A DNA stretch of 64,000 nucleotides, taken from the NCBI GenBank assembly GCA_965248435.1, contig OZ252100.1, positions 992,001 to 1,056,000 on the forward strand, in the 5' to 3' direction. The stretch comes from Candidatus Latescibacterota bacterium. GTDB taxonomy: Bacteria > Latescibacterota > UBA2968 > GCA-2709665. Both the position numbers and the translations under genes were made by a program. A model generated the notes under the pieces. It saw nothing but the letters and a program-made list of their open reading frames with translations. It did no database searches and was not told the DNA's origin. Shown piece by piece: positions 1 to 64,000 of the stretch. The stretch's first letter is position 1, and each line of letters starts with the position of its first letter.

Positions 1-628
1 GAAACCGCCTTGCAAGAATTTCAGTAAGGGAAACTTCCGAACTCAGTTCCCTCGGACATGCTTTGAAGTAGTACCCCCGTTTTTCTCCCGTCTTAATCTT
101 AAGAACAGCACTACGCTGCCAAAAACGCACCTGCTCAATCGAACTCACCGGCGTGGTGGAGCAGCCTGTGCGCTCCGAGACCCACTTGAGAACACGGGAA
201 AGCCATCCTGGTTGACACCACGGTTCGACTGGCGAAAATGACTTGCCGGCGCGCGCCTCCTCGAACCAGGTGGCTAAGACTGACTGTAGAATAAGAGGAT
301 AGACTTCAAGCCCTGAGAGCTGACTTTCATCTATCCACTGCCCGCTTCCTGGAGGAACGAAATTGCTGTCGTGATTCTCAAGGTTGTAAATCCGGATGTT
401 CTTTCCAATCACCGGCTCCTTCCAGTGAAAGGCGAATAGTATCGTTATTTGAGCCTCATATTCTCGCGAAAACGCACTACCGAAATAGCTGGGGTCCGTC
501 ATGGCATCCACACCATCCGGGGCTTGCCAGGTAAATGAGGGTAGCGTCCATCTGGCGTCCGCAGAGGGAACCATCCAGACCTTCGGTGGATTGGGACAAG
601 ACAAGATGTACAGAGCGCTACATTCCAC
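1..628 (-). CDS. Aminoglycoside phosphotransferase-like protein, 3' end off the window
   Basis: Manual translation from GTG 628 is open to position 1: MECSALYIL...EPWCQPGWL...EQVRFWQRSAVLKIKTGEKRGYYFKACP...EVSLTEILARRF. Absent from the ORF track because no stop lies in the window. Confidence 0.6.
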   Translation of the reverse strand, partial: MECSALYILSCPNPPKVWMVPSADARWTLPSFTWQAPDGVDAMTDPSYFGSAFSREYEAQITILFAFHWKEPVIGKNIRIYNLENHDSNFVPPGSGQWIDESQLSGLEVYPLILQSVLATWFEEARAGKSFSPVEPWCQPGWLSRVLKWVSERTGCSTTPVSSIEQVRFWQRSAVLKIKTGEKRGYYFKACPRELSSEVSLTEILARRF

Positions 629-738
629 GTTGGTATCGCCTCATCTCGGGTTCTTCCAATGCATTTCCTATAACGTTCTCGCGGGCTGCGAACCTGCCGA
701 GCTGGCACGGCGGAGGCCGAAAGCCCGTGCAACCCAGG

Positions 739-1701
739 CTAGAAGCGCGTGGCAAACCGATCGGTAGCGGAGACTAAGGCTTCAATCATTCCAGGATCTC
801 CGGAAGAGTGGCCAGCTCCACCTACGATTACAAGCTCAGCATCTGGCCAAGCCTGATCTAGTTCCCAAGCTGTAGCGAGGGGTCCCTGCAGATCAAGACG
901 TCCGTGCACCATGATGCCAGGTATACCCGCTAAAGCCCCAGCTTCTCGCAATAAGATTCCATCTTCCAACCAAGCATGGTGAGTGAAGTAATGAGTCACA
1001 ATACGGGCAAATGCCAATTGGAATTTGGGCTCTAATCGTCGCGGTCCGGGCTGGGCCTTTGAATCAACCGAAAGAAGCGAGTTCTCCCACTCACACCAAT
1101 CCCTTGCTGCCTTCATATGAATGGCAGGATCAGGATCTTGTAAAAGGCGACAGTAGGCTTCCACAAGGTTGCCCTCTCTATCGGCCTCGGGAACCCCCAG
1201 ACGGAAACGCTGCCAGCGGTCCGGAAAGAAGAGAGCAACACCATGGTAAAGCCAATCGATCTCTGACCTTCTTGTCGTAGTTACGGCTGTTAGGATGAGT
1301 TCAGTCACTCGATCTGGATTTCTCTCAGCGTAAGCAAGGGCCAACGTCGAGCCCCAAGATCCACCAAATACAAGCCACTTCTCTATACTAAGTTCCTTCC
1401 GAAGATGCTCAATATCTCCAAGGAGGTGATTGGTGGTGTTGACTGAAAGGTCTACAAGCGGGTCACTCGCGTGTGGCGTACTGCGACCACAGCCTCGCTG
1501 GTCGAACAGGATAATCCGGTATGCACGGGGATCAAAGAAACGGCGCATACCGGTCGAACATCCAGAACCTGGACCACCGTGGAGAACGATAGCTGGTTTG
1601 CCGCCTGGGTTGCCACAAACCTCCCAGTACGAGCAGTTGCCGTCGCCGACATCTAACATGCCACAATCGTATGGTTCAATCTCTGGATATAGTAGTTCCA
1701 T
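739..1701 (-). CDS. pip: Prolyl aminopeptidase (peptidase S33)
   Basis: HGGPGSG, DQRGCGRS, GGSWGS nucleophile and GAGHS motifs. Confidence 0.95.
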   Translation of the reverse strand: MELLYPEIEPYDCGMLDVGDGNCSYWEVCGNPGGKPAIVLHGGPGSGCSTGMRRFFDPRAYRIILFDQRGCGRSTPHASDPLVDLSVNTTNHLLGDIEHLRKELSIEKWLVFGGSWGSTLALAYAERNPDRVTELILTAVTTTRRSEIDWLYHGVALFFPDRWQRFRLGVPEADREGNLVEAYCRLLQDPDPAIHMKAARDWCEWENSLLSVDSKAQPGPRRLEPKFQLAFARIVTHYFTHHAWLEDGILLREAGALAGIPGIMVHGRLDLQGPLATAWELDQAWPDAELVIVGGAGHSSGDPGMIEALVSATDRFATRF

Positions 1702-1703
1702 CT

Positions 1704-2504
1704 TTACTTAACACAGATAAGCATCTTGTAATGAAAAATGAATTTCCAGGAAGTCGTTCCCAATACATCCCGAGCAGTCTCTTCTAGGTCTGGAATTCCA
1801 ATATCCTCTTCTGAAATCCCATTAGAAAGTGCCCGAGAAATTCCGCCAAATGTTCGCACCAAGCCCAAGAATGAATCTGCAGTGCCATCCTCTTCCTGAT
1901 GGAAGAATGCCTCCTTCACATATCTGTACCACCCGGCCTCTTCGATAACTGGCAACTGTTCCCGATAGGGCCATAAGCGGAAACCGGGCAATAGCTCTCG
2001 CTCACGAATCAATCGTTGTGCTGAACGAGCAACATTCTGATACGCTAATTCTACTTCAATGGGCATCGTCGGAGGCAAATCGTACCCGTATGCCAGTAGA
2101 ATCCCGCCAGGCTTCAGGATACGGACGATCTCAGGATGAGCCTTTTCAGGTGTCATCCAATGGAGCGATTGGCCACACGCGACCACATCAACACTTTCGT
2201 CTTCAAGGCCTGTCTCTTCTCCACTTCCTTCGCGGATCTGAACATCGGAGGACCCCTGCCCCCGCAAAGCGATCTCGCGCATTTCCGAATTGGGCTCTAT
2301 ACCGATAATCGATCGCGCCCTCCCGATCCAGACACCCGTCGACAGCCCGGTACCACATCCAAGGTCAACCACCGTCTGTATCTGTGTTTGCCCTAGAAGC
2401 CGGTCCGCAATCTCGGTAACTATCGCAGGAGCTTCTTGGCGATATTTGTGGTATGCCTCAACATCGTGGGCAAATCCAGGGCGTATCGATGAGCTCACTT
2501 TCAT
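1704..2504 (-). CDS. Class I SAM-dependent methyltransferase
   Basis: VDLGCGTG, GQSLHW, LKPGG. Confidence 0.9.
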   Translation of the reverse strand: MKVSSSIRPGFAHDVEAYHKYRQEAPAIVTEIADRLLGQTQIQTVVDLGCGTGLSTGVWIGRARSIIGIEPNSEMREIALRGQGSSDVQIREGSGEETGLEDESVDVVACGQSLHWMTPEKAHPEIVRILKPGGILLAYGYDLPPTMPIEVELAYQNVARSAQRLIRERELLPGFRLWPYREQLPVIEEAGWYRYVKEAFFHQEEDGTADSFLGLVRTFGGISRALSNGISEEDIGIPDLEETARDVLGTTSWKFIFHYKMLICVK

Positions 2505-2507
2505 TCC

Positions 2508-2960
2508 TCAGTCGAGTTGACGATAGGCTATAATCTCATCCCATCCATCGAACTCCATCTTCGCCTCAACTTTGAAACCTTGCTTCTCATAGAACTCTCG
2601 AGCATTTCCGTCCTCTGCAAGAAAGCCGACGCACAGTCTCTTCGCCGTCGGGAGACGCTCCTTTAATAGTTCGATGGCCAATTGCAGTGCTTCGCGAGCG
2701 TATCCCCTTCTCTGATGCGCCCGATCAATCATGAAACCCCAGAGATCCGGCTCCTCTCGATTCTGCTCCCACACTTTGACAAACCCAACCGGCTTATCAT
2801 CTGCGTAGATCACTTTGAACCAGGCGTCGTCCTCGTAGGTCCCGCGAGCGATCATGTGAGCAACCGTTGGCACAAAGCGCTCCTGCTCCGGTGAGACATG
2901 GAGATTCAGTACTTTCTGGATGTTCTTTTGTGTGACATCTCTGAGACTAATCGTGGGCAT
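2508..2960 (-). CDS. GNAT N-acetyltransferase (spermidine acetyltransferase-like)
   Basis: FMIDRAHQRRGYA acetyl-CoA motif; NAREFYEKQGF. Confidence 0.9.
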   Translation of the reverse strand: MPTISLRDVTQKNIQKVLNLHVSPEQERFVPTVAHMIARGTYEDDAWFKVIYADDKPVGFVKVWEQNREEPDLWGFMIDRAHQRRGYAREALQLAIELLKERLPTAKRLCVGFLAEDGNAREFYEKQGFKVEAKMEFDGWDEIIAYRQLD

Positions 2961-2989
2961 TAGGAGATACCGTTCAATCGAATGATCTC

Positions 2990-3412
2990 CTACAGTGGAG
3001 TAGCATTATCGGCTTCCGTAAGACTGACAATCTCGAATCTCGTATTCTCCGGGCCTCGAAAGAATACCGCATAGTAATCACCGCTATATTCAGGGCACTC
3101 TTCCGGACCATCTGTGATTTCGATGTTGCGGTCCCTAGCCCAGACTGCAAATCTTTCTACTTCGTCGCGGCTCCGGGCGGTGAAGGCAATGTGTTGCAGA
3201 GCACCTGGGGGTGAGCCTGATTCGGCCTTTCTCAAATAGATACGCGAACCTCTACCCTTCCAACCTGCAATGGCTTCGTGTGTTCTCTCTTTGGTCATAC
3301 ACAGGAATTCAACCAACAGATCGTCAAAGAATTGCTCGGCCTTTTCTGGCTCCTGGAGCCCCAAACCTATGTGGTGAATTACTGAATTGATCATTTGATT
3401 CCCTCTTGTCAC
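2990..3412 (-). CDS. VOC/glyoxalase family protein
   Basis: IHHIGL, HIAF, YYAVFFRGPEN.RFEIV; true start may be ATG 3394. Confidence 0.85.
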   Translation of the reverse strand: MTRGNQMINSVIHHIGLGLQEPEKAEQFFDDLLVEFLCMTKERTHEAIAGWKGRGSRIYLRKAESGSPPGALQHIAFTARSRDEVERFAVWARDRNIEITDGPEECPEYSGDYYAVFFRGPENTRFEIVSLTEADNATPL

Positions 3413-4101
3413 CCGGTCTCGGGATGCACATTAGTGCCTTCGGAGAGTCCTTCAGCATGAAGGTGAGCGGAGTCATTCAATCTCTCAATAGCGCGTTCAC
3501 TCCACTCATTGACCCTCAGCACAGTAATGCTTGCCGGCGATGCCTCGAAATAGATCTTGAAGAGTGCAGAGGGACTTGAAAGTAACTCCAGGTCAAAGCC
3601 AAGCCACCACCAGAGAATCGCTTGGATGGTCCCACCGTGTGTAATCAAGAGCAGAGGGTTTTCCTGGTCCTTAGTGAGAAAGGCAATGCAATCGGCAACC
3701 CTTGAGTGAAATTCTCGCCACGTTTCTGCCTGGGGATATTGTTCCCAATCAAGAAGTGGGTGTGTTCGCTCCAAAGCGTATGCTTTCGCCTCCTCCACCG
3801 ATTTCCCTGCAGCAACCCCATTATTCCATTCCCTCAATTTGGGTTCCTGATGAAGCTCAAGTCCGAGCCCGTTGCCGACTATCTGTGCAGTCTGGAATGC
3901 CCGTTTCAGGTCACTGCAATAGATCTGGAAAGGTATGTCGCCTAATTCCTCCTTAAGCCTTGATGCTAGAGCTACAGCCTGACGTTGACCCAATTCGGTT
4001 AGATCAGTATCGGTCCAGCCGCTTGTTAGCCCTTCTACTTGATATTTCGATTGCCCATGTCGAATCAGCACAATGGACTTCATAGGCCTGTTCTCTTGCA
4101 C
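3409..4101 (-). CDS. Histidine phosphatase (phosphoglycerate mutase) family protein
   Basis: LIRHGQS, SDLKRA, THGG. Confidence 0.92.
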   Translation of the reverse strand: MQENRPMKSIVLIRHGQSKYQVEGLTSGWTDTDLTELGQRQAVALASRLKEELGDIPFQIYCSDLKRAFQTAQIVGNGLGLELHQEPKLREWNNGVAAGKSVEEAKAYALERTHPLLDWEQYPQAETWREFHSRVADCIAFLTKDQENPLLLITHGGTIQAILWWWLGFDLELLSSPSALFKIYFEASPASITVLRVNEWSERAIERLNDSAHLHAEGLSEGTNVHPETG

Positions 4102-4170
4102 ATCAATTCGACTACCCGCGTAGTCGTGAACGATGTTGGTAACCTAGACTAGCCGCGATAAATTCTTGGA

Positions 4171-5157
4171 TCACGGATCTTCAAATAAAACACTGATGCT
4201 CTCCCGATTATGAATTCGGCTGATTGCCTCACCCAGCAACGGGGCAACTGAAGTGATTTCAATCTTGCTCCCCAAGGGTTCCGGATGGGATTCAACACTA
4301 TCGGTGACCAGCAGGTTGACAATCGGACTCCGCTGAATTCGCTCCATTGCTCCCCTTGAAAAAACGCCGTGAGACACCACAGCATATACTGCCAACGCTC
4401 CTCGATCCATGAGCTTTTCCGCCACATCGCATAACGTGCCACTTGAGATCGTGAAATCATCCACAACAAGCGCTGTTCTTCCAGACACATCGCCTATGAT
4501 CTCCAAAACTTCAGCCTGCTCATCGTGGCTGACCCGTTCTTTGTCAGCGATAACCAGCGAGCAGCGTAAGGCAGTTGCATATTGGCGGGCCTTCTTCGCA
4601 AATCCTGCGTCCGGGGACACGACAACCAGGTTATCCAGGCCCTTCGTCCGAATCGCCTGACACAATACAGGTAACGCGTATAAATCGTCCACCGGTACGC
4701 GAAAGAAACCCTGTATCTGCGGCGCATGAAGGTCTATGGTAACGACTCTGTCCGCGCCAGCTGCTTCCATAGCATCGGCGCATACTCGTGCCCTTATGGA
4801 TACGCGTGGTTCATCCTTCTTGTCACCCTTCGCATAGCTGAAATAGGGGACAATGGCTGTAACCGACGCAGCGCTGGCGCGTTTGAAGGCATCTAGCCAG
4901 AACAGCAGCTCCATAAAATTATCGTTGGCAGGGAACGCTGTTGATTGCACCACGTAGACATGCCGTCCTCGGACATTCTCTTGCACTCGGACAAACAAGT
5001 TCCCTTCTGAAAACCGAATCATTTCGCTACGGCCCCTTGAAACCCCGAGGCAGTCACAAATCTTGTCTGTCAAGTGGAGGCTCGCACTGCCGCCAAAGAT
5101 CATCATATCCTGTATGCTCATAGCGAGACTCCCGGATTTTGTCTTGGCCCAGCCCAC
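4171..5157 (-). CDS. prs: Ribose-phosphate pyrophosphokinase
   Basis: PYFSYAKGDKK, DLHAPQIQGFF, VSPDAG, VDDFTISSGTL. Confidence 0.93.
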   Translation of the reverse strand: MGWAKTKSGSLAMSIQDMMIFGGSASLHLTDKICDCLGVSRGRSEMIRFSEGNLFVRVQENVRGRHVYVVQSTAFPANDNFMELLFWLDAFKRASAASVTAIVPYFSYAKGDKKDEPRVSIRARVCADAMEAAGADRVVTIDLHAPQIQGFFRVPVDDLYALPVLCQAIRTKGLDNLVVVSPDAGFAKKARQYATALRCSLVIADKERVSHDEQAEVLEIIGDVSGRTALVVDDFTISSGTLCDVAEKLMDRGALAVYAVVSHGVFSRGAMERIQRSPIVNLLVTDSVESHPEPLGSKIEITSVAPLLGEAISRIHNRESISVLFEDP

Positions 5158-5166
5158 GATGTATCG

Positions 5167-5754
5167 TTATGACTCGGATGGTTCGCAGATTAGTCGTTTA
5201 AGACCATCGCCCTCATTGGGGCCTAAATCTTTTTCAAGTTCTCGGGCATATCGCAATTCGTGAAGATCGAATCCCTTTCTCTCTTCAACCTTGGTTGCCC
5301 CGTCGACCACAAATCCCATCTTCTCATAGAAAGCCCTGGCCCTCTCGTTCTCCTTGAGTACCCAAATCCTCACATCCTTGTACCCTTCCATCTCAAGTTC
5401 TTTCAACGCCCGGGTCATCAGCATCCAGCCCAGCCCGCGGTCCCAATAATCCTCCAGGAGGTAGATACCGTGAATTTCCCCTGTCGAACCATCGGAGAAT
5501 TCCTCGTCACGGGCCAACCCCTCCCCGGCAAACCCGATGATCTGTCCTTCTTCTTCAAGAATCAGGGTTCGCCACGACGTTTCTTGAAGGTTTTTAGTCC
5601 ACATCTTTACGTGCTTCGCCACCGATAGACCACTTAAAAAGCCGTCCGGAATGAGACCCTTGTAGGTAGACCGCCAAGATCTGACATGTACCTCTGCAAT
5701 GGCCTTGACATCAGCAGGTGTAGCCCATCGTAAAGTAGGTGAAGATTTCCCCAT
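5167..5754 (-). CDS. GNAT N-acetyltransferase
   Basis: IYLLEDYWDRGLG; VLKENERARAFYEKMGF. Confidence 0.9.
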   Translation of the reverse strand: MGKSSPTLRWATPADVKAIAEVHVRSWRSTYKGLIPDGFLSGLSVAKHVKMWTKNLQETSWRTLILEEEGQIIGFAGEGLARDEEFSDGSTGEIHGIYLLEDYWDRGLGWMLMTRALKELEMEGYKDVRIWVLKENERARAFYEKMGFVVDGATKVEERKGFDLHELRYARELEKDLGPNEGDGLKRLICEPSES

Positions 5755-5765
5755 TCGCCTTCATC

Positions 5766-6605
5766 TCAATCAGAATCTTCGCAGTGAAGCCATCTCAAGC
5801 CTCCAGGCCACCCTTTTTCTGACATTTCGAGAATCGACCTGCAATACCCGTTGATTCGACTCACTGCATAATCATACTGCTTACAGTCCCAAAAGAAATA
5901 GTTCGATATGGCTGCTCCGTTAAATTGTTCTCTCCTGGTATACGCTGGCAAACTGCCATCTTCCCTACGGTGCACTTCAATCAAATCAGGCTGGTTCATC
6001 AACTCCCACGTTGAAGCCCCTCTTCCGTCAACGTGGTGATAAATCGTCGCAGTTGAGGAATCTACTGCTCCCCAGATTCCATCTCGAAAGATTTCGATGA
6101 TCTGATGACCACTGTATGCTTGCTGCGTGTTGTATAACATGACTAATCGAGTTGGTAGGCCAGCAACCTGGCACATCACGCAAGCGACTCTTGCAACATC
6201 CGTGCACCAGTCGGAACCTCGGATGGTTATCTCCTCCTCCAACCCTCCAAATCGCATCTCATCCAGGCTTTCATCCTCAACTTCCTTGCCCAGTCCAGAA
6301 GTAAACTTCACAATCTTCTCGATCTTTTCCTCTGCCGTCTGACAGCCTGCGACGACTTCATCCGTTCGGCTTTCTAGCTCCGGCCGTTCCCCCTTTTCAT
6401 ACGATATGGATGTAGGTGAGTACTCTTCATACAGATAGGGGTCGATCTCCTGGCACAACCTGATCATTCTCTGTGTCAACACACGATCCACAGATCCAGG
6501 CGCGTGAGTATCATTCTTCATCATGACCTGGTAGGCACAGCCGAATTGTCCAATGCCCTGATACTTTGAGATATCTATTCCCATTGCAACTTCACGTCTC
6601 AGCAC
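5766..6605 (-). CDS. Transglutaminase-like domain protein
   Basis: Candidate Cys-His-Asp triad: WCTDVAR, GHQIIE, WGAVDS. Confidence 0.75.
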   Translation of the reverse strand: MLRREVAMGIDISKYQGIGQFGCAYQVMMKNDTHAPGSVDRVLTQRMIRLCQEIDPYLYEEYSPTSISYEKGERPELESRTDEVVAGCQTAEEKIEKIVKFTSGLGKEVEDESLDEMRFGGLEEEITIRGSDWCTDVARVACVMCQVAGLPTRLVMLYNTQQAYSGHQIIEIFRDGIWGAVDSSTATIYHHVDGRGASTWELMNQPDLIEVHRREDGSLPAYTRREQFNGAAISNYFFWDCKQYDYAVSRINGYCRSILEMSEKGWPGGLRWLHCEDSD

Positions 6606-7732
6606 AACGCTTGCTCTATGTCTTCAATCAGATCGTCGATATGTTCGACACCGACTGACAATCTCAACAGATTCTCGGTTATTCCTACTCTCTGACGCGC
6701 TTCAGGTGAGACTTCTTGGTGTGAGGTTGTCGCAGGATCACAAATGGTTGTTTCAAGCCCACCCAAGCTAAGGGCAGGTCGAATCAGTTTGAGTCTTCGC
6801 ATGAACTCCGTAGGATTGCCCGACTGCAATTCAATCGAAAGCATTGCGCCAAATCCCCCCATCTGCCCCTTGGCAATTTGATGACCCTGGTGATTCTCTA
6901 AACCCGGATAATTGACGAGGCAGATTGCTGAATGATTTTCCAGATGCTTCGCCACTTTCATCGCGTTATCTGTCTGCCTTTCTACTCTGAGGCATAGGGT
7001 CTTTAAGCTGCGTTCAAGTGTGTAGCATGACAGGGCATTGAGACTACCCCCCAAGCTAGATGCCGACTTCCGAATCAGATCAGCTTGCTCCCCTGTCGCC
7101 AAGATCACACCACAACAAAGGTCACTGTGTCCGCTGAGATATTTCGTGCCACTATGGATTACGATATCAATCCCAAGACGGAATGGATTCTGATTGATAG
7201 GTGTAGCAAAGGTATTGTCGATCATCGTGACAATTTTTCGGCTTTTGGCAAACATTGCTACTTTTTCAATGTCAACGACTGTTAATAACGGATTCGTTGG
7301 GCTTTCTATGTAAATGACTTTTGTCTCAGGTCGTACAGCATCAATGATTGCTTGGGCTTGGGCTGGTGCAAAAGTTGAGTCAATGCCATGTCGAGGGAAA
7401 TGATTAGAGACGAATGAATGTGACCCGCCATAAACTTCATCTTGAATGACCGCATGATCACCCGATTTCAAAAACGTAAGTAGCGCCGTTGATATAGCAG
7501 CCATTCCGGAACTGAACAAGACACCATCCTCGGTGGACTCCAAATCGCACAACTTTTTGACCACTGCCTCTTGATTAGGCGTGTTAAAGTATCGTGGATA
7601 TGGACGCACATCCGTATCAAGATATTCGTATGCTGAAGAGGTGAAGATGGGAGTATTGACCCCCCTTGTACCTTCGTCAAAATATCCACCCGAGTGAACA
7701 CACATTGTTTCGGATCTCATAGTCTTCCCCAT
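6599..7732 (-). CDS. Cys/Met metabolism PLP-dependent enzyme (cystathionine lyase/synthase family)
   Basis: FSSGMAAI, ESPTNP, DNTFATP, HSGTKYLSGHSD, RLSVGVE. Confidence 0.93.
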   Translation of the reverse strand: MGKTMRSETMCVHSGGYFDEGTRGVNTPIFTSSAYEYLDTDVRPYPRYFNTPNQEAVVKKLCDLESTEDGVLFSSGMAAISTALLTFLKSGDHAVIQDEVYGGSHSFVSNHFPRHGIDSTFAPAQAQAIIDAVRPETKVIYIESPTNPLLTVVDIEKVAMFAKSRKIVTMIDNTFATPINQNPFRLGIDIVIHSGTKYLSGHSDLCCGVILATGEQADLIRKSASSLGGSLNALSCYTLERSLKTLCLRVERQTDNAMKVAKHLENHSAICLVNYPGLENHQGHQIAKGQMGGFGAMLSIELQSGNPTEFMRRLKLIRPALSLGGLETTICDPATTSHQEVSPEARQRVGITENLLRLSVGVEHIDDLIEDIEQALC

Positions 7733-7900
7733 TAAAGAGAGTACCTCACCAAGGCATCCGTTCTGGTGTTACCAAACTCAGAACAGCGCTTCTCCCAGCG
7801 CTTCCGGACTGTGAAAATCGATTGAGCCACTTCCATTCTAGGTTACTCCTCCGTAGCACCTCTGATTTCCACTATAGGATTCCCTCTATCATCTCAGCTA

Positions 7901-8686
7901 TCATGCAATCAGCCCTCCATCTACGACCATGGCGTGTCCGGTAACGAAGGAGGCTTTCTCTGAGCAGAGCCATACGACTGCTTCGGCAACCTCGTCGGGA
8001 GTCCCTACTCTACCACTTGGCTCTTTCTGAATGTTTTGTTCTTCTAGCTTCACTCTTGCTTCTGGATTTCCGCCTGAAATGACATCGCCTAATCGCTCAT
8101 ACATCGGCGTACGAATTGTTCCTGGGCAAACCGCGTTGACTCGAATGCCCGCCTGAGCACATTCCAGTGCCGCTGTCTTGGTCAGACCAATAACCCCATG
8201 CTTACTGGCAATGTATGCGGGCAAACCTAGGCCACTTCCTGCCAACCCCAGTGTCGAGGAGGTGTTTACGATGGCGCCACTGCCCTGCTCAAGCATTTGG
8301 TGGAGTTCATGCTTCATACACAGCCATACTCCTTTGAGATTTACCCCGATGACCTGATCCCAGTTCTCCTCAGTACATTTGTGAGTGCGGGCCTGAATGC
8401 CTTCGATTCCAGCGTTATTGTGTGCGCAGTCTAATCGACCAAAGTTGTGGATAGTCTGGTTAATCAGTGCTTCAATGTCAGTGGCTTTTGTAACATCGGT
8501 TCGAAAGAAGAGAGCTTCGGAATCGGTTCTCTCGATCATGCGTGCTGTTTCTTCTCCACCTTCAGTGTCTATATCACCAATGATTACCCTTGCTCCCTCC
8601 CTGGCAAATGCTAGAGCCGATGCTCTTCCCATTCCAGAGCTTCCTCCGGTTACGAGCGCAACCTTGTCCACCAGGCACCCCGGCAT
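7901..8686 (-). CDS. Short-chain dehydrogenase/reductase
   Basis: TGGSSGMG, NNAG, YIASK. Confidence 0.95.
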   Translation of the reverse strand: MPGCLVDKVALVTGGSSGMGRASALAFAREGARVIIGDIDTEGGEETARMIERTDSEALFFRTDVTKATDIEALINQTIHNFGRLDCAHNNAGIEGIQARTHKCTEENWDQVIGVNLKGVWLCMKHELHQMLEQGSGAIVNTSSTLGLAGSGLGLPAYIASKHGVIGLTKTAALECAQAGIRVNAVCPGTIRTPMYERLGDVISGGNPEARVKLEEQNIQKEPSGRVGTPDEVAEAVVWLCSEKASFVTGHAMVVDGGLIA

Positions 8687-8697
8687 CTAGGTCTCTC

Positions 8698-9441
8698 TCA
8701 GGGTATTTTGAATACGAACAGGTCTACGGGCTCGAGGATCGGCCCGTCGGGCTGGGAATCCTCATCTCTTGCCATCGCCTCCAGTCCTTCTTCGAACTCT
8801 GAATCAGTGATGCTCGCCAGATCCGACAGAGCCCGTTGAGCAAGTTTTTCTCTGTACTCGTTGAATGATCCTGCGAATACCTGATTAATCACTGTGTGGT
8901 CAACTAGACTAAATCCATTCGCTTGAATGGTCCCGATAAGCTCCGATTTTCCAGGCAGCATTTTCTTTCCCACACGTCGGGCACTTGGAAAATACTTCAG
9001 ATACGGCACGCGATCATGCAGATCCAGGGTTGAGTTCCGGATACATAGCTTGCCACCTGCTCTGAGCACCCGGAACCACTCACGCGTCGCTTCGATCGGC
9101 TCAGTGAGGTGATGGAACACCATTGAGAGAAAGACTAAGTCAGATGAATCGTCTCTGATGGGGACAGCGTGAGTGTCTCCTCTGATAAATCTCACATTAT
9201 TTCCATCCGATCTGGCTTGGCTAAGCATTCTAAAGGAGGGATCGATCCCAATGAGCCTTGCGTTGAACCTTTCGGCAAGGGCATCAGAGAAGCGTCCTGT
9301 CCCACATCCAACATCTACAATACGCCTGACTGGTCCCACGATCAGATCTGCAATCGCATCCAGCCAGATCCTCAGTGTGGCTTCGGGGAGCTGCCTCGCC
9401 TTTACATAGGTGGCAGGTATGTCAGTGCGGTCGTATTCCAA
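8698..9441 (-). CDS. Class I SAM-dependent methyltransferase
   Basis: VDVGCGTG, MVFHHL, RVLRAGG. Confidence 0.9.
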   Translation of the reverse strand: MEYDRTDIPATYVKARQLPEATLRIWLDAIADLIVGPVRRIVDVGCGTGRFSDALAERFNARLIGIDPSFRMLSQARSDGNNVRFIRGDTHAVPIRDDSSDLVFLSMVFHHLTEPIEATREWFRVLRAGGKLCIRNSTLDLHDRVPYLKYFPSARRVGKKMLPGKSELIGTIQANGFSLVDHTVINQVFAGSFNEYREKLAQRALSDLASITDSEFEEGLEAMARDEDSQPDGPILEPVDLFVFKIP

Positions 9442-10138
9442 CGTTTGACTCAGGGTTCGCTTTGATATTCACGCAGATGTGATCGAAACTCAAGAAGATC
9501 CCTCTCAAAGCAATCTCCATAAGATCGTTTCTTCGCGTCCAGCATTGCGAGGCACGATCGTAGAAAGCGTAGTCGTCGGCATTCAACTCTCGAAATCTCT
9601 CAACTATCGACTCAGGAATCTTCGGAGATTGATAATCCCCAACATTCTCTCTGCTGTAGTAGAGATGTGGCCATTGGAACTGGTGATCCAATAGGACCAG
9701 AGACTCGTCAAACTGTTCTGTGACACCCACAAAGTCGTATCGCTCCATGGGACGCTTATCAAACCACTGTTTGAACCGGTTCTGACCGTACCCGGGAGGA
9801 TCTGGCCACCTAGGTGGTTCTGTGTTCGTCAGGAATACTCCGAGCCCTCGGTCAGTGAATCGTGCGCCAGGGTATCTCTTGGCAAAGAAATACATAGAAA
9901 TTGCTGAGCTGAGTGGTTCTCTCAAGAAGGTGATCCACTTCACCTTCCGGTGTGCGTTTATGGTGTCAGAAAAGTATTTAAAGACCCCGTGCCCGTGAAT
10001 GCACATAGGATTCTGAACTATGGGCCACTCTTCACTCTCGTCGTATGCCATCTGCAAGCGGTCCCCGAACCTCTGCTTGAGAAGCTGGCGGAATGTTATA
10101 CCGCCTGTCTTGGGAATATGCAGGCTTACATATAGCAA
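9422..10138 (-). CDS. Sulfotransferase family protein, probable frameshift near the 3' end
   Basis: LHIPKTGG PAPS motif, FLREP..S.Y, FVGVTEQFDESL, NADDYAFYD; an alternative frame from ~9547 reads AMLDAKKRSYGDCFERDLLEFRSHLREYQSEP*. Confidence 0.8.
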   Translation of the reverse strand: MLYVSLHIPKTGGITFRQLLKQRFGDRLQMAYDESEEWPIVQNPMCIHGHGVFKYFSDTINAHRKVKWITFLREPLSSAISMYFFAKRYPGARFTDRGLGVFLTNTEPPRWPDPPGYGQNRFKQWFDKRPMERYDFVGVTEQFDESLVLLDHQFQWPHLYYSRENVGDYQSPKIPESIVERFRELNADDYAFYDRASQCWTRRNDLMEIALRGIFLSFDHICVNIKANPESNVGIRPH

Positions 10139-10223
10139 TCTTCTCTCCCTGTCTCCTCGCTTCCTCTCCTCCGAGCCTCGCGTATGATGTAAGTAGGTGC
10201 CACAGACGTTTCCCCGGATCGAG

Positions 10224-10568
10224 CTATTTCGCCGCTAACGCGACAATTTCGATCAACGTATCTCCCTCCAGTTTCACTTCGACGCAAGCCCGTTGTGGCC
10301 AGTTGTCCTGCCCGATCCAAGGGTCCCATATCTCGTTGACAATAGGTTTCTTCTCAATGTCTGTGATGTAGATGGTTACGGAGACCAACCGGGTTTTGTC
10401 CGTGCCTGCTTCTGCTAGGTTAGTATCTAACTGCGCAAGCGCCTGCTCGGTCTGGCTCCTCAGATCTCCTGAAAAATCCGTTGCAATTACAGCCGTGTAG
10501 ATCAATCCATTGTGCTCGACGGATTCGCTTCGGCCAACGGCCTTGCCAGTATACCGCTTGATTGACAT
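10224..10568 (-). CDS. RidA/YjgF family protein
   Basis: QTEQALAQLD, NEIWDPW, PQRACVE, IEIVALA. Confidence 0.9.
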   Translation of the reverse strand: MSIKRYTGKAVGRSESVEHNGLIYTAVIATDFSGDLRSQTEQALAQLDTNLAEAGTDKTRLVSVTIYITDIEKKPIVNEIWDPWIGQDNWPQRACVEVKLEGDTLIEIVALAAK

Positions 10569-10618
10569 GCTCTATTCCTTATGTCGGAATCTGCTTATGC
10601 TCCCCAAGTCACATCCGA

Positions 10619-11389
10619 TCACCGCTCTTTCGTAGCGACTAAGAGAAATTCCCCTGGAAGCGACCTCGCTTCGTCTAGTTTCTCACCGAATCGCCAGGTG
10701 TCGTGGCTTGGATATTCTGAGAGGTGATTTATATGTAAACCCGAGGCCACCAAAGCAGTAATGATGTCACCGAGCGGCCAACTGAACTGATATTTCGTCT
10801 CCCGAGCGTCCTCCCCGCCTTCGAAATGCCTCCAGCCCGATCCCACGATAGGCTCCTTCCGACTGAAATAGTCGTCCTCCATGATCAATACTCCATCCTT
10901 CACAGAAAGACACGCAGCAACTGGGTGTCCCTCCAACAGAAGAAGGCGTCCACCCACACCCAATGCTGACGAGATATTCGTCGCCCAGACCTCAATATCT
11001 GGAATCCATACCAGAGAACCGCCTCCAGTATGGATGATGTCAAACCCCACTCCAGTAATATCCGCAGGCAGACAGCAAACATCCGCGACATGGAATGATA
11101 CGGGGATGCCGGCCTCCTCAGCCTTGTTTCGAGCGAGACTGATCTGTCGAGGACTTATGTCGACTCCCGTTGCAATTGCACCAAGGACGGCCCAGGAAAT
11201 TGCCTCTTCACCCGTGGAACACTGACATTGCAGCACAGTCTTTCCTGTAATCTCTCCGGCTGCCTCGATAAGGAGCGGACTCAACGTTGTGTTACCTGAA
11301 GCATAGTAGCCTGCCGGTTTGGTCCGTTTATGGCGAACTTCGGCAATCTCGTCCCATGCCCTAGCATTCTGCGATGTAAACTCTCGCAC
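10619..11389 (-). CDS. Class I SAM-dependent methyltransferase
   Basis: LQCQCSTGEE, GVDIS, GSLVWIPD, EGHP. Confidence 0.85.
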   Translation of the reverse strand: MREFTSQNARAWDEIAEVRHKRTKPAGYYASGNTTLSPLLIEAAGEITGKTVLQCQCSTGEEAISWAVLGAIATGVDISPRQISLARNKAEEAGIPVSFHVADVCCLPADITGVGFDIIHTGGGSLVWIPDIEVWATNISSALGVGGRLLLLEGHPVAACLSVKDGVLIMEDDYFSRKEPIVGSGWRHFEGGEDARETKYQFSWPLGDIITALVASGLHINHLSEYPSHDTWRFGEKLDEARSLPGEFLLVATKER

Positions 11390-11413
11390 AACTATACCCT
11401 CTTTCCATCACTC

Positions 11414-11962
11414 CTAGTCTTGCCACTCGCTTCTTAGAAGACCATACAGATGCATGTCGTGCCTCTCTCCGTCGCGTTCCATGAATTGTCTGAACGTGCC
11501 CTCTCTCTTAAAATTCATCTTCTCATACAAAGCAATTGCTCGGTCGTTGAAATCAAATACCGTTAACTGAAGTTTGATGAGATTGAGTTCTTTGATGGCA
11601 TAGTCGATAAGAAGCTCGGTGGCTTCCGTGCCGTATCCTTTTCCCCAGTCATCTGGATTCCCAATCCCAATGCCCAACCAGGCGACGCGATTCGGCCACT
11701 CGATCTCAGCTAGGGAAACAGTGCCGATGATCTCCTCTTGATCCAAAAGTCGAATAGCGAACACCAGTTCACGCTCTGTCTTTCCCAACCCGTCAATCCA
11801 TTCCTTGATCTGAGTCTCCGTTCGCTCCGTGATAGGATCGGAGCCCCAAAGCCTCAGGAATCGAGTGTCCTCCCGCCATTTGAGAATGGTTGAGACATCT
11901 TCCAATCTAAGCAGAGTCAAACGTATTAGGTTTCCGGCTAAAAGGTTTGTGGGATGATCCAT
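11414..11962 (-). CDS. GNAT N-acetyltransferase, RimJ/RimL type
   Basis: WGKGYGTEA, NDRAIALYEK, REGTFR; start moved to ATG 11962, which follows AGGAG. Confidence 0.9.
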   Translation of the reverse strand: MDHPTNLLAGNLIRLTLLRLEDVSTILKWREDTRFLRLWGSDPITERTETQIKEWIDGLGKTERELVFAIRLLDQEEIIGTVSLAEIEWPNRVAWLGIGIGNPDDWGKGYGTEATELLIDYAIKELNLIKLQLTVFDFNDRAIALYEKMNFKREGTFRQFMERDGERHDMHLYGLLRSEWQD

Positions 11963-12065
11963 GGTAGACTCCTGGTGAGGAGGTAGTGAAGGGCTTGGAG
12001 GATTCCTCTGCGACCTGTATGCCATTTTGACCGAGCCGTAAGACCGCAGCAATGCTATTGCTCAA

Positions 12066-12461
12066 TCATAATCCATAATGCATTGGCACCCTGGTGGCAG
12101 ACACCTCAAACCCACACTTCTTGTAAAATTCGACTGGACCTTCGGCAAGGAGCAGCTGCTGGAAGAAACCCTGGTAATTGGAGATGAGCTTCCGCATGAT
12201 CAGACTTCCAATCCCTTTTCCTTGATAGTCCGGCAACACCAGGAGGTGGGGGTAGTATACGACGAGTGATCCATCCGATATAGCATTACCGAGTCCAACC
12301 AGGGTATCTCCATCCCATGCCGTGACCAAGGAGTGTGAGTTTATGAGACCATCGTGCAATTCATTGGGCTTCTTGGCAGAAGACCACTTGTTGGCCTCGT
12401 ATAGCGGTAGAATGTGCTCTTTCGAGATGTCTCGGGTCTCTCTGAGTCTGATTCCTTCCAT
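12066..12461 (-). CDS. GNAT N-acetyltransferase
   Basis: LLVLPDYQGKGIG; FYKKCGF. Confidence 0.9.
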   Translation of the reverse strand: MEGIRLRETRDISKEHILPLYEANKWSSAKKPNELHDGLINSHSLVTAWDGDTLVGLGNAISDGSLVVYYPHLLVLPDYQGKGIGSLIMRKLISNYQGFFQQLLLAEGPVEFYKKCGFEVSATRVPMHYGL

Positions 12462-12476
12462 GACTACCTCACGAGC

Positions 12477-12998
12477 CTAATGGAGATACTCGCTCCTCAA
12501 CATTCGATAGAATGGCCAGCCAGGCTTATATTCCCCGTCCTGTTTGAACCCAACTTTCTCCAGAACTCTAATCGAAGCAACATTTCGTGAATGGACCCAC
12601 GTTTCAACCGACGGCAAATCCAATGTCTTGAAGCCATAGTTGACAGCTGCTGCAGCTAGCTCCGTAGCGAGCCCGCGGCCACAATAGCTAGGATGAATGA
12701 TGTAGATCAGCTCGTTCTTAGGTTCCTCGTCACGAGAATCCCGGGTTAGTCCACCCCATCCCACAACCATTGAGGTTTGTCTCAAGACAGCGACCCAGGG
12801 TGAGAACCCCTCAGGTTCAAGCAAAGACGCATGGTTTTCTAACCAAGCTTGTGTCTCCGCAAGAGACAGGGGTCTCTCTGGACCGATATACTTCATCGAT
12901 TCAGGATCTGAAAACGTGGAATAAAGAGCTTCATCATCCGAATCGATAGGATCTCTTAGGGTCAGTTGCTCAGTTTGGATAAGTTTCTGCATGGTCAT
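12477..12998 (-). CDS. GNAT N-acetyltransferase, RimJ/RimL type
   Basis: YCGRGLATE; NVASIRVLEKVGF. Confidence 0.9.
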   Translation of the reverse strand: MTMQKLIQTEQLTLRDPIDSDDEALYSTFSDPESMKYIGPERPLSLAETQAWLENHASLLEPEGFSPWVAVLRQTSMVVGWGGLTRDSRDEEPKNELIYIIHPSYCGRGLATELAAAAVNYGFKTLDLPSVETWVHSRNVASIRVLEKVGFKQDGEYKPGWPFYRMLRSEYLH

Positions 12999-13008
12999 AA
13001 CCAGCTTT

Positions 13009-13752
13009 TCAGTTCTTCCTCGCGGTAACTACCAATCTACTTCCTTCTCTCCCATACTCCCTGCCATCGAAACCCCCATACAGCTTAATCTCTTTAAATC
13101 CCACCTGCCCAAGACGGTCTTTCATCTCCTGCCCAGAATACACGGCAGTTGAAAACTTGAAACTGTGGGTTTGGCCATCCTTTATCACGATCCACTCGTT
13201 CCGAATCCGAGTCCAATCTTTAATCACCTCATGACGTTGAATCCAAAGGGTGCCATCTTCTAGTTCAGTTGAGCTTGTTGGCTGAAACACTTTGGCCAAC
13301 CACTCTTTGCTAACTACGTCGATCACACAAGAACCATCCGCCCTCAGATTGCAGTAGATATTATCCAGAACTTTCAGATTCTCCTCTTCCTTGTCAAAAT
13401 ATCCAAACGAGGTGAACAGGTTCAATACCAGGTCATAACTGTCCTCGCGGACAAACCTCCGCATGTCTTCCAAGATCCATTCAACCTGCACTTTCTCAGC
13501 AACCGCCCTTTCGCGTGCTTTTTCCAATAGATACGGCGTGAGGTCTACTGCTGTTACGTCCAGCCCTCTATGGGCTAACACCACAGAGTGCCTCCCCGGG
13601 CCGCAGCAGAGGTCTAGAACAGAATGACCTTCGAAATTCACCAGTTTCAGAACCTTCTCGACCTGTTCTTCTGCCTGTGCAAATCTCTTGCTTGGAAACA
13701 TGAGCGGATACATCGTAATCCAAAAAGATTCATCTTCAAACCAGTCAGTCAT
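13009..13752 (-). CDS. Class I SAM-dependent methyltransferase
   Basis: VLDLCCGPGRH; NLFTSFGYF. Confidence 0.92.
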   Translation of the reverse strand: MTDWFEDESFWITMYPLMFPSKRFAQAEEQVEKVLKLVNFEGHSVLDLCCGPGRHSVVLAHRGLDVTAVDLTPYLLEKARERAVAEKVQVEWILEDMRRFVREDSYDLVLNLFTSFGYFDKEEENLKVLDNIYCNLRADGSCVIDVVSKEWLAKVFQPTSSTELEDGTLWIQRHEVIKDWTRIRNEWIVIKDGQTHSFKFSTAVYSGQEMKDRLGQVGFKEIKLYGGFDGREYGREGSRLVVTARKN

Positions 13753-13767
13753 GTTAATCTCCGCAAG

Positions 13768-14307
13768 TCAAAGCTGATCGTTCAGGGGCGCCTGAATCAA
13801 CCGCGACATCTCGTACTCAAACAAGGCGCAATCGTTTGGGTACGGCTCTGTGCGTCCAGTCTTTTTGAATCCGATTCGCTCATAGAAATCGATAGCTGAG
13901 TTGTTGTTGCAAGTCACCATCAGCAGCAAAATGTGAACTTTCCGTGCACGTGCCCAGTTCAGAACACCATCGACCAACAAACGACCCACACCTAAGCGTC
14001 GCTGATCTGGTGCGACCCACATCGATACGAGATGCGCTCTCGTATTGTCTAGCTTGTCGAGAAATCCAGCGACGATCCCGCACGAGATGTCCCCGTCCAT
14101 AGCTAGATAGGTAGTTGAATTCGCACCATCCCTCTCTGCTGCATGTTTAATCCACTCGGGGTCGGTAAGCTGAGACTCCTTAGCATAGGTAGATCCGAAT
14201 GCTCCGGGCGAATCTTGCAAGGCTCGCAATCTTACATCCTTGAATGTCATGGCGTTCCGACGGGCGACCGCAACAAGCGTGACCATAGGCTGCCTTTCCG
14301 CTAACAT
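13768..14307 (-). CDS. GNAT N-acetyltransferase
   Basis: SMWVAPDQRRLGVG; AIDFYERIGF; true start may be ATG 14286. Confidence 0.9.
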   Translation of the reverse strand: MLAERQPMVTLVAVARRNAMTFKDVRLRALQDSPGAFGSTYAKESQLTDPEWIKHAAERDGANSTTYLAMDGDISCGIVAGFLDKLDNTRAHLVSMWVAPDQRRLGVGRLLVDGVLNWARARKVHILLLMVTCNNNSAIDFYERIGFKKTGRTEPYPNDCALFEYEMSRLIQAPLNDQL

Positions 14308-14376
14308 TCTTCGATTTGATTTGAGTGCTCATCCAACACATAGCTCCCATAGAGTTTCCCAACTCGAAACCGAATC

Positions 14377-14796
14377 CTACAAAAGTTTCCTGAAGTAGGT
14401 AGCGGACTCTTCATATCCGATTGCTTTATAGAAGTCTTCAGCTCTGCGTGTAGCCAATGCAATCAGCCTTGAGTCCCTTTCCTTAGCTTTTTGTTCAATC
14501 ATTACTACAAGCTCTCTGCCTATTCCTTGGCCTCGGAACTCATCCTCCACAAAAAGCTCCTCGATCCAGGTCACGATCCCATTCGCGAAAAAGGTCAGGT
14601 GGTGGAATGCGAGAACATACCCGACCGGTGAGCTGCCCCGTTCCGCTACTAGAAGGTCAGCGTTTGGATCTGCTAGAACATCTTCAATCGATTTGACGAA
14701 TGAACCTGTTCGTGTTTCGAAGCTTGAGGCGAACTTTCTAACCAAAACGAGCAGTAAGTCCCTGTCATCGCTCTGGGCTTCTCTAATACCAACCAT
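14377..14796 (-). CDS. GNAT N-acetyltransferase
   Basis: ELFVEDEFRGQGIG; FYKAIGY. Confidence 0.9.
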   Translation of the reverse strand: MVGIREAQSDDRDLLLVLVRKFASSFETRTGSFVKSIEDVLADPNADLLVAERGSSPVGYVLAFHHLTFFANGIVTWIEELFVEDEFRGQGIGRELVVMIEQKAKERDSRLIALATRRAEDFYKAIGYEESATYFRKLL

Positions 14797-14819
14797 TCTG
14801 ATTCCAACGTGAAAACGTG

Positions 14820-14861
14820 AAAAAGAAAAAACCCGCGGTCGAGAGGTCTCAACGGCGGGTC
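14820..14861 (-). terminator. Intrinsic terminator just upstream of the 21-gene array
   Basis: Minus strand ACCCGC-C-GTTGAG acct CTCGAC-C-GCGGGT followed by TTTTTCTTTT. Confidence 0.75.
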
Positions 14862-14889
14862 AGGTTCTGGCGCAAGGTGTCTTGCTCAA

Positions 14890-15028
14890 GGCCACAAATG
14901 ATCCCGCCGCTTCATCTTAAGGGAATGCCAGTTGATAGCGGCATGGGTTTCTACCTGCTTATTCGAACGGGCAGGTCCCTCAGTCAGTTCGATTGGGAAA
15001 CATGAAGGTCGGCGGGTGATCATTGGCT
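14890..15028. ncRNA. Unidentified structured RNA element (long closing stem plus three internal hairpins)
   Basis: AATGATC-CCGCCG-CTTCAT pairs with ATGAAG-CGGCGG-GATCATT; inner hairpins ATGCC/GGCAT, ACCTGC/GCAGGT, CTCAGTC/GATTGGG; no convincing ORF. Confidence 0.5.
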
Positions 15029-15206
15029 ATTTACCTATTACGATGATTAGAGATGTGCATCCAACTGATAAGAATATATAAACTGGCACCCGTTGGAGTC
15101 AAGATCTTTCTGTTTGTTGGTCACGAATGCTACTCTGACTCCGTGGCTTTCCTCCGGCGATTTAAGTGGCCGGGGTCTGCAGACGATTGCACACAAAAGA
15201 GGTTCA

Positions 15207-16577
15207 CTACTTCTCAGGCTTCTTATCGGCCAATGTAGCCTCTACTATTGCCGACAGATTACCTCTCAGCTCGGGTCCGTTGTTTATTAATACTCTCCCA
15301 TCACGAGAAATTAGTACATAGTGAGGAATCCATGACACGTTGAAATGATTTACCAGGTCCTCAGAATAAGCCTGGTTCCAGCTTACTTCCTTTCTCTGCA
15401 GAAATTCCCGATAACTTCCCTCTCTCGCTCTCTCTTTCGCGCTCAAAACACCGATTATTTCGAATCCTTCTCCTCTAAATTTCTCATAGACTTCTGAAAG
15501 CTTTGGCAGGTCTTCCAAGCAGGGGCCACACCAAATTGCCCAGAAGTCCAGCAGGGTCACCTTGCCATGAAAGTCACTCAGTTCTACGGTTGTTCCATCA
15601 AATTTCGTTAGGGAAAAATTGGGAACCTTTGCCCCGCTTTGCAACATAGCCAAATCTACAGACTTGCTTTCTTGCTGTTTGCCTCTCTTTCTTTCCAACA
15701 GAACGGTCCTGCCATCAGGTGAAGCATATGCAAGTTGCAGAATCTCATCGAAAATCTGGAATGGCCGATCGTGCCTGAAGGCCTCCCAATTCCCAAAAGT
15801 TCCATCACCATCGAAATCCACGCAAACCGACACCATGTCAAGCAGGTCGTATGTCGCCGGATGCCCATTTGTACTAAGCGCAACAGCCAGTTCCTTTCCA
15901 TTTACAGTAATAACACCCCTACGGTACTCGGCGACCTGCCCCTTATATACAGTGCGTCCCTGCCTATAGTTTTCCAATCTAAACATCCTGAAGTCGACTG
16001 TATCTGATCTCACTACACCTCTATCTAAGTATTCGAATTGAGCCTGAGACTGTGCCTGGCTCACTCCGACTCGTTCGTGGTCAGCCCAGCTTAGCATCTT
16101 TTCGTTTGCAAGATCTTCATCATTGTTAGTGTCGATGATCAAGAACTCTTCACCCCCGCTAGTGCCCACGACGAAATCAATCATGCTATCGACGCCTGAA
16201 CCTAGCGGATAATCAGGCCCGAGACGGTACAGGGTGCTGGTCCTTAGGTTCCTCCGTGCAGCCTCATCAAGATGTTGAAAGTGTACTGGACGCTCCGGCG
16301 TCTTGTAAATATCGACTAACTCCTCTTTGCCGCTCAACTCAGAGTAGCCATAGTATTCCACAAGAAAGCCCTGTGGCATACCCACGAGGTCGTGAAAGGG
16401 CTCCTTGCCAATTCGACCGATGTCTTCAAAATCGTCAAATCCGCCGATGAACAGCGAAGTATCACTGGCTGCGTGCAATTTCACTTCTAGATACTCTGGT
16501 GGTTGTGCGTTACTGAAAGTTACTAAGAAGAGGATGACCGACGGAATCTTCAGAAAGGATCTATGTGTAAACGCCAT
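15207..16577 (-). CDS. Secreted TlpA-family thiol-disulfide oxidoreductase with a long N-terminal extension
   Basis: Signal-like N-terminus; LLDFWAIWCGPC; WIPHYVLISRDG; start after GGAGG. Confidence 0.85.
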   Translation of the reverse strand: MAFTHRSFLKIPSVILFLVTFSNAQPPEYLEVKLHAASDTSLFIGGFDDFEDIGRIGKEPFHDLVGMPQGFLVEYYGYSELSGKEELVDIYKTPERPVHFQHLDEAARRNLRTSTLYRLGPDYPLGSGVDSMIDFVVGTSGGEEFLIIDTNNDEDLANEKMLSWADHERVGVSQAQSQAQFEYLDRGVVRSDTVDFRMFRLENYRQGRTVYKGQVAEYRRGVITVNGKELAVALSTNGHPATYDLLDMVSVCVDFDGDGTFGNWEAFRHDRPFQIFDEILQLAYASPDGRTVLLERKRGKQQESKSVDLAMLQSGAKVPNFSLTKFDGTTVELSDFHGKVTLLDFWAIWCGPCLEDLPKLSEVYEKFRGEGFEIIGVLSAKERAREGSYREFLQRKEVSWNQAYSEDLVNHFNVSWIPHYVLISRDGRVLINNGPELRGNLSAIVEATLADKKPEK

Positions 16578-16750
16578 CTTAACCTCCACTATTCGTTGGA
16601 CGATTCGAATGCCCAATTAGAGACGGTTTCCTGCAGCGAGCAATCGTGTCCCGTGGTCAAACGGAAAGTTAAGGAGATTTAATGGAGTCTTAGTAAAGAA
16701 AAGGAACCCGCTGGTCGGAGGCAGCAGGGGAGGGGAAAGATCTTGGTCAA

Positions 16751-17710
16751 TCACACTTTCTTTGGTCGCTTTGGGCGCGATCTTCCACTGCTATAAATAG
16801 GATACTCGTAGCCCTTCAGAACGTTATCGACTGTATCGTTCTGCCCAGACCCGGCCCGAGGTCGTCGAACAGTCTGCCTCTTTCTATGCTTACTGGCCCT
16901 TTCAAGGGCCGCCTTCGCCTTCCCGAATACGACTCGGCTGATGATGGGCTCGTGTTCCCCTTTCACCTTGAGGTCAGCATGCCGGACCACACCAATATGG
17001 AAGTCATTGGTGAGCATATCGTGTAGGGCCTGCCAAGAGAACGGCTTCCCCTTCCGGTTCTTGACGTCCATGATCTTGAGATATCGTTCGAGTGCCCTGA
17101 TTTGCCCGACCTTCAGGAAGGCCCTGAAGATCTTCTTCACCTGGGGGGCCTCTTCAGGATGGGGCTCGATGAATTTCTGAATGTTCCTTCCATCTACCTT
17201 TGTTGCCCACATGTAGCCGTATGGGGCCTCACCACAGGGCTTGAGGCCCTTCAGGGCCCTTGCCCGTCTGCCACGTTTTAGACGCTGAGCGATCACTAGC
17301 CTCTCCCAGGCATTGAGCAGCCCGATCATCCCACTCACCAGAAACTGGTTCGGGTCGTTTTCTGAGTAAATCGTGAAAGTGGGCTCATCGACAGCCCTGA
17401 TATCTTTCTTAACGTCTCTCACCGCCTTGATGATCATGGCCTGGGGATAGATATCTCTCCAGAGCCTAGAGGTCGAAGCGGTGACGATATAGTCGATATC
17501 GTTCAGATTCCCGAGCATCGCCTCAAGCCTCTCCCTTTCGAGGCTCGCCCCCGAAACAGCTTCATCGACGTATTCCTCGAGAACCCTGATCTGGTTGGCC
17601 GCGCAGTAATCTCTGCAGAGCCTGAGTTGAACATCGAGGCCCTGACCATCGAGCTGGGTCCCTGTTGAGACCCTGGCGTAGATATGAGCCCGCTTCTTTC
17701 GTTGTGCCAT
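16751..17710 (-). CDS. Serine recombinase (resolvase catalytic domain plus recombinase DNA-binding domain)
   Basis: IYARVST catalytic Ser, DEAVSGA, SRLWRD, ER..I.QRL..GR, GEAPYGY, HEPIISR; the ORF track start at 17749 is probably too far upstream. Confidence 0.92.
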   Translation of the reverse strand: MAQRKKRAHIYARVSTGTQLDGQGLDVQLRLCRDYCAANQIRVLEEYVDEAVSGASLERERLEAMLGNLNDIDYIVTASTSRLWRDIYPQAMIIKAVRDVKKDIRAVDEPTFTIYSENDPNQFLVSGMIGLLNAWERLVIAQRLKRGRRARALKGLKPCGEAPYGYMWATKVDGRNIQKFIEPHPEEAPQVKKIFRAFLKVGQIRALERYLKIMDVKNRKGKPFSWQALHDMLTNDFHIGVVRHADLKVKGEHEPIISRVVFGKAKAALERASKHRKRQTVRRPRAGSGQNDTVDNVLKGYEYPIYSSGRSRPKRPKKV

Positions 17711-17755
17711 CTGCCAATTTCCTTGTAACATTCTGTTGCCATTAACCACTTGTCG

Positions 17756-18215
17756 TAAGTGACTGAAATATAGCAGTTTATGTATAACTGTTCAAGAGTT
17801 ATTTATGTCTCTTAACGTTCAGGAACGGGAGTTGACAGGATTCAGGTGGGGCAGGGTGGGCATAACTTAATGAGAATGATGTAGTTAGGGGAATTTTCAG
17901 TTTGGCAGGATGCGGAGAGTGGCGGGAGACTTAGGCTTAACACTACTGATAATAACGTGTTATGGTAGCATATGGAAGCAGAGCGCCCGATTGAGAGCCA
18001 GCCAATGCTCTATTCACCGAATCCAGCGGAAATTTGGTCGTTCTCCACCGTAGCCAACTATTACAGGGGTGCGCGGAGAACATCCTGGAAATCCTGAGGA
18101 AGGTCGTCTCAGGGGGGGATTCGAACAAAATCGAGGGGGTCCTAAGTCGGAAAGAGGGGCTCAAAACGAGTGAATTCTGGAGATTTCATATAAGTGATTG
18201 ATTTCAGTGGTCTTA
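17756..18215. promoter_or_regulatory. Four 25-bp imperfect palindromes (TAA-N19-TTA), candidate protein-binding sites
   Basis: 17756-17780, 17863-17887, 17938-17962 and 18191-18215; all the same length with an internal TGA at position 9-10. Confidence 0.5.
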
Positions 18216-18680
18216 TACCAGAATCCCGTAAGATCGTTCGGAATCAGCCTCTCCCTAGGCCCCCAGATCACTCCCAGATCGGCCCTTCCCTCGATTCTCC
18301 TCCTGGGCCATCGGATGTAGATCGCACCCCAGCAGGGCAGCATCGGGAGGTTGCTTTCTTGTCCCGCGCATAGTCGGGTACCGGTCTCGAGGAGTGGCCA
18401 CCCCATTAGACCCACTTTCTGCCTCACACGACCTTATCCCACTATGGCCCTCACCATTACTGCTACCCCTGCCATGGTCCTCACTCTGACCTCACTCAGA
18501 TCCACCCCATTTCGGTCGTTACCCACATGACCAACCTTCCTCGCTGCCACCTCCGCACCTGGCCCTCGCTTCTGCTCCCCTAGGCTATCCCCCTTATATC
18601 TCGGCCTTTCGGCCTTTTCCACCTTCCTTGCTGCTACCCTTCCGCTTCACTACTGCTTTCTCAACCTATTCTCCCATGGG

Positions 18681-18879
18681 CCATCAACTCTTTTCTCCAT
18701 TGAAAAGAAGCCCCACCGGTCATCTCAAATCCCCAGGGCTCTCCATTAATGTGGCATATTCTTATGCTAGGCTTGGCTCCTAAATGCCTAAGGCTTCTCT
18801 AGCTATTCTGCCGTTCTCCTACAACCTCAGCGACCCTACATTACTAATAACGTTCTCTTCCTCTTTTCTCCTGTTTCCT
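18681..18879. repeat. ~200-bp non-coding direct repeat, copy 1
   Basis: Colinear with 31019-31216: CCATCAACTCTT, ATCCCCAGGGCTCTCCAT, ATGTGGC, GCTAGGCTT, CCTACAAC, ACCCTACATTACTAA, AACGTTCTCTTCC. Confidence 0.85.
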
Positions 18880-19225
18880 TCAGAGGGACGGAAAAGGAGG
18901 TGCCATGAAAGCTGTGGAGGAACTCAGGGGGCGCTTGATTGAAGACTTCGAAAAGGTTGAACTGACTAATTATCAATTACGCCCAAGGCAGGAGAGAACT
19001 AAAATCTGAGCGAGATGGGCTGGAGGAAGCTGTTCAGATCAAGATGGCCGTGCTGAGGGGATGTCTGCAGAATAGAAGACGAAAATGAATGTAATTGCTA
19101 TCCATCTTTTTCAATTGCTAGACGGCACATTACTATATCCCGTAGTCGGCTTTCGGCCAACAGTGTCCACCTAAGCAATAGCTTTTTGTAAGATGACTCC
19201 TCCTGTGGTGTAATCACCTGCAACC

Positions 19226-21343
19226 TTAACCGTTAGTGGCAGCGCTCCATACAGAAACCCGGCTGTTACTTATCTGGGAGTAAAGATACTCGAAGTAGTT
19301 GATGTCAATCTTACGCCAACTCACAATACCACGAAGATTACCGCCGGGCTGGTAGGTAAGTAAGTCGTCTACCCTGGACGCGATTACAATCCGCTGATCC
19401 TTCTCGCCAACGAATGCAAAGTCCCAGCCTTGGTAGTCAGCCAGCTCTCCGCCAAGCATATCTAGACTGAACGCCCATAGCTTAAGCCTGGATGGGGACC
19501 CCGCAAGGAGGTGCTCGACCTGCGTCTTATATGAATCGACTGTTTCTTGCAGTTGGTCACGAGTATCAAAGATTATAGTTCGATGGATCCAAAGAGCATT
19601 GGAAAGCGGTTTGAGTGCAGAATTCTCTTCGAGGGCTAATAGCTGCTCCAAGTATTTGGGTTGGCAGACCGCACGGACCGGGCTATTGCTAAACGCGTGT
19701 GATGTTAAACCAAATACGTCCATGCATTCCACGCGGCCAGAACAAATGTCTTGAAACATGGTGACGCAATCCTGGATCTCATAATACTTCTCTAGCTGTT
19801 GCGGTATCGGAGCCAAATCTGGTTCACTAATTCTTCTCCATCCCGCACTCATGTCGGATGCGCCGATTGTAGACGGGCGACGTGCTATTTCGTCTAGAAT
19901 ATAGGGAGGAAATGTATCTTCATCACCTGGATACATCTGTTTCGTGTCGACACCAACAGAATAATGATTCAGAGCGAACAAGCCATCGTACTTAAGGGAT
20001 TCTGGGAGCGAAACTAACGACTGATAACACTCTGGGCACAATCCAGTTGGAATGTTCTGACGGACAATTGCCCAGACTTCACTGCCACGGTGACTCAGAG
20101 ATTCTATTTTGAGGGATCGAATATTCTTAACCGCAACTCGCTTTCTCTCTAGCTCCTCGGTCACCAACTTAGCGCCGCCCGACAGCACCCCAAAGAGCTT
20201 GGACACAAAGCCAACCTGTTTAACCAGGCCAAGTTTTTCCTCAATGTCCCTGGTCTCATTGACACTGAATTCTGAAGTACCGCCAACTTCGTGAGTCAAT
20301 CGCTGAATGATGCGACCATGTATCAGGGGACGTTCCTCATTATCGCTCAACGGCCTTTTCGTGAAATACAAAGCGACTGAATGACCGAACTTTCCAAAAA
20401 TCGATGACAGGCTGAAAAGAAGTGCACTCCCCACTAGAATCGGCAGAACAATTAGGATCAACCAAACGGAGTCAGTACTGGTGAGAAGTGAATAGAGGTC
20501 ATTTGGGTGGGTAACTGGTCTTGCTGCGAGAAAATCGATTCCAACGACATAGAACTTGTTACGAGCAATGGGAATCTTCTTGTAAAGCGTTCGAACCGCC
20601 GAGATTGAGCTCGTAAAGTCGTCGTACAGGAAGGTCAAGCCCATACTTTCGGGGATCTCTTGGCGATCGTCGGATTTTCCAGTTGCGGTCTTGTACCAGG
20701 GTCTGGTTCTTGGGTCGTACGGTACGTCGGAATTTCTCCAGAGGTCACTATTCCCTGGCCAAACGACAAACGTGCCGTTTTGTGATGCAATATACACCCA
20801 CGCTATTTGCAGAGAAGGAAAGGCTTCTTTGATGTTATCATCTAGACGAAGAATCTCGGCCATGCGATTCGAGTAGGCTGAGAACGACCGAGTTTGGGAC
20901 TCTTCCACTAGAAACCTTCTGCGTATCGCAGTGATGAACTGTGCAAACCTCCCGAGTTCATCATCAACATCATCGCCCTCACGCTGCCTCACGTAGGTAC
21001 CGAATTGATAGTTGACATCGATGGCCTGGAAATCAGAAGCAGTGGAATTCCAAGTGACATCTCCGTCAGCCACTTCCCAGCTTTGATCGCTCGCTCGTAT
21101 ATCTTTCTGCCAGCCGTCGACAGCGGTCTTTCTTACATCTAAAGTAAAGTCGTCGATGGCACTAGACAAACCGTCAAAGAGCGACATATCCGACCAGGCG
21201 TTGTTGTGCCATAACCAAAGCCTATCGGCTTGGCGAACGTATCCCTGGAGCGACACCAGTAAAAAAAACAGAAATACAAGGATAGACCCAGTCGCCGAGA
21301 GCCTCAAAATTTTCCGCCTGGCCACCCTTCGCACTCTATCCAT
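19226..21343 (-). CDS. Membrane-anchored dCache sensor protein with an unrecognised cytoplasmic domain
   Basis: TM helix; WVYIASQNGTFVVWPG, YDPRTRPWYK, LYDD, VVGIDF; second TM helix; start after AAGGAG. Confidence 0.75.
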   Translation of the reverse strand: MDRVRRVARRKILRLSATGSILVFLFFLLVSLQGYVRQADRLWLWHNNAWSDMSLFDGLSSAIDDFTLDVRKTAVDGWQKDIRASDQSWEVADGDVTWNSTASDFQAIDVNYQFGTYVRQREGDDVDDELGRFAQFITAIRRRFLVEESQTRSFSAYSNRMAEILRLDDNIKEAFPSLQIAWVYIASQNGTFVVWPGNSDLWRNSDVPYDPRTRPWYKTATGKSDDRQEIPESMGLTFLYDDFTSSISAVRTLYKKIPIARNKFYVVGIDFLAARPVTHPNDLYSLLTSTDSVWLILIVLPILVGSALLFSLSSIFGKFGHSVALYFTKRPLSDNEERPLIHGRIIQRLTHEVGGTSEFSVNETRDIEEKLGLVKQVGFVSKLFGVLSGGAKLVTEELERKRVAVKNIRSLKIESLSHRGSEVWAIVRQNIPTGLCPECYQSLVSLPESLKYDGLFALNHYSVGVDTKQMYPGDEDTFPPYILDEIARRPSTIGASDMSAGWRRISEPDLAPIPQQLEKYYEIQDCVTMFQDICSGRVECMDVFGLTSHAFSNSPVRAVCQPKYLEQLLALEENSALKPLSNALWIHRTIIFDTRDQLQETVDSYKTQVEHLLAGSPSRLKLWAFSLDMLGGELADYQGWDFAFVGEKDQRIVIASRVDDLLTYQPGGNLRGIVSWRKIDINYFEYLYSQISNSRVSVWSAATNG

Positions 21344-21529
21344 TGCTGCTCTCCTTTTAAACCTTCTGCATTCGGTTGTTGGCAACTCCGCGTTTACCGT
21401 ACCACTGGTTAACGTAACGGCACTTCGTCGACGCATCTTATGATGAATTCTAAATATCCGATCAATTTAATTGCTGAAACCATACCCTTACTTCTCAACA
21501 TCAAACGTCGCCTCACCAAGGGAAGCTAC

Positions 21530-22992
21530 TCAATTCGCTGGTCTGCAGTTGTGCTTTGTTTTTCCTGTTGGTGCTGGCCCCGTTCGTTTGTTCGCTTGGC
21601 CGATATGTCTTACAGCCCAGCAGTTGTTATCGTGGTAGAGGTTGCTGTTTTTGCTCCAGGTGAACGAGGGAGTTCCTTGAGGTGGTGGAGTGTTGTGGGT
21701 GAACCATATGGGCGCTGTCCAGGCGTCGTCGTTGAGGTCGTCGCGTTTCCTGTCTGATCCTCTTTCGCCGGTGTCGTTTATGGTAATGTCCGTTCCTTGG
21801 CCCTTTGGATTGTCTTTGCCGTTCTCTTCGGTGATGTGGAGATAGAGGTATTCTCCACTTACGACTGGCACAGGGATTGTGTGTTGTTACCTCCTCTTAG
21901 AATGTGCGTGTCCCAAGTACTTGCTTGTCGTCCGCCGATGCCGTCTGGGTCGCTGACGATGCTGACCGTGTAGGGACCTTCGTCTGTCGAATCTCCGTCT
22001 GAGCCTGTGCTTTGCCAGATCTTGACTAGAAGTTCAACGTCAGCTTCAGCTATTTGGAGGGGCACGGTATCTCCCATCCAGTACGTATTGCCGTTGTAGC
22101 GCGCCTGGAATGCCACGACGAGTTCATCGTCTTCAGTGGCGTAAGCTCTGTTTGCTTTGAATCCGTTCACAAGGCCTTGGAATGAGACCTCGTTGGCCCA
22201 TACGGCTGTTCGTGCCGCAGATACGGTTCCCCAGTTGGTTCGATGTGTGTCTTGGTTGGCTGAGGGTGCGATGTGAAATCCATAGTTGAGAAATCGTTTG
22301 TAGTAATTCTCCCATTGGGCGTCCCGGTGGACCTTGTCCTCGCTTTCCTTATCGGGCCCATTGAGGTGGCCTCCCGCGACGCTGGTGATGATTGAGATCG
22401 TTTTGATCACAGGGTCAGTTGCGCGCACGAAGGCTTGCGAGCTGTCATAGAGTGCGATTCCGAAGTTGCCTACTCGCCTATTCCTGTTTGATTTCCGCTT
22501 CCATCCATGAGGATGATTAAGTTGGACGAATTCCGCGTGTTGTTTTGCCCACTCGTAGAGATCATCGTAGTCTTTATCTTTGATCCTGTCCGGTGGCGGT
22601 GTCCTTGAGCCGAAAATGTTGAGGTGGTTGCCTGTTGCAGTGTTGCCCCACTCTATAGCCGGGACCGCCACGAACTCTCCCGCGTGGTCGCTGTTGTACT
22701 GCATGGCAACGTCATAGAGGAGCGTCTTGTATTCCTGCCGTGTCATGCTGAGCCTGTGAGAGCTATCAGTTGCTTTGTGGTGGTCAGTGATAGCCAGGAA
22801 GTCCAGGCCGTTTTGGTGGGCATAGGGGAATGCCTTGTCGGGGAGCATTTCGTCGCCAACATGCTTGATGTCATCTGAGAGTTTTGAGTGCGCATGTAGG
22901 TTTCCGAAGAGAACAACCTTGTCGTCATGGCTTGGCTTTTCCGCCCAAGCCGTCGTGCTCAGAGCGATGATGATGAACAATAGTCGCGTCAT
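21530..22992 (-). pseudogene. Secreted PHP-domain (CehA/McbA-like) metallohydrolase split by a frameshift
   Basis: Signal peptide, GNLHAHS, ITDH, NHP, QDTH in 21859-22992; the expected C-terminal YLYLHI..DAWTAPIW is in the overlapping frame 21530-21871. Confidence 0.7.
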
Positions 22993-23083
22993 GGATTCCT
23001 CCTCTGTCTATTAGGATTGGCGTAGATGTGGAGAATTGAGCTTGCTTCTGGATTCAACCTTGTTTCACGTCTCAGTCAGGAAT

Positions 23084-23307
23084 AAAAAAAACCCAGAGGC
23101 TGTCCTGCCATCTAGGACGCATCTGGGTTTCATGAAAAGCACCTACATAGGCGACGATTCCTCCCCGGCAGAAACCTTGCCTCACCACACAGAGTGCGCT
23201 CAGTCTAAATCGTCATAGACCGGATTGGCTCCGCGGAATACCATTTGAAATCTGGATTCCGGACGCCGCCAAACTTAAATTTGCAACTGTTTCCCCAGTT
23301 TTGTCAA
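23084..23307 (-). promoter_or_regulatory. Promoter, structured leader and terminator unit, copy A
   Basis: TTGACA at 23307-23302; GGCGGCG/CGTCGCC closing stem; terminator ACCCAGA...TCTGGGT plus T-run; homologous to 28663-28841. Confidence 0.75.
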
Positions 23308-23388
23308 AGCTTTTTTTGATTGTGTCATAGATGAGGCTTCTAACTGAACTCCGGACATATTCGGGATCCCCTCCGGGAGAGGTGAGTC

Positions 23389-23542
23389 TCATCCGTAGCG
23401 ACCCGCCTGAGTGGCGAACATTTCAGCATATCGGCCTCCGTGGTTGACTAGCTCCTCGTGGGAACCCTGTTCAATCAACCTGCCTTTGTGCAAGACCAAG
23501 ATATGGTCGGCCATCCGAACCGTTGAGAATCGATGCGAAACC
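23389..23542 (-). pseudogene. 3' remnant of an ABC transporter ATP-binding gene
   Basis: Translates as VSHRFSTVRMADHILVLHKGRLIEQGSHEELVNHGGRYAEMFATQAGRYG* with no upstream portion. Confidence 0.85.
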
Positions 23543-23715
23543 TTCAGAAAGGAGCCCACGGCCAGGGCTCTACTGAAAGACCGAGGACAACTGTGATGGA
23601 GTCTCCTCTCGGGAAGGGTTTCTGAGAAGCCACAAACACGTTATAGAGAGCAACCAGCCGAGCCGTCCCCTCGACGAAGACCTTAAGGCGTGACCAGCTT
23701 AAGAACAGTTAGCGA

Positions 23716-25413
23716 TCAAACGACCAAGCGAACGAATGAAGGTACTCCGGTTCCAAGTTTTCCTCGCAAAAGCAATCTTGCAAGACGTAGTCCTGCTTTA
23801 AGCCAACCAAGAGGTGGGGTAAGGAGCTCGACTACCAATGGAATCGCTCTGGAGAGAAAAACAGATGTTTCGAGAAAAGCTCCAGCCGTGGCGTCGATTT
23901 TCTTAACGTGCGACCCGATGTCCTCTTGGTTGAGAGTGTTCTCGATCCTACTCACTGCATCAAAGTCAAAATCGAAGTCGGTGGTGAGCCCTGCCGTGGT
24001 GATGATCCGCTTCCCAAAAATGAATCTGATCGCGGTCCTAAAAGTCTCATACGCTTCTTTGATCTCAGCAATCAGCGATTTCGCTCCGTTCTTTACCCAC
24101 CGAAAGAAATCATGGATCGCGGATAGGACGGCCGAGATTCCTTGCTTGATTACCTGGGCAATCTTCCCGAAGAACGCTCTCAGCCCACCCCAGAATCCAC
24201 GTCCGTTCCTGGTCTTCCTCTTGTGTTTCCTTTGTTTAGCCTCCTCGACGAGTTCCTCGTCGATTAGATCGCTCAGGCCAACGTAGAAACCATTCCGGTC
24301 GGGGGCCCGTATCCCTTCTGCAATCGAATCAATCTCTCTCGAGATGGAAGTTCTTCTCCCGTACACAGCATCTACACTCTGAAAGACGGAACCGAAAAAG
24401 AATTTTGCATTAATAGCCCAGTGATTCCTACTGAGCTTTATGAGAAAGGACTTCTCATCTACGACGGGGGACGTTTGGTTGTAATTGACCATCTGTGCGA
24501 AATGCTCAATTGCTTGGTGACTCAAGCTCCCCATGTCATTATCGAGTTTTCCAACATATGTACCCTGAAGCCACAGCCTAAGCTGCACGAGCCTAATGAC
24601 CAACCTATTGACTTCGTCCTCTTCGAAAGCCCGTACTTCGTCAAATTCGCCTCCTCGCAAACCTCTCTGAGTTCTTCTTCTTACGGGACTGTTTGGGATC
24701 TTTCTGAGTATGTATCTGGTTGCCTTGTCGATCAGAGGCACGACAGAGCGATTCGCTTTTTGAGGGAGGAGTTCGAATGACTCAGAGAGGAGTTTTCTGA
24801 CATTGCGGTACTTCCCTACTTCAGACCAGTCCGATCTCTGGAAGAACACCACCCCGAAATAGCTACTCCCTTCAAATTCGTCCATCTCGTTGATTCGTCT
24901 GATGAGTGAAACGACATCTCCAGCTAGTTCGATGACCCGACTAAGAGATCGTACGGACAACCAACCTTTTAGTTTCGCAAGTGCGGATTCTGCACTCTCG
25001 GTAACGACTGGCCCAGCCTTTTCTGGCACTATTGACAGAGCGCTGAGTCGGTAGGCTAGAATGCGAGAGAGGATTCTGTCGCCTGATATCTCCGAAAGCG
25101 AGAATTGGTGAAGAGCGAACTCATTTTCCAAGGAGCTGATGCGCCCAAGGAATGCGACTTCCTCTGGTGAGAGAAAGGGTGATTCGACAGTCGCCGGCTT
25201 CGGTTCGATGATCGTGGCTGAGAGATCTGACCGGAATTCGACAATGCCCTCCGCGACCTCCGCAGGCGATGGTCGTTGGTCCGAATTCTGGTAGATATCG
25301 ATGTATCCCAGATAGTCCAGAAGTTCTTCGGATTCATCCTGCTGTACGTCTTCAAATCGACCAGTTGTAAGCCCCTGAAAAATCTCTGAATCGAATGTAT
25401 CCAGGATGCTCAT
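23716..25413 (-). CDS. Hypothetical protein with peptidoglycan-binding-like segments and an amphipathic C-terminus
   Basis: 565-aa ORF; RLVQLRLWLQGTYVGKLDNDMGSLSHQAIEHF resembles the PG_binding_1 pattern. Confidence 0.6.
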   Translation of the reverse strand: MSILDTFDSEIFQGLTTGRFEDVQQDESEELLDYLGYIDIYQNSDQRPSPAEVAEGIVEFRSDLSATIIEPKPATVESPFLSPEEVAFLGRISSLENEFALHQFSLSEISGDRILSRILAYRLSALSIVPEKAGPVVTESAESALAKLKGWLSVRSLSRVIELAGDVVSLIRRINEMDEFEGSSYFGVVFFQRSDWSEVGKYRNVRKLLSESFELLPQKANRSVVPLIDKATRYILRKIPNSPVRRRTQRGLRGGEFDEVRAFEEDEVNRLVIRLVQLRLWLQGTYVGKLDNDMGSLSHQAIEHFAQMVNYNQTSPVVDEKSFLIKLSRNHWAINAKFFFGSVFQSVDAVYGRRTSISREIDSIAEGIRAPDRNGFYVGLSDLIDEELVEEAKQRKHKRKTRNGRGFWGGLRAFFGKIAQVIKQGISAVLSAIHDFFRWVKNGAKSLIAEIKEAYETFRTAIRFIFGKRIITTAGLTTDFDFDFDAVSRIENTLNQEDIGSHVKKIDATAGAFLETSVFLSRAIPLVVELLTPPLGWLKAGLRLARLLLRGKLGTGVPSFVRLVV

Positions 25414-25643
25414 AGGCGAGACCTAAATTTCATGGTGATTCTCACGAAACGAATCAAACTCAGGCCGAAATCCCTCACAGAATCAGGCAATCTGTCAGGA
25501 ACACGAAGATCGTTCTCGTCTAAGACGATATCTGGTTGCGATGCTGGGAGAACTGCCCTGATCCTCGAGAAAATGTCTCTGTTACTCAGTCCCTCTATAG
25601 AGAGCCTCACTTGCCCGGAAAAGAAATAGAACCTTACGATCAC
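25410..25643 (-). CDS. Small hypothetical protein
   Basis: 77 aa; ATGA overlap with the downstream gene. Confidence 0.5.
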   Translation of the reverse strand: MIVRFYFFSGQVRLSIEGLSNRDIFSRIRAVLPASQPDIVLDENDLRVPDRLPDSVRDFGLSLIRFVRITMKFRSRL

Positions 25644-25664
25644 TCTTCTGTCAGCGCCTTTAGA

Positions 25665-26213
25665 TCAACCTAATCTGAGTAGCTTCATAACCGTATCGAA
25701 TAGTGCCTTCCGGGATTCCTGCGACGCGGCAACTAGCTCCTTGTGGAAGGCCGCAAGATCCCTTAGAGATTCGTTGTTGTTGACGTAATGAATAGAATCT
25801 CCTTCGATTTCAAACCGAGAGTATGCAACCAGCTGCACATTGGCGCCTCCAAGGATATCTTGCATCTTTGAGAAAGTGTCCTTGGGATCGTACAAACCTA
25901 AGGCCATCTCTATATCCTTCACTATCTTCTGCTGCGTCTTAACGGCGGATTTCAGGCTCTTTATCTTGCTCTTCCTATCGGCCTTCTCAGTCTCATCATC
26001 GGGATCCTGGAGAGGAGTCGCAATTGTCGTGACGAGATCTCCCCTGAGACGATCCAGTTCTTGTGTCTGTGCGTCCACTTTATCCTGATCCGCTTGTGGT
26101 AGGGGTTGTTTGGCGAGACTTACTGGTACTTCTCCAACATTCGTCAAGGTCGCGACCTCAAGGCTAACAAGGTCTTCTGCCACGTCCTTCAGATAGTCGA
26201 GCACTCCGGGCAT
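25665..26213 (-). CDS. Hypothetical protein, paralogue of 26249-26488 with a coiled-coil insert
   Basis: DLVSLEVAT...VAYSRFEIEGDS...FHKELVAASQESRKALF; start after AGGTGG. Confidence 0.7.
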   Translation of the reverse strand: MPGVLDYLKDVAEDLVSLEVATLTNVGEVPVSLAKQPLPQADQDKVDAQTQELDRLRGDLVTTIATPLQDPDDETEKADRKSKIKSLKSAVKTQQKIVKDIEMALGLYDPKDTFSKMQDILGGANVQLVAYSRFEIEGDSIHYVNNNESLRDLAAFHKELVAASQESRKALFDTVMKLLRLG

Positions 26214-26248
26214 CTGGATTCCACCTTTCTTACAGATGTGTGGACGGC

Positions 26249-26488
26249 TTAGGTTAGTGAAGCTATCAGAGAAAGAACTGCAAGTTTGCACTTCTGAGCG
26301 GCAACGGTCTGTGACAGGTGGAGCTTCAGAACTGATGACAACTCACTATCGGGTAAAGTTGGCAACCAGCTCAACGAATCCGCCTCGATCTCAGTTTTCG
26401 TGTAGGCGAGGACGGCCTGATCAACGGCTACAGCAGTTTCCGTTGATGTCAAGTCAGATACGAGAGCATTAAGCTGTTCCATGAGCAT
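26249..26488 (-). CDS. Small hypothetical protein, paralogue of 25665-26213
   Basis: DLTSTETAV...LAYTKTEIEADS...LHLSQTVAAQKCKLAVL; GGAG upstream. Confidence 0.7.
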   Translation of the reverse strand: MLMEQLNALVSDLTSTETAVAVDQAVLAYTKTEIEADSLSWLPTLPDSELSSVLKLHLSQTVAAQKCKLAVLSLIASLT

Positions 26489-26512
26489 AGAAGATCTCCC
26501 AGGGTGGGTTAG

Positions 26513-26692
26513 TTAGAACGAGCGAATCACGACGCTGACACGTATTGCGTGGTGCTGGAGGGGGAGGCAGCGGTCCCCCAGCTGGGTGTAGTAAGGCCTC
26601 GAAATTCCCATCCTCTCAGCCAAGTCTTGGGCCCTTAACCCTCGCTTTTCCCTACATTTCCGGATCCTACTCCTGATTTGGCTCAGAATCAT
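26513..26692 (-). pseudogene. Truncated XRE-family HTH regulator
   Basis: RIRKCREKRGLRAQDLAERMGISRPYYTQL, after which the similarity stops; inverted repeat AATGTAAC/GCTACATT upstream at 26743-26763. Confidence 0.7.
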
Positions 26693-27052
26693 AAATTCAC
26701 CCCCATTTCTCAGTATGGATGATTTACTTGCGAACTCTACTGAATGTAACACATTGCTACATTAGTCAAGAGAAATCAACGGGGCAGCCCGAATGCGAGC
26801 CGGCCCATCAATGTGGCCTGAAACAAGAACCCTAATTAGGAGATAGTGAAATGAGCACCGTATCTATTGAAGCTCTTCACCGTGCCAGTCGATGCCGCCA
26901 CAAAGGCTGAAGCATATTATCGCGAAATCTGGGCGAACTGGCTGGATGGCCCGCTCCAGCTTGTCGTGGCCCATTTGGAATTGTCCTATTTCAGGTTGCT
27001 AAGCAGCTGCATCCTCTTCCTCACATTCGGCACAATTGGCTTAACCCATCTA

Positions 27053-28468
27053 TCACAAATTGAGGAAATAGGAAAGGACTGTGAATTGCGACAGTCTCAG
27101 ATGTCCGTCTTCTTCGACCCACTGATTCTCGGAGAAATCTTGAACATAAATCCAAATTCTCTTCTTCCTCGTGAGCCGATCAATCACTCCGAAGGCGAGG
27201 CGTCTTGCTCCCTCAGCGAATTCGTTACGTATCCTATTCGCCGTGCCCCCGTCCAAAACGTCATCCCATAGGTTGTGTAGATCCACGTCCGCATCAAACC
27301 TGGCCCATGCCGCGGTATACTCAATACGACCATTGATGGCGCCCAACAAGAATGTTACGGTAAGGAGCATGTTCTCCATATTACCATGACGCGCTCCGCC
27401 GCTAAGACCCCCACCGGAACATATCGGTTCAAACTCTGGGCCGTTTTCCTCAAAGAGGAACTGCGCGACCATATACCGTTCGCCTGAAAGCGAGAACCTT
27501 GGATGCGTGCCTCGATTCTCGTCCAATGAGGCGCTCGTCTCCTCTTCTACCGGGTCGATTGAATTAACGTCGAGAATCCCAGTTTTTCTAAAATTAGGCA
27601 CATTGTCAGGACATCTAGGATCGTCAGAATTGTCTCCACATCTTGGGTCGTCTGCTCCATAGCAACGTGGGTTGTATTGGGCTGTAAAATTGCCACGATT
27701 TCCAAGTGTCTCGGTCCAGCTATTGTCCTCACCATGGCTAATGTGAATCTTTATGCTTTCAAACACCCGGCGCATTCCCGCCACAGGACTGCCGTCGTAT
27801 ATTGTCAGGGGTTCATCCCACCAAGTGGGCGGGAGAGTAACTGTCTCTATGGGGACCGGACTTGGGTAGCAGATCTTAACGGTGTGAAGTTTCTCATCCT
27901 CCTCGCTAGTTCTTGGACGCATATCTGTAACCACGACTTTCCACCAACCCTTTGGATCTGATTCAGTGAGGCTGTGGGAAAGCTCTGCCAAACCAAGGGA
28001 ACGATCGAGTTCTGCGTCAAAAGCCCTGCTGGCAACGCGGCTCATACCTCCGTTCCCGTCAGGCCTGAACAACTGGATCCTTCGTGGGGTCTGCTCCTCG
28101 CGACTAAGAGCTCCTGTTGATCCAAGCTCTACCAGAGTCGTCGCAGCCCGGGATTCGATGGAGACAATACCACAAGTGGCTACGGGAAATCTGACCTCCA
28201 TGGACCCTCCTTCGCTGAGGTCCGCACTTCCATTCAGACAGGATCGCACCCATCTTCGACCGTCGCAGGTGAGCATATCGCTTGTTGAATCCGGGTGTCG
28301 GATCAACACCAGTGACACTTCGCCGGTCAAATGCCCTTCCTCAGCACCCAGCTGGTCGTCCTTTCTGTTGAAAAATGCCTCCTGTTTCGGAGACTGACAT
28401 CCCACTAAAGCCGCAACAACGACAAATGGGATGCCTTTTCCAATTACCAACAGACATATTCTATTCAT
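27053..28468 (-). CDS. Hypothetical lipoprotein
   Basis: Lipobox-like AALVGC; internal (N/D)PRC x3 repeat. Confidence 0.65.
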   Translation of the reverse strand: MNRICLLVIGKGIPFVVVAALVGCQSPKQEAFFNRKDDQLGAEEGHLTGEVSLVLIRHPDSTSDMLTCDGRRWVRSCLNGSADLSEGGSMEVRFPVATCGIVSIESRAATTLVELGSTGALSREEQTPRRIQLFRPDGNGGMSRVASRAFDAELDRSLGLAELSHSLTESDPKGWWKVVVTDMRPRTSEEDEKLHTVKICYPSPVPIETVTLPPTWWDEPLTIYDGSPVAGMRRVFESIKIHISHGEDNSWTETLGNRGNFTAQYNPRCYGADDPRCGDNSDDPRCPDNVPNFRKTGILDVNSIDPVEEETSASLDENRGTHPRFSLSGERYMVAQFLFEENGPEFEPICSGGGLSGGARHGNMENMLLTVTFLLGAINGRIEYTAAWARFDADVDLHNLWDDVLDGGTANRIRNEFAEGARRLAFGVIDRLTRKKRIWIYVQDFSENQWVEEDGHLRLSQFTVLSYFLNL

Positions 28469-28662
28469 GAGGCTATCTCTTTTTTGATGGAGCGAGCACA
28501 TCTAACGGACCGGGCACTGGCACACCGCGCTGGCGGGTAGCGCTGGGGCCCGGGTGCCCGCCGACTCAGTGCTTCGCTCACTACTTGCCAGATTTTCTCC
28601 AAAATCGGTTCTTTACTGAGTGAGGCGCCAAAACCGACCGGCCTGCTTATGTATTCTGAAAC

Positions 28663-28841
28663 AAAAAACCCAGAAGGCAATCCCGTGATCCGGAACGCAT
28701 CTGGGTTCACTAAAAGCCCTACATAGGCGGCGATCCCTCCCGACAAACTTACACGTTTCCGCTACCACAGAATCCCGACTTTATATCAGGATTCCGGACG
28801 CCGCCGAGTTCAATTTGCAACTGTTTCCCCAGTCTTGTCAA
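28663..28841 (-). promoter_or_regulatory. Promoter, structured leader and terminator unit, copy B
   Basis: TTGACA at 28841-28836; GGCGGCG/CGCCGCC stem; GGAATCC/GGATTCT hairpin; terminator plus T-run; homologous to copy A. Confidence 0.75.
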
Positions 28842-29394
28842 GTTTTTTTTAAAAGATGCGATCTTCATCAGAAAAAACTAATTCATCCACTACGAGCCAT
28901 TAAAGGCCATCCAGTGATTCGATTAACCATAGCCCATTACTTATGAAGCACAACTCTAAAAATGTTCATAAAACTGCACTTTGTCTTAGAATGTGCACAA
29001 AGAAAGGCGCAGATTGCTTAAAGCCAGCGTCTTAAGAATGAGGAACTACTAGGAGAGTGTATGTTATTGCTTGGGAATCTCTAGGCGCCCCCGGAGAATG
29101 AAGGAACATATGTAACAATTTCTGAAGCAGCTATTCATAGAGACCTAGAGCGCATAGATCATGGATTGAAGAAGAATGTTTGACCTATTGAAGAAACTAT
29201 TCAGCACATAGTGGGAATAAGAATCTCAACCAGCATATTGGAGAACGCAGAGCTTTCTAGTGTGGTCTCTATCCACCGAGAAAACCCTTGCATTTTGTGT
29301 CGCACACCGCGAATTTCTAACAAGAAAAATCTCCAATCCATCTAGTCCCTGATTCCTTAACCTTTGCCAATACAATCTGTACTATTATCCCCGC

Positions 29395-30807
29395 TTGGGA
29401 CACAGCCAAGGGAATCAACTAGTGAGGAATGCGATGTCTATGATTCAAGGTATTCTCAGTAAGGTTGGCAGTCTTTTTGGATTTAGAAAGCACGGTGACC
29501 GAACTTACTCGGCATCCGACGTGAAGAGAATCACACAAGACGTCTCCAACCTGAAGAAAAGATTGCTTGTAGGGCAAGCGAGGCAGGATCTACTTCGCTT
29601 GATGCAGATGGCCGACGAGGTAGAGGATCAAGCTGAAACCAAACTCAAAGCTCTTGAACAAAGGATTGATGAACTCCTTGCCTCTCTGAATGAAATATCT
29701 CAGGTCTATGGAGTAAGAGATGCAATCCACAGGGTCCTCTTTGATACGATCCGAAAGGTCCAGGTGGCTGGAATCGTGATGACCTTCTTCTTCGGTATCG
29801 TTGGAATGATACTCGCATTCCCGAATCTCAAAACCCTCTTCCAGAAGCCCTATCCAGGAATTGTCCCAAACTATCCTCAAGAACTCCGTCTCCAGAACTT
29901 GAGACGAGACCTTTCTGAAGGACTCTACGGAGATGTAATATCGAACGCGGGCTACATTGTCCGGGAAACTGATGAGGGCAGAATTAAGGGTCACGCCCTC
30001 TTTCATAGGGCAGTTGCGAGGATACTCCGGGAAGATACTGACCGTGAGAATCTGATGAATGAGATCGCAAAAATCGGATCAGAGGACGAATCCTTAGCAG
30101 CTTACAGACCTTTTCTCTATGCTGTTCTTCACCTAAAGCAATCTGAGCCAGACAAAGCGATGAACCTCCTAGCAGATGTTTTGAACAACCAGGATTACAA
30201 AGAGTACTGGTTTGACGCCAACTTCTACTACTTCCAGGCGCTTATGGATCAGGTTGATGTCTCAGCACCGGACAGTCAAATGATCCACAGGCTTGATGTA
30301 TATTTGAACCGGATCACCAAGAGTCCACCAAGGAAGGAAATTCTCAACCTGCTTGACGGAAAGCAGTACCAAGCAACCGAACTTGCCACAATGACTTCTC
30401 AATCCCTGAAGAATCTCGGACAACAAATCGATATTGAGCACCAAAACCTGCTCCTCGCCACTAGGCTCGGTGACGTGAAAGTGGCTATTCGATATAATCT
30501 GTTTAAATACCGGGGCAAGGCAACCGCCAATGTCATGGTTAAGCGGAGAGCAACCGCAATGCGTGAGCAACTCAAAGATTACTTCCCTGAGGTCTCGGTC
30601 AGCCTGGGCTCCATCACTAAGCAGGAGTTTGTAAAGCGGGGCTACGATTCCGATTACTACTACTGCTCCGATGGGTTAGGGGAGTATTTCTGGCGAGAGA
30701 AACTCAGCAATAGTGTTGATATTGATAGCTTCAGCAGGAATCAATTGCTCAGAAAGAGATACGGCAGCTACAACGTCGTCCTCATTTTGGCTAGAGAAGA
30801 GGGTTAA
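29395..30807 (+). CDS. Hypothetical membrane protein with coiled coil and TPR-like helices
   Basis: 470-aa ORF, single TM segment, helical repeats; true start is probably ATG 29434. Confidence 0.7.
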   Translation: MGHSQGNQLVRNAMSMIQGILSKVGSLFGFRKHGDRTYSASDVKRITQDVSNLKKRLLVGQARQDLLRLMQMADEVEDQAETKLKALEQRIDELLASLNEISQVYGVRDAIHRVLFDTIRKVQVAGIVMTFFFGIVGMILAFPNLKTLFQKPYPGIVPNYPQELRLQNLRRDLSEGLYGDVISNAGYIVRETDEGRIKGHALFHRAVARILREDTDRENLMNEIAKIGSEDESLAAYRPFLYAVLHLKQSEPDKAMNLLADVLNNQDYKEYWFDANFYYFQALMDQVDVSAPDSQMIHRLDVYLNRITKSPPRKEILNLLDGKQYQATELATMTSQSLKNLGQQIDIEHQNLLLATRLGDVKVAIRYNLFKYRGKATANVMVKRRATAMREQLKDYFPEVSVSLGSITKQEFVKRGYDSDYYYCSDGLGEYFWREKLSNSVDIDSFSRNQLLRKRYGSYNVVLILAREEG

Positions 30808-31018
30808 ATGATACGCCCGGTGCCTGCAACTTCATCCGTGTCATCTCATGTTCTATGGCCTCTCCACTCGGGCTCTCCCTTCAAATCTACCGTATACCCC
30901 ACCTCTTTTCAGTGCCCCCAGATAGATTCACTCTTGTTTTCACTGCACCCATGACCCCCTTGCTCTACCTCCCATTCAGCCCTACCCAGCCGCCCATCCC
31001 CTTTCTGCTACCCTTAAA

Positions 31019-31216
31019 CCATCAACTCTTTCCCCATTGAAAAGCCCCAGGGATCATCTCATATCCCCAGGGCTCTCCATCTATGTGGCCTATTCTTAGG
31101 CTAGGCTTCACATCTAGAACACGTAAGGTTCCCCTACGTATTTTGCCATTCTTCCTACAACTTCAGCCACCCTACATTACTAAGAACGTTCTCTTCCCCT
31201 GTTCTCTCTGTTACCT
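31019..31216. repeat. ~200-bp non-coding direct repeat, copy 2
   Basis: Colinear with 18681-18879; contains the minus-strand terminator GCCCTGGGGAT...ATCCCTGGGGC TTTT. Confidence 0.85.
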
Positions 31217-31359
31217 GCTTCTTAGCCGTCTCAGTAAGTGCCCCTTTCTTGATCCCTAGTTTTCTTCTTGTTTTCTCATTTGAGCTAGAACTCGGTCGAC
31301 TCGCCTCCGTCTGTTAGTTGGGGTTGTTCGTGGGCGGGCGTAGACGGCTGCTCTCATCC

Positions 31360-32022
31360 TCAATCCAGGAAACCACTCTCTACAGCATAGGCACGGCCAG
31401 ACTTAGTCAGTTTGTAGATAGCACCGTGCTCAGGCGTAACAATAGTCGCACTCACGTAATCCATATCCCGAAGTTGGTCGAGCAAGTATCGACACTTCTC
31501 TTCGTGTCTGATTCTACAAGCATTCTGAATGGCACGCAGGGAGTAGAAACTAAACGCATATTCTACGTCCATCCCCGTTGGCTTTGGCAAGTCATCCCCG
31601 ACCGTCGCCAGGTACTCGACTATTTCATCATGCTCGAAAGACGGCTCAAGATCTTCCTCATCCAGCTCATCCTCGCCCCCGTCCTCCGCGTCATCCCTAA
31701 CTCCTTGCTCAGAATCGTCCTGACCACTCTCAAGTTCCGGACTCGGGTTCGCTGTCTCCTCGATGGACTCAGGTGTTTGGGAAGAAGGTGGTCCTTGAAT
31801 AATCGTTGCGTCTCCAGCCACCTGAATGTTGCCCTTACCGCTCTGGGACTGAGATGAGTCCATCTGAGAAATGCTCTGCTGAGAGTCGCTCTCTTTCTTC
31901 CAAGGTGGCCAGAACCATTTAACTGCCCCGCCGATAAGACCAAGAGCAGCAAGAATCACGGCCAAGAGCGATATCCATTCCTTTGGCGTCAGGTCGTACA
32001 GCATCACATATCCACACTGCAT
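31360..32022 (-). CDS. Hypothetical protein: N-terminal TM, acidic linker, winged-helix-like C-terminus
   Basis: Hydrophobic N-terminus; YLLDQLRDMDYV..YKLTKSGRAYAVE. Confidence 0.65.
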   Translation of the reverse strand: MQCGYVMLYDLTPKEWISLLAVILAALGLIGGAVKWFWPPWKKESDSQQSISQMDSSQSQSGKGNIQVAGDATIIQGPPSSQTPESIEETANPSPELESGQDDSEQGVRDDAEDGGEDELDEEDLEPSFEHDEIVEYLATVGDDLPKPTGMDVEYAFSFYSLRAIQNACRIRHEEKCRYLLDQLRDMDYVSATIVTPEHGAIYKLTKSGRAYAVESGFLD

Positions 32023-32700
32023 CGAAGACCCTGACGTCGTTCATCAAGCCTTGATTCCTTCATTCCGATTGCCTACATTTCTCGGTCGTGAGCGCGATGA
32101 GTGGTCGTCGCAGAGAAGCACTCCGAAAATCGAGATGGAAAAACCGTTGGCCTACGCCGGCGGTTTTCTCGTTGTAAGGAGAGGTTGGTAATCAGGATTC
32201 CTCATCACTAAGGTCGTTGTAGCTGACGACCGCGTCATCGGCTCCCTTTGCCTTTCTCGATCCGTTCGGCTTCTAGCCCTCTCTGTCGATCTGCTACCGG
32301 ACGGGATTCGGGCGGCTGTTTTTACGGCTGTCCCGGTTCATCGGGAGCCCATCCCGGAACCCCATACCGTGGTGCATCGAATGAGATCTTGGATGCTGGA
32401 ATCCCTCTCTCTTCCAGGAGCTCCCTGACGTGATCTCGCTCACTCGGGCCAAACGGACCGATGTGATGGACTCGCGCATCTCGAGATCCGATCACGTTGA
32501 AGTTTGAGAGCTTGTCGTAGAACTCAGGACACGACGGGAACACTTGGATATAGTATTGTTGCCTAGCCATCATCTCGCTGCTGGTGTCTGTTAAGGAGCT
32601 TGCTAACCGCTCCCTTCAGGCTCTGCCTTTCTTTCAGGACATGATCAATTCGGTCAGCCAGGTCGATCAGCACTTCCCGTGAGTGCGCGCCGTGTTGCCT

Positions 32701-33378
32701 TTAATCCTCCTGATCCTCCTTCATATGGTAGTCATGACCGAACCATTTATCTGTTTCCAGCGATTTGGATCTGGCTGACTGTTCTATACGCAGCAGGCAT
32801 TCATAAAGCATATCGAACCCTATAGTTGGAACCGGCTCTCCTTGGAAAGTAGTTTCATCGAAGGAAATGCCCTGTGGCCCTCCCAAACCGTGGATAAAAG
32901 AGGACCGGATGGAAGCATATGTGAAAGCCGCCAGAGTGCCTCTCCACACATTCCGAGAGAACCACTCACGTTCATGGGCAGTATGGTGTGGAGCCGTCAT
33001 CTGGCCGATTCCCTCTTCCGAGTACAGGCGACCTTTTGCGTTCTCCAAAAGCGTCCGAGTTTTCCTCAATATCGCTTGGACTCGCTTCCCTCGCCTGCCG
33101 GACAGATAGTCGAGAAGCATCTGGGGATGCACCTGCGTAAGCACTTTACACTCGCCATACTCCTTGATTAGCCGGACGAAGTTATAGTTGGAACGATCGT
33201 CTGTCCAATACATCTGATTCGCGAGACCGTCAATGTAAGAACAGCATAGGAGCAGAGCTTCGTGATCGTGGCCTGACTCACGAAGTTCCACACAGAACTC
33301 GATTCGCGCTTCCAGGTCGTCGAAATAGCTCTCGATGATTCTGTGCTTGGCCTGCGTGTTAGTATCCTCATTAGCCAT
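32701..33378 (-). CDS. Hypothetical protein, HEPN-like
   Basis: LLLCCSYIDGLA helix and Rx4H motif RSSFIH. Confidence 0.55.
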   Translation of the reverse strand: MANEDTNTQAKHRIIESYFDDLEARIEFCVELRESGHDHEALLLCCSYIDGLANQMYWTDDRSNYNFVRLIKEYGECKVLTQVHPQMLLDYLSGRRGKRVQAILRKTRTLLENAKGRLYSEEGIGQMTAPHHTAHEREWFSRNVWRGTLAAFTYASIRSSFIHGLGGPQGISFDETTFQGEPVPTIGFDMLYECLLRIEQSARSKSLETDKWFGHDYHMKEDQED

Positions 33379-33844
33379 TATCCATCTCCAGAACGATGCA
33401 ACGGCAACATGGCTCGCAAGTTGCCGAAGCGCTTCAGCATCCAGAATATAGTCAAAAACCTCCCGATCGGGGAGGCTCCATACTTACAGCCAGTTTGTCC
33501 AAACATGAGGCTATAGCCAGCTGGATTCCCTTGCGTAGATGAAGGCCTTCTTCGTCTGGTCCATCGTTTGGTCACCTTTGGAATGAAATCGCGTAAGTGT
33601 CCTGGATTTGGTTATAAACGGTATTGAATCGAGGTGCTTGACCCCCACTACACAACTTTGGTCGATTCCCTCAATTTTTGAGCGCCTCTACAGTCAGGTG
33701 ATCGAGTGCTTGACTTTTGATGGAATTTTCGTATTGAAGGCCTGCAACAAAGTTTAACTCTTAGTCCGAGACACGTTTTGGGTAATCAAAAGGCCAGCCC
33801 TTGCAAAACGAGCTGGCCAAACGGTGCCGAACACCATTTCTCTA

Positions 33845-33888
33845 TGAAAAGGCCCCAGGGATCATCCAAATCCCCAGGGCTATTTTCA
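33845..33888 (-). terminator. Terminator; third copy of the hairpin found inside the 200-bp repeat
   Basis: GCCCCAGGGATCATC..ATCCCCAGGGCT, flanked by TGAAAA and TTTTCA, 27 bp after the 33915 stop. Confidence 0.7.
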
Positions 33889-33914
33889 TCGATTCTATCA
33901 CTGCCGCTTGAATG

Positions 33915-34487
33915 CTAGCGACCAGGATAATAGGTCTTGAATGGTAGCAATGCTTTCGTATTTCTGCTTATGCCCGCCAGTTCGTGATTCGTGACTATCG
34001 TTAGCTTCAGTATTCCTCTTCCTTCTATCCTCCTCACAGATATTGCCCAGCTTCTGTCATCTACTTTCTCAGCGTGCACCTCTCCTTTTCCTTCATTAAA
34101 TACATAGTCTTGATCAATTTCTGTGATTTCACCAGGAAAGCCCTTCTTCATTTCCAGTCTGATTCTGGGGCTCATTTCTACATCTTTCTCAGTACTGAGA
34201 GCTTTAATAAACACTTCCAACTTCTGATTGTCATACGTAGTCTCGGTTAGATTGATTATGAACAGATCAACCGACACTTTCTCCCCAGAAGCGTTGTAGG
34301 GTTCGAAGACACAGTAGAGAGGATAATTCGACGCCTCTTGTCTGAGGCCAAGCAATTCGAAAATCGCCGGCTTGAAAACAATGACCGTCAAGAAAAGAAT
34401 GAGGGCGGTCATGATGTTTGCCAAGACTGGCGTGAGAATGTTCCTTTTGACGTCCCATCCTCTGAACATACTGTGGAGTTTGCCCAT
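33915..34487 (-). CDS. Hypothetical membrane-anchored protein
   Basis: 190-aa ORF with an N-terminal TM segment. Confidence 0.65.
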   Translation of the reverse strand: MGKLHSMFRGWDVKRNILTPVLANIMTALILFLTVIVFKPAIFELLGLRQEASNYPLYCVFEPYNASGEKVSVDLFIINLTETTYDNQKLEVFIKALSTEKDVEMSPRIRLEMKKGFPGEITEIDQDYVFNEGKGEVHAEKVDDRSWAISVRRIEGRGILKLTIVTNHELAGISRNTKALLPFKTYYPGR

Positions 34488-34532
34488 ATGAATATCTCAG
34501 TAGTTTACTACTGATTTGCTGTGGAATCACCT

Positions 34533-35147
34533 CTACTGCGACAGTTGGGTAGTTATCTCATCCAACTTGCGTAATATCGCGTAAATTTGTCTCCTAATAG
34601 CGTCTATGTCTCCAGGAGTCACCTGATCGAATTTCTGATCAAGATTGATTCGTTCGACTTTCCCGATTTTCACACTTTTACCTCGATCACCAGATCCTGA
34701 GGATTTGTCCATTACCATAGGGTGGAGTATTCCACGGATTTGTGTCAGACCCGGGGGCCAGTCTACCCTTGCAGTGAAACGAGTGTCTACAGGATTTCCT
34801 GAGACGGTGAAGCAACGGACATATAGGTTGAAGTCTTTTCCCCGAGAACCCCATTTCGCCACCTTGCAACTCTCGCTGCTACCCCCGTAGGCAGTGACTT
34901 GGACACTCCCCCCCTCCTTGCCATTTCCCCCAAGCCCTGGGAACCGGACCCGATAGACACCGACACCCGTTCGAACGATCTTGGGATGTTCCCCGCACGA
35001 ATTGTACGAGTACGTAGAACTCGGAGTATAGCTCTTTTCTGTAGGCTTGTCCGCGAATACATAACCCAATCCTTTTCCTTCTTGCGCAAGCGCGAAAGTA
35101 GGTACGGCCCAAACCATTATAGTTGTGATGAGGAGTCGCATGCTCAT
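34533..35147 (-). CDS. Hypothetical secreted protein
   Basis: Signal peptide (ALA-Q); beta-rich domain VRTGVGVYRVRFPGLG...VQVTAYG...VRCF; GGAGG RBS. Confidence 0.7.
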   Translation of the reverse strand: MSMRLLITTIMVWAVPTFALAQEGKGLGYVFADKPTEKSYTPSSTYSYNSCGEHPKIVRTGVGVYRVRFPGLGGNGKEGGSVQVTAYGGSSESCKVAKWGSRGKDFNLYVRCFTVSGNPVDTRFTARVDWPPGLTQIRGILHPMVMDKSSGSGDRGKSVKIGKVERINLDQKFDQVTPGDIDAIRRQIYAILRKLDEITTQLSQ

Positions 35148-35309
35148 CTCTCACCTCCCTATTCTTCGCCTTAAGTCAAGGCTCTTGATGAAAGTCTGGG
35201 GGAAGCCCCGATCATTCTGTCGTATTCCCGCCCTCATTCTTGTATGACCCACGTCAAGATATTCTGATGAAAATTGCGGGTGTATTCTTGGCGGAAGCGG
35301 AAGTACTAT

Positions 35310-36185
35310 CTATCGATTCCGAAGGAGCAAGACAATTATGGAGAGGAGACGATGGAAGAGGAAATCGATTTGACTGGCCTGCTGAATCTTCGGCTTTGAG
35401 GTCTCTGAGTGCCTGATCTGAAATTGATTGCCTATGTCTGTAAGGTCTTGAGCTTCCTCTTCCAGTACTTGACGAAACATAGGCTCTGAAGCCGACTTGT
35501 TGAGTATCTTCATAAAGCTATCCTTCTTGTCTTTCCCAGGCTCGAGCGTCTTTAGACGTTCCCAAGCATCCCAGAGCTTCTCTATAGCCTCACGACGAAC
35601 GGCGACATCTGCATTGACGATTTTGCTGATGGCAGTTTCGAGCATTTCATCAAGTTCACTATCTCCGGCGCTAATGACTGTTTCCGTGACTAGCTCATGC
35701 AAACCCGGTGGTAGAAGACGCTCAACACACCCCTTCTCGCTCAGTTGAAAGGCAATACCATTACGGGCAAATATTCGGTTGACATCATCTCTGAAGGAAA
35801 GTTGACCGGCCTCTCGGTCAAAAGTCAGGTGATAGTGGTCATAGAACTTGTGGAATGATCTTTGGATGGGCTCAGCTACGTGAGAATAGCAGAATTCCAA
35901 TAGATCCAATACACCTAGCAGAGGAGGTCGTTCCTGGACATCGAGAGGCCAAAAGACATCCTGGATCTCAGCTTGCAGAGCCAAGCCTATAGTATTCGAG
36001 TCAGTGGCAATACATCCTGGCCTTTCAGGATCAGGACACTGCTCAGGGAAGTCAATTCCGAATGCTCCAGTGGAAACTCGACTTTGAACATTGGAGACGA
36101 TTCCACCCCACACCTGCTGAGATATCTCTTCAGTTATCCGAGGCCCCTGGCCCATTTCTCTGTCACTGAAGTAATTGTCTCGCAT
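35310..36185 (-). CDS. AbiJ-like protein (NTD4-type N-terminus, HEPN-like C-terminus)
   Basis: YFSDRE, LDLLEFCY, VNRIFARNGIAFQL, AIEKLWDAWERLKT, GNQFQIRHSE. Confidence 0.7.
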   Translation of the reverse strand: MRDNYFSDREMGQGPRITEEISQQVWGGIVSNVQSRVSTGAFGIDFPEQCPDPERPGCIATDSNTIGLALQAEIQDVFWPLDVQERPPLLGVLDLLEFCYSHVAEPIQRSFHKFYDHYHLTFDREAGQLSFRDDVNRIFARNGIAFQLSEKGCVERLLPPGLHELVTETVISAGDSELDEMLETAISKIVNADVAVRREAIEKLWDAWERLKTLEPGKDKKDSFMKILNKSASEPMFRQVLEEEAQDLTDIGNQFQIRHSETSKPKIQQASQIDFLFHRLLSIIVLLLRNR

Positions 36186-36633
36186 TGGTAGATAGAATTC
36201 TATAAAGGAACTTCTATGCTGTTACAAACGAAGCAATTTGAAACAGGAGCAGAACGATCAGTTCGGTACTCAGCATTATACCAGCATATCCCGGCGTCTG
36301 GCCTCAATGGGAGATTCTCTATCAGATACAATCCCTCAACGATTCAGTATTTGTCTAGCCCTTTCCTTATACTCGATGGGAATGGCCCAGCGAGTGCCTG
36401 AAAATGTGAGAGTTGGTGACTCAGTGGGAAGTCCTTGGTTAATCCAATTTGTGATAAACACCTCGTCTATAGCCTCCCAGGATCGATCAGTCTCGGAAAG
36501 GTAATGCTCCACATCCCACTCGCCGAACCAATCAGAAGGTTCCGCTAACCGCGCCCGCGAGTGCTAACGCTACCTCGCATCATAACGCAGAAAACCTACA
36601 AATGCTCATATAAACACCCCATCTCATTTGTTT

Positions 36634-37668
36634 CTAGCGAAGGAATGGGTCATTTAGGTTGTGATTCGCAAGATCTTCTTTGGAGTCCCCCTGAACAACG
36701 GCCTCTATGAACCACGCACCCCTTTCGAAAGCAAGTTCAAACTCAGCGAATACGTAGTGAGTATCCTGGATAACCCTTTCAAACACATAATGTCCATTGA
36801 TATCTGAACGCGTCGACAGCTCTAGGTGCCGTTCCATTAGAGCCCTGACTCGCCGATTATGCTCGGCTTTCACAACTGAAGCTTCAGCAGAAATCTTATC
36901 TGAGGTTATTCCAAGTCTCTCTGCGATTTGAGGAAGTCTTTTGCACTGTTCGTTCAGGGCGTCAAGGGAAAAAGGCTTTGATTCGATCTTGCTTGAGATT
37001 GTTCGCAAAGCAGATCCGTGCGTGTCATAGACACTCATAAGCATTGTGTACCAGGTGTCGTATACCTCTACTAGGTTTTCTTCAAATGACTTCAAGCGCG
37101 CATCTCTTCCGATCCCTGCCTTCTCTAGCGCTTCCAGCTTCAATAATGCGAGATCAGTACCCACCTTGGCACTGACCAGACCCGTCTCGAAGACCCACAA
37201 ACGGTCTCCACTCGCCACAAGGAAGTCACTCAAAGCGCCGAGCGCCTCATTCATCGCCTTTAGCTCAGCCCTCGCGGAATCGAGGGTACCCGACCAGTCA
37301 TTCAATACCAACGACATACGAGTCGCTGCTTCGTGCTTGGAGGTTTCCATTCCATCGTTAATCCGCTTACCTAACATTAGAACTTCAATACCTCCTAACG
37401 CTCTTGTCTCACCACTCTTCAGAAGGAGAAACACATCACCCGTAAGTATCTTGAGAAGTTTCCTTTCCGCCACTGCCCTATGTTCCGTATCGGGATACTC
37501 TTTTAGGAGTTTCCTATACAGTGAATCCGCATCGATGTAACTCCCATACTTGTAAGCAAGCCGGGCACTATTGGCAAGATCATCCTCGTTGGAGCACGAA
37601 ATGACCAAAAGAATCAGGAAAAGAGCGCAGTAGACAAAATTCTCCGTTCTCACCTTAGCTCCATACAC
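36634..37668 (-). CDS. Hypothetical lipoprotein with a TPR-like N-terminus and a long helical region
   Basis: LVISC lipobox-like; YRKLLKEYPDTE; TRSDINGHYVF. Confidence 0.65.
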   Translation of the reverse strand: MYGAKVRTENFVYCALFLILLVISCSNEDDLANSARLAYKYGSYIDADSLYRKLLKEYPDTEHRAVAERKLLKILTGDVFLLLKSGETRALGGIEVLMLGKRINDGMETSKHEAATRMSLVLNDWSGTLDSARAELKAMNEALGALSDFLVASGDRLWVFETGLVSAKVGTDLALLKLEALEKAGIGRDARLKSFEENLVEVYDTWYTMLMSVYDTHGSALRTISSKIESKPFSLDALNEQCKRLPQIAERLGITSDKISAEASVVKAEHNRRVRALMERHLELSTRSDINGHYVFERVIQDTHYVFAEFELAFERGAWFIEAVVQGDSKEDLANHNLNDPFLR

Positions 37669-37702
37669 CTTACTTTTCCACTATATCAGAAACCCCTATG
37701 GC

Positions 37703-38785
37703 TCACCCAGGACTCTGTCCAATAGCGTTCTCGGGAAAAGTGACGTTGAGGCGTAGATTCTTTTCACCAAATCTCCCTTCTCTTTTCCGAACAGGTAGCC
37801 ATCTTGGACCATCGGTGCCGTGAACGCTTTCCCAAATTGTGCGTATAATTTCGAAAGTGGAGTCTACAGCTTGATCAACAACCTCGTGTGAGACATCATG
37901 AAACATTGATTCCTTTACGTAACCACGTTCCGATCTTTGGGAGCCGGGCTCGCAGTGTATAATTGCATCCCGACGTAATTTGATGGAGCCAAATAGGACC
38001 GACATCGGTGGATTATTAGCATCCAGGTTGCACTCCTTAGCACCGATCGCGGGAGGAAGCTGAATTATTCTATTCTTCAATGCCTTCCTTGTATCGGTCA
38101 GTTTTCTGCGAAGCGGGGCTTCGATGTTTGGGTGCTCCATAATGTAGGCACGAGCAAGGCCGGACACAAAAGACTCGAGTAGATTGAAGCAAGTAACTAT
38201 AACTCCCCGTGCTAGTGACTGCCAATTCTCTGCAGCTGCGCCGACCCATTCGGGAGGCGGGATATTTTCGACCGATCTTATGAGATCTTGAGCATCTCTG
38301 AAAAGGTTGTAAATCAAGCTGAGATCTCGGGAAAGCATGTACTCTGGGTGCCGAATAGCAACGCCAAATCCTGGCTGCAACAATAACTCGCCATAAGGTG
38401 GAACCTCTACAAGCCTATGGGCAGTGAGTTTCCCTACGTTTGATTCAAACTCTTGTGCCGTGCTGAGTGTCAACGTATTGCAAAACGGCTCACTGGTCTG
38501 CATGCATTGATCAAACTTATCTGCAAGCCGGGCTGCCGCATTGAGGCGCTGTCTTTTTCCTTTCGCCTCCACAATACGATTCAGAGCATCGTAAAAATCG
38601 TAGCGGAGGTCGCCGACATACTTCCTCAGTCGCTTAAGTGTCATTTGACTACAATTTTCCACGCTAAGGTCAGTATGAGTAGGGATCTCACCTAACCAAA
38701 ATAGGCACAAGACCCACGCCTTCTTAAGAATAACACTTTCTGCTGCCAGCAAGTCTCTTCGCGTCTTCATATCCAGCCCAGCCAC
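37703..38785 (-). CDS. Hypothetical protein, HEPN-like
   Basis: CFNLLESFVSGL helix plus Rx4H motif RDAIIH. Confidence 0.6.
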   Translation of the reverse strand: MAGLDMKTRRDLLAAESVILKKAWVLCLFWLGEIPTHTDLSVENCSQMTLKRLRKYVGDLRYDFYDALNRIVEAKGKRQRLNAAARLADKFDQCMQTSEPFCNTLTLSTAQEFESNVGKLTAHRLVEVPPYGELLLQPGFGVAIRHPEYMLSRDLSLIYNLFRDAQDLIRSVENIPPPEWVGAAAENWQSLARGVIVTCFNLLESFVSGLARAYIMEHPNIEAPLRRKLTDTRKALKNRIIQLPPAIGAKECNLDANNPPMSVLFGSIKLRRDAIIHCEPGSQRSERGYVKESMFHDVSHEVVDQAVDSTFEIIRTIWESVHGTDGPRWLPVRKREGRFGEKNLRLNVTFPENAIGQSPG

Positions 38786-38853
38786 TCAGTGGATAGTCTA
38801 TAAAAGAACCTCCACCAGATTTCTAATTCACATCTTCCTTTCTCCCCGCAACT

Positions 38854-39513
38854 TCAACAGGTGTGATCTTGAGAGACCATATGAAACTCGAAGCCATATC
38901 TTGGGTTTAGTGTCGCATAGCGCCAAAGCACAAGATCAACCTCTGCGACATCATCGCCAGTCATCTCTCCGATTGTCATGCATAAATCCTGTGCTGAATC
39001 AAATCCAGCCGCCTCTGCGATCCTAACCATATGCCGATCAGGCTTGGCAACGGAAATTCCGATGTTCTTCAGAAGATGTAAACCGGTCACTGGACCTATG
39101 AATGGAAAGTTCTGAACGTAATCAAGACGATACTCCCACGTACGCTTCTTAACATTCTTAAATTTCTCATCTGCCACTTTTCCGATAATATCACAAATGG
39201 CGTTAATCTTGGCCAGGTGTCGAAAAATCTCAAGAGCTCTCTTTCGACAATCGTCTAAAACCGAGCATATCGCGCCGGCGCTACGCCACTCCAAAAAAGC
39301 GCAAGAGACACCGGGGAAAAGGCTACGAACTATGGCTTCGCGGAATCCGGAAGACAAAACAACCCATGCTGTCTCCCGGAGGAATTCGCTTTCCGTAAGG
39401 TCATCAAATGACCGTTCCGACTGCCAGTCTAGCTCCCAACCATAGCCCTGCTGAACAACGAATTCCTTGGCATCAAGGTATTTGTGCACTAGCAATTCCA
39501 GGCCTTCATCCAT
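38854..39513 (-). CDS. HhH-GPD-like DNA glycosylase family protein
   Basis: WVVLSSGF, FPFIGPVTGLHLLKNIG helix-hairpin-helix, KPDRH, VDLVLW. Confidence 0.7.
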   Translation of the reverse strand: MDEGLELLVHKYLDAKEFVVQQGYGWELDWQSERSFDDLTESEFLRETAWVVLSSGFREAIVRSLFPGVSCAFLEWRSAGAICSVLDDCRKRALEIFRHLAKINAICDIIGKVADEKFKNVKKRTWEYRLDYVQNFPFIGPVTGLHLLKNIGISVAKPDRHMVRIAEAAGFDSAQDLCMTIGEMTGDDVAEVDLVLWRYATLNPRYGFEFHMVSQDHTC

Positions 39514-40036
39514 GATTGCCTCTCTTAAAGCTCCTGCACAAACCACGCCAACGTAGTTGGGCACTCAGTACCAACACCGGCGCTCCAGGGCACTCATCAA
39601 TCCTTCTACTGAGTAGCATCTTAAAAGCATGCCGTGCTTTAAGTCTGGCAAACTTTCTTTCGGGAATCTCTACAACGCTTCCCATGGCCTCAGTAAACCT
39701 TGTGTGGAGACGCTTATTTTCGTCCTCATCTTTTCCCCTGTATTCAGAATACGATTCCCGGTAATCAGATTTCAGCACACTCAATTTCTTTACGGCCTCA
39801 TCATGCAAAGCTGATTTTCCCTCCCAATCCACCCGAAACCCAACTAATGCGAACACAAAAACAAGGATGGAGGCCAATCCGAGACCAAGTTTGATTGTAT
39901 CAGGCCTTAGGCCAAAGTAGGCTTCTATTTCGTTATCTGCGAATACAAGCGCGCAAAGAAAGGTTGTTGTTACTAGCAATGCGAGATTCAAAGAAAGCGC
40001 ACGGCGGATGTAATTGTCCCTTTCTAAGGCGTGCAT
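39506..40036 (-). CDS. Two-TM SLATT-like effector protein, probably 5'-clipped
   Basis: Two TM helices followed by a helical tail ending in VVEIPERKF; the frame stays open upstream to the junction (LKSENDRQYDTINQTLS-M); overlaps the downstream gene. Confidence 0.55.
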   Translation of the reverse strand: MHALERDNYIRRALSLNLALLVTTTFLCALVFADNEIEAYFGLRPDTIKLGLGLASILVFVFALVGFRVDWEGKSALHDEAVKKLSVLKSDYRESYSEYRGKDEDENKRLHTRFTEAMGSVVEIPERKFARLKARHAFKMLLSRRIDECPGAPVLVLSAQLRWRGLCRSFKRGNHG

Positions 40037-40038
40037 GC

Positions 40039-40530
40039 TTAGGGTTTGATTAATGGTATCATACTGGCGATCATTTTCGCTCTTGAGACATCTTCTCTGC
40101 AGATCACCTGATTCCGCGCGTTCAGGAAAACCGCCACAAAGTACTCCTTCCTGCGGTCCTTGATGTCGGACACGATCGGCACGAGATCCGCTGGGCTCGT
40201 GATCGTGGGCGCGATTCCGATTCCTTTTCCAAGTCCTCTGCGCGAGAATTCGAACGCCGCCATCATCCCTGCGGCCTTCGCGCGTCCGATCCCCTTGATC
40301 CGCGTCAACTCGGCGAGGCCCATCTTCATCAACTCCTCCGGCGAGCGCTTCACGAGGATCTCCGAGGCGATCTCCAGTACGTTTTTCCCCTCATAGCCGG
40401 TTCTGAGCAAGACAGCGAGCAGCTCCTCATTACGGAGTGCCTCTGGTCCCAACCGCTCCATCTTCTCGCGGGGCAGGTCTATGTCGGCAACACCGGGAAA
40501 TCCCTCACGCATACTCATACACAAAGCCAT
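40039..40530 (-). pseudogene. radC: radC (JAB/MPN family), 3'-truncated at about 40084
   Basis: PREKMERLGPEALRNEELLAVLLRTG, IKGIGRAKA, KEYFVAVFLNARNQVI..DVS, then an unrelated tail; HPRE and HNHPSG are absent. Confidence 0.9.
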
Positions 40531-40552
40531 TTGTCAATGCGACCCGCTACCC

Positions 40553-40741
40553 GATTCTGGAGTATTGGGGATACTCCTTGTGTTTCCACTACGCGATCAC
40601 AAATGTGATTCTGGAGTTTTGCAGTACTGGAGTGTTGGAAAAACCTGTTTTCTCATCCCTCCATTACTCCATTCCCCCATTACTCCAACACTCACGCTTT
40701 TTTCTCGGTTCCCATTACTCCATTCCCCCCATTACTCCAGC
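40553..40741. repeat. Short TGGAGT / CCATTACTCCA repeat cluster
   Basis: TGGAGT at 40558, 40612 and 40628; CCATTACTCCA at 40661, 40677, 40712 and 40729. Confidence 0.8.
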
Positions 40742-40912
40742 AATCAGGTTTTTGTTCATCATTCCTCCCCCGCAAATTCCGTTCCGAAAACAAACAGGGG
40801 AAGATCCCCTTTTCCGAATTGGGATCTTCCCCTGTCGTTCCAAACCTCGGCAACAAGGTCTGAACAGGTCGTTCACTCAGTCAAGCAAAAGACGTTCAGA
40901 GATCACACTTCG

Positions 40913-43003
40913 CTACTCTTCGCTCTCCTCTTCTGGCAGCGCATTCCTCAAGGCCCGGGCAACCTGTTCCAGCCGCATGGGTTTTTCCAGCAGACCATCG
41001 ACCTGCTCGGATATTTCGCCCCTCATCCCGGCTCGATATCCGGTCATGACGACGATCCGGAGATCCGGATTGCGTGCCTTCAAGGCCTCGACAAGCTTCT
41101 TTCCTCCCATGCCGGGCATCACCATGTCCGTCAAGACGAGACGGATCGAATCTTCGTGCTCATCGAAAAGGCTCAGTGCCTGCAGACCGTCTCTTGCACT
41201 GAGGACCTTATAGTTCAATCCCTCGAGCATCGTCTTGAGCACGTTCAAAACATCATCTTCGTCCTCCACCACCAGTATCGTCTCACCGCTGCCGCTTAAG
41301 ATTCGACTTTCCGAGACCTCCAATGGGGCCCCCTCACCGGCGACCTCAGGCAGGTAGATCCTGAACGTCGTTCCCTTTCCCAGGTCGCTTTCCACATCGA
41401 TGTAGCCCTCGTGCTGCTTCACGATGCCGTATACCTGGGCAAGTCCCAAACCCGTGCCCTCTCCCTGGCTCTTGGTCGTGAAGAAAGGTTCAAACAGGTG
41501 ATCTTTCACATCGGGGGTCATTCCTGAACCCGTGTCACTTACGGCCAGCACGATCCAGTCCCCCGATGTAACGTTCGGGGACGTTCGCGAATGCGGCCTC
41601 ACGGACATACTTTCACCAGAACCCAGGCGGAGCCGTGAAAGCTGGATGCGCAGATCGCCACCATCCGGCATCGCATCCCGAGCGTTGACGGCCAGGTTCG
41701 TCACGACCTGCTGCAGCTGCGTCAAGTTCCCTTCTACAACGCAGTGTGTCTCGCCCAACTCAGTCGTCACGCGCATGGTCTCAGGCAGCGTACGCTCAAG
41801 CATCTTGATGGCTTCCTTCAAGAAGGACGCCAAGTCTATCGGCTGCCGCTGGGCGACCGTCTTGCGGCTGAAATCAAGAATTTGGCGTATGAGTTGTGCG
41901 GCACGATCGCCCTGAGTGACGATCGTCTTCAGGGTATCCTTTATGGACTCGGGGGTATCCTTTCGCATCTTCAACAGATCGGCGAACCCCGTTATGACCG
42001 TCAAAAGGTTGTTGAAGTCGTGTGCGATTCCGGCGGCGAGCTGCCCGACGGCGGCCAGCCGATCCCGAAGTTGGATCCTGAGCTGTGTCTCGCGTTCTCT
42101 GGTCACGTCCCGTATCACGACCAGCCACCCGACATCTTCCAGTTCGCTTCCGGTCGTGTGGCATTCGACTTCAAAGATCTTCTCGGTTGAACCTTCAAGT
42201 ACGAGCTCGTGGGCCAACCCATCTTCACGCGGCTTTAGCAACCGTTCGATTTCATGCCCACCGAGGCTTGCGATCGACTCATCTGCGCGATATTCCGCCA
42301 GTGAGGTCAAGTACGCTTCGCCCAATTTGTTCGCAAGAATAAGCTGTTTGTCCGGTCTGAGCAGGCAGACGCCGTCTGGCAAGTGTTCCACCAGACCCTT
42401 CAACAGCTCCTCGCTCTTTCGCATCGCCTCTTCTATGACCTGCCGCCCGGAAATCTCCCGCTGAAGATATTCATTGGCGTGCCTCAATTCCTTATTCCGC
42501 TCCTCCACCCGACCTTCCAGTTCATCCAGCGTATCCTGGAGGGCGCCCTCCATATGCTTCTGCTCAGTATTGTCACGCACCACTACGAACAGCTCGTTGC
42601 TGAGCAGCGGCATCAGTCTCGCCTCGAACTTCCTGCCTCCAATTGGCAGTGTCAATGGGAATTCGATCGTGGCCAGCGATTGGGTATCAAAGACCTGGGA
42701 AATCGTTTCTTCGAACATCTGCCCTATGTCGCGGGGGAGCACCTCCTGCAGTCGTCGACCCAGAAGTCCCTTGGGCGAGAGGTTCAATTCCGAGACCTTG
42801 CCCGCGTTGCAGTCAACGATTATGCCGTCTGGATCAAGCCGAAAATAGAGATCCGGAAAGGCGTGCAGAATCTCCGTATGCTCGGCGATGACTCTGAACG
42901 CCCAGTCCCTCTCGACCTCGGCCGTCTCCAGGTCTGCGATCCGCCGACGAAGCTCTGCTAGTTTACTCACGAGCTGGTCCCTGGTCTTCTCTTCATCATT
43001 CAT
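40913..43003 (-). CDS. PAS-domain hybrid histidine kinase with receiver domain
   Basis: AHDFNNLL, NLAVNARDAM, DTGSGM, GTGLGL, ILVVEDE, LTDMVMPGMGG. Confidence 0.95.
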   Translation of the reverse strand: MNDEEKTRDQLVSKLAELRRRIADLETAEVERDWAFRVIAEHTEILHAFPDLYFRLDPDGIIVDCNAGKVSELNLSPKGLLGRRLQEVLPRDIGQMFEETISQVFDTQSLATIEFPLTLPIGGRKFEARLMPLLSNELFVVVRDNTEQKHMEGALQDTLDELEGRVEERNKELRHANEYLQREISGRQVIEEAMRKSEELLKGLVEHLPDGVCLLRPDKQLILANKLGEAYLTSLAEYRADESIASLGGHEIERLLKPREDGLAHELVLEGSTEKIFEVECHTTGSELEDVGWLVVIRDVTRERETQLRIQLRDRLAAVGQLAAGIAHDFNNLLTVITGFADLLKMRKDTPESIKDTLKTIVTQGDRAAQLIRQILDFSRKTVAQRQPIDLASFLKEAIKMLERTLPETMRVTTELGETHCVVEGNLTQLQQVVTNLAVNARDAMPDGGDLRIQLSRLRLGSGESMSVRPHSRTSPNVTSGDWIVLAVSDTGSGMTPDVKDHLFEPFFTTKSQGEGTGLGLAQVYGIVKQHEGYIDVESDLGKGTTFRIYLPEVAGEGAPLEVSESRILSGSGETILVVEDEDDVLNVLKTMLEGLNYKVLSARDGLQALSLFDEHEDSIRLVLTDMVMPGMGGKKLVEALKARNPDLRIVVMTGYRAGMRGEISEQVDGLLEKPMRLEQVARALRNALPEEESEE

Positions 43004-43102
43004 GATTCGAATCCCCGGTCACTTCTCGAATGAGATTCCCCCGAATAGGGATTCCGGCTTATCGTTTTACAATTTAAGTGTGAATAACCGGATTGTCAAT
43101 TT

Positions 43103-44611
43103 CTACTCATGTTCGGACGACTCCGCAAAGGGTTCAGCCGGTTTTTTCGTCTGTTTGGGAAGCGAAGCCGTGAAGGTCGTCCCATCTTCTTCGCTGGAAG
43201 TCACCCCGATCCGGCCCCCGTGTGCCTCTATGAACAACCTCGCGATCGTCGTGCCCAAGCCCGTGCCCTTCTTGTCTCGCTTTGTCGTGTTGAACTTTTC
43301 GAAAATCGTCTTCAGGCGATCCTCCGATATCGGCGGACCCCAGTTGTGTACGCCCACTGAAACCATCTTACCCTCATCCAATACACGCACGGTGACCTCA
43401 CCCGGGTCGTGCTCCAGGGCGTTCTTGACCAGGTTGGAGACCACCCTGTGGATCTTCTGGATATCGTACTTGCAGTAAAGCGCGGATGTAGCTTCAGCCG
43501 TCTCGTGAGGGATCAGCTTGACCCGACCCTCGCTGCGCTCCACATCCTGACTCAATTCGGCCTCCTGAATCGCCTCTTTCAGCGTTTCGTAGAGGTCGTG
43601 TTTCAAGGGCTGCAAAGGAATCTGGCCGCGCTCATAATCCTGTACCTCACGGGTCAGGTTCAGCAGGTTTTCCAGGCGTTTTCCCCCTCGCCAGATGGCA
43701 TCGAGATACTTTTGGACCTTCTCATCCGTCACGACGTCCTGGAAGTCCTGGAGAATGGGGGTGAGCGGCGCCCTCAGTTCGTGGCGAATAAAGGAATCCC
43801 AATCGTTGCGCAGTTCCTTCATCCTGGCCTCCAGGGCCTTTCGCGCAGATATGTCCAGAACGGACTCGATGAAGATCTGGTCCTCTCCCCTCGGGACGAC
43901 TCGAAGTTGAATTTCCACTGGAATCTCCGACCCGTCTTTTCCGTGCACCTGCATCTCGTAACCGGTCAGCTCCCCCCGATCCTGCTTCCTTCTTTCTTGA
44001 TCCACGACCTCCCACGATTCGGAATGCACCGAATCATACTCTAAGCTCATCAACTCACCGAGCGAGAAGCCGGTCAACTCGCTGGCCCGTTGATTCGCCT
44101 GGTAGATCTGACCTGATTCAGGATCCCCGATAAAGATCGCATCTGCGATGCTCTCGAACAGTCCCCGATACTGCTGCTCCAGGACCTTGATTTCGCGCAG
44201 ATCCCGAAGGCGGACCATGAAGCTCTTCGGATCCTGCCCTTGAATCAGCCTCATACCCAGCATCATCGGAATGTCTCTTCCCTCCCGGGGGATCACATCC
44301 ACTTCGACTTCTGGCATATGTGTCCCCTCCAGGACACCCCTCAGCAACATCTCGAACTCAGAGCGACTCTCGGCAGAGAGCTGGTCGTGGATCAGTCTCC
44401 CTTCCAGATCTCCCTGACTATGGCCGAGCACATCTTTGCATCTCGAATTGGCAATGAGGATCTTTCCATCCCGATTGATCGTCATCAGGAGATCCGGGGT
44501 CGAATCGAAGAGGTACTGATAGAAGCTTTCCGACCCTTCGAGAGATGCGGGCTTGGAATCCAAGAGGACCTCGTTGCTTAAACTCGAATCGGATTTACGC
44601 GTATTACTCAC
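43103..44611 (-). CDS. PAS-PAS sensor histidine kinase
   Basis: HELRAPLT, NLVKNALEH, GTGLG; GTG start overlaps the LOG stop codon. Confidence 0.9.
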   Translation of the reverse strand: MSNTRKSDSSLSNEVLLDSKPASLEGSESFYQYLFDSTPDLLMTINRDGKILIANSRCKDVLGHSQGDLEGRLIHDQLSAESRSEFEMLLRGVLEGTHMPEVEVDVIPREGRDIPMMLGMRLIQGQDPKSFMVRLRDLREIKVLEQQYRGLFESIADAIFIGDPESGQIYQANQRASELTGFSLGELMSLEYDSVHSESWEVVDQERRKQDRGELTGYEMQVHGKDGSEIPVEIQLRVVPRGEDQIFIESVLDISARKALEARMKELRNDWDSFIRHELRAPLTPILQDFQDVVTDEKVQKYLDAIWRGGKRLENLLNLTREVQDYERGQIPLQPLKHDLYETLKEAIQEAELSQDVERSEGRVKLIPHETAEATSALYCKYDIQKIHRVVSNLVKNALEHDPGEVTVRVLDEGKMVSVGVHNWGPPISEDRLKTIFEKFNTTKRDKKGTGLGTTIARLFIEAHGGRIGVTSSEEDGTTFTASLPKQTKKPAEPFAESSEHE

Positions 44612-45426
44612 TTCAGATAGTGTCGTTCCATCTCCTCTTTGAGGTAGTTGAACGCCTCCAGAGGAGAATCGACGACTTGAAAGAGATCCAGATCTTCGGG
44701 GCTGATCGTGCCCCATTTTACCATGGCATCGAAGTTGATCACTTCTCGCCAATAGTCTCGCCCGTAGACGACAATCGGGATGGGTCTGGGTATTTTTTGG
44801 GTTTGAAGCAGAGTAAGCACCTCCATCAACTCATCGCACGTACCCACACCCCCGGGAAAGATCGCCATACCTTTGGCCATGTAGACAAACCAGTACTTTC
44901 GCATGAAGAAATAATGAAATTCGAAATTCAACCTCTCTGAGATGTAAGGATTGGGAACTTGCTCGAACGGGAGGCTGATGTTCAATCCGATCGAATCGCC
45001 GCCCGCCGCCGCAGCTCCGCGATTTGCGGCCTCCATAATCCCCGGCCCGCCTCCAGAGCAGACCACGAAACGGCGCCCTCCCTTCAATCCGAGAGACCAC
45101 TCCGTGAGAAGACGCGCAAGCTCGGCGGCTTCATCATAGTACCGCGACATCTCAAGCGCTGCCTGTGCTGCATCCAGGTCTCGCGATGGCGCCTGGCTCG
45201 GGTCCTGGCGTTGCTTCTGAACCTCGATTTGCCGCTTTGCCTCTTCGCGAGGAAAGACGCGAGCCGACCCGAAGAAGACCACCGTGTCGCGAACCTTTTC
45301 CTGCCTGAATCGCCGAAGCGGCTCCAGGTATTCTGCCAGAATTCGGATGGTTCGGCCATCCCGGCTGCTCAAGAATCTCGGATTCCTGTAAGCTTTCTCA
45401 CCCATAAAAGGTTCTTGGGACACCAC
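44608..45426 (-). CDS. LOG family protein (TIGR00730-like)
   Basis: FFGSAR, SGGGPGIMEAANRGA, FFMRKYWF, PGGVGTCDE. Confidence 0.93.
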   Translation of the reverse strand: MVSQEPFMGEKAYRNPRFLSSRDGRTIRILAEYLEPLRRFRQEKVRDTVVFFGSARVFPREEAKRQIEVQKQRQDPSQAPSRDLDAAQAALEMSRYYDEAAELARLLTEWSLGLKGGRRFVVCSGGGPGIMEAANRGAAAAGGDSIGLNISLPFEQVPNPYISERLNFEFHYFFMRKYWFVYMAKGMAIFPGGVGTCDELMEVLTLLQTQKIPRPIPIVVYGRDYWREVINFDAMVKWGTISPEDLDLFQVVDSPLEAFNYLKEEMERHYLK

Positions 45427-45702
45427 CTGTCTCTTTCTAACATTTTGAAAATAAAAACGTTGACGGTAAAAACAGGCCGCAGTATAAAATCAATCCGAAT
45501 CGAAGTCAACCCCTTTCTGGGATTCAGGCGCACTCATGAAAAAGCCTTGATTTTGACGTTTACCTATGCTAGTATCACGGCATATCCTATTTACCTCCCG
45601 ACGCGCGCCGAGATCACAACAGAAAAGGGGTCACCGTGGTCTTCCCCCTGCCCATCGATCTTTCCAGAACGATTCTCGCTCAAGGTCAAAGCTGAACACA
45701 TC

Positions 45703-46797
45703 ATGGGCGCTCTCCTCACCGCCTGGATGGTCCTTGGCGCCCTTTACTACCTCCTCATCCTGGCCTTCTGGGTCGGGCTCCATCGCCTGAAGGCAGGATC
45801 GAGTACCGAGAAACCATCCATCACGGTCGTCATCGCCGCTCGCAACGAATCAGAAACCATCGATGCCTGCCTTTCCGCCCTCGCAGCCCAGGACTACCCC
45901 GCCGACCGGATGGAGGTCGTGGTCGTCGACGACAGATCCTCCGATGACACGGTCGCACGCGCCTGTCGCTGGGTAGGCCGCCTCCCGAGTCTTCGGGTCC
46001 TCAGTGTCGCTCGGGCGCATCACCTCTGTCCAAAGAAGAACGCCCTCGACGTCGGGATTCGTGCTGGAACAGGCGAACTGATCCTGACGACCGATGCGGA
46101 CTGTCGCCCCCCACCCGGTTGGATCGATGCGACGGCCAGTGCCTTTGAACCCGATGTCGGGATGGTCCTCGGACACGCGCCGCTCGTCCCGAAATCCGGC
46201 GTCATCCAGGCCCTGCTGGCCCTGCAGGCACTCGTTGTTTCGGCTCTGGGGGCTGGCAGCGCGGGTGTTGGATTCCCGCTGACCTGCTCGGGCCGTAACC
46301 TGGGCTACCGCCGTAGCGCATTCTATCAAGCAGGAGGCTTTGAAGAGATCGGAGATGTTCCTGGCGGTGACGACGTCCTGTTGATGCGCAAGATCGCCTC
46401 CAGGACGGCCTGGAAGGTTCGCTTCAACGCATCTCCCGGTGTTCCCTCCAGCCCTCATGCAGATCGACTGCTTCGCCGACAGCTCCGCTACCAGTCCAAG
46501 TCCCTGCATTACGGCGTTCCAGCCTTGCTTATGGCCCTACCTGTCTATATATTCCACGTGGCCCTGGCATTCGGCCCATTTTTTGTCGTTCGTTTTCCTG
46601 AATTCTGGGCTGTGCTGGGAAGTTTGGTTGTCGGCAAGGTGCTCGCCGACGGCCTCCTCCTTTGGACAGCGGCTTCCCGGTTTAAGTCTCGGCGATCGAT
46701 GGTCTGGTTTCCCGTGCTGGAGTTCATTTCCGTCCCTTACATCGTCTTCTTTTCTGGACTCGGAGCCCTTAGAACCTCCAGGTGGGAGTCATCCTGA
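45703..46797 (+). CDS. Membrane glycosyltransferase family 2
   Basis: IAARNE, VVDDRSSD, TTDAD, GGDD; start trimmed to MGALL. Confidence 0.9.
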   Translation: MGALLTAWMVLGALYYLLILAFWVGLHRLKAGSSTEKPSITVVIAARNESETIDACLSALAAQDYPADRMEVVVVDDRSSDDTVARACRWVGRLPSLRVLSVARAHHLCPKKNALDVGIRAGTGELILTTDADCRPPPGWIDATASAFEPDVGMVLGHAPLVPKSGVIQALLALQALVVSALGAGSAGVGFPLTCSGRNLGYRRSAFYQAGGFEEIGDVPGGDDVLLMRKIASRTAWKVRFNASPGVPSSPHADRLLRRQLRYQSKSLHYGVPALLMALPVYIFHVALAFGPFFVVRFPEFWAVLGSLVVGKVLADGLLLWTAASRFKSRRSMVWFPVLEFISVPYIVFFSGLGALRTSRWESS

Positions 46798-47855
46798 TGC
46801 TTTCGATGAAGCTGCTTCCTAAGACTTTCCTGAGATACCACCGCACGCTCACCGCGCGCCGCATCTGGAACGCGGCCAAGGTCGTTACCTCCTTCGGCCT
46901 CTCCCGCCTGTTCAAACGTGACGTTCGTTTGGGCAGGCCGTTTGTCTTGATGGTGGAACCGACCAACTTATGCAACCTGAAATGTCCGCTCTGCCCATCC
47001 GGCAACGGACAGCTTACTCGGGATCGTGGAACCATGGCCTTCGACGCGTTCTGCCAGGTCTTCGACGGGCTTGCCGACGACCTCATCCTGCTGATGCTCT
47101 GGAACCAGGGTGAACCGTTCATCAACAAGCGTTTGACCGACATGATTCGCGTCGCAAAATCCCGCAACGTGCCAACGATTACGAGCACCAATGTCCACTA
47201 TATCCGCAGCGCTGAGGATGCCGAAGACATCGTGGATTCGGGGCTTGATGAAATCATCGTCTCGCTGGACGGAGTTTCCCCTGAATCATACGTGCAGTAC
47301 CGTGTGGGTGGCAATTTCGATCGCGTGATGGACGGCATTCGGCTGCTTTCCAGCGCCAAGAGGAAGCTGAAGGCGGATCACCCGGTGATTCATTTGCAGT
47401 TCATCATCATGAAACACAACGAAACAGAGATCGAGGATGCGCGTGAGCTGGCCAGGGACCTCGGCGTCGATCGGCTCTCACTGAAAACGGTCCAGGTCTA
47501 CACCGATGAAGAAGCAGAGACCTACCTGCCGTCGAACGAAGACCACAGTCGTTATCTTTATGATCTCCCGTCGCTCACAACGAAGGGTAAGATCACCAAC
47601 TCGTGCCGGCACCTCTGGTACAGCACAGTCGTGAACTGGGATGGCGCGGTGTCACCCTGCTGCTTCGACAAGGACGTGCACTACGGACTGGGAAATACCC
47701 TCAACGGGCAGACCTTCGATCAAGTATGGTCTGGGGAAAGCTATACCCGATTCAGAAATGCGATTCTGAAAGACCGGGCCTCGGTCCCGATCTGTAATAA
47801 CTGTTCTGAGGGAATAAAGGGCCTCTTCTACGACATCGAGCACGTCCCACACTGA
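46782..47855 (+). CDS. Radical SAM/SPASM domain protein
   Basis: CNLKCPLC; SCRHLW..DGAVSPCC..ICNNC. Confidence 0.92.
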   Translation: MGVILMLSMKLLPKTFLRYHRTLTARRIWNAAKVVTSFGLSRLFKRDVRLGRPFVLMVEPTNLCNLKCPLCPSGNGQLTRDRGTMAFDAFCQVFDGLADDLILLMLWNQGEPFINKRLTDMIRVAKSRNVPTITSTNVHYIRSAEDAEDIVDSGLDEIIVSLDGVSPESYVQYRVGGNFDRVMDGIRLLSSAKRKLKADHPVIHLQFIIMKHNETEIEDARELARDLGVDRLSLKTVQVYTDEEAETYLPSNEDHSRYLYDLPSLTTKGKITNSCRHLWYSTVVNWDGAVSPCCFDKDVHYGLGNTLNGQTFDQVWSGESYTRFRNAILKDRASVPICNNCSEGIKGLFYDIEHVPH

Positions 47856-47885
47856 AAGGAATCGTGCATCTCCCTACTCGACCCC

Positions 47886-49049
47886 ATGGACATGGGTTCC
47901 TGGATACTGCTTTCGGCGACGGGCGTCTACGTCGTCGCTGTCCTGGCCTTTGCCTGGGGATGCAGACGCGTCCCTCCCGGCAAACCCGTAGAAACGGTTC
48001 CGTTCGTCTCCGTCGTCATCGCCGCCCGCAACGAGGAAGCGTACATCGAACGCTGCCTCGAAGGACTGCTGCAGCAGACCTATCCTTCAGACCGGTTTGA
48101 AGTCCTGGTGGTGGATGATGGCTCCGAGGACCGCACTCGGGATGTGGTTGACCGGATCGCGGCCCGAAACGCCCGTGTCCGATGCCTGACTGTTGGGGCG
48201 CGCGAGCCCGCCCTGGCCGCCAAGAAACGTCCTCTTTCGGTAGGCATAAGAGAGGCCCGCGGCGAGATCATCCTGACGACAGACGCGGATTGTCGCGTTC
48301 AGCCCGAGTGGATCATCCGGATGGTGGCATGCTTCATGCCCGATGTCGGGGCGGTCATCGGGTTTTCGCAGGTGAAGGAACCCGGCCAGGTTTCCACCCT
48401 CCTGGAGCGATACCAGGCATTCGACTTCCTGGTCCTGATGTCCGCCGCTGCGGGCGCAGCCAACCTCGGTTACCCGCTCGCCGCCACAGGACAGAATCTG
48501 GCCTATCGGAAATCCTTCTTCGAAAGCGTCGGAGGGTTTCACGAAATCAGGAACCGGCCGTCCGGAGATGACATCCTGCTTCTCCAGCAGATGCGGAAGG
48601 CGGGTGATCTGAGGATCGTTTTCGCGAATCACCCCGGAACCTTCGTAAGCACCTGGCGGACAGAATCCTTGGGGGGATACATCCAGCAACGCCGGCGATG
48701 GGCATCCAACGCCCTCTTTCAGGTCAAACTCAACCCTCCCTTCTTCGCCTACATCGCCGATGTCTTTTTAGTAAACTTGATGATCCCGATAGGCGTTGTC
48801 TTCGGTACCCCGGGAGGTGGGCGTCTCGTTCCGTTTACGTGTTGGTTCGCGAAGGCCTGCGCCGATCTTGTCCTTGCGTGGAGGGGTGCCCGAAGGTTCG
48901 GCCGCCTCGACCTCCTCGGCGCTTTCCCCTTGTGGGAGCTGCTCCAGCCGCTCTACATCGCTGCGATGGGTGTACTGGGGAGCCTTTCCGGTTTCTCTTG
49001 GAAGGGAAGGCAGTATCGCCGGGTGGGGAAGATGATCCCTTCCTCCTGA
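47886..49049 (+). CDS. Membrane glycosyltransferase family 2
   Basis: IAARNEE, VDDGSED, TTDAD, SGDD, QRRRW. Confidence 0.92.
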   Translation: MDMGSWILLSATGVYVVAVLAFAWGCRRVPPGKPVETVPFVSVVIAARNEEAYIERCLEGLLQQTYPSDRFEVLVVDDGSEDRTRDVVDRIAARNARVRCLTVGAREPALAAKKRPLSVGIREARGEIILTTDADCRVQPEWIIRMVACFMPDVGAVIGFSQVKEPGQVSTLLERYQAFDFLVLMSAAAGAANLGYPLAATGQNLAYRKSFFESVGGFHEIRNRPSGDDILLLQQMRKAGDLRIVFANHPGTFVSTWRTESLGGYIQQRRRWASNALFQVKLNPPFFAYIADVFLVNLMIPIGVVFGTPGGGRLVPFTCWFAKACADLVLAWRGARRFGRLDLLGAFPLWELLQPLYIAAMGVLGSLSGFSWKGRQYRRVGKMIPSS

Positions 49050-49089
49050 AAGGGTCCTTTGACGCGACGCTTCATCCAAAAGGTGATCC

Positions 49090-50052
49090 ATGGCACAGTG
49101 TAATTACACAGGACCAAGCGGCAGCCGTTGTGAGGAACCGGCCCTCGAGCAGAAGCCTTCCTGTTTCTGGCACGACAGAGATGCGGAAAAGGGCGGACAG
49201 GACATTAAAGCCAGGCTCGAAGAACGGGCGAAGAACCATCAGTCGATGGAAGGGTTTCAGCTCGGCCACGCAGACCTGGAGGACGCGTATCTGGTGGAGG
49301 CCGATCTTTCACACGCGAACCTCACACGAGCGAATCTCAAGGATGGTCATCTTTACGGAATCAACCTCAAGGGGGCTCGGCTCTTCAAGACCGATCTCGA
49401 GGACGCCAACTTGAAAGAGTCGGTCCTGGAAGGCGTGGATCTCTTGGGGGCCAACCTCGACGGAACCGATCTTCAGCGGGCCTCGTGGGGGAAGGACATC
49501 ACGCTCCGTAATCATCACGAGGCCGAGGTCTTGAAAGCGGACGGGGATAGGAAGGGGGCAGAAGCAAAATATCTGGAAGCGGAGGAGATATACAGGCTGA
49601 TCCGACAACGCTACGAGGCCTCTGGTGCCATCGATTTGGCAGGGGAGTTCTTCTACTGTGAGATGGTCGCCAAGCGCAAGCAGATGCCGATTATTTCCAT
49701 CGACCGTTTTTGGTCCAAGATGGTGGACCTCCTCTGCGGCTACGGCGAGGACCCGTTTCGCGTAGTTAATAGTATGATCATCTACATGGCTGTCAACGCC
49801 TGGATCTTCTGCATACTCGGGATGGGATCCGGAGGAGAGACGTTGGCATTCCATCTGAATGAAACGCTCGGACAGGACCTCTGGCTATTCGGAAAAGCCC
49901 TTTACTTCAGCATCGTTACCTTCACGACTCTGGGATACGGTGATATCTCCCCCATCGGATGGTCACGACCCATTGCGGCCATCGAGGCCCTCGCCGGGGT
50001 TTTCATGAACGCCCTCTTCCTGCTGACCTTTGTCAGGAAGTTGACCCGGTAG
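49090..50052 (+). CDS. Pentapeptide-repeat potassium channel protein
   Basis: A(D/N)L pentapeptide repeats; TFTTLGYGD selectivity filter. Confidence 0.9.
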   Translation: MAQCNYTGPSGSRCEEPALEQKPSCFWHDRDAEKGGQDIKARLEERAKNHQSMEGFQLGHADLEDAYLVEADLSHANLTRANLKDGHLYGINLKGARLFKTDLEDANLKESVLEGVDLLGANLDGTDLQRASWGKDITLRNHHEAEVLKADGDRKGAEAKYLEAEEIYRLIRQRYEASGAIDLAGEFFYCEMVAKRKQMPIISIDRFWSKMVDLLCGYGEDPFRVVNSMIIYMAVNAWIFCILGMGSGGETLAFHLNETLGQDLWLFGKALYFSIVTFTTLGYGDISPIGWSRPIAAIEALAGVFMNALFLLTFVRKLTR

Positions 50053-50062
50053 CCACGCCCCT

Positions 50063-51226
50063 ATGGCCAGGGACCCACGATATCTTCTCGCCGACTTCCT
50101 TCGTCTCTCCACTCTTCTTTGCTTCTTTCTAATCCTGCACCCCCTGCCCGCTGCGGGGGGTGACTCGCGTCCAGGAGCCAGAGACTTTGGCATCAGGATC
50201 GGAACGCTGCCCACCGGTTCCTACAACGCGATCACCGACGTGGCAGGCGTTCGGGTCGGTCACGTCACGCTCAACTCCGGAATGGGCAAACTGGTCGTCG
50301 GGAAGGGACCTGTGCGCACCGGAGTGACGGCCGTGCTGCCACACGCCGACGACATCTACCAGAACATGGTCTTCGCCGCGGCAGAGGTCCTTAACGGGAA
50401 CGGGGAGATGACCGGCGCTGAATGGGTGAACGAGCGCGGACTCCTGGAAGTTCCGGTGATCCTCACCAACACGTTGAGCGTCGGCACTGCCTACAACGGG
50501 GTCATCTCCTACATGCTCAACCAGGATCCGCGTCGCGTGCCTCTCCCGGTCGTCGCGGAATGCTACGACGGCGGGCTCAACGACATCGCCGGCAGGCACG
50601 TGCGAGAAGCTCACGTCCTGCAGGCCCTCGAGTCCGCCCGGAGCGGCCCGGTGACCGAAGGATCGGTCGGGGCCGGAACCGGTATGCGGGCCTATGGATT
50701 CAAAGCCGGCGTCGGCACTTCCTCTCGGGTTGTGGAAGGCCATACCGTCGGCGTCCTCGTGAACGCCAACTGCGGCCGTCGTTCGGAGCTGATCGTGGAT
50801 GGCGTACCGGCAGGGAGAGCGCTAGGGTCTGAGACCCTCAAACGCTCCCGGGACGGCTCCATCATTATCCTCATCGCAACAGACGCGCCACTCATCCCGA
50901 CACAACTCCGCCGGCTCTGCAAGCGCGCACCGCTCGGTCTCGCCCGGACAGGGACCGTATCTCGCACGAGCAGCGGCGATCTGATCCTCGCCTTCTCTAC
51001 GGCTCAGCGAATTCCACGAGACAAGGCGGTTCAGGACACCGTGCTCACGCTGCGGGACAGCCAGCTCACACCCCTGTTTCAGGCTGTGGTCGAGGCGACA
51101 GAAGAGGCCATCCTCAACGCAATGTTCCGCGCGGAGACCATGGTCGGGAGAGACGGTAACACAATAGTAGGTCTTCCGATCGATCAACTGGTTGACATCC
51201 TGAGGGCCCACGGCCGGCTGAAATAG
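50063..51226 (+). CDS. DmpA-like aminopeptidase (peptidase S58 / P1 family)
   Basis: NAITDVAGVRVGH, VRTGVT, EGSVGAGTGM, DGSII autocleavage site. Confidence 0.92.
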   Translation: MARDPRYLLADFLRLSTLLCFFLILHPLPAAGGDSRPGARDFGIRIGTLPTGSYNAITDVAGVRVGHVTLNSGMGKLVVGKGPVRTGVTAVLPHADDIYQNMVFAAAEVLNGNGEMTGAEWVNERGLLEVPVILTNTLSVGTAYNGVISYMLNQDPRRVPLPVVAECYDGGLNDIAGRHVREAHVLQALESARSGPVTEGSVGAGTGMRAYGFKAGVGTSSRVVEGHTVGVLVNANCGRRSELIVDGVPAGRALGSETLKRSRDGSIIILIATDAPLIPTQLRRLCKRAPLGLARTGTVSRTSSGDLILAFSTAQRIPRDKAVQDTVLTLRDSQLTPLFQAVVEATEEAILNAMFRAETMVGRDGNTIVGLPIDQLVDILRAHGRLK

Positions 51227-51254
51227 TGGTCTCGATGGTCTTCATGAATAAAGC

Positions 51255-52724
51255 TTGGAGTCGAACGGCATGGTCCACTGGCCCATCCTCCTGGTACTTT
51301 CCCTCTATATACTGATCACGCTCCTGGTTGGCCTCTATGCCGGCAGAAAAGTAAAGGCCTCTGCCGATTTTGTCGTGGCCGGCCGGAGGTTGGGAATCTG
51401 GCTCGCGACCGGCAGTCTTGCAGCCACCTGGTTTGGCGGGGGCGTCGTTGTCGGAGCAGCGAGCGAAGCCTACAAACGGGGGTTTCTGGGCGTGATCGCC
51501 GACCCCTTCGGCGCCGCTCTGTGCCTGTTTCTCGCCGGTATGTTCTATGTCAGAATAATGCGGCGGATGGGCCTGACGACGATTTCCGGTTTCTTTGAAA
51601 TCAGATACGGCAAACAGGCAGGAGTCATCGCCGCATTGTGCACCATCCCGGCCTATGTGGGCTGGGTCGCCTCGCTGCTGCTGGCCTTTGGAAAGGTCAT
51701 CCATCTCATCGTCGGCCTGGATTCCACCCTGGCGATCTGTTTGGGAACGGCCGTTGTCCTGATCTACACGGCGGCGGGCGGTATGTGGGCGGTTACACTC
51801 ACAGATTTCCTCCAGGTCGGTGTGCTCACGATCGGCCTCGTGGTCATCTTCCCGCTGTTGATCCACGACATGGGCGGATGGTCTGCCATCCGAGCCCAGA
51901 TTCCTGATGATCGATTCTTCCTCTTTCCCAGGGATGCTGGGTTCGCCGAATGGTTCGGCTATGCCAGGGATTGGCTCGTGATCGGTCTTGGAAATCTCGC
52001 GGGCCAGGACCTGCTTCAGCGGAGTCTATCCAGCAGAACAGAGGCCGTCGCACAAAACAGTGCCTATCTTGCCGGGCTGCTCTACGTCACCGTGGGTCTG
52101 CTGCCTGTGTTCCTGGGGATCTCCGCGACCCTGGTCTTCCCCGGTCTGCAGGATCCGGACCTCGTCATGATGAAGCTGGGCATGCACTACCTATCGCCCT
52201 TCTGGATGGCGCTCTTCCTGGGCGCCCTGGTTTCGGCACTCATGAGCAGCGCAGACAGTGCGCTCCTGGCCCCCGCGAGCATCATCGGCTCTGATCTGCT
52301 CAGGTATCTGCGTCCAGACGTATCCGAAGCGCGCATCCTGCAGGTGTGCAGACTCAGCGTACCGGTGCTGGGGCTCGTCGCGCTCTACCTGGCGCTGGTC
52401 CACAACGTCGTCTACACACTGATGGTGAACTCCTGGTCGATCCTTCTTGCGACCCTGTTTGTCCCCCTTACCGCCGGAATCTGGTGGCCCCGGGCTAACA
52501 CGCCGGGCGCCCTGGCAAGCATCCTGGCCGGCCTGGCCGCCTGGCTCCTCATCCTCACCCTGGCCCCGAACCTCCCGGCCGATCTTATTGCGGTCCCCGT
52601 TGCCCTCCTTTTCCTGGGTTGCGTCAGTCGGTTCACGAGACGTGCGCCCAGGGCCCTCACCGATGCATCCGGCAGGCCTCTGGAATTCAAGGATCGAGCC
52701 GGCCTGCTCGGACTGCTACGATAA
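51255..52724 (+). CDS. Sodium:solute symporter family protein
   Basis: DFVVAGRRL, ATWFGG, GGMWAVTLTD, SALMSSADS. Confidence 0.92.
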   Translation: MESNGMVHWPILLVLSLYILITLLVGLYAGRKVKASADFVVAGRRLGIWLATGSLAATWFGGGVVVGAASEAYKRGFLGVIADPFGAALCLFLAGMFYVRIMRRMGLTTISGFFEIRYGKQAGVIAALCTIPAYVGWVASLLLAFGKVIHLIVGLDSTLAICLGTAVVLIYTAAGGMWAVTLTDFLQVGVLTIGLVVIFPLLIHDMGGWSAIRAQIPDDRFFLFPRDAGFAEWFGYARDWLVIGLGNLAGQDLLQRSLSSRTEAVAQNSAYLAGLLYVTVGLLPVFLGISATLVFPGLQDPDLVMMKLGMHYLSPFWMALFLGALVSALMSSADSALLAPASIIGSDLLRYLRPDVSEARILQVCRLSVPVLGLVALYLALVHNVVYTLMVNSWSILLATLFVPLTAGIWWPRANTPGALASILAGLAAWLLILTLAPNLPADLIAVPVALLFLGCVSRFTRRAPRALTDASGRPLEFKDRAGLLGLLR

Positions 52725-52926
52725 AAAATGTTTGAATCAGAGCCCCGTTCTCCTTATATTTTCGATAAGTCCCAATAAATAAACAGGGCAGCGTTGTCTG
52801 AGGCCCTGAACTTTGCATAGAATGGACCTGCCCCATATCGGTATAACTGCGTTTAGATTTATACCTTTATCTCTGATTCCCATGATTGCTGCTGGGATTC
52901 CGTTTGAGATGATGGAGTAACCGAAC

Positions 52927-54879
52927 ATGGCCGATGCGAGGGAAAAGCTTCAGGCCGCAATCGCGGCGAAACAGGGCGCCCCCAGGGCGCCCTCACCTCC
53001 CAAGGCGCCCAAGAAGAAAGCACCCCCCCCCAAGCCTGAGCCTCCTCCATTAAGGAAGCCCAAGGAAGAGCCGGAAAAGCCTGCCGCCAAGAAGGCTTCA
53101 TTCTTCAAGAAGTCGAAAAAGAAGAAAAAACCCAAGGCTTCTGAAAAGCAGAAGAAAGCCCCCAAGGCTGAGAAGAAGCAGAAGAAGGAAAAGAAGAAGG
53201 GATCTGGGTTCTTCCAGAAGTTCGTGTCTGATCTCAAGGAGGCGGCGGAGGATATCAAACCTAAGGCACTCGTGTCTTCAGCCTCCGAAGGCCTGGGTTC
53301 ACTCAAGTCTATGGTGGCGTCCGGCAATGAGGAAGACGCCGACCGCGAACCCAAGTCCAAGCCTGCCAAGAAAGCAGCCGCGTCCGCTGAGCGGGACGAA
53401 TCAACAACCGCCGCGCAAGCCGAGGTCGAGTCGGGATCCACCGCGGCCGCGGCATCGACCTCACCTTCGTCCGGCCCCCCCCCGGCACAGGATGAGGCTG
53501 CTCCAGCACCCGCTTCCGGAGCCCCCTCTGCTGCACCTTCAGCATCCGAAGGAGATGCTCCCCCCTCCTTTTCTACTGTCAAAGTCCAAAAAGCCACTCC
53601 GAAAAAGAAAAGAACACCAAAACCTCCTAAACCGAAGAAGGATCTGACGGAAGAGCTTGAAGAGGCCGTCGCGGCTGCGCCCGAAGATGAGCCGGTTTCA
53701 GCGACACCGGAAATTGGTGAAGAGGAAACGCAGGATTCTATCCAGCCCGAACCAGAGGAGATCCAAGCTGACCGTGAAGAGGTGGAGGCCCCAACGGAGA
53801 CAGAGGAACTAGAGCCTCTGGAAGCAGACGAGCCGGAGGTAGTATCAGCATCCGCCGAAGAAGCTGAGGCGGTCGGCGTCGCTGACGAACCGAAACAGGA
53901 ACCGGCTTCGTCACAGAAAAGCGAAGAGGCCTCCGGGGGAAAGAAGAAGGCCAAGAAGCTGCCTCAGAAGCAGGTTCAGCAGGTCTCCAAGTCCGAACAG
54001 TTGATGCGGAGCTTCCAGGCCCTGCAGATCCTCCTGAACGACGAAACGTGGAGCCCGGTTGTGACCGACCCGGAATCTCGGCCGAGCACACTCGGAAGCG
54101 AAATCCCAATCTTTGAAATCCAGCTTAGCTTCGATGACGGCAGGGTTCTTCCGGTGGACACCGATCTCTGTCCCGTAGACATCGAAGGGCAGCGGCGGCG
54201 GCTTCTTCACTTAAGAGACATTCGTCGAAGAAAGGCTGCTGAAACCCGGTCCTCCATGATCTTCGAATATATCGGAGACGGGATCCTCATCACAGACCAG
54301 GCGGGTGTCGTGCTCCTGGGAAGCCGAAGCGCCGCGGAGCTGACGGGTTACTCCAGGGATGAGATCGTGGGTCTGGACATCGCCCAGTTCCATTCAGAAG
54401 AGGGTGCGGCCAGGTGGCAGGATTTGGTCCGACGCCAGGAGTCGGAACCCGGAATCTACGAGGATCGGCTCAAGAGAAAGGATGGGCGCGAGATTCCGGT
54501 AGAGTGGACCATGGCCGCCTTCTCGGTAGGAAGTGAAGCCTATTTCATCGGAGTGGCTCGCAACCTGACAGATCGCAAGTCTGCCGATGAAAAGAGGATG
54601 GAAGCGGAGCGTCTCAATACGCTCCTGGAAATCGCTGGAGGTGCCGCTCACGAGATCAATCAGCCCCTTACGGCAATCCTGGGATATGCTGAAATGGCCC
54701 TGGACAGCCTGGGTAAAGACGACGCGACTTATAGTTACCAGCAGCAAATCGTGGAGGCCGCTCTACGGATCAACGATATCCTGAAACGCATGCAGGCGGT
54801 GCGGGAGTACCGGACCCGGCCCTATGCGGACGGCCATCAGATCGTAGATTTCGAACAGTCCTCCAGTGAAGAGCAATAA
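52927..54879 (+). CDS. PAS plus HisKA protein with a long low-complexity N-terminus and no ATPase domain
   Basis: K/P/A/E-rich first ~350 aa; PAS/PAC; AHEINQPLT; ends about 60 aa after the H-box. Confidence 0.8.
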   Translation: MADAREKLQAAIAAKQGAPRAPSPPKAPKKKAPPPKPEPPPLRKPKEEPEKPAAKKASFFKKSKKKKKPKASEKQKKAPKAEKKQKKEKKKGSGFFQKFVSDLKEAAEDIKPKALVSSASEGLGSLKSMVASGNEEDADREPKSKPAKKAAASAERDESTTAAQAEVESGSTAAAASTSPSSGPPPAQDEAAPAPASGAPSAAPSASEGDAPPSFSTVKVQKATPKKKRTPKPPKPKKDLTEELEEAVAAAPEDEPVSATPEIGEEETQDSIQPEPEEIQADREEVEAPTETEELEPLEADEPEVVSASAEEAEAVGVADEPKQEPASSQKSEEASGGKKKAKKLPQKQVQQVSKSEQLMRSFQALQILLNDETWSPVVTDPESRPSTLGSEIPIFEIQLSFDDGRVLPVDTDLCPVDIEGQRRRLLHLRDIRRRKAAETRSSMIFEYIGDGILITDQAGVVLLGSRSAAELTGYSRDEIVGLDIAQFHSEEGAARWQDLVRRQESEPGIYEDRLKRKDGREIPVEWTMAAFSVGSEAYFIGVARNLTDRKSADEKRMEAERLNTLLEIAGGAAHEINQPLTAILGYAEMALDSLGKDDATYSYQQQIVEAALRINDILKRMQAVREYRTRPYADGHQIVDFEQSSSEEQ

Positions 54880-54904
54880 TGCCCCACGCCCGCTCGACCT
54901 GCGC

Positions 54905-55669
54905 TCACTTTCCCGTCCCCACCTTGTTGATCAAGCTCGCTGCAAATCCCGCACCGAATCCGTTGTCGATATTAACGACCGTGACGCCAGGAGCACAGCT
55001 GTTCATCATCCCGAGCAGAGCGGCTAACCCTCCAAAGCTTGCTCCGTAACCAACGCTCGTGGGCACTGCCACCACGGGTACGCTGACCAAACCCCCAACA
55101 ACGCTCGGTAGCGCTCCCTCCATGCCTGCCACCACGACGATCACACTCGCCTCTGAAATCTCTTCTCGATACGCCAGCAGGCGATGGATGCCTGAGACGC
55201 CGACGTCGTACAATCGCTCCACCTGATTTCCCATAACATCGGCCGTGACCGAGGCCTCCTCCGCCACCGGAAGGTCAGACGTCCCGGCAGAAACCACCAG
55301 CACCTTACCCGAACATGTTGCACTACTCGATCCATCCGCGCGGACGACGACGGTCCGGGCGAGGCGGTTAACCTCCGCCTCTGGCAGCGCTTCCAGAAGG
55401 GCATCTGCCATCTCCTCCGTTGCTCGTGTCCCTAAAAGAGGCGATCCGGCCTCTACGATCTTCCTGGAAATACTCAGAACCTGGTCCACCGTCTTCCCCT
55501 CGCAGAACACGACCTCCGGGAATCCCTGGCGCGTCTCGCGATGATGGTCGACCTTCGCGAAACCAAGATCCTCGAAAGGCAGTTTTTCCAGCTGAACAAC
55601 CGCTGCCTCGATTCCCAGGTCTCCCGTCTTCACGTCCTCCAGGATCCTCTTGATTCTGTCAGCAGTCAC
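54905..55669 (-). CDS. larB: Nickel pincer cofactor biosynthesis protein LarB (AIR carboxylase-like)
   Basis: AGTSDLPVAEEA, DVGVSGIHRL, AGMEGAL, PTSVGYG, NIDNGFGA. Confidence 0.93.
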   Translation of the reverse strand: MTADRIKRILEDVKTGDLGIEAAVVQLEKLPFEDLGFAKVDHHRETRQGFPEVVFCEGKTVDQVLSISRKIVEAGSPLLGTRATEEMADALLEALPEAEVNRLARTVVVRADGSSSATCSGKVLVVSAGTSDLPVAEEASVTADVMGNQVERLYDVGVSGIHRLLAYREEISEASVIVVVAGMEGALPSVVGGLVSVPVVAVPTSVGYGASFGGLAALLGMMNSCAPGVTVVNIDNGFGAGFAASLINKVGTGK

Positions 55670-55725
55670 TTAAAACCTCCAGGGCAACAGGCCTGAGTGG
55701 ACGAAGTCGCTTGGGAAGGTCGCAG

Positions 55726-56400
55726 CTATGCGAGCGCTTTTCCATCCAGCCCTACGGGGCATAACCTCTGCAGTGGGCAGATGTCGCACTTCGGCTTTGG
55801 GCGACAGATGTCCTTGCCAAGAGCGACGATCAGCGCATGGTACTCCTTGTAGAGTCCTACATCTTTCGGAATCGAGTCGGAGAATCGTGCCCTGAGGTCA
55901 TCGTAGCCGATCTTTCCGTCTACAAGACCTAAGCGGCTGAAGATCCGTCGTGTATAGGCATCGACAACGAAGGTGGGCATTTCGAGGGCGTAGAGCAAAA
56001 TACTGTCTGCCGTCTCCGGCCCCACGCCGTTGACTTCCAGAAGCTCGGGTCGCAGTGCCTTCAATGACCTGGCCTTCATTTTACACGGCTTACTCTGGTA
56101 GTTCGACCCAAAGTAGCGCAGATAGGCCTTGAGCCGTTTGGCCTTGACGTTGAAATATCCGGCGGGGCGAATCAGTGCGGCGAGTTCCCGTTCCGAGATT
56201 CGATACATCGCCCTCGGTCCCAGTTTGTTGGAGGACCTTAGGTTCTCTATCGCCCGCTCGACGTTCTTCCAGGCCGTGTTCTGAGTCAGAATCGCGCCAA
56301 TCATAACCTCAAAGGCGGTCTCTGCCGGCCACCATCCCTGCGGGCCAAAGGAGGCGAAGAGCAGATCGAACACCTGCTGGAAGCGTCCCTCTCGAGGCAT
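55726..56400 (-). CDS. Endonuclease III-domain (HhH-GPD) protein
   Basis: GAILTQNTAWKNV, GVGPETADSILLYA, VVDAY, CRPKPKCDICPLQRLC. Confidence 0.92.
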   Translation of the reverse strand: MPREGRFQQVFDLLFASFGPQGWWPAETAFEVMIGAILTQNTAWKNVERAIENLRSSNKLGPRAMYRISERELAALIRPAGYFNVKAKRLKAYLRYFGSNYQSKPCKMKARSLKALRPELLEVNGVGPETADSILLYALEMPTFVVDAYTRRIFSRLGLVDGKIGYDDLRARFSDSIPKDVGLYKEYHALIVALGKDICRPKPKCDICPLQRLCPVGLDGKALA

Positions 56401-56423
56401 GAAGAAGATTCCAGGATTGCAGC

Positions 56424-56458
56424 AAAACGGCGTCCGGACACTTTAGGTCCGGACGCCG
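56424..56458 (-). terminator. Intrinsic terminator
   Basis: CGGCGTCCGGAC/GTCCGGACGCCG 12-bp stem followed by TTTT on the minus strand. Confidence 0.75.
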
Positions 56459-56483
56459 GTCATTTAGCTCGCGTGCCTTCGTA

Positions 56484-56609
56484 CTAGTTCGGATGGATCA
56501 GCGCTTTTTTCCATCGCTGCATGATACTCAACTGACGCTTGGCACGCTGGTATCTGTCCAGGATTTCGATAACCTTCAACCGCAATGCGAATTTTCGAAT
56601 GTCCAACAC
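56484..56609 (-). CDS. Candidate 41-aa basic small protein
   Basis: GTG start, MLDIRKFALRLKVIEILDRYQRAKRQLSIMQRWKKALIHPN*, AGGGG upstream and a terminator downstream. Confidence 0.4.
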   Translation of the reverse strand: MLDIRKFALRLKVIEILDRYQRAKRQLSIMQRWKKALIHPN

Positions 56610-56789
56610 GACTTTTAGCCCCTATCTCAACGACGTGCTGTTTGCGACAAGATAAGCAGGCGTCGAACAAAAGTCAAGGCACCCATCTGCGATGCTCAAC
56701 AAGGAATTCTCCTTTACAGCCGCAGACCCGACATCTATATTGCTTCGATTTCACGATCCAAGAACACTTTCGCATCGAGGTTACACACT

Positions 56790-57554
56790 ATGGCGGAAAA
56801 CAGGCTGAAAGCCAGGCTTAAAGATGGAAACATTGTCGTTGGCCCGTTTGTAAACATAGGCTCGGGTGCGATGATCGAAATCGCTGCGTTCGCGGGATTC
56901 GACTTCGTTATTCTCGATACGGAGCACGGCCCGCTGGACATCGAGACGACCGAAGATCTTTGTCGGGTCGCCTCCGGCGTGAATCTCACGCCAATCGTCC
57001 GTGTTCGCGAGAACGATCCGCCGCAGATACTTCGAGCCCTGGATATCGGTTCTGGTGGCGTTCAAGTGCCTCAAATCTCTTCGAGGGCAGATGCTGAGGC
57101 CGTCGTCCAGGCTGCCAAGTATGCGCCCTTGGGCATGCGGGGCGTCTCCCCATACACGAGAGCGGCGCGCTATTTTGCCGAAGGATCCTCTATCTTAGGG
57201 AGGCTTAACGAAGAATCCATGATCGTCATCCACATAGAGGGTGTAGAGGGCCTGAACAATATCACAGAGATCTTAGATGTCCAGGGTCTGGACGTGATCT
57301 TTCTGGGTCCTTACGACCTTTCACAGTCACTCGGCATCCCGGGGCAGGTGAACGACTCGAGGGTGGTGGAACGAATGAAGCTGGCCGTGAGCGAGGTGGA
57401 TGCGGCTGGCATCGCTGTCGGCACATTCTGCGATACCCGGGAAGCCGCCGAACGCTGGATCGACGCCGGTGTCCGTTACGTTGTCACCTCAGTCGACACA
57501 GGCATCTACCTGCAGGGATGTCGAAGCATGATCCAGGGCTTGAAACGGGGGTAA
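56790..57554 (+). CDS. HpcH/HpaI aldolase family protein
   Basis: DTEHGP, PIVRV, LDIGSGGVQVP, YAPLGMRG, FLGPYDLS. Confidence 0.92.
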   Translation: MAENRLKARLKDGNIVVGPFVNIGSGAMIEIAAFAGFDFVILDTEHGPLDIETTEDLCRVASGVNLTPIVRVRENDPPQILRALDIGSGGVQVPQISSRADAEAVVQAAKYAPLGMRGVSPYTRAARYFAEGSSILGRLNEESMIVIHIEGVEGLNNITEILDVQGLDVIFLGPYDLSQSLGIPGQVNDSRVVERMKLAVSEVDAAGIAVGTFCDTREAAERWIDAGVRYVVTSVDTGIYLQGCRSMIQGLKRG

Positions 57555-57585
57555 AAAAAAGTGGGACAGTTAAGGCCTGCCCCAC
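57553..57585 (-). terminator. Intrinsic terminator after the DksA/TraR gene
   Basis: GTGGGGCAG/CTGTCCCAC hairpin plus T8 on the minus strand. Confidence 0.7.
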
Positions 57586-57618
57586 CCCATCGCAAGAATG
57601 CTGCTTAACGGACTTTGA

Positions 57619-58059
57619 TCAGGTCTCTTCTTCGCTCGATACCGGGAGATCGTCACTGAGGATAATGCGACGTCTCCGTCGATCTACCTGAAGATCCCTG
57701 GGATTCCTTTCCTGTTTCTGCTGGCAGTCTACGCAGAGCCGTGCTGTCGGAATCGCCTCCAGACGGGCCGGCGCGATATTCGTTTCACATTCCTCACATT
57801 TTCCATACGTCTTAGTGCCCATCTTCTCTATCGCATTGTCGATCTCCGACAGCTCGACCCTTTCGTTGTTGCCCAGGGCAATCATCAACTCCAGGGACGA
57901 GCTGTTTCCTGCCATATCGAGCGGATCGGCAGGCTGATCGTCCCTGAGTTCGTCGATATCGTCGTCCTGGATAACGACCTGCTTCAGGAGATCGTGCCTT
58001 CTCTTTTCCAGGAGCTTTTTGAATGAACCCATCTGCCGTTTGTTCATCTTCCTCTTCAC
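57619..58059 (-). CDS. dksA: DksA/TraR C4 zinc-finger protein
   Basis: DPLDMA tip motif, YGKCEEC, RLEAIPTARLCVDC. Confidence 0.88.
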   Translation of the reverse strand: MKRKMNKRQMGSFKKLLEKRRHDLLKQVVIQDDDIDELRDDQPADPLDMAGNSSSLELMIALGNNERVELSEIDNAIEKMGTKTYGKCEECETNIAPARLEAIPTARLCVDCQQKQERNPRDLQVDRRRRRIILSDDLPVSSEEET

Positions 58060-58146
58060 CCCTCCAAATTCCAGCTCTGACGATTGCCGCTTTCAGTAGT
58101 TAGATCGGCAAATCGGCCAAAACTCTTCACCAGGCTTCAAAAACAG

Positions 58147-58306
58147 AAAAAACCGGTACAGCACTCGAAATTCCTGTACCGGCCTGCGACCCTCTCGGAC
58201 CTGCGGCCTGACTTCGCGAAAGCTCGGAAACGCCTGGATTTCTACGGAAAGCCAAGTGTTCCGGCCTTGAATCTTGAAATTTACAGGACAGACCGTGGAA
58301 TGTCAA
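58147..58306 (-). promoter_or_regulatory. Sigma70 promoter, structured leader and terminator upstream of dksA
   Basis: TTGACA(58306-58301)-17 nt-TAAATT; CCGGTACAG/CTGTACCGG plus T6 at 58182-58147. Confidence 0.6.
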
Positions 58307-58353
58307 GCCCCTTTTATTAAGATCGGGCCTGCCCGGACGATCCCCATTATGCA

Positions 58354-58382
58354 TTGACAACACAGGTCCAATGTCTTACGGT
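58354..58382 (+). promoter_or_regulatory. Candidate sigma70 promoter for the 58428 gene
   Basis: TTGACA-17 nt-TACGGT. Confidence 0.45.
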
Positions 58383-58427
58383 TCGTATCGTAAGGCCTTT
58401 TAATTTCAACACCTAGCGGAGGAATCT

Positions 58428-58841
58428 ATGGCATCCTCTTTAACTGACAAAGTTTGGTGGCTCGCGGTTCCCGTCCTCCTCTTCTTCCTCGTTACCGGCA
58501 TCATCTGGCCCTTCTTGGAGGATGAGGATCAGCCGGAGAATTCTGCCCCAATAGCCGTCAGCTGGGTGGATTCTGTCCAGGTCCTCAGCTGGGACTGGCG
58601 GCACGATCGCACAGGGAACATTTTTGCTGTCTTCGGGGTGATTAAGAACTTGAGCAGCAAAGACTTCCGGCAGGTCACCATGCATATGCGGACACACGAT
58701 CAGTCGGACGAAATGATCGGCAAATACTCGATCGTCGTGAAAGACCTCAAAGCCGGGGCGGAGAAGCCATTCAGGGAAGACGTCCGGCGTACTGGAATCG
58801 AGGAGACGGGTTACCTGGACGTCCACAGCGTGGAGCCGTAG
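58428..58841 (+). CDS. Membrane-anchored FxLYD-like domain protein
   Basis: N-terminal TM; GVIKNLS...V.DLKAGAEKPF pattern; GGAGG RBS. Confidence 0.65.
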   Translation: MASSLTDKVWWLAVPVLLFFLVTGIIWPFLEDEDQPENSAPIAVSWVDSVQVLSWDWRHDRTGNIFAVFGVIKNLSSKDFRQVTMHMRTHDQSDEMIGKYSIVVKDLKAGAEKPFREDVRRTGIEETGYLDVHSVEP

Positions 58842-58848
58842 GGGACCC

Positions 58849-59529
58849 TCAGACCTTCCCTCGAGAAGGACAATGCCGGCCGATCTGGCAGGCCTCACAG
58901 TTCGGTGACCGCGCCTTACAGGTCGCCCTACCGTGGAGAATCAAGAGGTGTGAAAAGACGGCCCAGCTTCTCCTGGGCACCAGCTCCACAAGATCCCGCT
59001 CAACCTTGAGCGGATCCTTATGCTCGGTCAGTCCCAACCTCCGGGATATCCGACCGACGTGCGTATCTACTACGACTCCCTCCTGCAGGCCGAAGGCATT
59101 TCCCAGGACCACATTGGCCGTCTTTCTACCCACGCCGGACAGCCCGGTTAGATCCTTCATGGTCTTAGGAACTTCCCCGTCGTATTCCTCTGCTAGGGAC
59201 CGGCAACACGCCTTGATGGCCTTCGCCTTGTTGCGGAAGAATCCGGTCGTCCTGATCCGGTCCTCGAGATCCTCTAGAGGCGCGTCGGCGAAGTCGAAAG
59301 CATTCTGATAGGTTCGAAACAAACCCGGAGTAACCTTGTTCACGCGTTCGTCGGTGCACTGCGCAGACAAGATGGTCGCGACGAGAAGCTCAAGTGGATT
59401 CGAATGGCTTAGTGAGACCATTGCATCGGGAAAAACCTTCTTCAGCCGCGTGATAATCTTTCGCGTGCGCGACGCCTTCTTCTGCCCGTTCTCCTCTAAA
59501 TGGTCGTCCTCCAATTTCGCCTTCCTCAT
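58849..59529 (-). CDS. nth: Endonuclease III
   Basis: LVATILSAQCTDERVN, GVGRKTANVV, VDTHV, CKARSPNCEAC. Confidence 0.95.
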   Translation of the reverse strand: MRKAKLEDDHLEENGQKKASRTRKIITRLKKVFPDAMVSLSHSNPLELLVATILSAQCTDERVNKVTPGLFRTYQNAFDFADAPLEDLEDRIRTTGFFRNKAKAIKACCRSLAEEYDGEVPKTMKDLTGLSGVGRKTANVVLGNAFGLQEGVVVDTHVGRISRRLGLTEHKDPLKVERDLVELVPRRSWAVFSHLLILHGRATCKARSPNCEACQIGRHCPSRGKV

Positions 59530-59537
59530 TCCTTCTC

Positions 59538-60266
59538 CTACCCGTTCCTGAGTCCTTTTCCTTCCGCGCTCTTTACGAGCCAGTCGAAGATCCGATCCCA
59601 TTCGCTCCCCTGCATTCTCTCGGGATGGAATTGCACACCGAGAAACAATCCGTCTTCCGATTCCACACCCTCGATGACCCCGTCAGGACTCCGCGCATTG
59701 ACCCGCAACCCTCTTCCGGGGCGCTCCACCGCCTGAATGTGTCTGCTGTTGACTGGGTCTGAACTGCGTCCACTGCTAAAGATCTTCTCAAGACGGGAGC
59801 CCGCTTCCAGGGAGACCTCGTGCCAGACCTCACACCCCTTGTTACGCGAGGGCGAATGCGGCCCGATTTCGAGCTGGCGCTGAACGTCCCCATACAGGGT
59901 CCCTCCGAATTTGGCATTGACGAACTGCATGCCGTAGCAAATCCCCAGTACTGGAATCCGCCTTTGGTACGAGATCTCAAATGCCTTCCTGTCGGACTCT
60001 ACTCTTTTCGATTCGGCTGGGGGCAGGTCGGGGGGAAGTTCGCCGATCAATCCTTCAGTGATCCCTGGACCGCCCGGTATGATCAGACCGTCCAGAACAG
60101 ACAAACACGACGTCAGCGACTCAGGGTTCGCCGCCATCGGAAGAATCACCGGCGCCCCTCCAGAATGCTCCACCGCTTCCACGTATCTGGAGTCGATGAC
60201 CTGCCTCGAATCGTTGTTTGAACTCGATTCGAGACTGGTTGTGATCCCGATAATCGGTCGAGCCAT
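59538..60266 (-). CDS. Class I glutamine amidotransferase, peptidase C26 family
   Basis: LGICYGMQ, VNSRHIQ, GVQFHPE. Confidence 0.92.
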   Translation of the reverse strand: MARPIIGITTSLESSSNNDSRQVIDSRYVEAVEHSGGAPVILPMAANPESLTSCLSVLDGLIIPGGPGITEGLIGELPPDLPPAESKRVESDRKAFEISYQRRIPVLGICYGMQFVNAKFGGTLYGDVQRQLEIGPHSPSRNKGCEVWHEVSLEAGSRLEKIFSSGRSSDPVNSRHIQAVERPGRGLRVNARSPDGVIEGVESEDGLFLGVQFHPERMQGSEWDRIFDWLVKSAEGKGLRNG

Positions 60267-60290
60267 AGGATGCGATCTTCAATGAGGTTG

Positions 60291-61280
60291 TTATCTAGCC
60301 AGGGGACTTTTTGCCTTCAGATGCTCCAGCGCCTCGGGGTTGAGAACGTATGCGGGTTCACGCCCCTCCAGCGCGTCGGTGACCTGACCCATCGTCCGCA
60401 TGTCCAACCGAATGGCCGACTCCCTCGTGCACCCCGCATTGTGGTTTGTGCAGATAATTCGCGGATGGTCCTTGTGAACCTCGCGTGGGCCGTTTACAGG
60501 ATCGTCGACCACATAGTAAAAGAGCCGATCCTCCCTGATGGCCCTGTTCGCAGCCTCGTCATCCACCAGGTTGCCTCTCGATGGATTGATTAACGAAGCG
60601 TGAGGTTTCATGCAACAAAGGTGATCATACGTGACAACCGTTTCATCCCCGGCCACGTGTAGAGAGACCGTATCGCACGTTTCGAAGAGGTGCTCAGGAT
60701 TGTCAACCGCTTCCGCCCCGAATTCTCGCGCCAATTCCTGGATGTCGGGCCGGATGTCATAGACGAGCAGTCTACCCTCTTCGCCGAGGAGCGGTTTTGC
60801 CCGTTGGGCCACGGCCTGTCCGATTCTTCCGAACCCATACAGGCCAAGTGTAGACCCCTTTGCCTCGAACGTTCGAATGATCGAAAAGTCGCCTTCGTGT
60901 GAGAGCCGGTTGAGCGTGAAGAGTCTCTTAAGCGTAGCCATCCACTGAGCGATCGTGTATTCCGCAACCGTGTCTAGATGTTCCGGGGCCACTGTGACGA
61001 TCACTCCGTGCTGAGTTGCAAGATCCAGATTCACTTTCTCGTATCCTACGCCCCACCTCGCAACGATCCTCAGGTCTTTGGCCGCATCGTAAAAGCTTTC
61101 GTGAATCCAGGCGGAGTTCGCAATCACCCCGATTACGCCCTCCGCGTCCTCGCCTGAAAGTTCTCTGTTGTAATGCACCAGCTCACCGAACTCAGACAGT
61201 TCATCGAGTCCCCTTCTGCGAGCATTAGAATCGAACTCGGAATTTTGAAAGATGGGGCTCAACAAAATTTTGTGCGACAT
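60291..61280 (-). CDS. D-isomer-specific 2-hydroxyacid dehydrogenase family protein
   Basis: ARWGVGY, VAEY, GFGRIG, INPSRGNLVD, NHNAG. Confidence 0.9.
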   Translation of the reverse strand: MSHKILLSPIFQNSEFDSNARRRGLDELSEFGELVHYNRELSGEDAEGVIGVIANSAWIHESFYDAAKDLRIVARWGVGYEKVNLDLATQHGVIVTVAPEHLDTVAEYTIAQWMATLKRLFTLNRLSHEGDFSIIRTFEAKGSTLGLYGFGRIGQAVAQRAKPLLGEEGRLLVYDIRPDIQELAREFGAEAVDNPEHLFETCDTVSLHVAGDETVVTYDHLCCMKPHASLINPSRGNLVDDEAANRAIREDRLFYYVVDDPVNGPREVHKDHPRIICTNHNAGCTRESAIRLDMRTMGQVTDALEGREPAYVLNPEALEHLKAKSPLAR

Positions 61281-61297
61281 CGTTCCCCCTAAATGCC

Positions 61298-62023
61298 TTA
61301 GTGATCTTCCCAGTCCATGGTCTCGAGATGGCTTCGCAGGTCTCCTGCCGTCCTAAACTTGCTGGCGATGAGGGACCTTTCCAGCCCGCAGCAGATCTGC
61401 TTGACCTGAGGAGGATGTTTCGAGTAGAGCCGAGCGCCGCCTAAAGCGTCATAGAAGATCCGAATGAGATCAAAGACATCCTCACGAATGCTCTTTGCGT
61501 CCGCGGTGCCCCAGTTGAACATGTCTACCAGTTGACATCGAACGAGATACCGCGTCTCCGGATAATCACGTTTTCGTTGTGCGGGTCCCCGTGGTATTCG
61601 CGAGCGTGGTGAATAGGCTCCACTCCCTTTGCCAGGGCATAAAGAAGGTGAAGGCCCTCGAAGGGCATGAGGCGTTTCCCTGGCTGGCGCGACAGGAAGC
61701 TGGAAAGGAGCTCGCCCTCGACGTACTCCGACACCAGAAAGGTGACCGGGTCCTGTGATAAACGATCCGGTCCTGAGTATGATATTGAATCAGGATCGGG
61801 CAGTGACGAAGCTTGTGGAGCTTTCGAGCATAAAACTTCGTCGCCCGGTTGCCGGGATTCCGGTGAGGTAAAAGAACTTTGCGGCTCGCTCGACACCCGT
61901 GCTCATCTCCCGAACCCGATAGACCTCGCCTTCCCATCCGCTCCCCAGGAGAGAAAGCACCTCATACTTGTCCGCGAATACCTCGCCCGGTTCAAAATCG
62001 AAGCCTTCGATCCTATGATTCAT
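61298..62023 (-). pseudogene. Ser/Thr protein kinase-like gene split by three frameshifts
   Basis: LGSGWEGEVY..AAKFFY | PHRNPGNR..KLRHCPILIQY | FLVSEYVEG..YHGDPHNENV | MFNWG segments lie in successive frames. Confidence 0.8.
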
Positions 62024-62070
62024 CTTCTCCGTGCCCGAGAAGCTTCACGAAATGCCGTCAACTGCGCCCC

Positions 62071-62595
62071 TCAGACCTGTTTGACATCCTCTTGGAACAC
62101 GCCGACTTCATCCAGCAGGCGACTGTTTTTCGCGATAAACATGGGCGTTTTGATGAGCGCCACCAGGTTGATGCCCAGACCCGCAATGGAAGCGATCTCG
62201 TGCGAGATCGAAAGCACCGACCGGCCTGCATCGGCTTGTGCAACAATCAGATCTGCATGCGCTCCTCCGCCAAGAATCGCGGCGAGCATCGCAGCTAGAA
62301 TCCCAAAAGTAAGCCACGTGAAGAAGGCACTCTTGAACCCTCGAGCACGAACCAGGAATTCTGGATCAAGATCCCGCTCCCGAACCTCGGATTTAATTAC
62401 CGCGCCCGTCCCCAGGAAATAGAACATCGTCGTCGTGTGCGTCAAGATCGTCAAGATCGCGGTGGCCAGCCCCAATCGCACGTGAGTTCCCACATCGAAA
62501 ACAGCCAATCCGAATCGGAGGGAATACCCCATTCCGAATGTAGCCAGCAGCAGCACGAGCGACACGGTGCCCATCGCCAAAATTGCGGCCTGCAT
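62071..62595 (-). CDS. Hypothetical membrane protein (about 4 TM, His in helices)
   Basis: Hydrophobic helices; start trimmed to MQAAIL. Confidence 0.7.
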   Translation of the reverse strand: MQAAILAMGTVSLVLLLATFGMGYSLRFGLAVFDVGTHVRLGLATAILTILTHTTTMFYFLGTGAVIKSEVRERDLDPEFLVRARGFKSAFFTWLTFGILAAMLAAILGGGAHADLIVAQADAGRSVLSISHEIASIAGLGINLVALIKTPMFIAKNSRLLDEVGVFQEDVKQV

Positions 62596-62898
62596 CGTCG
62601 TCGCTCTTACCCCACCCGAATCCTTGTCTGCAGTCGGCTTGTCTTCCACGAGAACCCACTCTATAATTAACTCTTGATCTGCCAGGATCATCCCAAATCC
62701 GGATGAATATAATCGATCGCGACACCCGGGCAAGCGGCTATCTCGTTCGTGGCACGCCACTTCACGTGACGATGCGATTCTGATCCGCAAAAGACCTGCA
62801 AAACGAGCATCCACGAATCCTTCCAAGAATCATAAGCACAGCTTATGATTCAGGATTCGTCGGGAATTATCGACTTGCTCGATTGGGCTTAATATCTT

Positions 62899-63429
62899 AT
62901 GTTTATTGCTGATACAGAGAGTTTAGTTCCGTTGAGTTTCGCATTGATATGGAGCAAGTCTATGGGGTTAGAACAAGACCTGCAAGCCGAGACCGTCGGC
63001 CACTTGGATCTCTCCCCACACCTTTTCGTTGAGGGCGAGGCACAGGTTAAAGACGTCTTGGCGCGGATGCGAGAAGACAAGCGGAACTGCGTGATGGTCA
63101 TGAAACAAGACCGACTGATCGGGATCTTTACTGAACGCGATGTACTCACAAAGGTAGTCGATCAACCAGAGGTTTGGAACCGGCCAATTCATGAAGTCAT
63201 GACGCCCGCGCCGCAGACTGTCGGGAAGGATGACGAGGTACATCGGGCAACCAACATGATGAACGAAGGCCACTTCCGGAACATACCGGTCGTGGACAGC
63301 GAAGAGAATGTCGTGGGAAACCTGACCCACTACGCAATCATCAAGTTTCTGTGTGATCGATTTCCACAGGAGATCTACAACCTGCCGCCCGAACCGGATC
63401 AAACTGCTACGGCGCGCGACGGGGCTTAG
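62899..63429 (+). CDS. CBS domain protein
   Basis: GIFTERD, VMTPAP, FRNIPVVD; true start is probably ATG 62962. Confidence 0.9.
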   Translation: MFIADTESLVPLSFALIWSKSMGLEQDLQAETVGHLDLSPHLFVEGEAQVKDVLARMREDKRNCVMVMKQDRLIGIFTERDVLTKVVDQPEVWNRPIHEVMTPAPQTVGKDDEVHRATNMMNEGHFRNIPVVDSEENVVGNLTHYAIIKFLCDRFPQEIYNLPPEPDQTATARDGA

Positions 63430-63468
63430 TTATCCGCTTAGTATTCTAATGCCAGGAGGTTTAGACGA

Positions 63469-64000
63469 ATGGCCGACCCAACGGCCCGATCGGCGAATCA
63501 CCTGAAGGAGTTGCTTGAGGTCGAATCCATCACCGTCCGATTTGCTGGAGACTCCGGTGACGGGAGTCAGTTGATCGGGGGTGAGTTTGCGAACACCTCC
63601 GCTGTAGTCGGCAACGACATCAGCACGCTTCCTGACTTCCCCGCCGAGATTCGTGCCCCTGCCGGCACCCTTCCCGGAGTGAGCGGGTTTCAGGTGCGGA
63701 TCGCCAGTGAAGATATCCACACACCCGGCGATGAACCTCAGGTATTGGTAGCGATGAATCCGGCGGCGCTCCGAGTCAACATAAATGATATCCCTCACGG
63801 GGGCATCGTGATTGTCAACAAGGAGAATTTCAACAAGAACAACCTGCGCAAGGCTGGATACAAAACCAATCCTCTCGAGGACGATTCCCTCAAAAGCTAT
63901 CGGGTCTGCGAAGTTCCGCTCACGAGTTTGCACAAGAACGCACTCGAAGGAATCGAAGGGTTGTCGAACCGTCAGATCGATATGATGAAGAACATGTTTG
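63469..64000 (+). CDS. 2-oxoacid:acceptor oxidoreductase alpha subunit, 3' end off the window
   Basis: Manual translation: VRFAGDSGDGSQL, PAEIRAPAGT..GVSGFQ, TPGD..LVAMNPAAL; AGGAGG RBS. Confidence 0.93.
   Translation, partial: MADPTARSANHLKELLEVESITVRFAGDSGDGSQLIGGEFANTSAVVGNDISTLPDFPAEIRAPAGTLPGVSGFQVRIASEDIHTPGDEPQVLVAMNPAALRVNINDIPHGGIVIVNKENFNKNNLRKAGYKTNPLEDDSLKSYRVCEVPLTSLHKNALEGIEGLSNRQIDMMKNMF

Follow-up and report, generated by a model that had tools for sequence, protein, structure and literature searches.

Genes and features of the co-directional run

We analysed a stretch of 64,000 nucleotides (the window; positions 992,001 to 1,056,000 of contig OZ252100.1) from Candidatus Latescibacterota bacterium, genome G000. 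Its left end carries 21 consecutive minus-strand ORFs (2..628 to 14377..14796), preceded by a promoter and a structured leader. The features are:

1..628, minus: gene 1, extends beyond the window edge; full length 474 aa (genome 991204-992628); without a family in Pfam or NCBIfam
660..744, minus: eroded attC; 3' half (L'-R', ...GGCAGGTTCGCAGCCCGCGAGAAC-GTTATAG) kept, 5' half (R''-L'') lost
739..1701, minus: gene 2, prolyl aminopeptidase-type alpha/beta hydrolase (TIGR01249, 352.8 bits, cut-off 259.75)
1704..2504, minus: gene 3, class I SAM methyltransferase (Pfam)
2508..2960, minus: gene 4, GNAT (Pfam)
2990..3412, minus: gene 5, VOC/glyoxalase fold (Pfam); likely true start the ATG at 3394
3409..4101, minus: gene 6, histidine phosphatase, branch 1 (Pfam)
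4171..5157, minus: gene 7, ribose-phosphate diphosphokinase-like (Prs-like; family match)
5167..5754, minus: gene 8, GNAT (Pfam)
5766..6605, minus: gene 9, transglutaminase-like (family match)
6599..7732, minus: gene 10, Cys/Met-metabolism PLP enzyme (family match)
7901..8686, minus: gene 11, SDR (family match)
8698..9441, minus: gene 12, class I methyltransferase (Pfam)
9422..10138, minus: gene 13, no assigned family; weak sulfotransferase-like match below cut-off
10224..10568, minus: gene 14, RidA family (Pfam)
10619..11389, minus: gene 15, class I methyltransferase (Pfam)
11414..12052, minus: gene 16, GNAT (Pfam)
12066..12461, minus: gene 17, GNAT (Pfam)
12477..12998, minus: gene 18, GNAT (Pfam)
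13009..13752, minus: gene 19, class I methyltransferase (Pfam)
13768..14307, minus: gene 20, GNAT (Pfam)
14377..14796, minus: gene 21, GNAT (Pfam); first gene behind the leader, ATG at 14796
14822..14859, minus: intrinsic terminator of the leader; hairpin CCCGCCGTTGAGACCTCTCGACCGCGGG, then T-run 14822-14831
14826..15070, minus: structured leader RNA, ~245 nt, long closing helix (MFE -84.1 kcal/mol, z -4.41; consensus fold)
15073..15102, minus: sigma-70-like promoter TTGACT-18-TATATT (10/12 matches), conserved in the locus C copy

Pfam assigns seven of the 21 genes to GNAT, four to the class I methyltransferases (MT) and one each to VOC and RidA. The remaining genes encode an alpha/beta hydrolase, a histidine phosphatase, a Prs-like kinase, a transglutaminase-like protein, a Cys/Met PLP enzyme and an SDR, and two ORFs are poorly assigned (one weakly sulfotransferase-like, one without family). 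The best of the 21 GNAT pairs shares 29% identity over 83 aa, and the best of the six MT pairs 30% over 163 aa. Judged from sequence, the products of genes 2-21, referred to below as the block, appear to be unrelated small-molecule-modifying enzymes that form no pathway. Gene 7 has a second copy in the genome, at 1.409 Mb and 43% identical. Fourteen of the 20 junctions measure 30 nt or less and six measure 50-168 nt; the 2-30-nt spacers of the block often carry GGAG/GAGG-type ribosome-binding motifs. Thus, the preliminary description, which had listed 21 consecutive minus-strand genes mostly 0-30 bp apart, with seven divergent GNATs, four divergent methyltransferases and no coherent pathway, is borne out on each of these points.

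The 21 genes belong to a longer same-strand run of 68 ORFs over 63 kb (genome 957439-1020746). With a crude ORF caller (at least 80 aa), this is the longest of 1488 such runs in the genome (mean 3.3; next longest 34 and 33), a length far exceeding chance for this genome.

The attC repeats to the left of the block

In the 110-nt gap at 629-738, nhmmer detects the 3' half of an attC-type repeat by its core (E 6.5e-10). This remnant (660-744) scores 17.2 bits (E 0.065) with a covariance model and, because its 5' half is lost, fails the fold test, the hairpin being gone (z 0.17 vs -4.4 (-4.36) for one intact copy). Gene 1 is the first gene downstream of the remnant and gene 2 the last gene of the attC-free block. 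The same repeat occurs at 18 further sites to the left of the window on the same strand (946.8-989.8 kb), giving 19 attC on the minus strand at what we call locus A (946.8-992.7 kb, window remnant included). The sites at 989688, 988634 and 988011 and the remnant (here taken as 668-744) follow one another on the minus strand at intervals under 4 kb, and all ORFs across the attC-bearing stretch left of the window share the array strand.

About 54 sites of this family are found genome-wide. The consensus is RYYYAAC-ACGN-CGGGCTGCG ... CGCAGCCCG-CGAGAAC-GTTRRRY, with a length of 85 or about 140 nt. In an 18-copy alignment and in single-strand DNA folds, the inverse core and core boxes close an imperfect hairpin with an unpaired spacer and bulges; pairing holds in 93.5% of cells vs at most 40.5% with partners slid, and the inner hairpin shows compensatory changes. 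On these features, the repeats are attC sites of one homogeneous family. Such sites are recombined by IntI as a folded bottom strand. We then compared the first 17 nt of each cassette with the reverse complement of the 5' edge of its own attC for 31 cassettes of arrays B, C-distal and D. The mean match was 13.1/17, against 8.0 (sd 1.8) between unrelated cassette pairs; these ends agree as those of real circularisable cassettes do and bear the signature of integron-type recombination at G|TT. These arrays, and likewise the one downstream of the block, consist of true integron cassettes. In locus A, the match was 12-15/17 for attC pairs about 1 kb apart, and across multi-ORF intervals it fails (5-7/17); attC loss is seen in progress there.

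Within 745-14796 (20 genes), 0 attC were found on the gene strand with the covariance model (filters off, E up to 10), a model trained on the attC family of this genome that would overlook attC of other types. Fourteen of the 20 gaps leave no room for any attC, and none of the six longer gaps contains a RYYYAAC...GTTRRRY pair. The earlier claim of no conserved attC therefore holds for 745-14796 and falls at 629-738, with its attC 3' half, and at the 18 sites further left.

Towards the block, attC density declines stepwise, from about one per ORF (1.06 in array D, 0.86 in B, 1.20 in C-distal) through 0.3-0.6 (0.59 in C-mid, 0.33-0.54 in A-distal) to 0 in this block and its counterpart at locus C. 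Along the same series the median attC model score drops from 60-84 to 32-43 bits, and the median ORF gap falls from 105-230 nt in the arrays to 14 and 36 nt. At 744, density drops abruptly from about 0.5 attC per ORF to zero. GC3 is 0.525 in the block, 0.54-0.57 in the arrays and 0.655 (sd 0.088) in 4293 genome ORFs, every one of the 19 scored block genes ranking under the 20th percentile of the genome. A low GC3 is a mark of foreign or accessory DNA generally, not of cassettes specifically.

IntI is a tyrosine recombinase with an integron-specific insertion in its catalytic domain, according to the account of it in PMC8138268. Nothing in G000 passes the TIGR02249 cut-off (265 bits), and the best matches (104 and 93 bits) skip model positions 177-236. 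A C-terminal intI fragment of 72 residues (4954386-4954601), 50% identical to the IntI of a relative, heads a 5-attC array at 4.954 Mb. No integrase match lies between 933 and 1037 kb or within 10 kb of the leader of either locus A or locus C. The reported absence of an integrase is true of the window and of any intact IntI genome-wide, the gene being lost or broken. Among 41 related genomes, 21 contain the attC family and two an intact IntI. Locus A lacks the intI of a complete integron and has the clustered same-strand attC (at least two) without nearby integron-integrase that characterise a CALIN; 745-14796 alone, with 0 sites, does not. Because no integrase adjoins it, the array (~60 kb) is a CALIN or a relic of a sedentary chromosomal integron. 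As a separate observation, a six-copy IS91-family element carries an Xer/IntI-like tyrosine recombinase, and in five of the six copies a whole, different cassette is joined exactly at G|TT to its end, ...AATCG|TTA.

The superintegron of Vibrio, with its VCR repeats, is a very long co-directional array with homogeneous attC in tens of copies and small, diverse, acetyltransferase-rich cargo. Locus A resembles such sedentary chromosomal integrons in each of these respects, but has no intact integrase, no recognisable attI and an attC density well under one per gene. A literature search returned no paper on integrons in this phylum. In the parts of Cury et al. (2016; PMC4889954) that describe CALINs, we find the same combination of at least two same-strand attC with no nearby intI, cargo of mostly unassigned or non-clinical enzymes, IS elements in and around the arrays, and a genome size (here 5.7 Mb) in the range where such elements peak. 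According to those parts, attC sites number fewer than six in 83% of CALINs, integration at secondary sites is one of their origins, and attC homogeneity may be a sign of local cassette creation. Locus A differs in having 19 attC sites and in that its first 14 kb behind the promoter are attC-free; an attC-based finder would therefore omit the 20 genes. Fused cassettes are described for class 1 integrons in the relevant portion of PMC4670013. The gene 2/gene 1 junction shows just such a loss in partial form, and the failed edge matches show loss within locus A; what differs is the proposed scale, with up to 20 consecutive genes fused and two such cases in a single genome.

The leader and the paralogous locus

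The gene 21 ATG (14796) lies 25 nt past the T-run (14822-14831) of the leader terminator. The 3' strand of the closing helix (CGGCGGG) is predicted to pair alternatively with the 5' strand of the terminator (CCCGCCG). As in riboswitch and attenuator leaders, there is a promoter, a structured 5' region and a long closing helix with alternative pairing, and coding sequence right after the T-run; unlike in those, no Rfam family was matched (0 at E up to 1, window 1-22000). Weak relatives of the leader precede genes unrelated to one another. There is no RYYYAAC...GTTRRRY pair at the leader/gene 21 junction; attI sequences are, to our knowledge, not conserved, and we know of none for this lineage. 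The leader is a module of promoter, structured RNA and terminator, not a recognisable recombination site.

The serine recombinase noted upstream in the preliminary description is real (16751-17749). At 332 aa it is shorter than the CcrB model (~540), against which it scores 84 bits (cut-off 900 bits), and it borders a separate 23-kb island of ORFs without Pfam families; at locus C there is only a remnant of it (147-aa C-terminal, residues 195-325). The enzyme is probably unrelated to the array.

Locus C (2.05-2.10 Mb) repeats the layout of locus A, with a leader 86% identical, then a 13-kb attC-free block, then an attC array whose sites begin at 2088.8 kb. Its block of ~19 genes includes six MT, four GNAT (one of AAC(3) type among them), VOC, RidA, SDR, transglutaminase-like and other genes. 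Leader homology between the two loci ends at the terminator T-run, and the first gene behind it differs, a GNAT in A and a MOSC protein in C. Genes 11 and 12 share 88% DNA identity with 2094443-2096045 in the paralogous block (gene 12, 96.7% aa identity), and gene 14 (RidA) shares 92% DNA identity with 2090694-2091098. The two blocks have a common leader but only 4-5 of ~20 genes, at 56% to 97% aa identity, and their content has therefore turned over gene by gene. Since six array heads in five relatives and the array of the same-genus genome G001 have neither such a block nor the leader, the layout may represent one lineage-specific event copied once.

Four block genes have homologues in a cassette setting. 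The paralogue of gene 5 (VOC; 2068809-2069213, 84% aa identical) has an intact attC on both sides, the pair showing no similarity outside the ORF; the G001 homologue of gene 19 (MT, 58%) is a single-gene cassette with attC on both sides; that of gene 8 (GNAT, 51% identical) lies in a G001 attC array; and a metagenome homologue of gene 12 (MT, 50%) is followed by a CCTAAC...GTTAGG attC-like hairpin. In other genomes, nine loci harbour relatives of the Prs-like, RidA and SDR genes at DNA level, and none of the nine has an attC of this family in its vicinity. Among 40 relatives, the block (15.2 kb) has scattered single-gene matches only, compared with a control stretch of equal size (40900-56100) that is collinear at 74-80% in G001 and at 67-73% in four family members. 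In G001, the flanks found at 933 kb and 1037 kb in G000 lie within ~260 bp of each other. The preliminary description had named gene order shared with distant relatives as evidence against its reading; order is not conserved even within the genus.

Origin of the block

The preliminary description had offered two explanations, an eroded cassette array or another capture mechanism adding genes behind one leader, and we favour the first. In our judgement, genes 2-21 are probably former cassettes that fused within a CALIN-type relic and are expressed from the promoter by way of the structured, terminator-bearing leader RNA. The block genes would once have been cassettes of the same pool as the array. 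Deletion would then have removed their attC, in part at the gene 2/gene 1 junction and entirely elsewhere; the partial loss is observed, and for the other 19 junctions complete loss is taken from context. Welded into an operon-like unit with 2-30-nt spacers, they would be transcribed from the promoter at 15073-15102 through the 245-nt leader RNA, and since the first ATG follows the T-run by just 25 nt, the terminator may control read-through in the manner of an attenuator or a riboswitch-like element. The likely driver is selection that cleared the expressed front of a frozen array of hairpins hampering transcription and translation.

This origin is argued for by the attC remnant and the 18 same-strand sites, which make the block continuous with the array, by a block GC3 that matches the arrays and not the genome, by the four cassette homologues, by the lack of synteny in relatives, by the same layout at locus C, by the stepwise fall in attC density and quality, by the attC loss in progress in locus A, by the integron-type cassette ends in the other arrays and by the broken or missing integrase. 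Against it counts that no block junction keeps a recognisable attC trace, which is why we infer the cassette origin of genes 2-21. The abrupt step at 744, the nine non-cassette loci, the lack of similarity around the VOC pair and the array heads of relatives without block or leader also count against it. In a working integron, promoter-proximal cassettes are the youngest and are expected to have the best attC sites; the gradient here is reversed, a further point against.

The block could instead be an ordinary accessory operon or island of detoxifying enzymes upstream of a CALIN, never made of cassettes, with cassettes integrated, for example, at its 3' end by way of a secondary site (an origin of CALINs named in the parts of PMC4889954 cited above) and the unit later duplicated into locus C. 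We regard this as unlikely, but as the most serious competitor. In its favour are the missing attC trace at 19 junctions, the abrupt change at 744, the operon-like spacers before start codons, a leader with promoter and terminator as is typical of regulated operons, and the Prs-like, RidA and SDR relatives elsewhere, which are not cassettes. Against it, seven GNATs and four MTs at no more than 30% pairwise identity make no coherent pathway, and blocks A and C have the leader but only 4-5 of ~20 genes in common, at 56% to 97% aa identity, in line with a gene-by-gene turnover of content. Four block genes have cassette homologues, GC3 matches cassettes, not the genome, and the neighbouring array directly shows attC being lost.

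A bolder form of the fused-cassette reading, which we consider quite improbable, is that the expressed front of the array is actively stripped: it would lose its attC hairpins and be welded into a long operon under a riboswitch-like leader, turning mobile cassettes into fixed, co-regulated genes twice in one genome, and cassettes might still move via a non-canonical platform with the IS91-family end as a mobile attI. If so, cassettes in this lineage do not simply decay after loss of the canonical integrase.

Capture of single genes behind the leader by a non-integron mechanism, run by the serine recombinase or another enzyme, finds no support and is very improbable. It would explain why leader similarity between A and C stops exactly at the T-run with different first genes behind it, and both leaders have a serine recombinase, or what remains of one, upstream; but the block junctions have no repeat or site in common, the genome's cassettes carry integron-type ends with the G|TT signature, the leader is no recognisable recombination site, and the recombinase is short, far below the CcrB cut-off, next to an island of its own and reduced to residues 195-325 at locus C. 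The two loci, possibly duplicates of each other, do not give independent support. The reverse direction, in which the block would be a nursery of expressed genes gaining attC, is the least credible of all: block genes are homologous to attC-flanked cassettes and the genome's attC are highly homogeneous, a possible sign of cassette creation in the pertinent discussion of PMC4889954, but the ORFs scanned at loci A, B and C include no reverse transcriptase or group II intron, and the half-deleted attC at 660-744 and the failed locus A edge matches indicate loss, not gain.

Gene content and attC sites of the block

The left end of the window carries 21 head-to-tail ORFs on the minus strand, running from 14796 down to 2 and numbered from the left, gene 21 being leader-proximal. 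Pfam assigns seven of them to GNAT acetyltransferases, four to class I methyltransferases and one each to VOC and RidA; the rest comprise alpha/beta hydrolase, histidine phosphatase, Prs-like kinase, transglutaminase-like, Cys/Met PLP enzyme and SDR members, together with two ORFs that have no secure family. Three ORFs exceed the NCBIfam cut-offs (prolyl aminopeptidase, ribose-phosphate diphosphokinase and SDR). Since the best GNAT pair shares only 29% identity over 83 aa and the best methyltransferase pair 30% over 163 aa, neither group consists of recent duplicates. ORFs, Pfam assignments and pairwise identities thus agree with the preliminary description, which had reported 21 co-directional genes including seven divergent GNATs and four divergent methyltransferases. 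Fourteen of the 20 junctions measure 30 nt or less, and GGAG or GAGG stands ahead of many start codons. Promoter and terminator scans gave counts like those of shuffled sequence (19 versus 17.9 and 14 versus 15.8), and there is therefore no sign of such internal signals within the block (genes 2-21, 745-14796). A scan of window 1-19500 for direct and inverted repeats returned only short, chance-like families. By a crude ORF caller, the 21 ORFs fall among 68 that follow one another on one strand (957439-1020746 of G000, the host genome), the longest of 1488 such runs; as the mean run is 3.3, replication strand bias is ruled out as its cause.

DNA searches showed that window 661-727 recurs in many related genomes and that pieces of the ~60-kb array containing the block (locus A) recur at 2.07-2.10 Mb in the host genome. 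Genes 2 and 1 are separated by 110 nt, and this gap contains part of a repeat with clusters at a minimum of five genomic places. On the gene strand, full copies read RYYYAAC-ACGN-CGGGCTGCG, a variable middle, and CGCAGCCCG-CGAGAAC-GTTRRRY, in two size classes of ~85 and ~140 nt. This is the anatomy of an attC site, the recombination site of integron cassettes. In an alignment of 18 copies, the stated structure has 93.5% of cells paired; sliding the partners lowers this to at most 40.5%. Compensatory changes are present in the inner hairpin. A first covariance model (R1) was set aside because its automatic consensus missed the main stem; a second (R2), built on the explicitly stated structure, detected 19 sites in locus A, 18 between 946.8 and 989.8 kb and one at window 668-744, all in gene orientation. 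No other minus-strand site came up in window 1-30000 when R2 was run unfiltered at E up to 10, and the RYYYAAC...GTTRRRY pair is absent from all six longer gaps of the block. In the window copy the 5' half is missing and folding is lost (z 0.17; intact copy, -4.36), so that what stands at the gene 2/gene 1 junction is an attC with half of it deleted. The earlier claim of a region devoid of attC holds for the 20 genes of 745-14796 but not for the locus.

Integron cassettes, integrase remnants and an IS91-family element

In arrays B (1.44 Mb), C-distal (2.06 Mb) and D (3.86 Mb) of the host genome, we took the first 17 nt of each cassette, beginning the count at the TT of the GTTRRRY before it, and compared them with the reverse-complemented 5' edge of the cassette's own attC. 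The mean match is 13.1 of 17 (31 cassettes) versus 8.0 (sd 1.8) for unrelated cassette pairs, the outcome expected from excision and insertion at G|TT. These arrays consist of real integron cassettes. Most of the cassettes share a mismatch of the extended R-box stem at about position 10 (cassette-start A versus attC-edge C), a conserved feature that could serve strand choice. G001, a genome of the same genus, holds a textbook array of ~24 attC sites alternating with single ORFs, and the attC family is present in 21 of 41 related genomes (16 of 21 within the same taxonomic family, 4 of 19 within the sister family), the records of the relatives being titled Candidatus Latescibacterota. This takes large cassette arrays into a candidate phylum whose record is almost entirely metagenomic; titles and opening lines of abstracts yielded no work on integrons of Latescibacterota.

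HIT, HAD, NUDIX and GFA proteins are numerous among the cassette cargo, which also includes resistance-type enzyme families, namely a class C-type beta-lactamase fold, three APH-family kinases, an AAC(3) (Antibiotic_NAT, 313.8 bits) and an 866-aa PPDK_N protein. The IS110-family copies listed below each lie within a cassette array on the opposite strand, one ending 14 nt from an attC, an arrangement that we take to recall the IS1111-attC group. Loci are given on extracted stretches (L handles) or on C1, the host contig:

L066:7135-8319, 8996-9940, 10589-13189 and 17177-18178; L059:11076-11897; L058:5153-5935: resistance-type cargo loci
L056:8413-9504 (+), G000:C1:2066415-2067506 and 3860707-3861798: IS110-family transposase (DEDD_Tnp_IS110 + Transposase_20), three copies, 98-99.7% identical
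G000:C1:951676-952659 (array A) and 2073903-2074880 (array C): IS30-like genes (HTH_38 + rve), two copies, 99.4% identical

No ORF of the host genome passes the integron-integrase model. Two tyrosine-recombinase remnants were found, G004 being a relative with intact IntI:

G000:C1:4954386-4954601 (L102:14386-14601): IntI C-terminal fragment, 72 residues, 50% identical to residues 254-325 of G004 IntI, 86.8 bits to TIGR02249
G000:C1:4650323-4650835: second broken tyrosine recombinase, two pieces with one internal TAA, 24% identical to G004 IntI

The IntI fragment lies just upstream of, and on the same strand as, five attC sites (L102:7924-12793); this 4.95-Mb locus is an integron in decay, its intI and cassettes sharing one orientation. 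Intact IntI occurs in 2 of 41 relatives. Given the lack of a passing integrase, the intI fragment and the rarity of intact IntI, the arrays are CALINs (groups of neighbouring attC sites that have no integron-integrase) as the term is used in the accessible part of Cury et al. (PMC4889954), and the lineage formerly had integrases. The second remnant stands directly upstream of one copy of an IS91-type element, mirroring the intI-then-element order of G004.

That element, 2.5 kb long, belongs to the IS91 family, includes a tyrosine recombinase (314 aa) and is present in six copies, 97.8-99.7% identical:

G000:C1:1447154-1449662 (L056:11154-13662): tyrosine recombinase and IS91-family Y2 transposase, copy 1
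G000:C1:2070466-2072959, 3849836-3852351, 4651270-4653777, 4841930-4844438 and 5171408-5173892: the other five copies

The idea that the 314-aa recombinase is the absent integrase, or belongs to a recombinase-in-trio element, was rejected: Pfam identifies its partner as the Y2 transposase, and the homologous element of G004, besides encoding a recombinase of its own, adjoins a separate intI. There, two of the three copies (63% identical to the element studied here) lie directly downstream of intI genes. The element ends in ...CTTAATCG|TTA (...AATCG|TTA), and in five of six copies a whole cassette, different each time, is fused to it precisely at G|TT; in these cassettes the initial 17 nt pair with the next attC 5' edge at 10, 15, 15, 14 and 15 of 17 positions. 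Either the element is an att-site-targeting IS, or its end is a mobile attI-like platform. Although outside the window, it bears on cassette movement in a genome without IntI. Literature listings gave no report of an IS91-type element combined with a tyrosine recombinase and attC, and 'IS91' occurs 0 times in the accessible text of PMC8138268.

Graded attC loss and the origin of the block

The fate of integron cassettes after integrase loss, and their conversion into ordinary chromosomal genes, is poorly documented. For class 1 integrons, the accessible part of PMC4670013 describes cassettes fused through partial or total attC loss as rare and little known. The host genome alone presents a graded series, from about one attC per gene, through stretches where half the attC sites are gone, to two 13-14 kb blocks with none, so that decay and domestication are open to direct study.

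attC density in the arrays of the host genome (region; attC per ORF; median model score; median ORF gap)
Array D; 1.06; 60.2 bits; 205.5 nt
Array B; 0.86; 83.7 bits; 104.5 nt
C-distal; 1.20; 66.7 bits; 230 nt
C-mid; 0.59; 52.5 bits; 157.5 nt
A-distal (three sub-regions); 0.33-0.54; 31.7-42.9 bits; 90-141 nt
A block; 0; no score; 14 nt
C block; 0; no score; 36 nt

In locus A, the start-to-edge match is kept for attC pairs ~1 kb apart (12-15 of 17) and fails over intervals with several ORFs (5-7 of 17), indicating that attC sites formerly between those ORFs are gone. The block would be the end state of the attC loss seen at the gene 2/gene 1 junction and within locus A. attC-based finders would miss the part of such arrays where expression is putatively highest. 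The four sequencing runs listed come from a single study, with no RNA run among them.

The second block lies at the paralogous locus C (2.05-2.10 Mb), behind a leader 86% identical to window 14821-15120. It is a 13-kb attC-free stretch of ~19 genes, among them six methyltransferases, four GNAT-type enzymes including AAC(3), VOC, RidA, SDR, transglutaminase-like, HAD, PhzF, MOSC, DUF5069 and FolD genes; attC sites begin at 2088.8 kb and run downward. The two blocks have in common only an SDR and methyltransferase pair (88% DNA identity), RidA (92% DNA) and one methyltransferase (56% aa). Further down locus C, the window VOC has an 84%-identical partner flanked on each side by intact attC. In G001, the gene 19 homologue has attC on both sides and that of gene 8 lies within an attC array. 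On a metagenome contig, a CCTAAC...GTTAGG hairpin comes after the gene 12 homologue. GC3 is 0.525 in the block, 0.54-0.57 in the arrays and 0.655 (sd 0.088) in the genome, all 19 scored block genes falling below the genome 20th percentile. A comparison of gene order with relatives, raised in the preliminary description, showed that the order of the block is not kept: a control stretch of equal size from the window aligns collinearly with G001 at 74-80%, and the array gives scattered single-gene matches only. In G001 the sequences on either side of a 104-kb region that includes the array (G000:C1:933064-1037435, reaching ~45435 of the window) are joined within ~260 bp; this variable region comprises the array, an island and two histidine kinases together. 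GC3, cassette homologues and absent synteny thus tie the block to the cassette pool.

Several observations count against an origin of the block genes as cassettes. No attC scar is present anywhere in the block, and the VOC pair is alike solely inside the ORF. The attC gradient runs opposite to that predicted from insertion at attI, and the step to zero attC is abrupt. Three block genes have relatives elsewhere that are not cassettes, and no such block occurs at other array heads (six heads in five relatives, plus G001). Finally, both blocks may derive from a single event that was then duplicated; upstream of both leaders lies a serine-recombinase remnant. Weighing these points, we consider it probable, with some reserve, that the block genes are fused ex-cassettes; that they form an ordinary accessory operon beside a CALIN appears unlikely. 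The preliminary description had left the choice between an eroded array and another capture mechanism: the former is favoured at the strength just given for fused cassettes, with graded attC loss in locus A, and the latter appears very unlikely, the stretch being a variant of CALIN plus fused cassettes and not a new capture system.

A probable neighbouring island and the leader RNA

The serine recombinase (16751-17749, 332 aa) matches the large-serine-recombinase family over its N-terminal part only, at 84 bits versus a cut-off of 900 bits. Next to it lie 23 kb of ORFs without Pfam families (17800-40530), ending at a RadC-like UPF0758 gene (40039-40530), the sole Pfam exception being an AbiJ N-terminal domain protein (35310-36185). 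The recombinase resembles an integrase belonging to a separate island, and 17800-40530 probably represents an integrated element or a defence island.

Similarity between the locus A and C leaders extends from just before a TTGACT-18-TATATT promoter to the T-run of a terminator. The 245-nt leader RNA folds well (-84.1 kcal/mol, z -4.41), and the 3' strand of its long closing helix, CGGCGGG, is predicted to be able to pair alternatively with CCCGCCG of the terminator. Between the two copies, three paired positions show one-sided changes with pairing kept, and two-sided changes number 0. The ATG of gene 21 (14796) lies 25 nt past the T-run (last T 14822), or 33 nt past the end of the match to R3, the covariance model of the leader (window 14830); block transcription must therefore read through the terminator. 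Neither window 1-22000 (E up to 1) nor any member of the leader family matches Rfam, an exact 21-mer search for the leader in a metagenome collection gave 0 matches, and the leader has no match at six array heads of relatives. Weak R3 relatives, in the host and other genomes, stand upstream of a luciferase-like monooxygenase, an ilvB-like enzyme, methyltransferases and a class II aminoacyl-tRNA synthetase; their alignment has high pair counts but was itself fitted to the model. We read the leader as a putative, unclassified attenuator or riboswitch-like element and not as a recombination site.

Members of the leader family:

window 14826-15070 (-): leader of the block
G000:C1:2102344-2102543, 2316437-2316575 and 2108945-2109127: members elsewhere in the host genome
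L093-L096 and L100: members on extracted stretches

A near-identical terminator (AACCCGCCGTTGAG...CTCGAC.GCGGGTT) and the long closing helix are common to the family, and the genes downstream are unrelated, GNAT and MOSC genes occurring alongside the types named for the R3 relatives. Upstream of each of the two leaders lies a gene ending in a thioredoxin/redoxin domain (window 15207-16616; L059:14686-19130). In locus C this gene encodes a 1349-aa BlaR1-type M56 peptidase fusion and is preceded by a BlaI-type repressor; its window counterpart encodes a protein of only 469 aa, 24% identical to it over 261 aa.

Follow-up and report, generated by a model that had tools for sequence, protein, structure and literature searches.

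The element at the head of an acetyltransferase- and methyltransferase-rich gene array in the 64,000-nucleotide stretch of Candidatus Latescibacterota DNA analyzed here (the window) is likely to be a ribosome-mediated (leader-peptide) transcription attenuator encoded on the minus strand, as judged from its sequence, its folding and its relatives. In other words, the folded RNA to which an earlier sequence-only reading had drawn attention is more probably a short leader that is translated and carries a terminator/antiterminator switch than a riboswitch. A promoter, a Shine-Dalgarno (SD) sequence, an ORF, a closing stem, an antiterminator and a terminator are all in register, and the SD is followed by an ORF whose start codon falls within the closing stem's 5' arm and whose stop codon comes just past the 3' arm, which is the layout of a leader-peptide attenuator.

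Read along the minus strand, the heptamer CCCGCCG occurs twice, at 15016-15010 in the 5' arm of the closing stem and at 14859-14853 in the 5' arm of the terminator, and CGGCGGG (14909-14903), situated in the 3' arm of the closing stem, is able to pair with either copy, so that the long closing stem and the terminator sharing a strand with it are present as the sequence-only reading had described them, both copies being located and both duplexes being stable. Four regions may be distinguished. Region 1 (15027-15002), the closing-stem 5' arm and putative anti-antiterminator, holds the start codon and codons 1-8 of the leader ORF, with 15016-15010 as its core, while region 2 (14915-14891), at once the closing-stem 3' arm and the antiterminator 5' arm, spans codons 37-45, its CGGCGGG core being read as Arg-Arg-Asp. 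The UGA stop codon (14888-14886, 12 nt beyond this core) and a spacer with a small hairpin, together covering 14890-14860, lie between regions 2 and 3 and are nearly identical in L002, a paralogue elsewhere in the same genome. Region 3 (CCCGCCGUUGAG, 14859-14848), the terminator 5' arm, pairs with either region 2 or region 4, the latter (14843-14819; recognized from sequence, folding and the family alignment) consisting of the terminator 3' arm CUCGACCGCGGG (14843-14832) and the U-tract UUUUUUCUUUUUC (14831-14819).

The closing-stem duplex (15027-15002 with 14915-14891) amounts to -27.3 kcal/mol, a value equalled by just one of 2000 shuffles of its 5' arm; the antiterminator duplex of regions 2 and 3 amounts to -20.9 kcal/mol, and the terminator hairpin (14859-14832) to -20.3 kcal/mol. 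The terminator, with its U-tract, ends 22 nt before the ATG at 14796 (close to the 25 nt or so estimated beforehand). If the RNA is truncated behind region 3, folding with the antiterminator (-66.2 kcal/mol) costs nearly the same as folding with the closing stem (-63.9 kcal/mol), and the minus-strand fold of 14797-15206 as a whole has a z of -3.17, with none of 100 shuffles being as good.

A sigma-70-type promoter is seen on the minus strand at 15102-15073 (-35 TTGACT at 15102-15097, an 18-nt spacer, -10 TATATT at 15078-15073), from which transcription would start near 15066 and the leader RNA should be about 245 nt long. Although this promoter scores 10/12, the scan alone is weak, since promoter-like sites are as frequent in shuffles (15 seen vs. 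15.6 expected). A -35 of the form TTGAC[TA], however, opens all six of the type-1 copies that were cut out, with -10-like hexamers 17-18 nt past it (read by eye), and the promoter block can also be aligned between copies. The same scan showed no promoter-like site in the gap from the terminator to 14796, where a separate promoter would have told against the sequence-only reading.

The SD-like AGGU (15036-15033, minus strand), 9 nt ahead of the leader AUG, is weak, and sequences at the matching position in relatives read GAGGU (L002) and GGAG (the first aspS leader, see below). The leader ORF itself (15023-14886, minus strand; 45 codons and UGA) encodes MITRRPSCFPIELTEGPARSNKQVETHAAINWHSLKMKRRDHLWP, in a frame common to L002 and the family: when a frame is counted as open if 25 or more codons upstream are free of stops and a stop follows within 10 codons, the NGG-CGG frame is open in 22 of 27 family matches, as compared to 0/27 and 3/27 for the other two frames. 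Both the promoter and this ORF had been overlooked in the earlier reading. Codon-usage analysis of the window leader showed neither a codon run for any sensed amino acid nor a rare-codon cluster, and its C-terminus, RRDHLWP*, does not contain an R-A-G-P or R-A-P-P arrest motif.

The homologues sought with a covariance model (R2) proved numerous, with matches in 78 of the 132 genomes of the class (E ≤ 0.001), and both the terminator and the antiterminator pairings are conserved and covary among them. In a 40-row family alignment, 88.2% of the cells are paired for the terminator and 86.7% for the antiterminator, as opposed to 31-47% (partner slid by 1-3 columns) and 35-65% (slid likewise), respectively, while for neither pairing did any of 500 shuffles equal the real alignment in paired fraction or in covariation score. 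The three-way relationship can be followed at column 92, where G changes to A together with C to U in both its region 2 and its region 4 partners; much of the family covariation comes from one sub-family, and may go back to few events. Region 2 also pairs with early codons in many, not all, of the other members folded, a rough result, as start codons were chosen automatically and wrongly in several rows, that of the window copy included.

Within the window's own genome (G000), the model gave nine matches at E ≤ 0.05, six of which were judged real. A partial match at C1:1406932-1406967 is not among these six, another (C1:2108892-2108983, plus strand) overlaps the first aspS leader on the opposite strand, and C1:4859489-4859598 was rejected as a family member, being a plain terminator without a leader ORF behind an ORF read as pheT-like (no domain scan). 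Metagenome pattern scans for the sub-type of the window copy returned no stretches.

What lies behind the leaders was looked at for 82 places (32 + 11 + 39) out of roughly 180 class-wide matches, with Pfam/NCBIfam confirmation on representatives only. Related leaders have codon runs that match the gene that follows: Val-rich before ilvB and ValRS, NNNDDNN (Asn/Asp) before aspS, Lys/Thr-rich before asd and Met-rich before MetRS. Others, in other genera, are devoid of such runs and lie ahead of GNATs, ABC ATPases, glyoxalases and MFS transporters, and all copies examined share one orientation relative to the downstream gene. To judge from these alignments, the class shares one putative attenuator module, made up of a region 2 read as Arg-Arg/Trp-Asp and an ACCCGCCGUYGAG terminator.

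Closest to the window element among its relatives is leader 1 of a tandem pair of Asn leaders located before a non-discriminating aspS; the promoter, the MITRR start, region 2 and the terminator of the window copy all align with that leader. Asn residues per whole leader number five in aspS leader 1 of the same genome, two in the window copy and one in L002. We infer that the window element descends from the first of these tandem Asn-sensing leaders and that the Asn-codon run was lost along the way, so that it is unlikely still to report a single amino acid. The second aspS leader, whose peptide reads NNNDDNNPIRRRAGP, ends in P-I-[RQ]-R-R-A-G-P in 16 of 17 loci, with the Pro, Ala and Gly codons varying synonymously; a leader in which a conserved RRAGP motif is combined with a run of Asn/Asp codons suggests an attenuator whose ribosome would be parked on the antiterminator strand.

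BLAST against the genome to which the window belongs pointed to three places. L002 is 86% identical to the window copy, and the two share a 45-codon frame with 16 substitutions and no indels (read from the alignment), one indel each being seen in the 5' UTR and the spacer. By-eye counting gave 13 non-synonymous and 3 synonymous changes, which, for two sequences, carries little power, and the leader peptide sequence itself is, as far as this alignment goes, not conserved between the two copies. The third copy of the sub-type (G000:C1:2316428-2316544) has kept region 2 and the terminator without a full ORF. None of the sequencing runs listed as containing the region is recorded as RNA. Separately, a short contig from one (X4) of the sequencing runs X1-X4, which come from one sample and gave long DNA-like contigs, has an extra T behind 14859, and was taken as the paralogue because L002 has an extra base at the same spot.

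Could the window element then be just a decayed duplicate of an Asn leader, i.e., a promoter with a terminator that leaks constitutively and so keeps the array at a low basal level? The dwindling of Asn residues, a peptide substitution pattern that looks neutral and the truncation of the third copy would all fit, but both full copies, at 86% identity, have kept the promoter, the SD, the ORF length, the closing stem (in a G-U-preserving manner), the antiterminator and the terminator, and leaders without codon runs also precede GNAT, ABC, MFS and glyoxalase genes in other genera, making this best-surviving rival to the attenuator an unlikely one all the same.

More doubtful still is a riboswitch or factor-binding leader, in which the closing stem would enclose an aptamer for a metabolite, protein or tRNA, the terminator would act as the expression platform and the ORF would be incidental. 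The strand shared by the closing stem and the terminator, as well as the lack of a codon run, would suit it, as would the far better conservation between the window copy and L002 of the 3' half (about 14860-14930) than of the 5' half of the ORF. The interior of the element, however, tells otherwise: the three inner hairpins of the sequence-only reading do appear in the minimum-energy fold, yet of their nine pairs changed in L002 six are broken, and this lack of conservation argues against an aptamer. An Rfam search of the whole window gave no match at the gathering score, and at E ≤ 10 the interval 14600-15400 gave three chance-level matches (the best being sX11, 14.3 bits vs. a cut-off of 70) and no T-box, in agreement with the earlier impression that SAM-I, TPP, T-box and 6S could not be recognized. 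Given also that family members keep the same ORF frame and that the relatives are plainly amino-acid leader peptides, from the earlier choice of "riboswitch or attenuator" it is the attenuator that is supported, its alternative pairings covarying, and not the ligand-binding riboswitch, whose interior is unconserved while the SD and the ORF frame are kept.

An independent gene with a promoter and terminator of its own, whether for a small RNA of about 245 nt that acts in trans or for a functional protein of 45 residues, seems improbable. Its own promoter and strong terminator are indeed there, and some bacteria are known to use terminated leader RNAs as trans-acting RNAs, but a co-oriented gene begins only 22 nt past the terminator without a promoter-like site in between by the scan, there is covariation in the alternative pairing that involves the terminator arm, and the peptide is not conserved between the paralogues.

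The last candidate, an antisense RNA made from the plus strand or else a non-coding IS110/IS1111-type end, is very improbable: although the plus strand folds too (-134.4 kcal/mol for 14797-15206), it does so with a z of only -1.86, which 5 of 100 shuffles matched, the minus strand is where the promoter, SD and U-tract all lie, the earlier remark that G-U pairs favour the plus strand was not borne out (three of the four closing-stem pairs changed in L002 remain paired as G-U on the minus strand and would be C.A mismatches on the plus strand, thin support for the closing stem, with a chance near 1 in 12 by our own estimate), every copy is oriented alike relative to the gene behind it, and no DEDD transposase or other transposase domain lies beside the window copy, flanked by a redoxin-domain protein and a GNAT, or beside the other copies scanned, neighboured by aspS, MOSC, ilvB and luciferase-like genes. 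A serine recombinase does occur at 16751-17749, but its family is not that of IS110/IS1111. A MITE or REP-type repeat was likewise rejected, as the copies are always co-oriented before genes and come with a promoter and an ORF.

Were the element the ribosome-mediated attenuator proposed here, an untranslated leader would allow the terminator to form from regions 3 and 4, so that transcription would stop 22 nt before the GNAT gene; a ribosome reaching the end of the ORF would cover region 2, leaving regions 3 and 4 to form the terminator with the same outcome; and a ribosome held inside the ORF would leave region 2 free as region 3 emerges, so that the antiterminator would form and transcription would read through into the array. 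When ribosome footprints were masked in a transcript ending after region 3, region 3 was freed only with the P site at codon 36 or beyond, plus an isolated codon 20, which speaks for the scheme. Equilibrium folding of the full-length leader with such masks predicts the terminator almost everywhere, because it is so stable. In the full-length model, P-site stalls at codon 12 or beyond leave region 1 free, and the closing stem and terminator re-form; of the stalls tried, only those at codons 6 and 9 led to antitermination, from which it follows that the switch would need kinetics, early stalling or queued ribosomes.

As to the signal, our guess would be a general slowing of translation, caused by ribosome-targeting compounds or starvation, which would fit the predicted drug- and xenobiotic-modifying enzymes behind the leader. 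The first gene, for a GNAT acetyltransferase of 139 aa (14796-14377, minus strand), opens a series of 11 tightly packed genes running from 14796 down to 7901, where a 169-nt gap follows; the 10 genes behind it, without large gaps, include GNATs, SAM methyltransferases and an SDR, as far as seven of them were scanned. The earlier proposal of a cis-regulator stands insofar as a terminator with a mutually exclusive pairing heads a same-strand array, the full 15 kb named there being a putative single unit of regulation. Domain scans found GNATs, SAM methyltransferases and glyoxalase-family proteins in both the window and the L002 arrays, the latter also holding an AAC(3)-family Antibiotic_NAT (313.8 bits). 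The first GNAT of the window scores far below every NCBIfam resistance cut-off, and its relatives in genome contigs (the window's own genome left out) were found at 60 loci, the best being from Paenibacillus at 45-54% identity. Integron cassettes were considered for the array and rejected, since the gaps between its genes are too short for attC sites. That the window element and L002 are translation-stress sensors, derived from the Asn-sensing aspS leader and inducing two batteries of drug-modifying enzymes, is a tentative proposal drawn from comparison of the sequences, and one that we regard as possible rather than likely.

Leader-peptide attenuation is textbook biology, and the mechanism itself is not new: the classical enterobacterial attenuators (trpL, hisL, ivbL/ilvL, thrL, pheL, pheM) have a short translated leader, a four-region logic (1:2, 2:3, 3:4) and a terminator before the first gene. 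The window element resembles them in its predicted translated leader, its proposed four-region logic and the intrinsic terminator just ahead of the first gene, and its relatives before ilvB, asd, aspS, ValRS and MetRS do so in their matching codon runs. It departs from them in that the window copy has no regulatory codon run, its region 1 is situated at the ORF start, including the AUG, instead of overlapping sensor codons, its ORF extends through region 2, and GNATs and methyltransferases, as opposed to a biosynthetic pathway, lie behind a leader that matches none in Rfam. With riboswitches and T-box leaders it has in common a closing-stem strand that competes with a terminator arm, and one relative even precedes an aminoacyl-tRNA synthetase, whereas the window element has no conserved aptamer core and no Rfam or T-box match, and does have a conserved ORF.

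Also to be compared are the antibiotic-responsive leader-peptide attenuators, such as those of Bacillus subtilis yxjB (tylosin; PMC6851288), Escherichia coli toiL before topAI-yjhQ (PMC12121999) and streptococcal msrD (PMC10314930), in which a ribosome stalled on the upstream ORF is reported to refold the leader RNA and induce drug-handling genes. Here, an upstream ORF precedes predicted GNATs, methyltransferases and glyoxalase-family proteins and, in the paralogous array, an AAC(3) as well; unlike those systems, the window leader has no recognized stalling motif, belongs to an unrelated lineage with unrelated sequences, would be at most a putative drug sensor and is visibly derived from an amino-acid-sensing leader.

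The arrest peptides SecM, ApdA and ApdP carry RAG/P or RAP/P modules, as reported in PMC10951299. The homologous aspS leader 2 has a comparable RRAGP end, and its CGG-CGG codons recur in register in the window leader, which ends, in contrast, with RRDHLWP* and not RAGP; the aspS leaders, moreover, precede an aminoacyl-tRNA synthetase and not secretion machinery, and their arrest is putative. The RRAGP of the aspS leader corresponds to the SecM arrest module, hitherto discussed for secretion monitors.

Searches of the open-access literature brought up nothing on leader-peptide attenuation of an aspartyl-tRNA synthetase with asparagine and, on ribosome-mediated attenuation of antibiotic acetyltransferases, only an unrelated review. 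Judging by titles and the beginnings of abstracts, none of the open-access papers found on RAGP arrest-peptide leaders concerns aspS, and none of those on the comparative genomics of aminoacyl-tRNA synthetase leader-peptide attenuators concerns this leader family.

For the class as a whole, the putative attenuator module precedes many operons (ilvB, asd, aspS, ValRS, MetRS, GNAT, ABC, MFS and glyoxalase genes), and a covariance model of it would improve the annotation of these genomes, no Rfam family having matched the window copy. The latter looks like a re-used sensor leader, with the switch parts of an Asn leader kept, the Asn codons gone and a detoxification-type array behind it, and it thereby offers a testable case of how a sensor of amino acids might come to sense drugs. 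If the translation-stress proposal is true, these leaders would govern an inducible multi-enzyme resistance regulon (GNATs, AAC(3), methyltransferases, glyoxalases) in a little-studied bacterial class, and the evolutionary route by which an amino-acid attenuator gave rise to one that senses drugs would be visible in them.

Read on the minus strand, the intergenic region that separates the GNAT gene heading the array (14377-14796, minus) from a redoxin-domain gene (15207-16616, minus) has, by its sequence, the layout of a four-region leader-peptide attenuator: a closing stem (regions 1:2), an antiterminator (2:3) and a terminator (3:4). All of the parts listed by the sequence-only reading are present on this strand, namely two copies of CCCGCCG (15016-15010 and 14859-14853, the latter opening a 12-pair hairpin), CGGCGGG at 14909-14903 and a U-tract (UUUUUUCUUUUUC) that ends 22 nt upstream of the GNAT ORF. 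As a duplex, the closing stem, in which 15027-15002 pairs with 14915-14891, reaches -27.3 kcal/mol, an energy matched by only 1 of 2000 shuffles of its 5' arm, while the terminator (-20.3 kcal/mol) has an alternative in the region 2:3 duplex (-20.9 kcal/mol). Over the whole intergenic region the minus-strand fold has z = -3.17 (0/100 shuffles as good), and the plus-strand fold is weaker (z = -1.86; 5/100). Two further parts are absent from the sequence-only reading, a leader ORF and a putative promoter. The leader ORF of 45 codons (MITRRPSCFPIELTEGPARSNKQVETHAAINWHSLKMKRRDHLWP; AUG at 15023, UGA at 14888-14886), with AGGU nine bases upstream of its AUG, is threaded through these regions: the closing-stem 5' arm comprises the start codon and codons 1-8, the 3' arm codons 37-45, and the stop codon lies 12 nt beyond the CGGCGGG core. 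The putative promoter (TTGACT-18-TATATT, 15102-15073, minus; score 10/12) derives its weight from conservation across copies, because the promoter scan alone gave no excess of promoter-like sites over shuffles (15 found vs 15.6): TTGAC[TA] stands at the start of all six excised copies of the window sub-type, a -10-like hexamer follows 17-18 nt downstream in each (read by eye), and the promoter block is also alignable between copies.

No Rfam family matched the window copy of the module described below: Rfam 15 returned nothing at gathering score over the whole window and three matches, all chance-level, at E<=10. The riboswitch reading was weighed against L002, a paralogue in the window's own genome (G000) that is 86% identical to the element over ~300 nt (BLAST). 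The leader ORFs of the two differ at 16 positions without an indel, with one indel each in the 5' UTR and the spacer, and since 13 of these changes are non-synonymous and three silent (as read from the alignment), there is no visible selection on the window-type peptide sequence. The minimum-energy fold of the window element has 49 pairs, 13 of which are altered in L002. Four of the altered pairs belong to the closing stem, where the outermost is broken and the other three survive as G-U if read on the minus strand (they would be C.A in a plus-strand RNA), a pattern that weakly supports both the closing stem and the minus-strand assignment. The other nine fall in the “three inner hairpins” of the sequence-only reading, which did not hold up, six of the nine being broken, and this is taken as evidence against an aptamer; what survives of that reading is the cis-regulatory layout, without its riboswitch part. 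The window element is rated as real and cis-regulatory, and probably not a riboswitch.

Relatives of the attenuator are found across the class. A first covariance model of the 3' module (R1), built on six copies and yielding what are effectively sequence-profile hits, gave 33 matches in 22/53 genomes of the order, and the corrected model (R2), built on 32 sequences, found matches in 78 of the 132 genomes of the class (E<=0.001; loci L088-L169). The shared module, consisting of region 2 GGYGGGAU and the terminator ACCCGCCGUYGAG, is found, with matching codon runs, upstream of ilvB, asd, ValRS-like, MetRS and AspRS genes and, further, upstream of genes for GNATs, ABC ATPases, glyoxalases and MFS transporters. 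Val/Leu/Ile-rich leaders (e.g., ...YAVVGVVSDLVGVDTGIRWRDCL, then stop) lie upstream of the acetolactate synthase large subunit, VVVV-type ones upstream of ValRS-like genes, Lys/Thr-rich ones upstream of asd, MCMMSS-type ones upstream of MetRS and NNNDDNN ones upstream of aspS (genes assigned by Pfam/NCBIfam for representatives, by N-terminal likeness for the rest); such peptide composition matching the downstream gene is, at the sequence level, the signature of classical attenuation. Translation of the leaders was probed in 27 hits with region 2 located by pattern (5/32 hits without the motif being left out), counting a frame as open if it ran through 25 or more codons without a stop on the upstream side and reached a stop no more than 10 codons downstream: the NGG-CGG frame was open in 22/27, and the other two in 0/27 and 3/27, two of those three being mis-anchored rows. 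In one genus (L093-L097; G003, G016, G019, G020, G021), the methyltransferase behind a VVRPV.D.NS.NN..WRIMV-ending leader is represented by ORFs of ~60-93 residues retaining only the C-terminal motif, which look like decayed genes downstream of an intact leader.

The two mutually exclusive pairings were assessed on a 40-row alignment (38 distinct rows) that was itself fitted by a model. Paired cells make up 88.2% of the terminator vs 31-47% with the partner slid by 1-3 columns, and 86.7% of the antiterminator vs 35-65% with the partner slid; in 500 shuffles of each, neither the paired fraction nor the covariation score came up to the observed value. One region 3 position changes from G to A jointly with its region 2 partner (C to U; CG 13, UA 10, UG 4) and also covaries with its region 4 partner (GC 20, AU 11), the UA/AU state being mainly that of one sub-family, so that few events may underlie these counts.

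Classical leader-peptide attenuation is the probable mechanism of the window element. In a transcript ended just past region 3, two folds are predicted to be nearly equal in energy, that of the antiterminator (-66.2 kcal/mol) and that of the closing stem (-63.9 kcal/mol), i.e., the leader RNA would be poised between them. With a 29-nt ribosome footprint masked on the transcript truncated after region 3, region 3 is sequestered for P sites at codons 1-35, except isolated codon 20, and free from codon 36 onwards, where the ribosome is on region 2. On the simplest reading, a ribosome keeping pace to the ORF end would cover region 2 and let the terminator form, one delayed within the ORF would let region 2 pair with region 3 and the polymerase read through, and an untranslated leader, whose start codon is predicted to be buried within the closing stem, would form that stem first and terminate. 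A weakness of this three-state reading is that the full-length equilibrium model gives antitermination only with the ribosome held at codon 6 or codon 9 among the positions modelled, a stall at codon 12 or later letting region 1 re-pair; kinetics or queued ribosomes may matter for the switch. By a rough analysis, region 2 pairs with early codons in many, not all, family members.

Within G000, R2 gave nine matches at E<=0.05, six of which are real copies: the window element, L002, two aspS leaders, an ilvB leader and a truncated window-type copy upstream of a luciferase-like monooxygenase (G000:C1:2316428-2316544; L119:2429-2545, minus), which retains region 2, spacer and terminator without the full leader ORF. 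One match was rejected as a plain terminator without leader and another as aspS leader 1 picked up on the opposite strand; the ninth is partial and not counted. The partial copy L003 (76% identical to the window element by BLAST) precedes an archaeal-type non-discriminating aspartyl-tRNA synthetase (NCBIfam aspartate--tRNA(Asn) ligase, 488.9 bits vs a cut-off of 353). Two tandem leaders lie upstream of this aspS, as also in G001 and G053: leader 1 (MITRRKPRLSSIALMNGAKGFNPDSNPNNYGIQWRDLVLP, then stop) with its own terminator, and leader 2 (C-terminal end ...NLNPNPNDDNNPIQRRAGPWFGS, then stop) with a second one. Leader 1 is alignable with the window element in promoter, MITRR start, region 2 and terminator. 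Asn/Asp-rich aspS leaders were seen at L009 ~2850-3330 (G000:C1:2108680-2109200, minus) and likewise in L010-L024.

The gene-adjoining leader ends in P-I-[RQ]-R-R-A-G-P in 16/17 non-discriminating aspS loci examined, in 8 distinct nucleotide versions, with Pro, Ala and Gly each using all four codons; therefore, the aspS leader peptide itself is under selection. This RRAGP end is of the same type as R-A-G/P, given as the arrest module of SecM in PMC10951299. The R-R-A codons coincide with the antiterminator arm, which would place an arrested ribosome precisely on region 2. G000 also encodes AsnRS, a bacterial AspRS and two AsnB-type synthetases, and the regulated aspS is therefore an accessory enzyme.

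Amino-acid-type attenuators carry a codon run, and on this point the window element falls outside that type: the window sub-type has lost the Asn run (two Asn in the window leader, one in that of L002, five in aspS leader 1), and no rare-codon cluster was found among the window leader codons. This sub-type heads two partly paralogous arrays, the second of which, downstream of L002 and a MOSC gene, holds methyltransferases, a PhzF-like protein, AAC(3)-family Antibiotic_NAT, GNAT and glyoxalase. One methyltransferase pair shares 96.7% protein identity (window 8698-9441 and L120:287-1045) and another 56% (window 13009-13752 and L120:3265-4023), suggesting that parts of the two arrays were duplicated recently. 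The AAC(3)-family aminoglycoside N-acetyltransferase lies at L120:4077-4898 (G000:C1, minus; Pfam Antibiotic_NAT, 313.8 bits). Upstream of L002, a 132-residue ORF (L120:11733-12131), whose N-terminus looked like a BlaI/CopY-type repressor by eye, precedes a 1349-residue ORF (L120:7687-11736) with a thioredoxin-like C-terminal part, which shares 24% identity with the 469-residue redoxin protein of the window. The redoxin gene is closely preceded by a 332-residue serine recombinase (Resolvase and Recombinase domains, 16751-17749) and, adjoining it, a 736-residue protein without a Pfam match (19226-21436), which together may form the border of an integrated element. In named genomes, the first GNAT has its nearest relatives in Paenibacillus and other Firmicutes (45-54% identity), a hint that array genes were acquired horizontally.

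No paper on this element was found in the open-text literature. Antibiotic-responsive leaders exist in Firmicutes and E. coli according to PMC6851288, PMC12121999 and PMC10314930, and serve here as a model for what might be sensed. Both arrays combined encode GNATs, methyltransferases, glyoxalase-family proteins and one AAC(3), and leaders of this family that lack a codon run are likewise found upstream of GNAT in G053, ABC ATPases in G056, G057 and G115-G117, glyoxalase genes adjoining aspS in several f2 genomes and MFS transporters in G041, G042 and G044. Our best guess, a tentative and in itself rather doubtful one, is that the window leader might sense general translation stress.

Follow-up and report, generated by a model that had tools for sequence, protein, structure and literature searches.

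The window, the whole stretch of 64,000 nt that was analysed, contains two related units on the minus strand. Each consists of a promoter-like element, a leader and a putative intrinsic terminator (copy A, 23084-23307; copy B, 28663-28841). Copy A precedes the gene of a CehA/McbA-family PHP metallohydrolase of 377 aa with a signal-peptide-like N-terminus (21859..22992, minus strand), which starts 91 nt past the U-tract. Copy B precedes the gene of an orphan protein of 482 aa with a lipobox-like LVGC (27053..28501, minus strand), which matched no Pfam, NCBIfam or PADLOC family. An earlier note on this DNA had located the same two copies with their shared blocks, one before a PHP hydrolase and one before a lipoprotein, and this description was confirmed. 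Both copies reside in an orphan-gene island adjoining a serine recombinase.

The likeness of A and B is beyond chance. They share a 30-nt promoter block, TTGACAA(A/G)ACTGGGGAAACAGTTGCAAATT (23278-23307 in A, 28812-28841 in B), and a 24-nt block, GGGAGG(A/G)ATCG(T/C)CGCCTATGTAGG (23142-23165 in A, 28718-28741 in B). With up to 3 mismatches, each pattern matches the window exactly twice, and any match was found in 0 of 100 shuffles. The mean column identity of the two copies is 77% in a MAFFT alignment, where the "~45 extra nt" ascribed to copy A correspond to a 42-column insertion. Pairing is preserved where the copies differ, as had been proposed. CGUCGCC of A and CGCCGCC of B each pair with GGCGGCG (A through a G-U pair), the GGAAUCC hairpins have different loops, and the inner terminator stem is GUCCU/AGGAC in A versus UUCCG/CGGGA in B. 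Both leaders are predicted to fold better than shuffled sequence (z-scores of -2.5 for A and -3.9 for B).

A family of ten units before unrelated genes

The unit was originally described as duplicated, but A and B turned out to be part of a family of 10 members when 132 genomes of the class were searched. Seven members are in the source genome and one each is in the related genomes G004, G054 and G056. The distribution is patchy across relatives, and the host of the G056 copy is in another family of the class. A co-directional ORF lies downstream in 10/10 members, starting 24-307 nt past the U-tract, and the encoded proteins are mutually unrelated. Besides the two proteins of the window, a patatin-like lipase, a DUF1016/SNase nuclease, a MarC membrane protein, a pentapeptide-repeat protein and a peptidoglycan hydrolase, which is GH19-like and encoded behind the G056 copy, were found. 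Only some of these products are exported, so the suggested dedication to surface or secreted genes does not hold. Across the whole window Rfam had 0 matches that reached the gathering score, and at E up to 10 it gave just two chance-level matches in 22800-29200, both outside the units. No Rfam family thus matches the unit, in agreement with the remark that it fits no riboswitch consensus. The idea of a portable cis-regulatory unit of promoter, leader and terminator is supported.

The members have a common anatomy of a TTGACA-type promoter, a GC helix (P1), a G-rich SD-like motif, an invariant AUG and an intrinsic terminator. The RNA interior differs greatly among members in both length and sequence and is not conserved. 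The promoter pattern is sigma-70-like (TTGACA, 17-18 nt, YANNTT). The candidate promoter of copy A (23278..23307, minus strand) has the -35 element TTGACA at 23307-23302 and the -10-like CAAATT at 23283-23278, separated by an 18-nt spacer with the palindrome AACTG-N6-CAGTT. In copy B (28812..28841, minus strand) the same elements are at 28841-28836 and 28817-28812. The spacer sequence CTGGGGA(A/G)ACAGTTG is common to A, B and the G056 copy, and the distance from TTGACA to the RNA start is fixed in 9/10 members. The family promoter was not called by a consensus promoter scan, and promoter function is therefore what we infer.

The 5' strand of P1, GGCGGCGUC, is at the inferred RNA 5' end in copy A (23262..23270, minus strand) and at 28797..28805 (minus strand) in copy B, where the predicted pair probabilities are 0.89-0.99. 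Its 3' strand is CGUCGCC in A (23150..23156, minus strand), which as a spacer separates the SD-like motif from the AUG, and CGCCGCC in B (28726..28732, minus strand). The P2 hairpin (GGAAUCC ... GGUAUUCC at 23235..23260 in A; GGAAUCCUGA ... UCGGGAUUC at 28770..28795 in B; both minus strand) exists in just 4/10 members, copies A-D, and changes from G-C to C-G and from A-U to G-U between copies B and C. In the model-fitted alignment of only 10 related sequences, the P1 columns have 90.6% standard pairs with both sides changed in 4/9 pairs, and the terminator helix has 94% standard pairs with both sides changed in 9/17. For the whole structure in this alignment, 92.6% of cells are paired versus 39-56% when the partners are slid, and both sides are changed in 16 pairs, a level reached by 0/500 shuffles. 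The covarying stems claimed for the two copies are thus seen as compensatory changes in the family. By thermodynamic prediction, P1 in the aligned register is dominant only in B and F and reaches about 50% in D, and the MFE folds of E and G contain P1 in a shifted register.

The SD-like motif, the AUG and the terminator

The SD-like motif is GGGGAGGA in copy A (23159..23166, minus strand) and GGGAGGGA in copy B (28734..28741, minus strand), with duplex energies against the 3' end of the genome's own 16S of -10.5 and -10.8 kcal/mol, respectively. Over the 10 members the energies are -5.5 to -11.0 kcal/mol, and 7/10 are at or below -9.4. Random ATGs give a mean of -2.5 kcal/mol, and just 2.6% of them reach -8. 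The leader energies resemble those of the SDs of the downstream genes, and the spacing from SD to AUG (7-16 nt, mostly 9-13) exceeds that of these genes.

The AUG within TATGTAGG exists in 10/10 members, so this part of the proposed invariance stood; GTGGT, the other element called invariant, is confined to the longer copies. A stop codon directly follows the AUG in 6/10 members (three UAG, two UGA and one UAA), including the AUG-UAG mini-ORFs of copy A (23143..23148, minus strand) and copy B (28719..28724, minus strand). The start-stop is missing in 4/10 members, among them both members outside family f1. In member E a 5-codon frame runs from the AUG to a stop at the stem base, and member F has an open frame that is in phase with the gene downstream. 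The frame of the G054 copy overlaps the downstream start at its end (AUGA), and that of the G056 copy runs through the hairpin. The leader frame has 0-4 sense codons in 7/10 members. TATGTAGG therefore reads better as an AUG and a stop codon behind an SD-like motif, which explains why it had appeared as an unpaired invariant element and points to a ribosome-dependent attenuator.

The putative terminator is AAACCCAGAUGCGUCC...GGACAGCCUCUGGG followed by U8 in copy A (23084..23130, minus strand), where it is the MFE hairpin, and GUGAACCCAGAUGCGUUCCGG...CGGGAUUGCCUUCUGGG followed by U6 in copy B (28663..28710, minus strand). Its 5' half, AACCCAGAUGYGUCC, is nearly invariant in A-D and the G056 copy, whereas the remaining RNA diverges. 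From the AUG it is 15-24 nt to the GC core in 10/10 members, and the end of the stop codon is 5-14 nt from the stem start in the six start-stop copies. A terminator/antiterminator alternative was sought by folding, and none was found in the family.

Possible mechanism and known attenuators

We consider it slightly short of an even chance (about 0.45) that the copies are self-contained transcription attenuators acting in cis, relieved by ribosomes and reused before unrelated accessory genes. From the sigma-70-like promoter, transcription would start at GGCGGCG, and these first bases of the RNA would be the 5' strand of P1. This long-range helix would enclose the variable interior and place its 3' strand exactly between the SD-like GGGAGG and the invariant AUG. 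By default, transcription would end at the strong terminator and give a short leader RNA. A ribosome on the SD-AUG site would park on the start-stop or translate the short frame into the hairpin, and by abutting or sitting on the stem base of the terminator it would hinder stem folding, so that RNA polymerase could read into the gene. P1 and the ribosome would be rivals for the SD-AUG spacer, and P1 would thereby set the threshold. Because ribosome occupancy would relieve the terminator, the input is likely ribosome availability or dwell time, i.e. growth rate or translation stress. The family, its anatomy and pairing, its place before genes and the good SD-like motif are observed and speak for this reading; promoter activity, termination, translation of the mini-ORF and the regulatory logic are what it proposes. 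What counts against this attenuator is that P1, if formed first, would occupy the spacer and should block 30S binding. When a ribosome footprint was modelled by keeping -15 to +15 around the AUG single-stranded, 8/10 members were still predicted to fold into the terminator hairpin and only F and G004 were affected. Any ribosome effect must therefore be steric or kinetic, and such an effect would be just at the limit of what has been reported from E. coli. The downstream genes suggest no shared theme for control by ribosome availability. The long SD-AUG spacing, the four members that have no start-stop, a P1 that is often not the dominant predicted fold and the promoter missed by the consensus scan weigh against the attenuator as well.

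In the model attributed to Jaurin et al. (1981, Nature 290:221), ribosome binding in the E. coli ampC leader lowers termination and makes expression growth-rate-dependent, and the input logic proposed here matches that model. The ampC leader (NC_000913.3) has an AUG-UAA, 4 nt, a GC hairpin (GGCCCGCC/GGCGGGCC) and a U-run, i.e. a promoter-proximal intrinsic terminator preceded by an AUG and a stop codon as in the present family. In contrast to ampC, this family has a strong SD-like motif, the 5' clamp helix P1 with the SD-AUG spacer as its 3' strand and a longer stop-to-stem gap (5-14 nt). It is also multi-copy, lies before unrelated genes and belongs to a different lineage, and no sequence homology is claimed. 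As reported for the E. coli terminator tR2 (PMC4824070), a stop codon a few bp upstream cut termination from about 90% to <10%, a stop at 17-18 bp gave a termination efficiency of 0.12 or 0.8 depending on sequence, and the A site and the hairpin had to be separated by about 10-15 nt of free RNA. The present units share the geometry of this test system and of the pyrBI attenuator, where termination is lowered by a stop codon about 5-18 nt from the hairpin. However, the ribosome of tR2 or pyrBI has first translated a real gene or a leader peptide, whereas no elongation would occur in 6/10 members here. E. coli Start-Stop sites likewise have an SD-like motif before an AUG and a stop codon, and according to the Ribo-RET preprint (10.1101/520783) they bind ribosomes and slightly tune expression; those sites are located within coding genes, where they affect translation, and not before a 5'-leader terminator. 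In the classical trp, his and pheL leader-peptide attenuators and in antibiotic-responsive uORF attenuators (e.g. vmlR, PMC9226507), the position of the ribosome also decides terminator action, but the present family is without regulatory codons, given the short frames, and without a 2:3 antiterminator alternative by folding.

Alternative explanations

A protein or processive antitermination factor (a sequence-specific antiterminator that binds RNA, or a system of the Q, put or LoaP kind) could recognise conserved sequence of the leader or promoter and pass polymerase through the terminator, which we regard as possible but rather unlikely. The AUG and G-rich motifs would then be binding determinants with no role in translation. 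The nearly invariant terminator 5' half and the promoter spacer that A and B have in common with the G056 copy of another family would fit such a factor, as would the GH19-like hydrolase gene behind the latter. The order of promoter, short terminated RNA and genes is also the layout of lambda PR'-6S RNA-tR'. However, no candidate factor was identified, and copy B and the G056 copy have unrelated neighbour genes. Such a factor leaves unexplained why the codon after the AUG varies only among stop codons in six members, and why the fit of the G-rich motif to the anti-SD is as good as in real genes. It is less probable again that the terminated leader itself is the product, as a trans-acting small RNA or a ribosome or protein decoy, perhaps besides a cis role. 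In its favour, every copy comes with a promoter-like element of its own and ends in a strong U-tract terminator, the conserved CCUAUGUAGG ... CUUUU is predicted to be single-stranded between P1 and the terminator, and some sRNA families are multi-copy, as are the seven paralogues in one genome. sRNAs derived from attenuators are known, e.g. rnTrpL (PMC7968998). Against this, 10/10 members are close to a co-directional ORF with no evident promoter of its own, and in F and the G054 copy the leader frame connects with the gene behind it.

The candidate new riboswitch of the earlier note would use a P1-P2-P3 three-way junction as aptamer and the terminator as expression platform. Copies B and C fold like a three-way junction with purine-rich junction strands, P1 followed by a terminator is a usual riboswitch layout, and leaders A and B are more stable than shuffled ones. 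What nevertheless makes a ligand riboswitch quite unlikely is the lack of conservation in the RNA interior; P2 is restricted to four members, folding gave no antiterminator to compete with the terminator, no Rfam family matched and the downstream genes have no common pathway. We give similarly little credence to a reused ("mobile") promoter with a leaky terminator, which would provide newly acquired genes with low constitutive expression and no conditional control, and in which the AUG-stop would be a harmless remnant. According to PMC3575422, homologous upstream regions before non-homologous genes are widespread, within and between genomes. The present family shares this feature; its patchy distribution and the island with the serine recombinase also agree with mobility. 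Unlike mobile promoters, however, what is reused here comprises a structured leader, a mini-ORF and a terminator besides the promoter. Moreover, the AUG, the SD-like motif and the spacing from AUG to terminator are kept in otherwise highly diverged members, and compensatory changes maintain the stems.

A ten-member leader family and its downstream genes

The earlier note had described copies A (23084-23307) and B (28663-28841), both on the minus strand, as a duplicated promoter-leader-terminator unit. Both copies are real and carry the same ordered blocks on that strand, from a 30-nt promoter block to a hairpin with a T-run. The common order is the promoter block, GGCGGCGTCCGGAATCC, a variable middle, GGGAGG(A/G)ATCG(T/C)CGCCTATGTAGG and a long hairpin with the T-run, and copy A contains a 42-column insertion relative to B. 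Each long block has exactly two matches in the window, against no match in any of 100 shuffles. The differences between A and B that were said to preserve pairing do preserve it. Rfam 15 gave no match at the gathering score across the 64 kb, and nothing on copy A or B at E up to 10. The shared blocks of a duplicated unit are confirmed, but the two copies are no mere pair and belong to a family of ten members.

Own-genome BLAST of copy A returned A and B only, and BLAST with copy B added C and D from the same genome. A covariance model from B and C led to a fifth copy, E, and a model from the five copies led to F and G; these three copies were reachable by covariance models and not by BLAST of A or B. 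Outside the genome under study, the family is rare and patchy. Matches were found in 2 of 53 genomes of the order (the genome under study itself and G004), in 4 of 132 genomes of the class (G054 and G056 being added) and in 3 of 151 genomes of the phylum sample. G001, the other genome of the same genus, has no family member. The third covariance model, R3, which was built from all ten members, found no further true members, and its match in genome G040 is a false positive, namely a 5S rRNA gene together with the terminator of that gene. An exact-pattern terminator scan of genome contigs returned 10 loci with a single member, L039, which agrees with the G056 locus in score and coordinates and was therefore counted once; the same scan of metagenome contigs returned 6 loci and no member. 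The statements on anatomy, context and mechanism all rest on these ten related sequences.

Some 1.2 kb upstream of copy C is a degenerate eighth unit of the genome, H (G000:C1:5002808, plus strand; L020 about 3809-3900). Its promoter is of the type seen in the family members, and a GGCGGCG hairpin (GGCGGCGUCAGGAGG) is followed by AUG UAC GCA ACC UGU UGA, a 5-codon frame. Unit H is without a terminator and stands directly before a transaldolase/FSA-like gene.

Identity of the leaders with 5S rRNA was rejected, since RF00001 had no match on A or B at E up to 10, and the single 5S gene of the genome lies elsewhere, not at the copies. The 3' end of this 5S rRNA (L058:1501-1617, minus strand), GGGAGAGUAGGUCGCCGCC, is closely like the leader sequence GGGAGGGAUCGCCGCC (window 28726-28741); this may be no more than an accidental similarity of GC-rich closing helices.

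In all ten members, a co-directional ORF begins 24-307 nt past the U-tract of the terminator. The downstream products are a secreted PHP-type CehA/McbA metallohydrolase (A), an orphan lipoprotein-like protein (B), a pentapeptide-repeat protein with an apparent hydrophobic C-terminal tail, judged by eye from the translation (C), a patatin-like lipase (D), a MarC-family membrane protein (E), an orphan (F), a DUF1016/SNase nuclease (G), an orphan (G004), a small lipoprotein-like protein (G054) and a GH19-like hydrolase with a peptidoglycan-binding domain (G056). A homologous upstream region thus stands before ten proteins of different families or none, which is the pattern of a reused or mobile promoter and agrees with the portability proposed for the unit. 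The proposed specificity for exported-protein genes was not borne out, because the downstream products are of mixed kinds.

Putative promoter, RNA fold and leader AUG

TTGAC(A/G) with a YANNTT hexamer 17-18 nt later was found in nine of the ten members and also in unit H. GGCGGCG lies about 7 nt past the YANNTT hexamer in six of those nine members and in H, and from this position the RNA probably begins with the 5' strand of P1, the long-range helix of GGCGGCG with CGYCGCC. A consensus promoter/terminator scan left the family promoters uncalled, as well as the long terminators of A and B, and the promoter function is therefore putative. The promoter spacer of A and B (window 23285-23300 and 28819-28834) contains a perfect palindrome, AACTG-N6-CAGTT. 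Its core, CTGGGGA(A/G)ACAGTTG, also occurs in the G056 copy (L031 about 1375-1392), which comes from another family of the class, and the palindrome is a candidate operator for a DNA-binding regulator.

P1 encloses an interior whose length and sequence vary widely among the members, and the GGAAUCC hairpin (P2) exists in copies A-D only (4/10). When a conserved core was looked for, only three elements proved common to all ten: P1, an AUG, and a G-rich motif (GGGAGG or similar) that lies immediately before the P1 3' strand. In the ten-member alignment, standard pairs fill 92.6% of cells, a share that falls to 39-56% once the partners are shifted by 1-3 columns. Two-sided changes occur at 16 pairs, including 4 of 9 in P1 and 9 of 17 in the terminator, and 0 of 500 shuffles reached such values; these pair counts come from a model-fitted alignment and are biased towards the structure of the model. 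By thermodynamic prediction in the aligned register, P1 is dominant in B and F only and reaches about 50% in D, and competing folds of the 5' domain are predicted in A and C. The P1 3' strand of copy A can alternatively fold into a small hairpin, CGCC-UAUGUA-GGUG, followed by CUUUUC (window 23140-23153), and a comparable hairpin with a U-run is predicted for the G054 copy. This small predicted hairpin around the AUG may be a pause or an alternative structure.

The AUG is located a few nucleotides past the P1 3' strand (at most 6, with 6 in F). The G-rich motif resembles a Shine-Dalgarno (SD) sequence, and its predicted pairing with the own 16S rRNA 3' terminus (...CACCUCCUU) amounts to -5.5 to -11.0 kcal/mol, with 7 of 10 members at or below -9.4. 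In strength, these duplexes equal those formed by the SDs of the downstream genes; for random ATGs the mean is -2.5, and only 2.6% of them reach -8. An immediate stop codon follows the AUG in six members, UAG in A, B and D, UGA in C and G004, and UAA in G. The other four members have frames of 5, 37, 98 and 209 codons. In E, four sense codons are followed by a UGA on the first bases of the terminator stem. The frame of F is open, in phase with the downstream gene (L029:1556-2185, plus strand) and runs through the terminator, the 37-codon frame of G054 (L032:1556-1670, plus strand) ends in an AUGA overlap with the downstream start, and the frame of G056 passes through the hairpin. Judging from these frames, the main gene in F and G054 may receive translation that began at the leader AUG. 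A conserved leader peptide through the terminator was considered and rejected, as the second start codons (AUG, GUG or UUG) that some copies have close to the base of the stem are, by eye, in differing frames. A classical leader-peptide attenuator was also rejected: no sense codon follows the AUG in six members and only four do in E, and the downstream genes are non-biosynthetic. When the whole genome was scanned for SD-ATG-stop sites with a terminator after them, 14 of 452 sites qualified; three of these are family members, and the others look like ordinary gene ends.

An intrinsic terminator, consisting of a GC hairpin and a U-tract, is predicted in all ten members, and its helix has 94% standard pairs. 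Counted from the A of the AUG, the first C of the terminator GC core lies 15-24 nt away in every member, and in the six start-stop copies, in which a stop codon immediately follows the AUG, the gap between the end of the stop codon and the stem is 5-14 nt. No mutually exclusive terminator and antiterminator were predicted in MFE or footprint-constrained folds. A possible antiterminator, in which the P1 3' strand would pair with the 5' half of the terminator (GCGUCC, like the P1 5' strand), gave only about 7 interrupted pairs by hand and was never a predicted fold. By hand alignment, GGGGAG could pair with the pyrimidine-rich linker (CUUUUC, CUUCCC) as a pseudoknot or anti-SD pairing in about 7 of 10 members, with mostly G-U and A-U pairs that carry little information. 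A likeness of the linker to boxA, and likenesses to HutP/TRAP-type triplet repeats and to a CsrA site, are loose only.

Proposed ribosome-dependent termination and alternative readings

Whatever triggers them, the units are likely to be leaders that act in cis through a conditional terminator. The conserved parts are of the kind that ribosomes would read, at a fixed distance from the terminator, and for this reason a ribosome model is proposed, in which a ribosome at the leader AUG lowers termination. The probability of the whole model is put at about 0.45. Termination would fall when a ribosome sits at the start-stop or reads the short frame into the hairpin, and P1, whose 3' strand is the SD-AUG spacer, would compete with ribosome binding. 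Several points argue against the ribosome model: P1 folding first should block initiation, the SD-AUG spacers are long (mostly 9-13 nt), four of ten members lack the start-stop, and the terminator hairpin is still predicted in 8 of 10 members when a ribosome footprint is imposed on the fold.

For E. coli, PMC4824070 states that termination at an intrinsic terminator is nearly abolished by a ribosome on a stop codon that lies a few bp upstream, that the effect is sequence-dependent at a stop-to-terminator distance of 17-18 bp and lost at about 30 bp, and that the hairpin needs about 10-15 nt of free RNA past the A site. The 5-14 nt gap of the start-stop copies falls within the repressive range given there. 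Start-stop sites in E. coli bind ribosomes, according to a preprint (10.1101/520783). The E. coli K-12 ampC leader consists of AUG-UAA, 4 nt, a GC hairpin and a U-run. Compared in its working with an ampC-type attenuator, with no homology claimed, the family has a predicted leader terminator between promoter and gene in all ten members, and an AUG-stop site in six of the ten; the gap from stop to hairpin is 4 nt in ampC versus 5-14 nt in the start-stop copies. Jaurin et al. in 1981 reportedly proposed ribosome binding as the cause of the growth-rate-dependent read-through at ampC.

Control by a protein or a processive antiterminator is unlikely, and two features are consistent with it: the 5' half of the terminator is near-invariant, and the spacer sequence with its palindrome is common to A, B and the distant G056 copy. 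A trans-acting or decoy RNA is quite unlikely. The members do not have the stand-alone placement of a trans-acting sRNA, each being co-directional with the ORF downstream of it. A ligand riboswitch is improbable, since the interior is unconserved, with P2 in only 4 of 10 members, no antiterminator appears in MFE or constrained folds, and no curated aptamer family of Rfam 15 matched A or B. Equally improbable is an unregulated reused promoter with a leaky terminator (compare PMC3575422).

Ribosome-dependent attenuation and start-stop sites are known already, and the ampC leader unites both. New are the clamped ribosome-binding site (RBS), the geometry fixed across diverged copies and the reuse, within a little-studied lineage, of the cassette before unrelated genes; searches of open-access full text found no earlier account of such a family. 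A further and rather doubtful reading of the ribosome model is a portable "ribosome-occupancy sensor", in which an RBS clamped by a 5' helix and an elongation-free start-stop, set at a constant spacing from the terminator, would couple the transcription of accessory genes gained by horizontal transfer (lipase, nuclease, hydrolases, membrane proteins) to the translational state of the cell. Possible inputs would be growth rate, ribosome-targeting toxins or antibiotics, release-factor supply and phage takeover. If true, the sensor would be the first bacterial start-stop-based regulon and a reusable cassette copied by evolution before new genes. If ribosome parking is true, the 1981 ampC attenuator idea would be revived as a general portable design and no lone curiosity, and one small cassette could wire newly acquired genes into a global signal. 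Bacterial start-stops, which to our knowledge have so far been seen only to tune translation weakly inside E. coli genes, would then gain a clear regulatory job. The unit is about 230 nt long, self-contained and reporter-friendly, and could be a compact synthetic-biology part. Should the ribosome model be false, there is still a structured leader RNA family from a poorly studied lineage, so far undescribed, that shows compensatory changes.

Genomic setting of copies A and B

Copies A and B are in one same-strand gene array, within an orphan-gene stretch at about 19-40 kb of the window. A large serine recombinase gene (16751-17749, minus strand) flanks this stretch, and the next 20 kb or so consist of ORFs that match no Pfam family. 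The orphan stretch also contains genes for an AbiJ-like protein with an AbiJ_NTD4 domain (35310-36185) and a RadC-like UPF0758 protein (40039-40530). The recombinase flank, the orphan genes and the AbiJ-like and RadC-like genes together indicate that 16751-40530, which holds A and B, is a probable genomic island. When the neighbouring genes were checked for membership in a defence system, PADLOC gave just two marginal matches. Elsewhere in the window, positions 1704-14796 are occupied by an unusually dense same-strand run with at least seven small GNAT acetyltransferase genes and at least four SAM-methyltransferase genes, among which glyoxalase, histidine-phosphatase and RidA-like genes are scattered.
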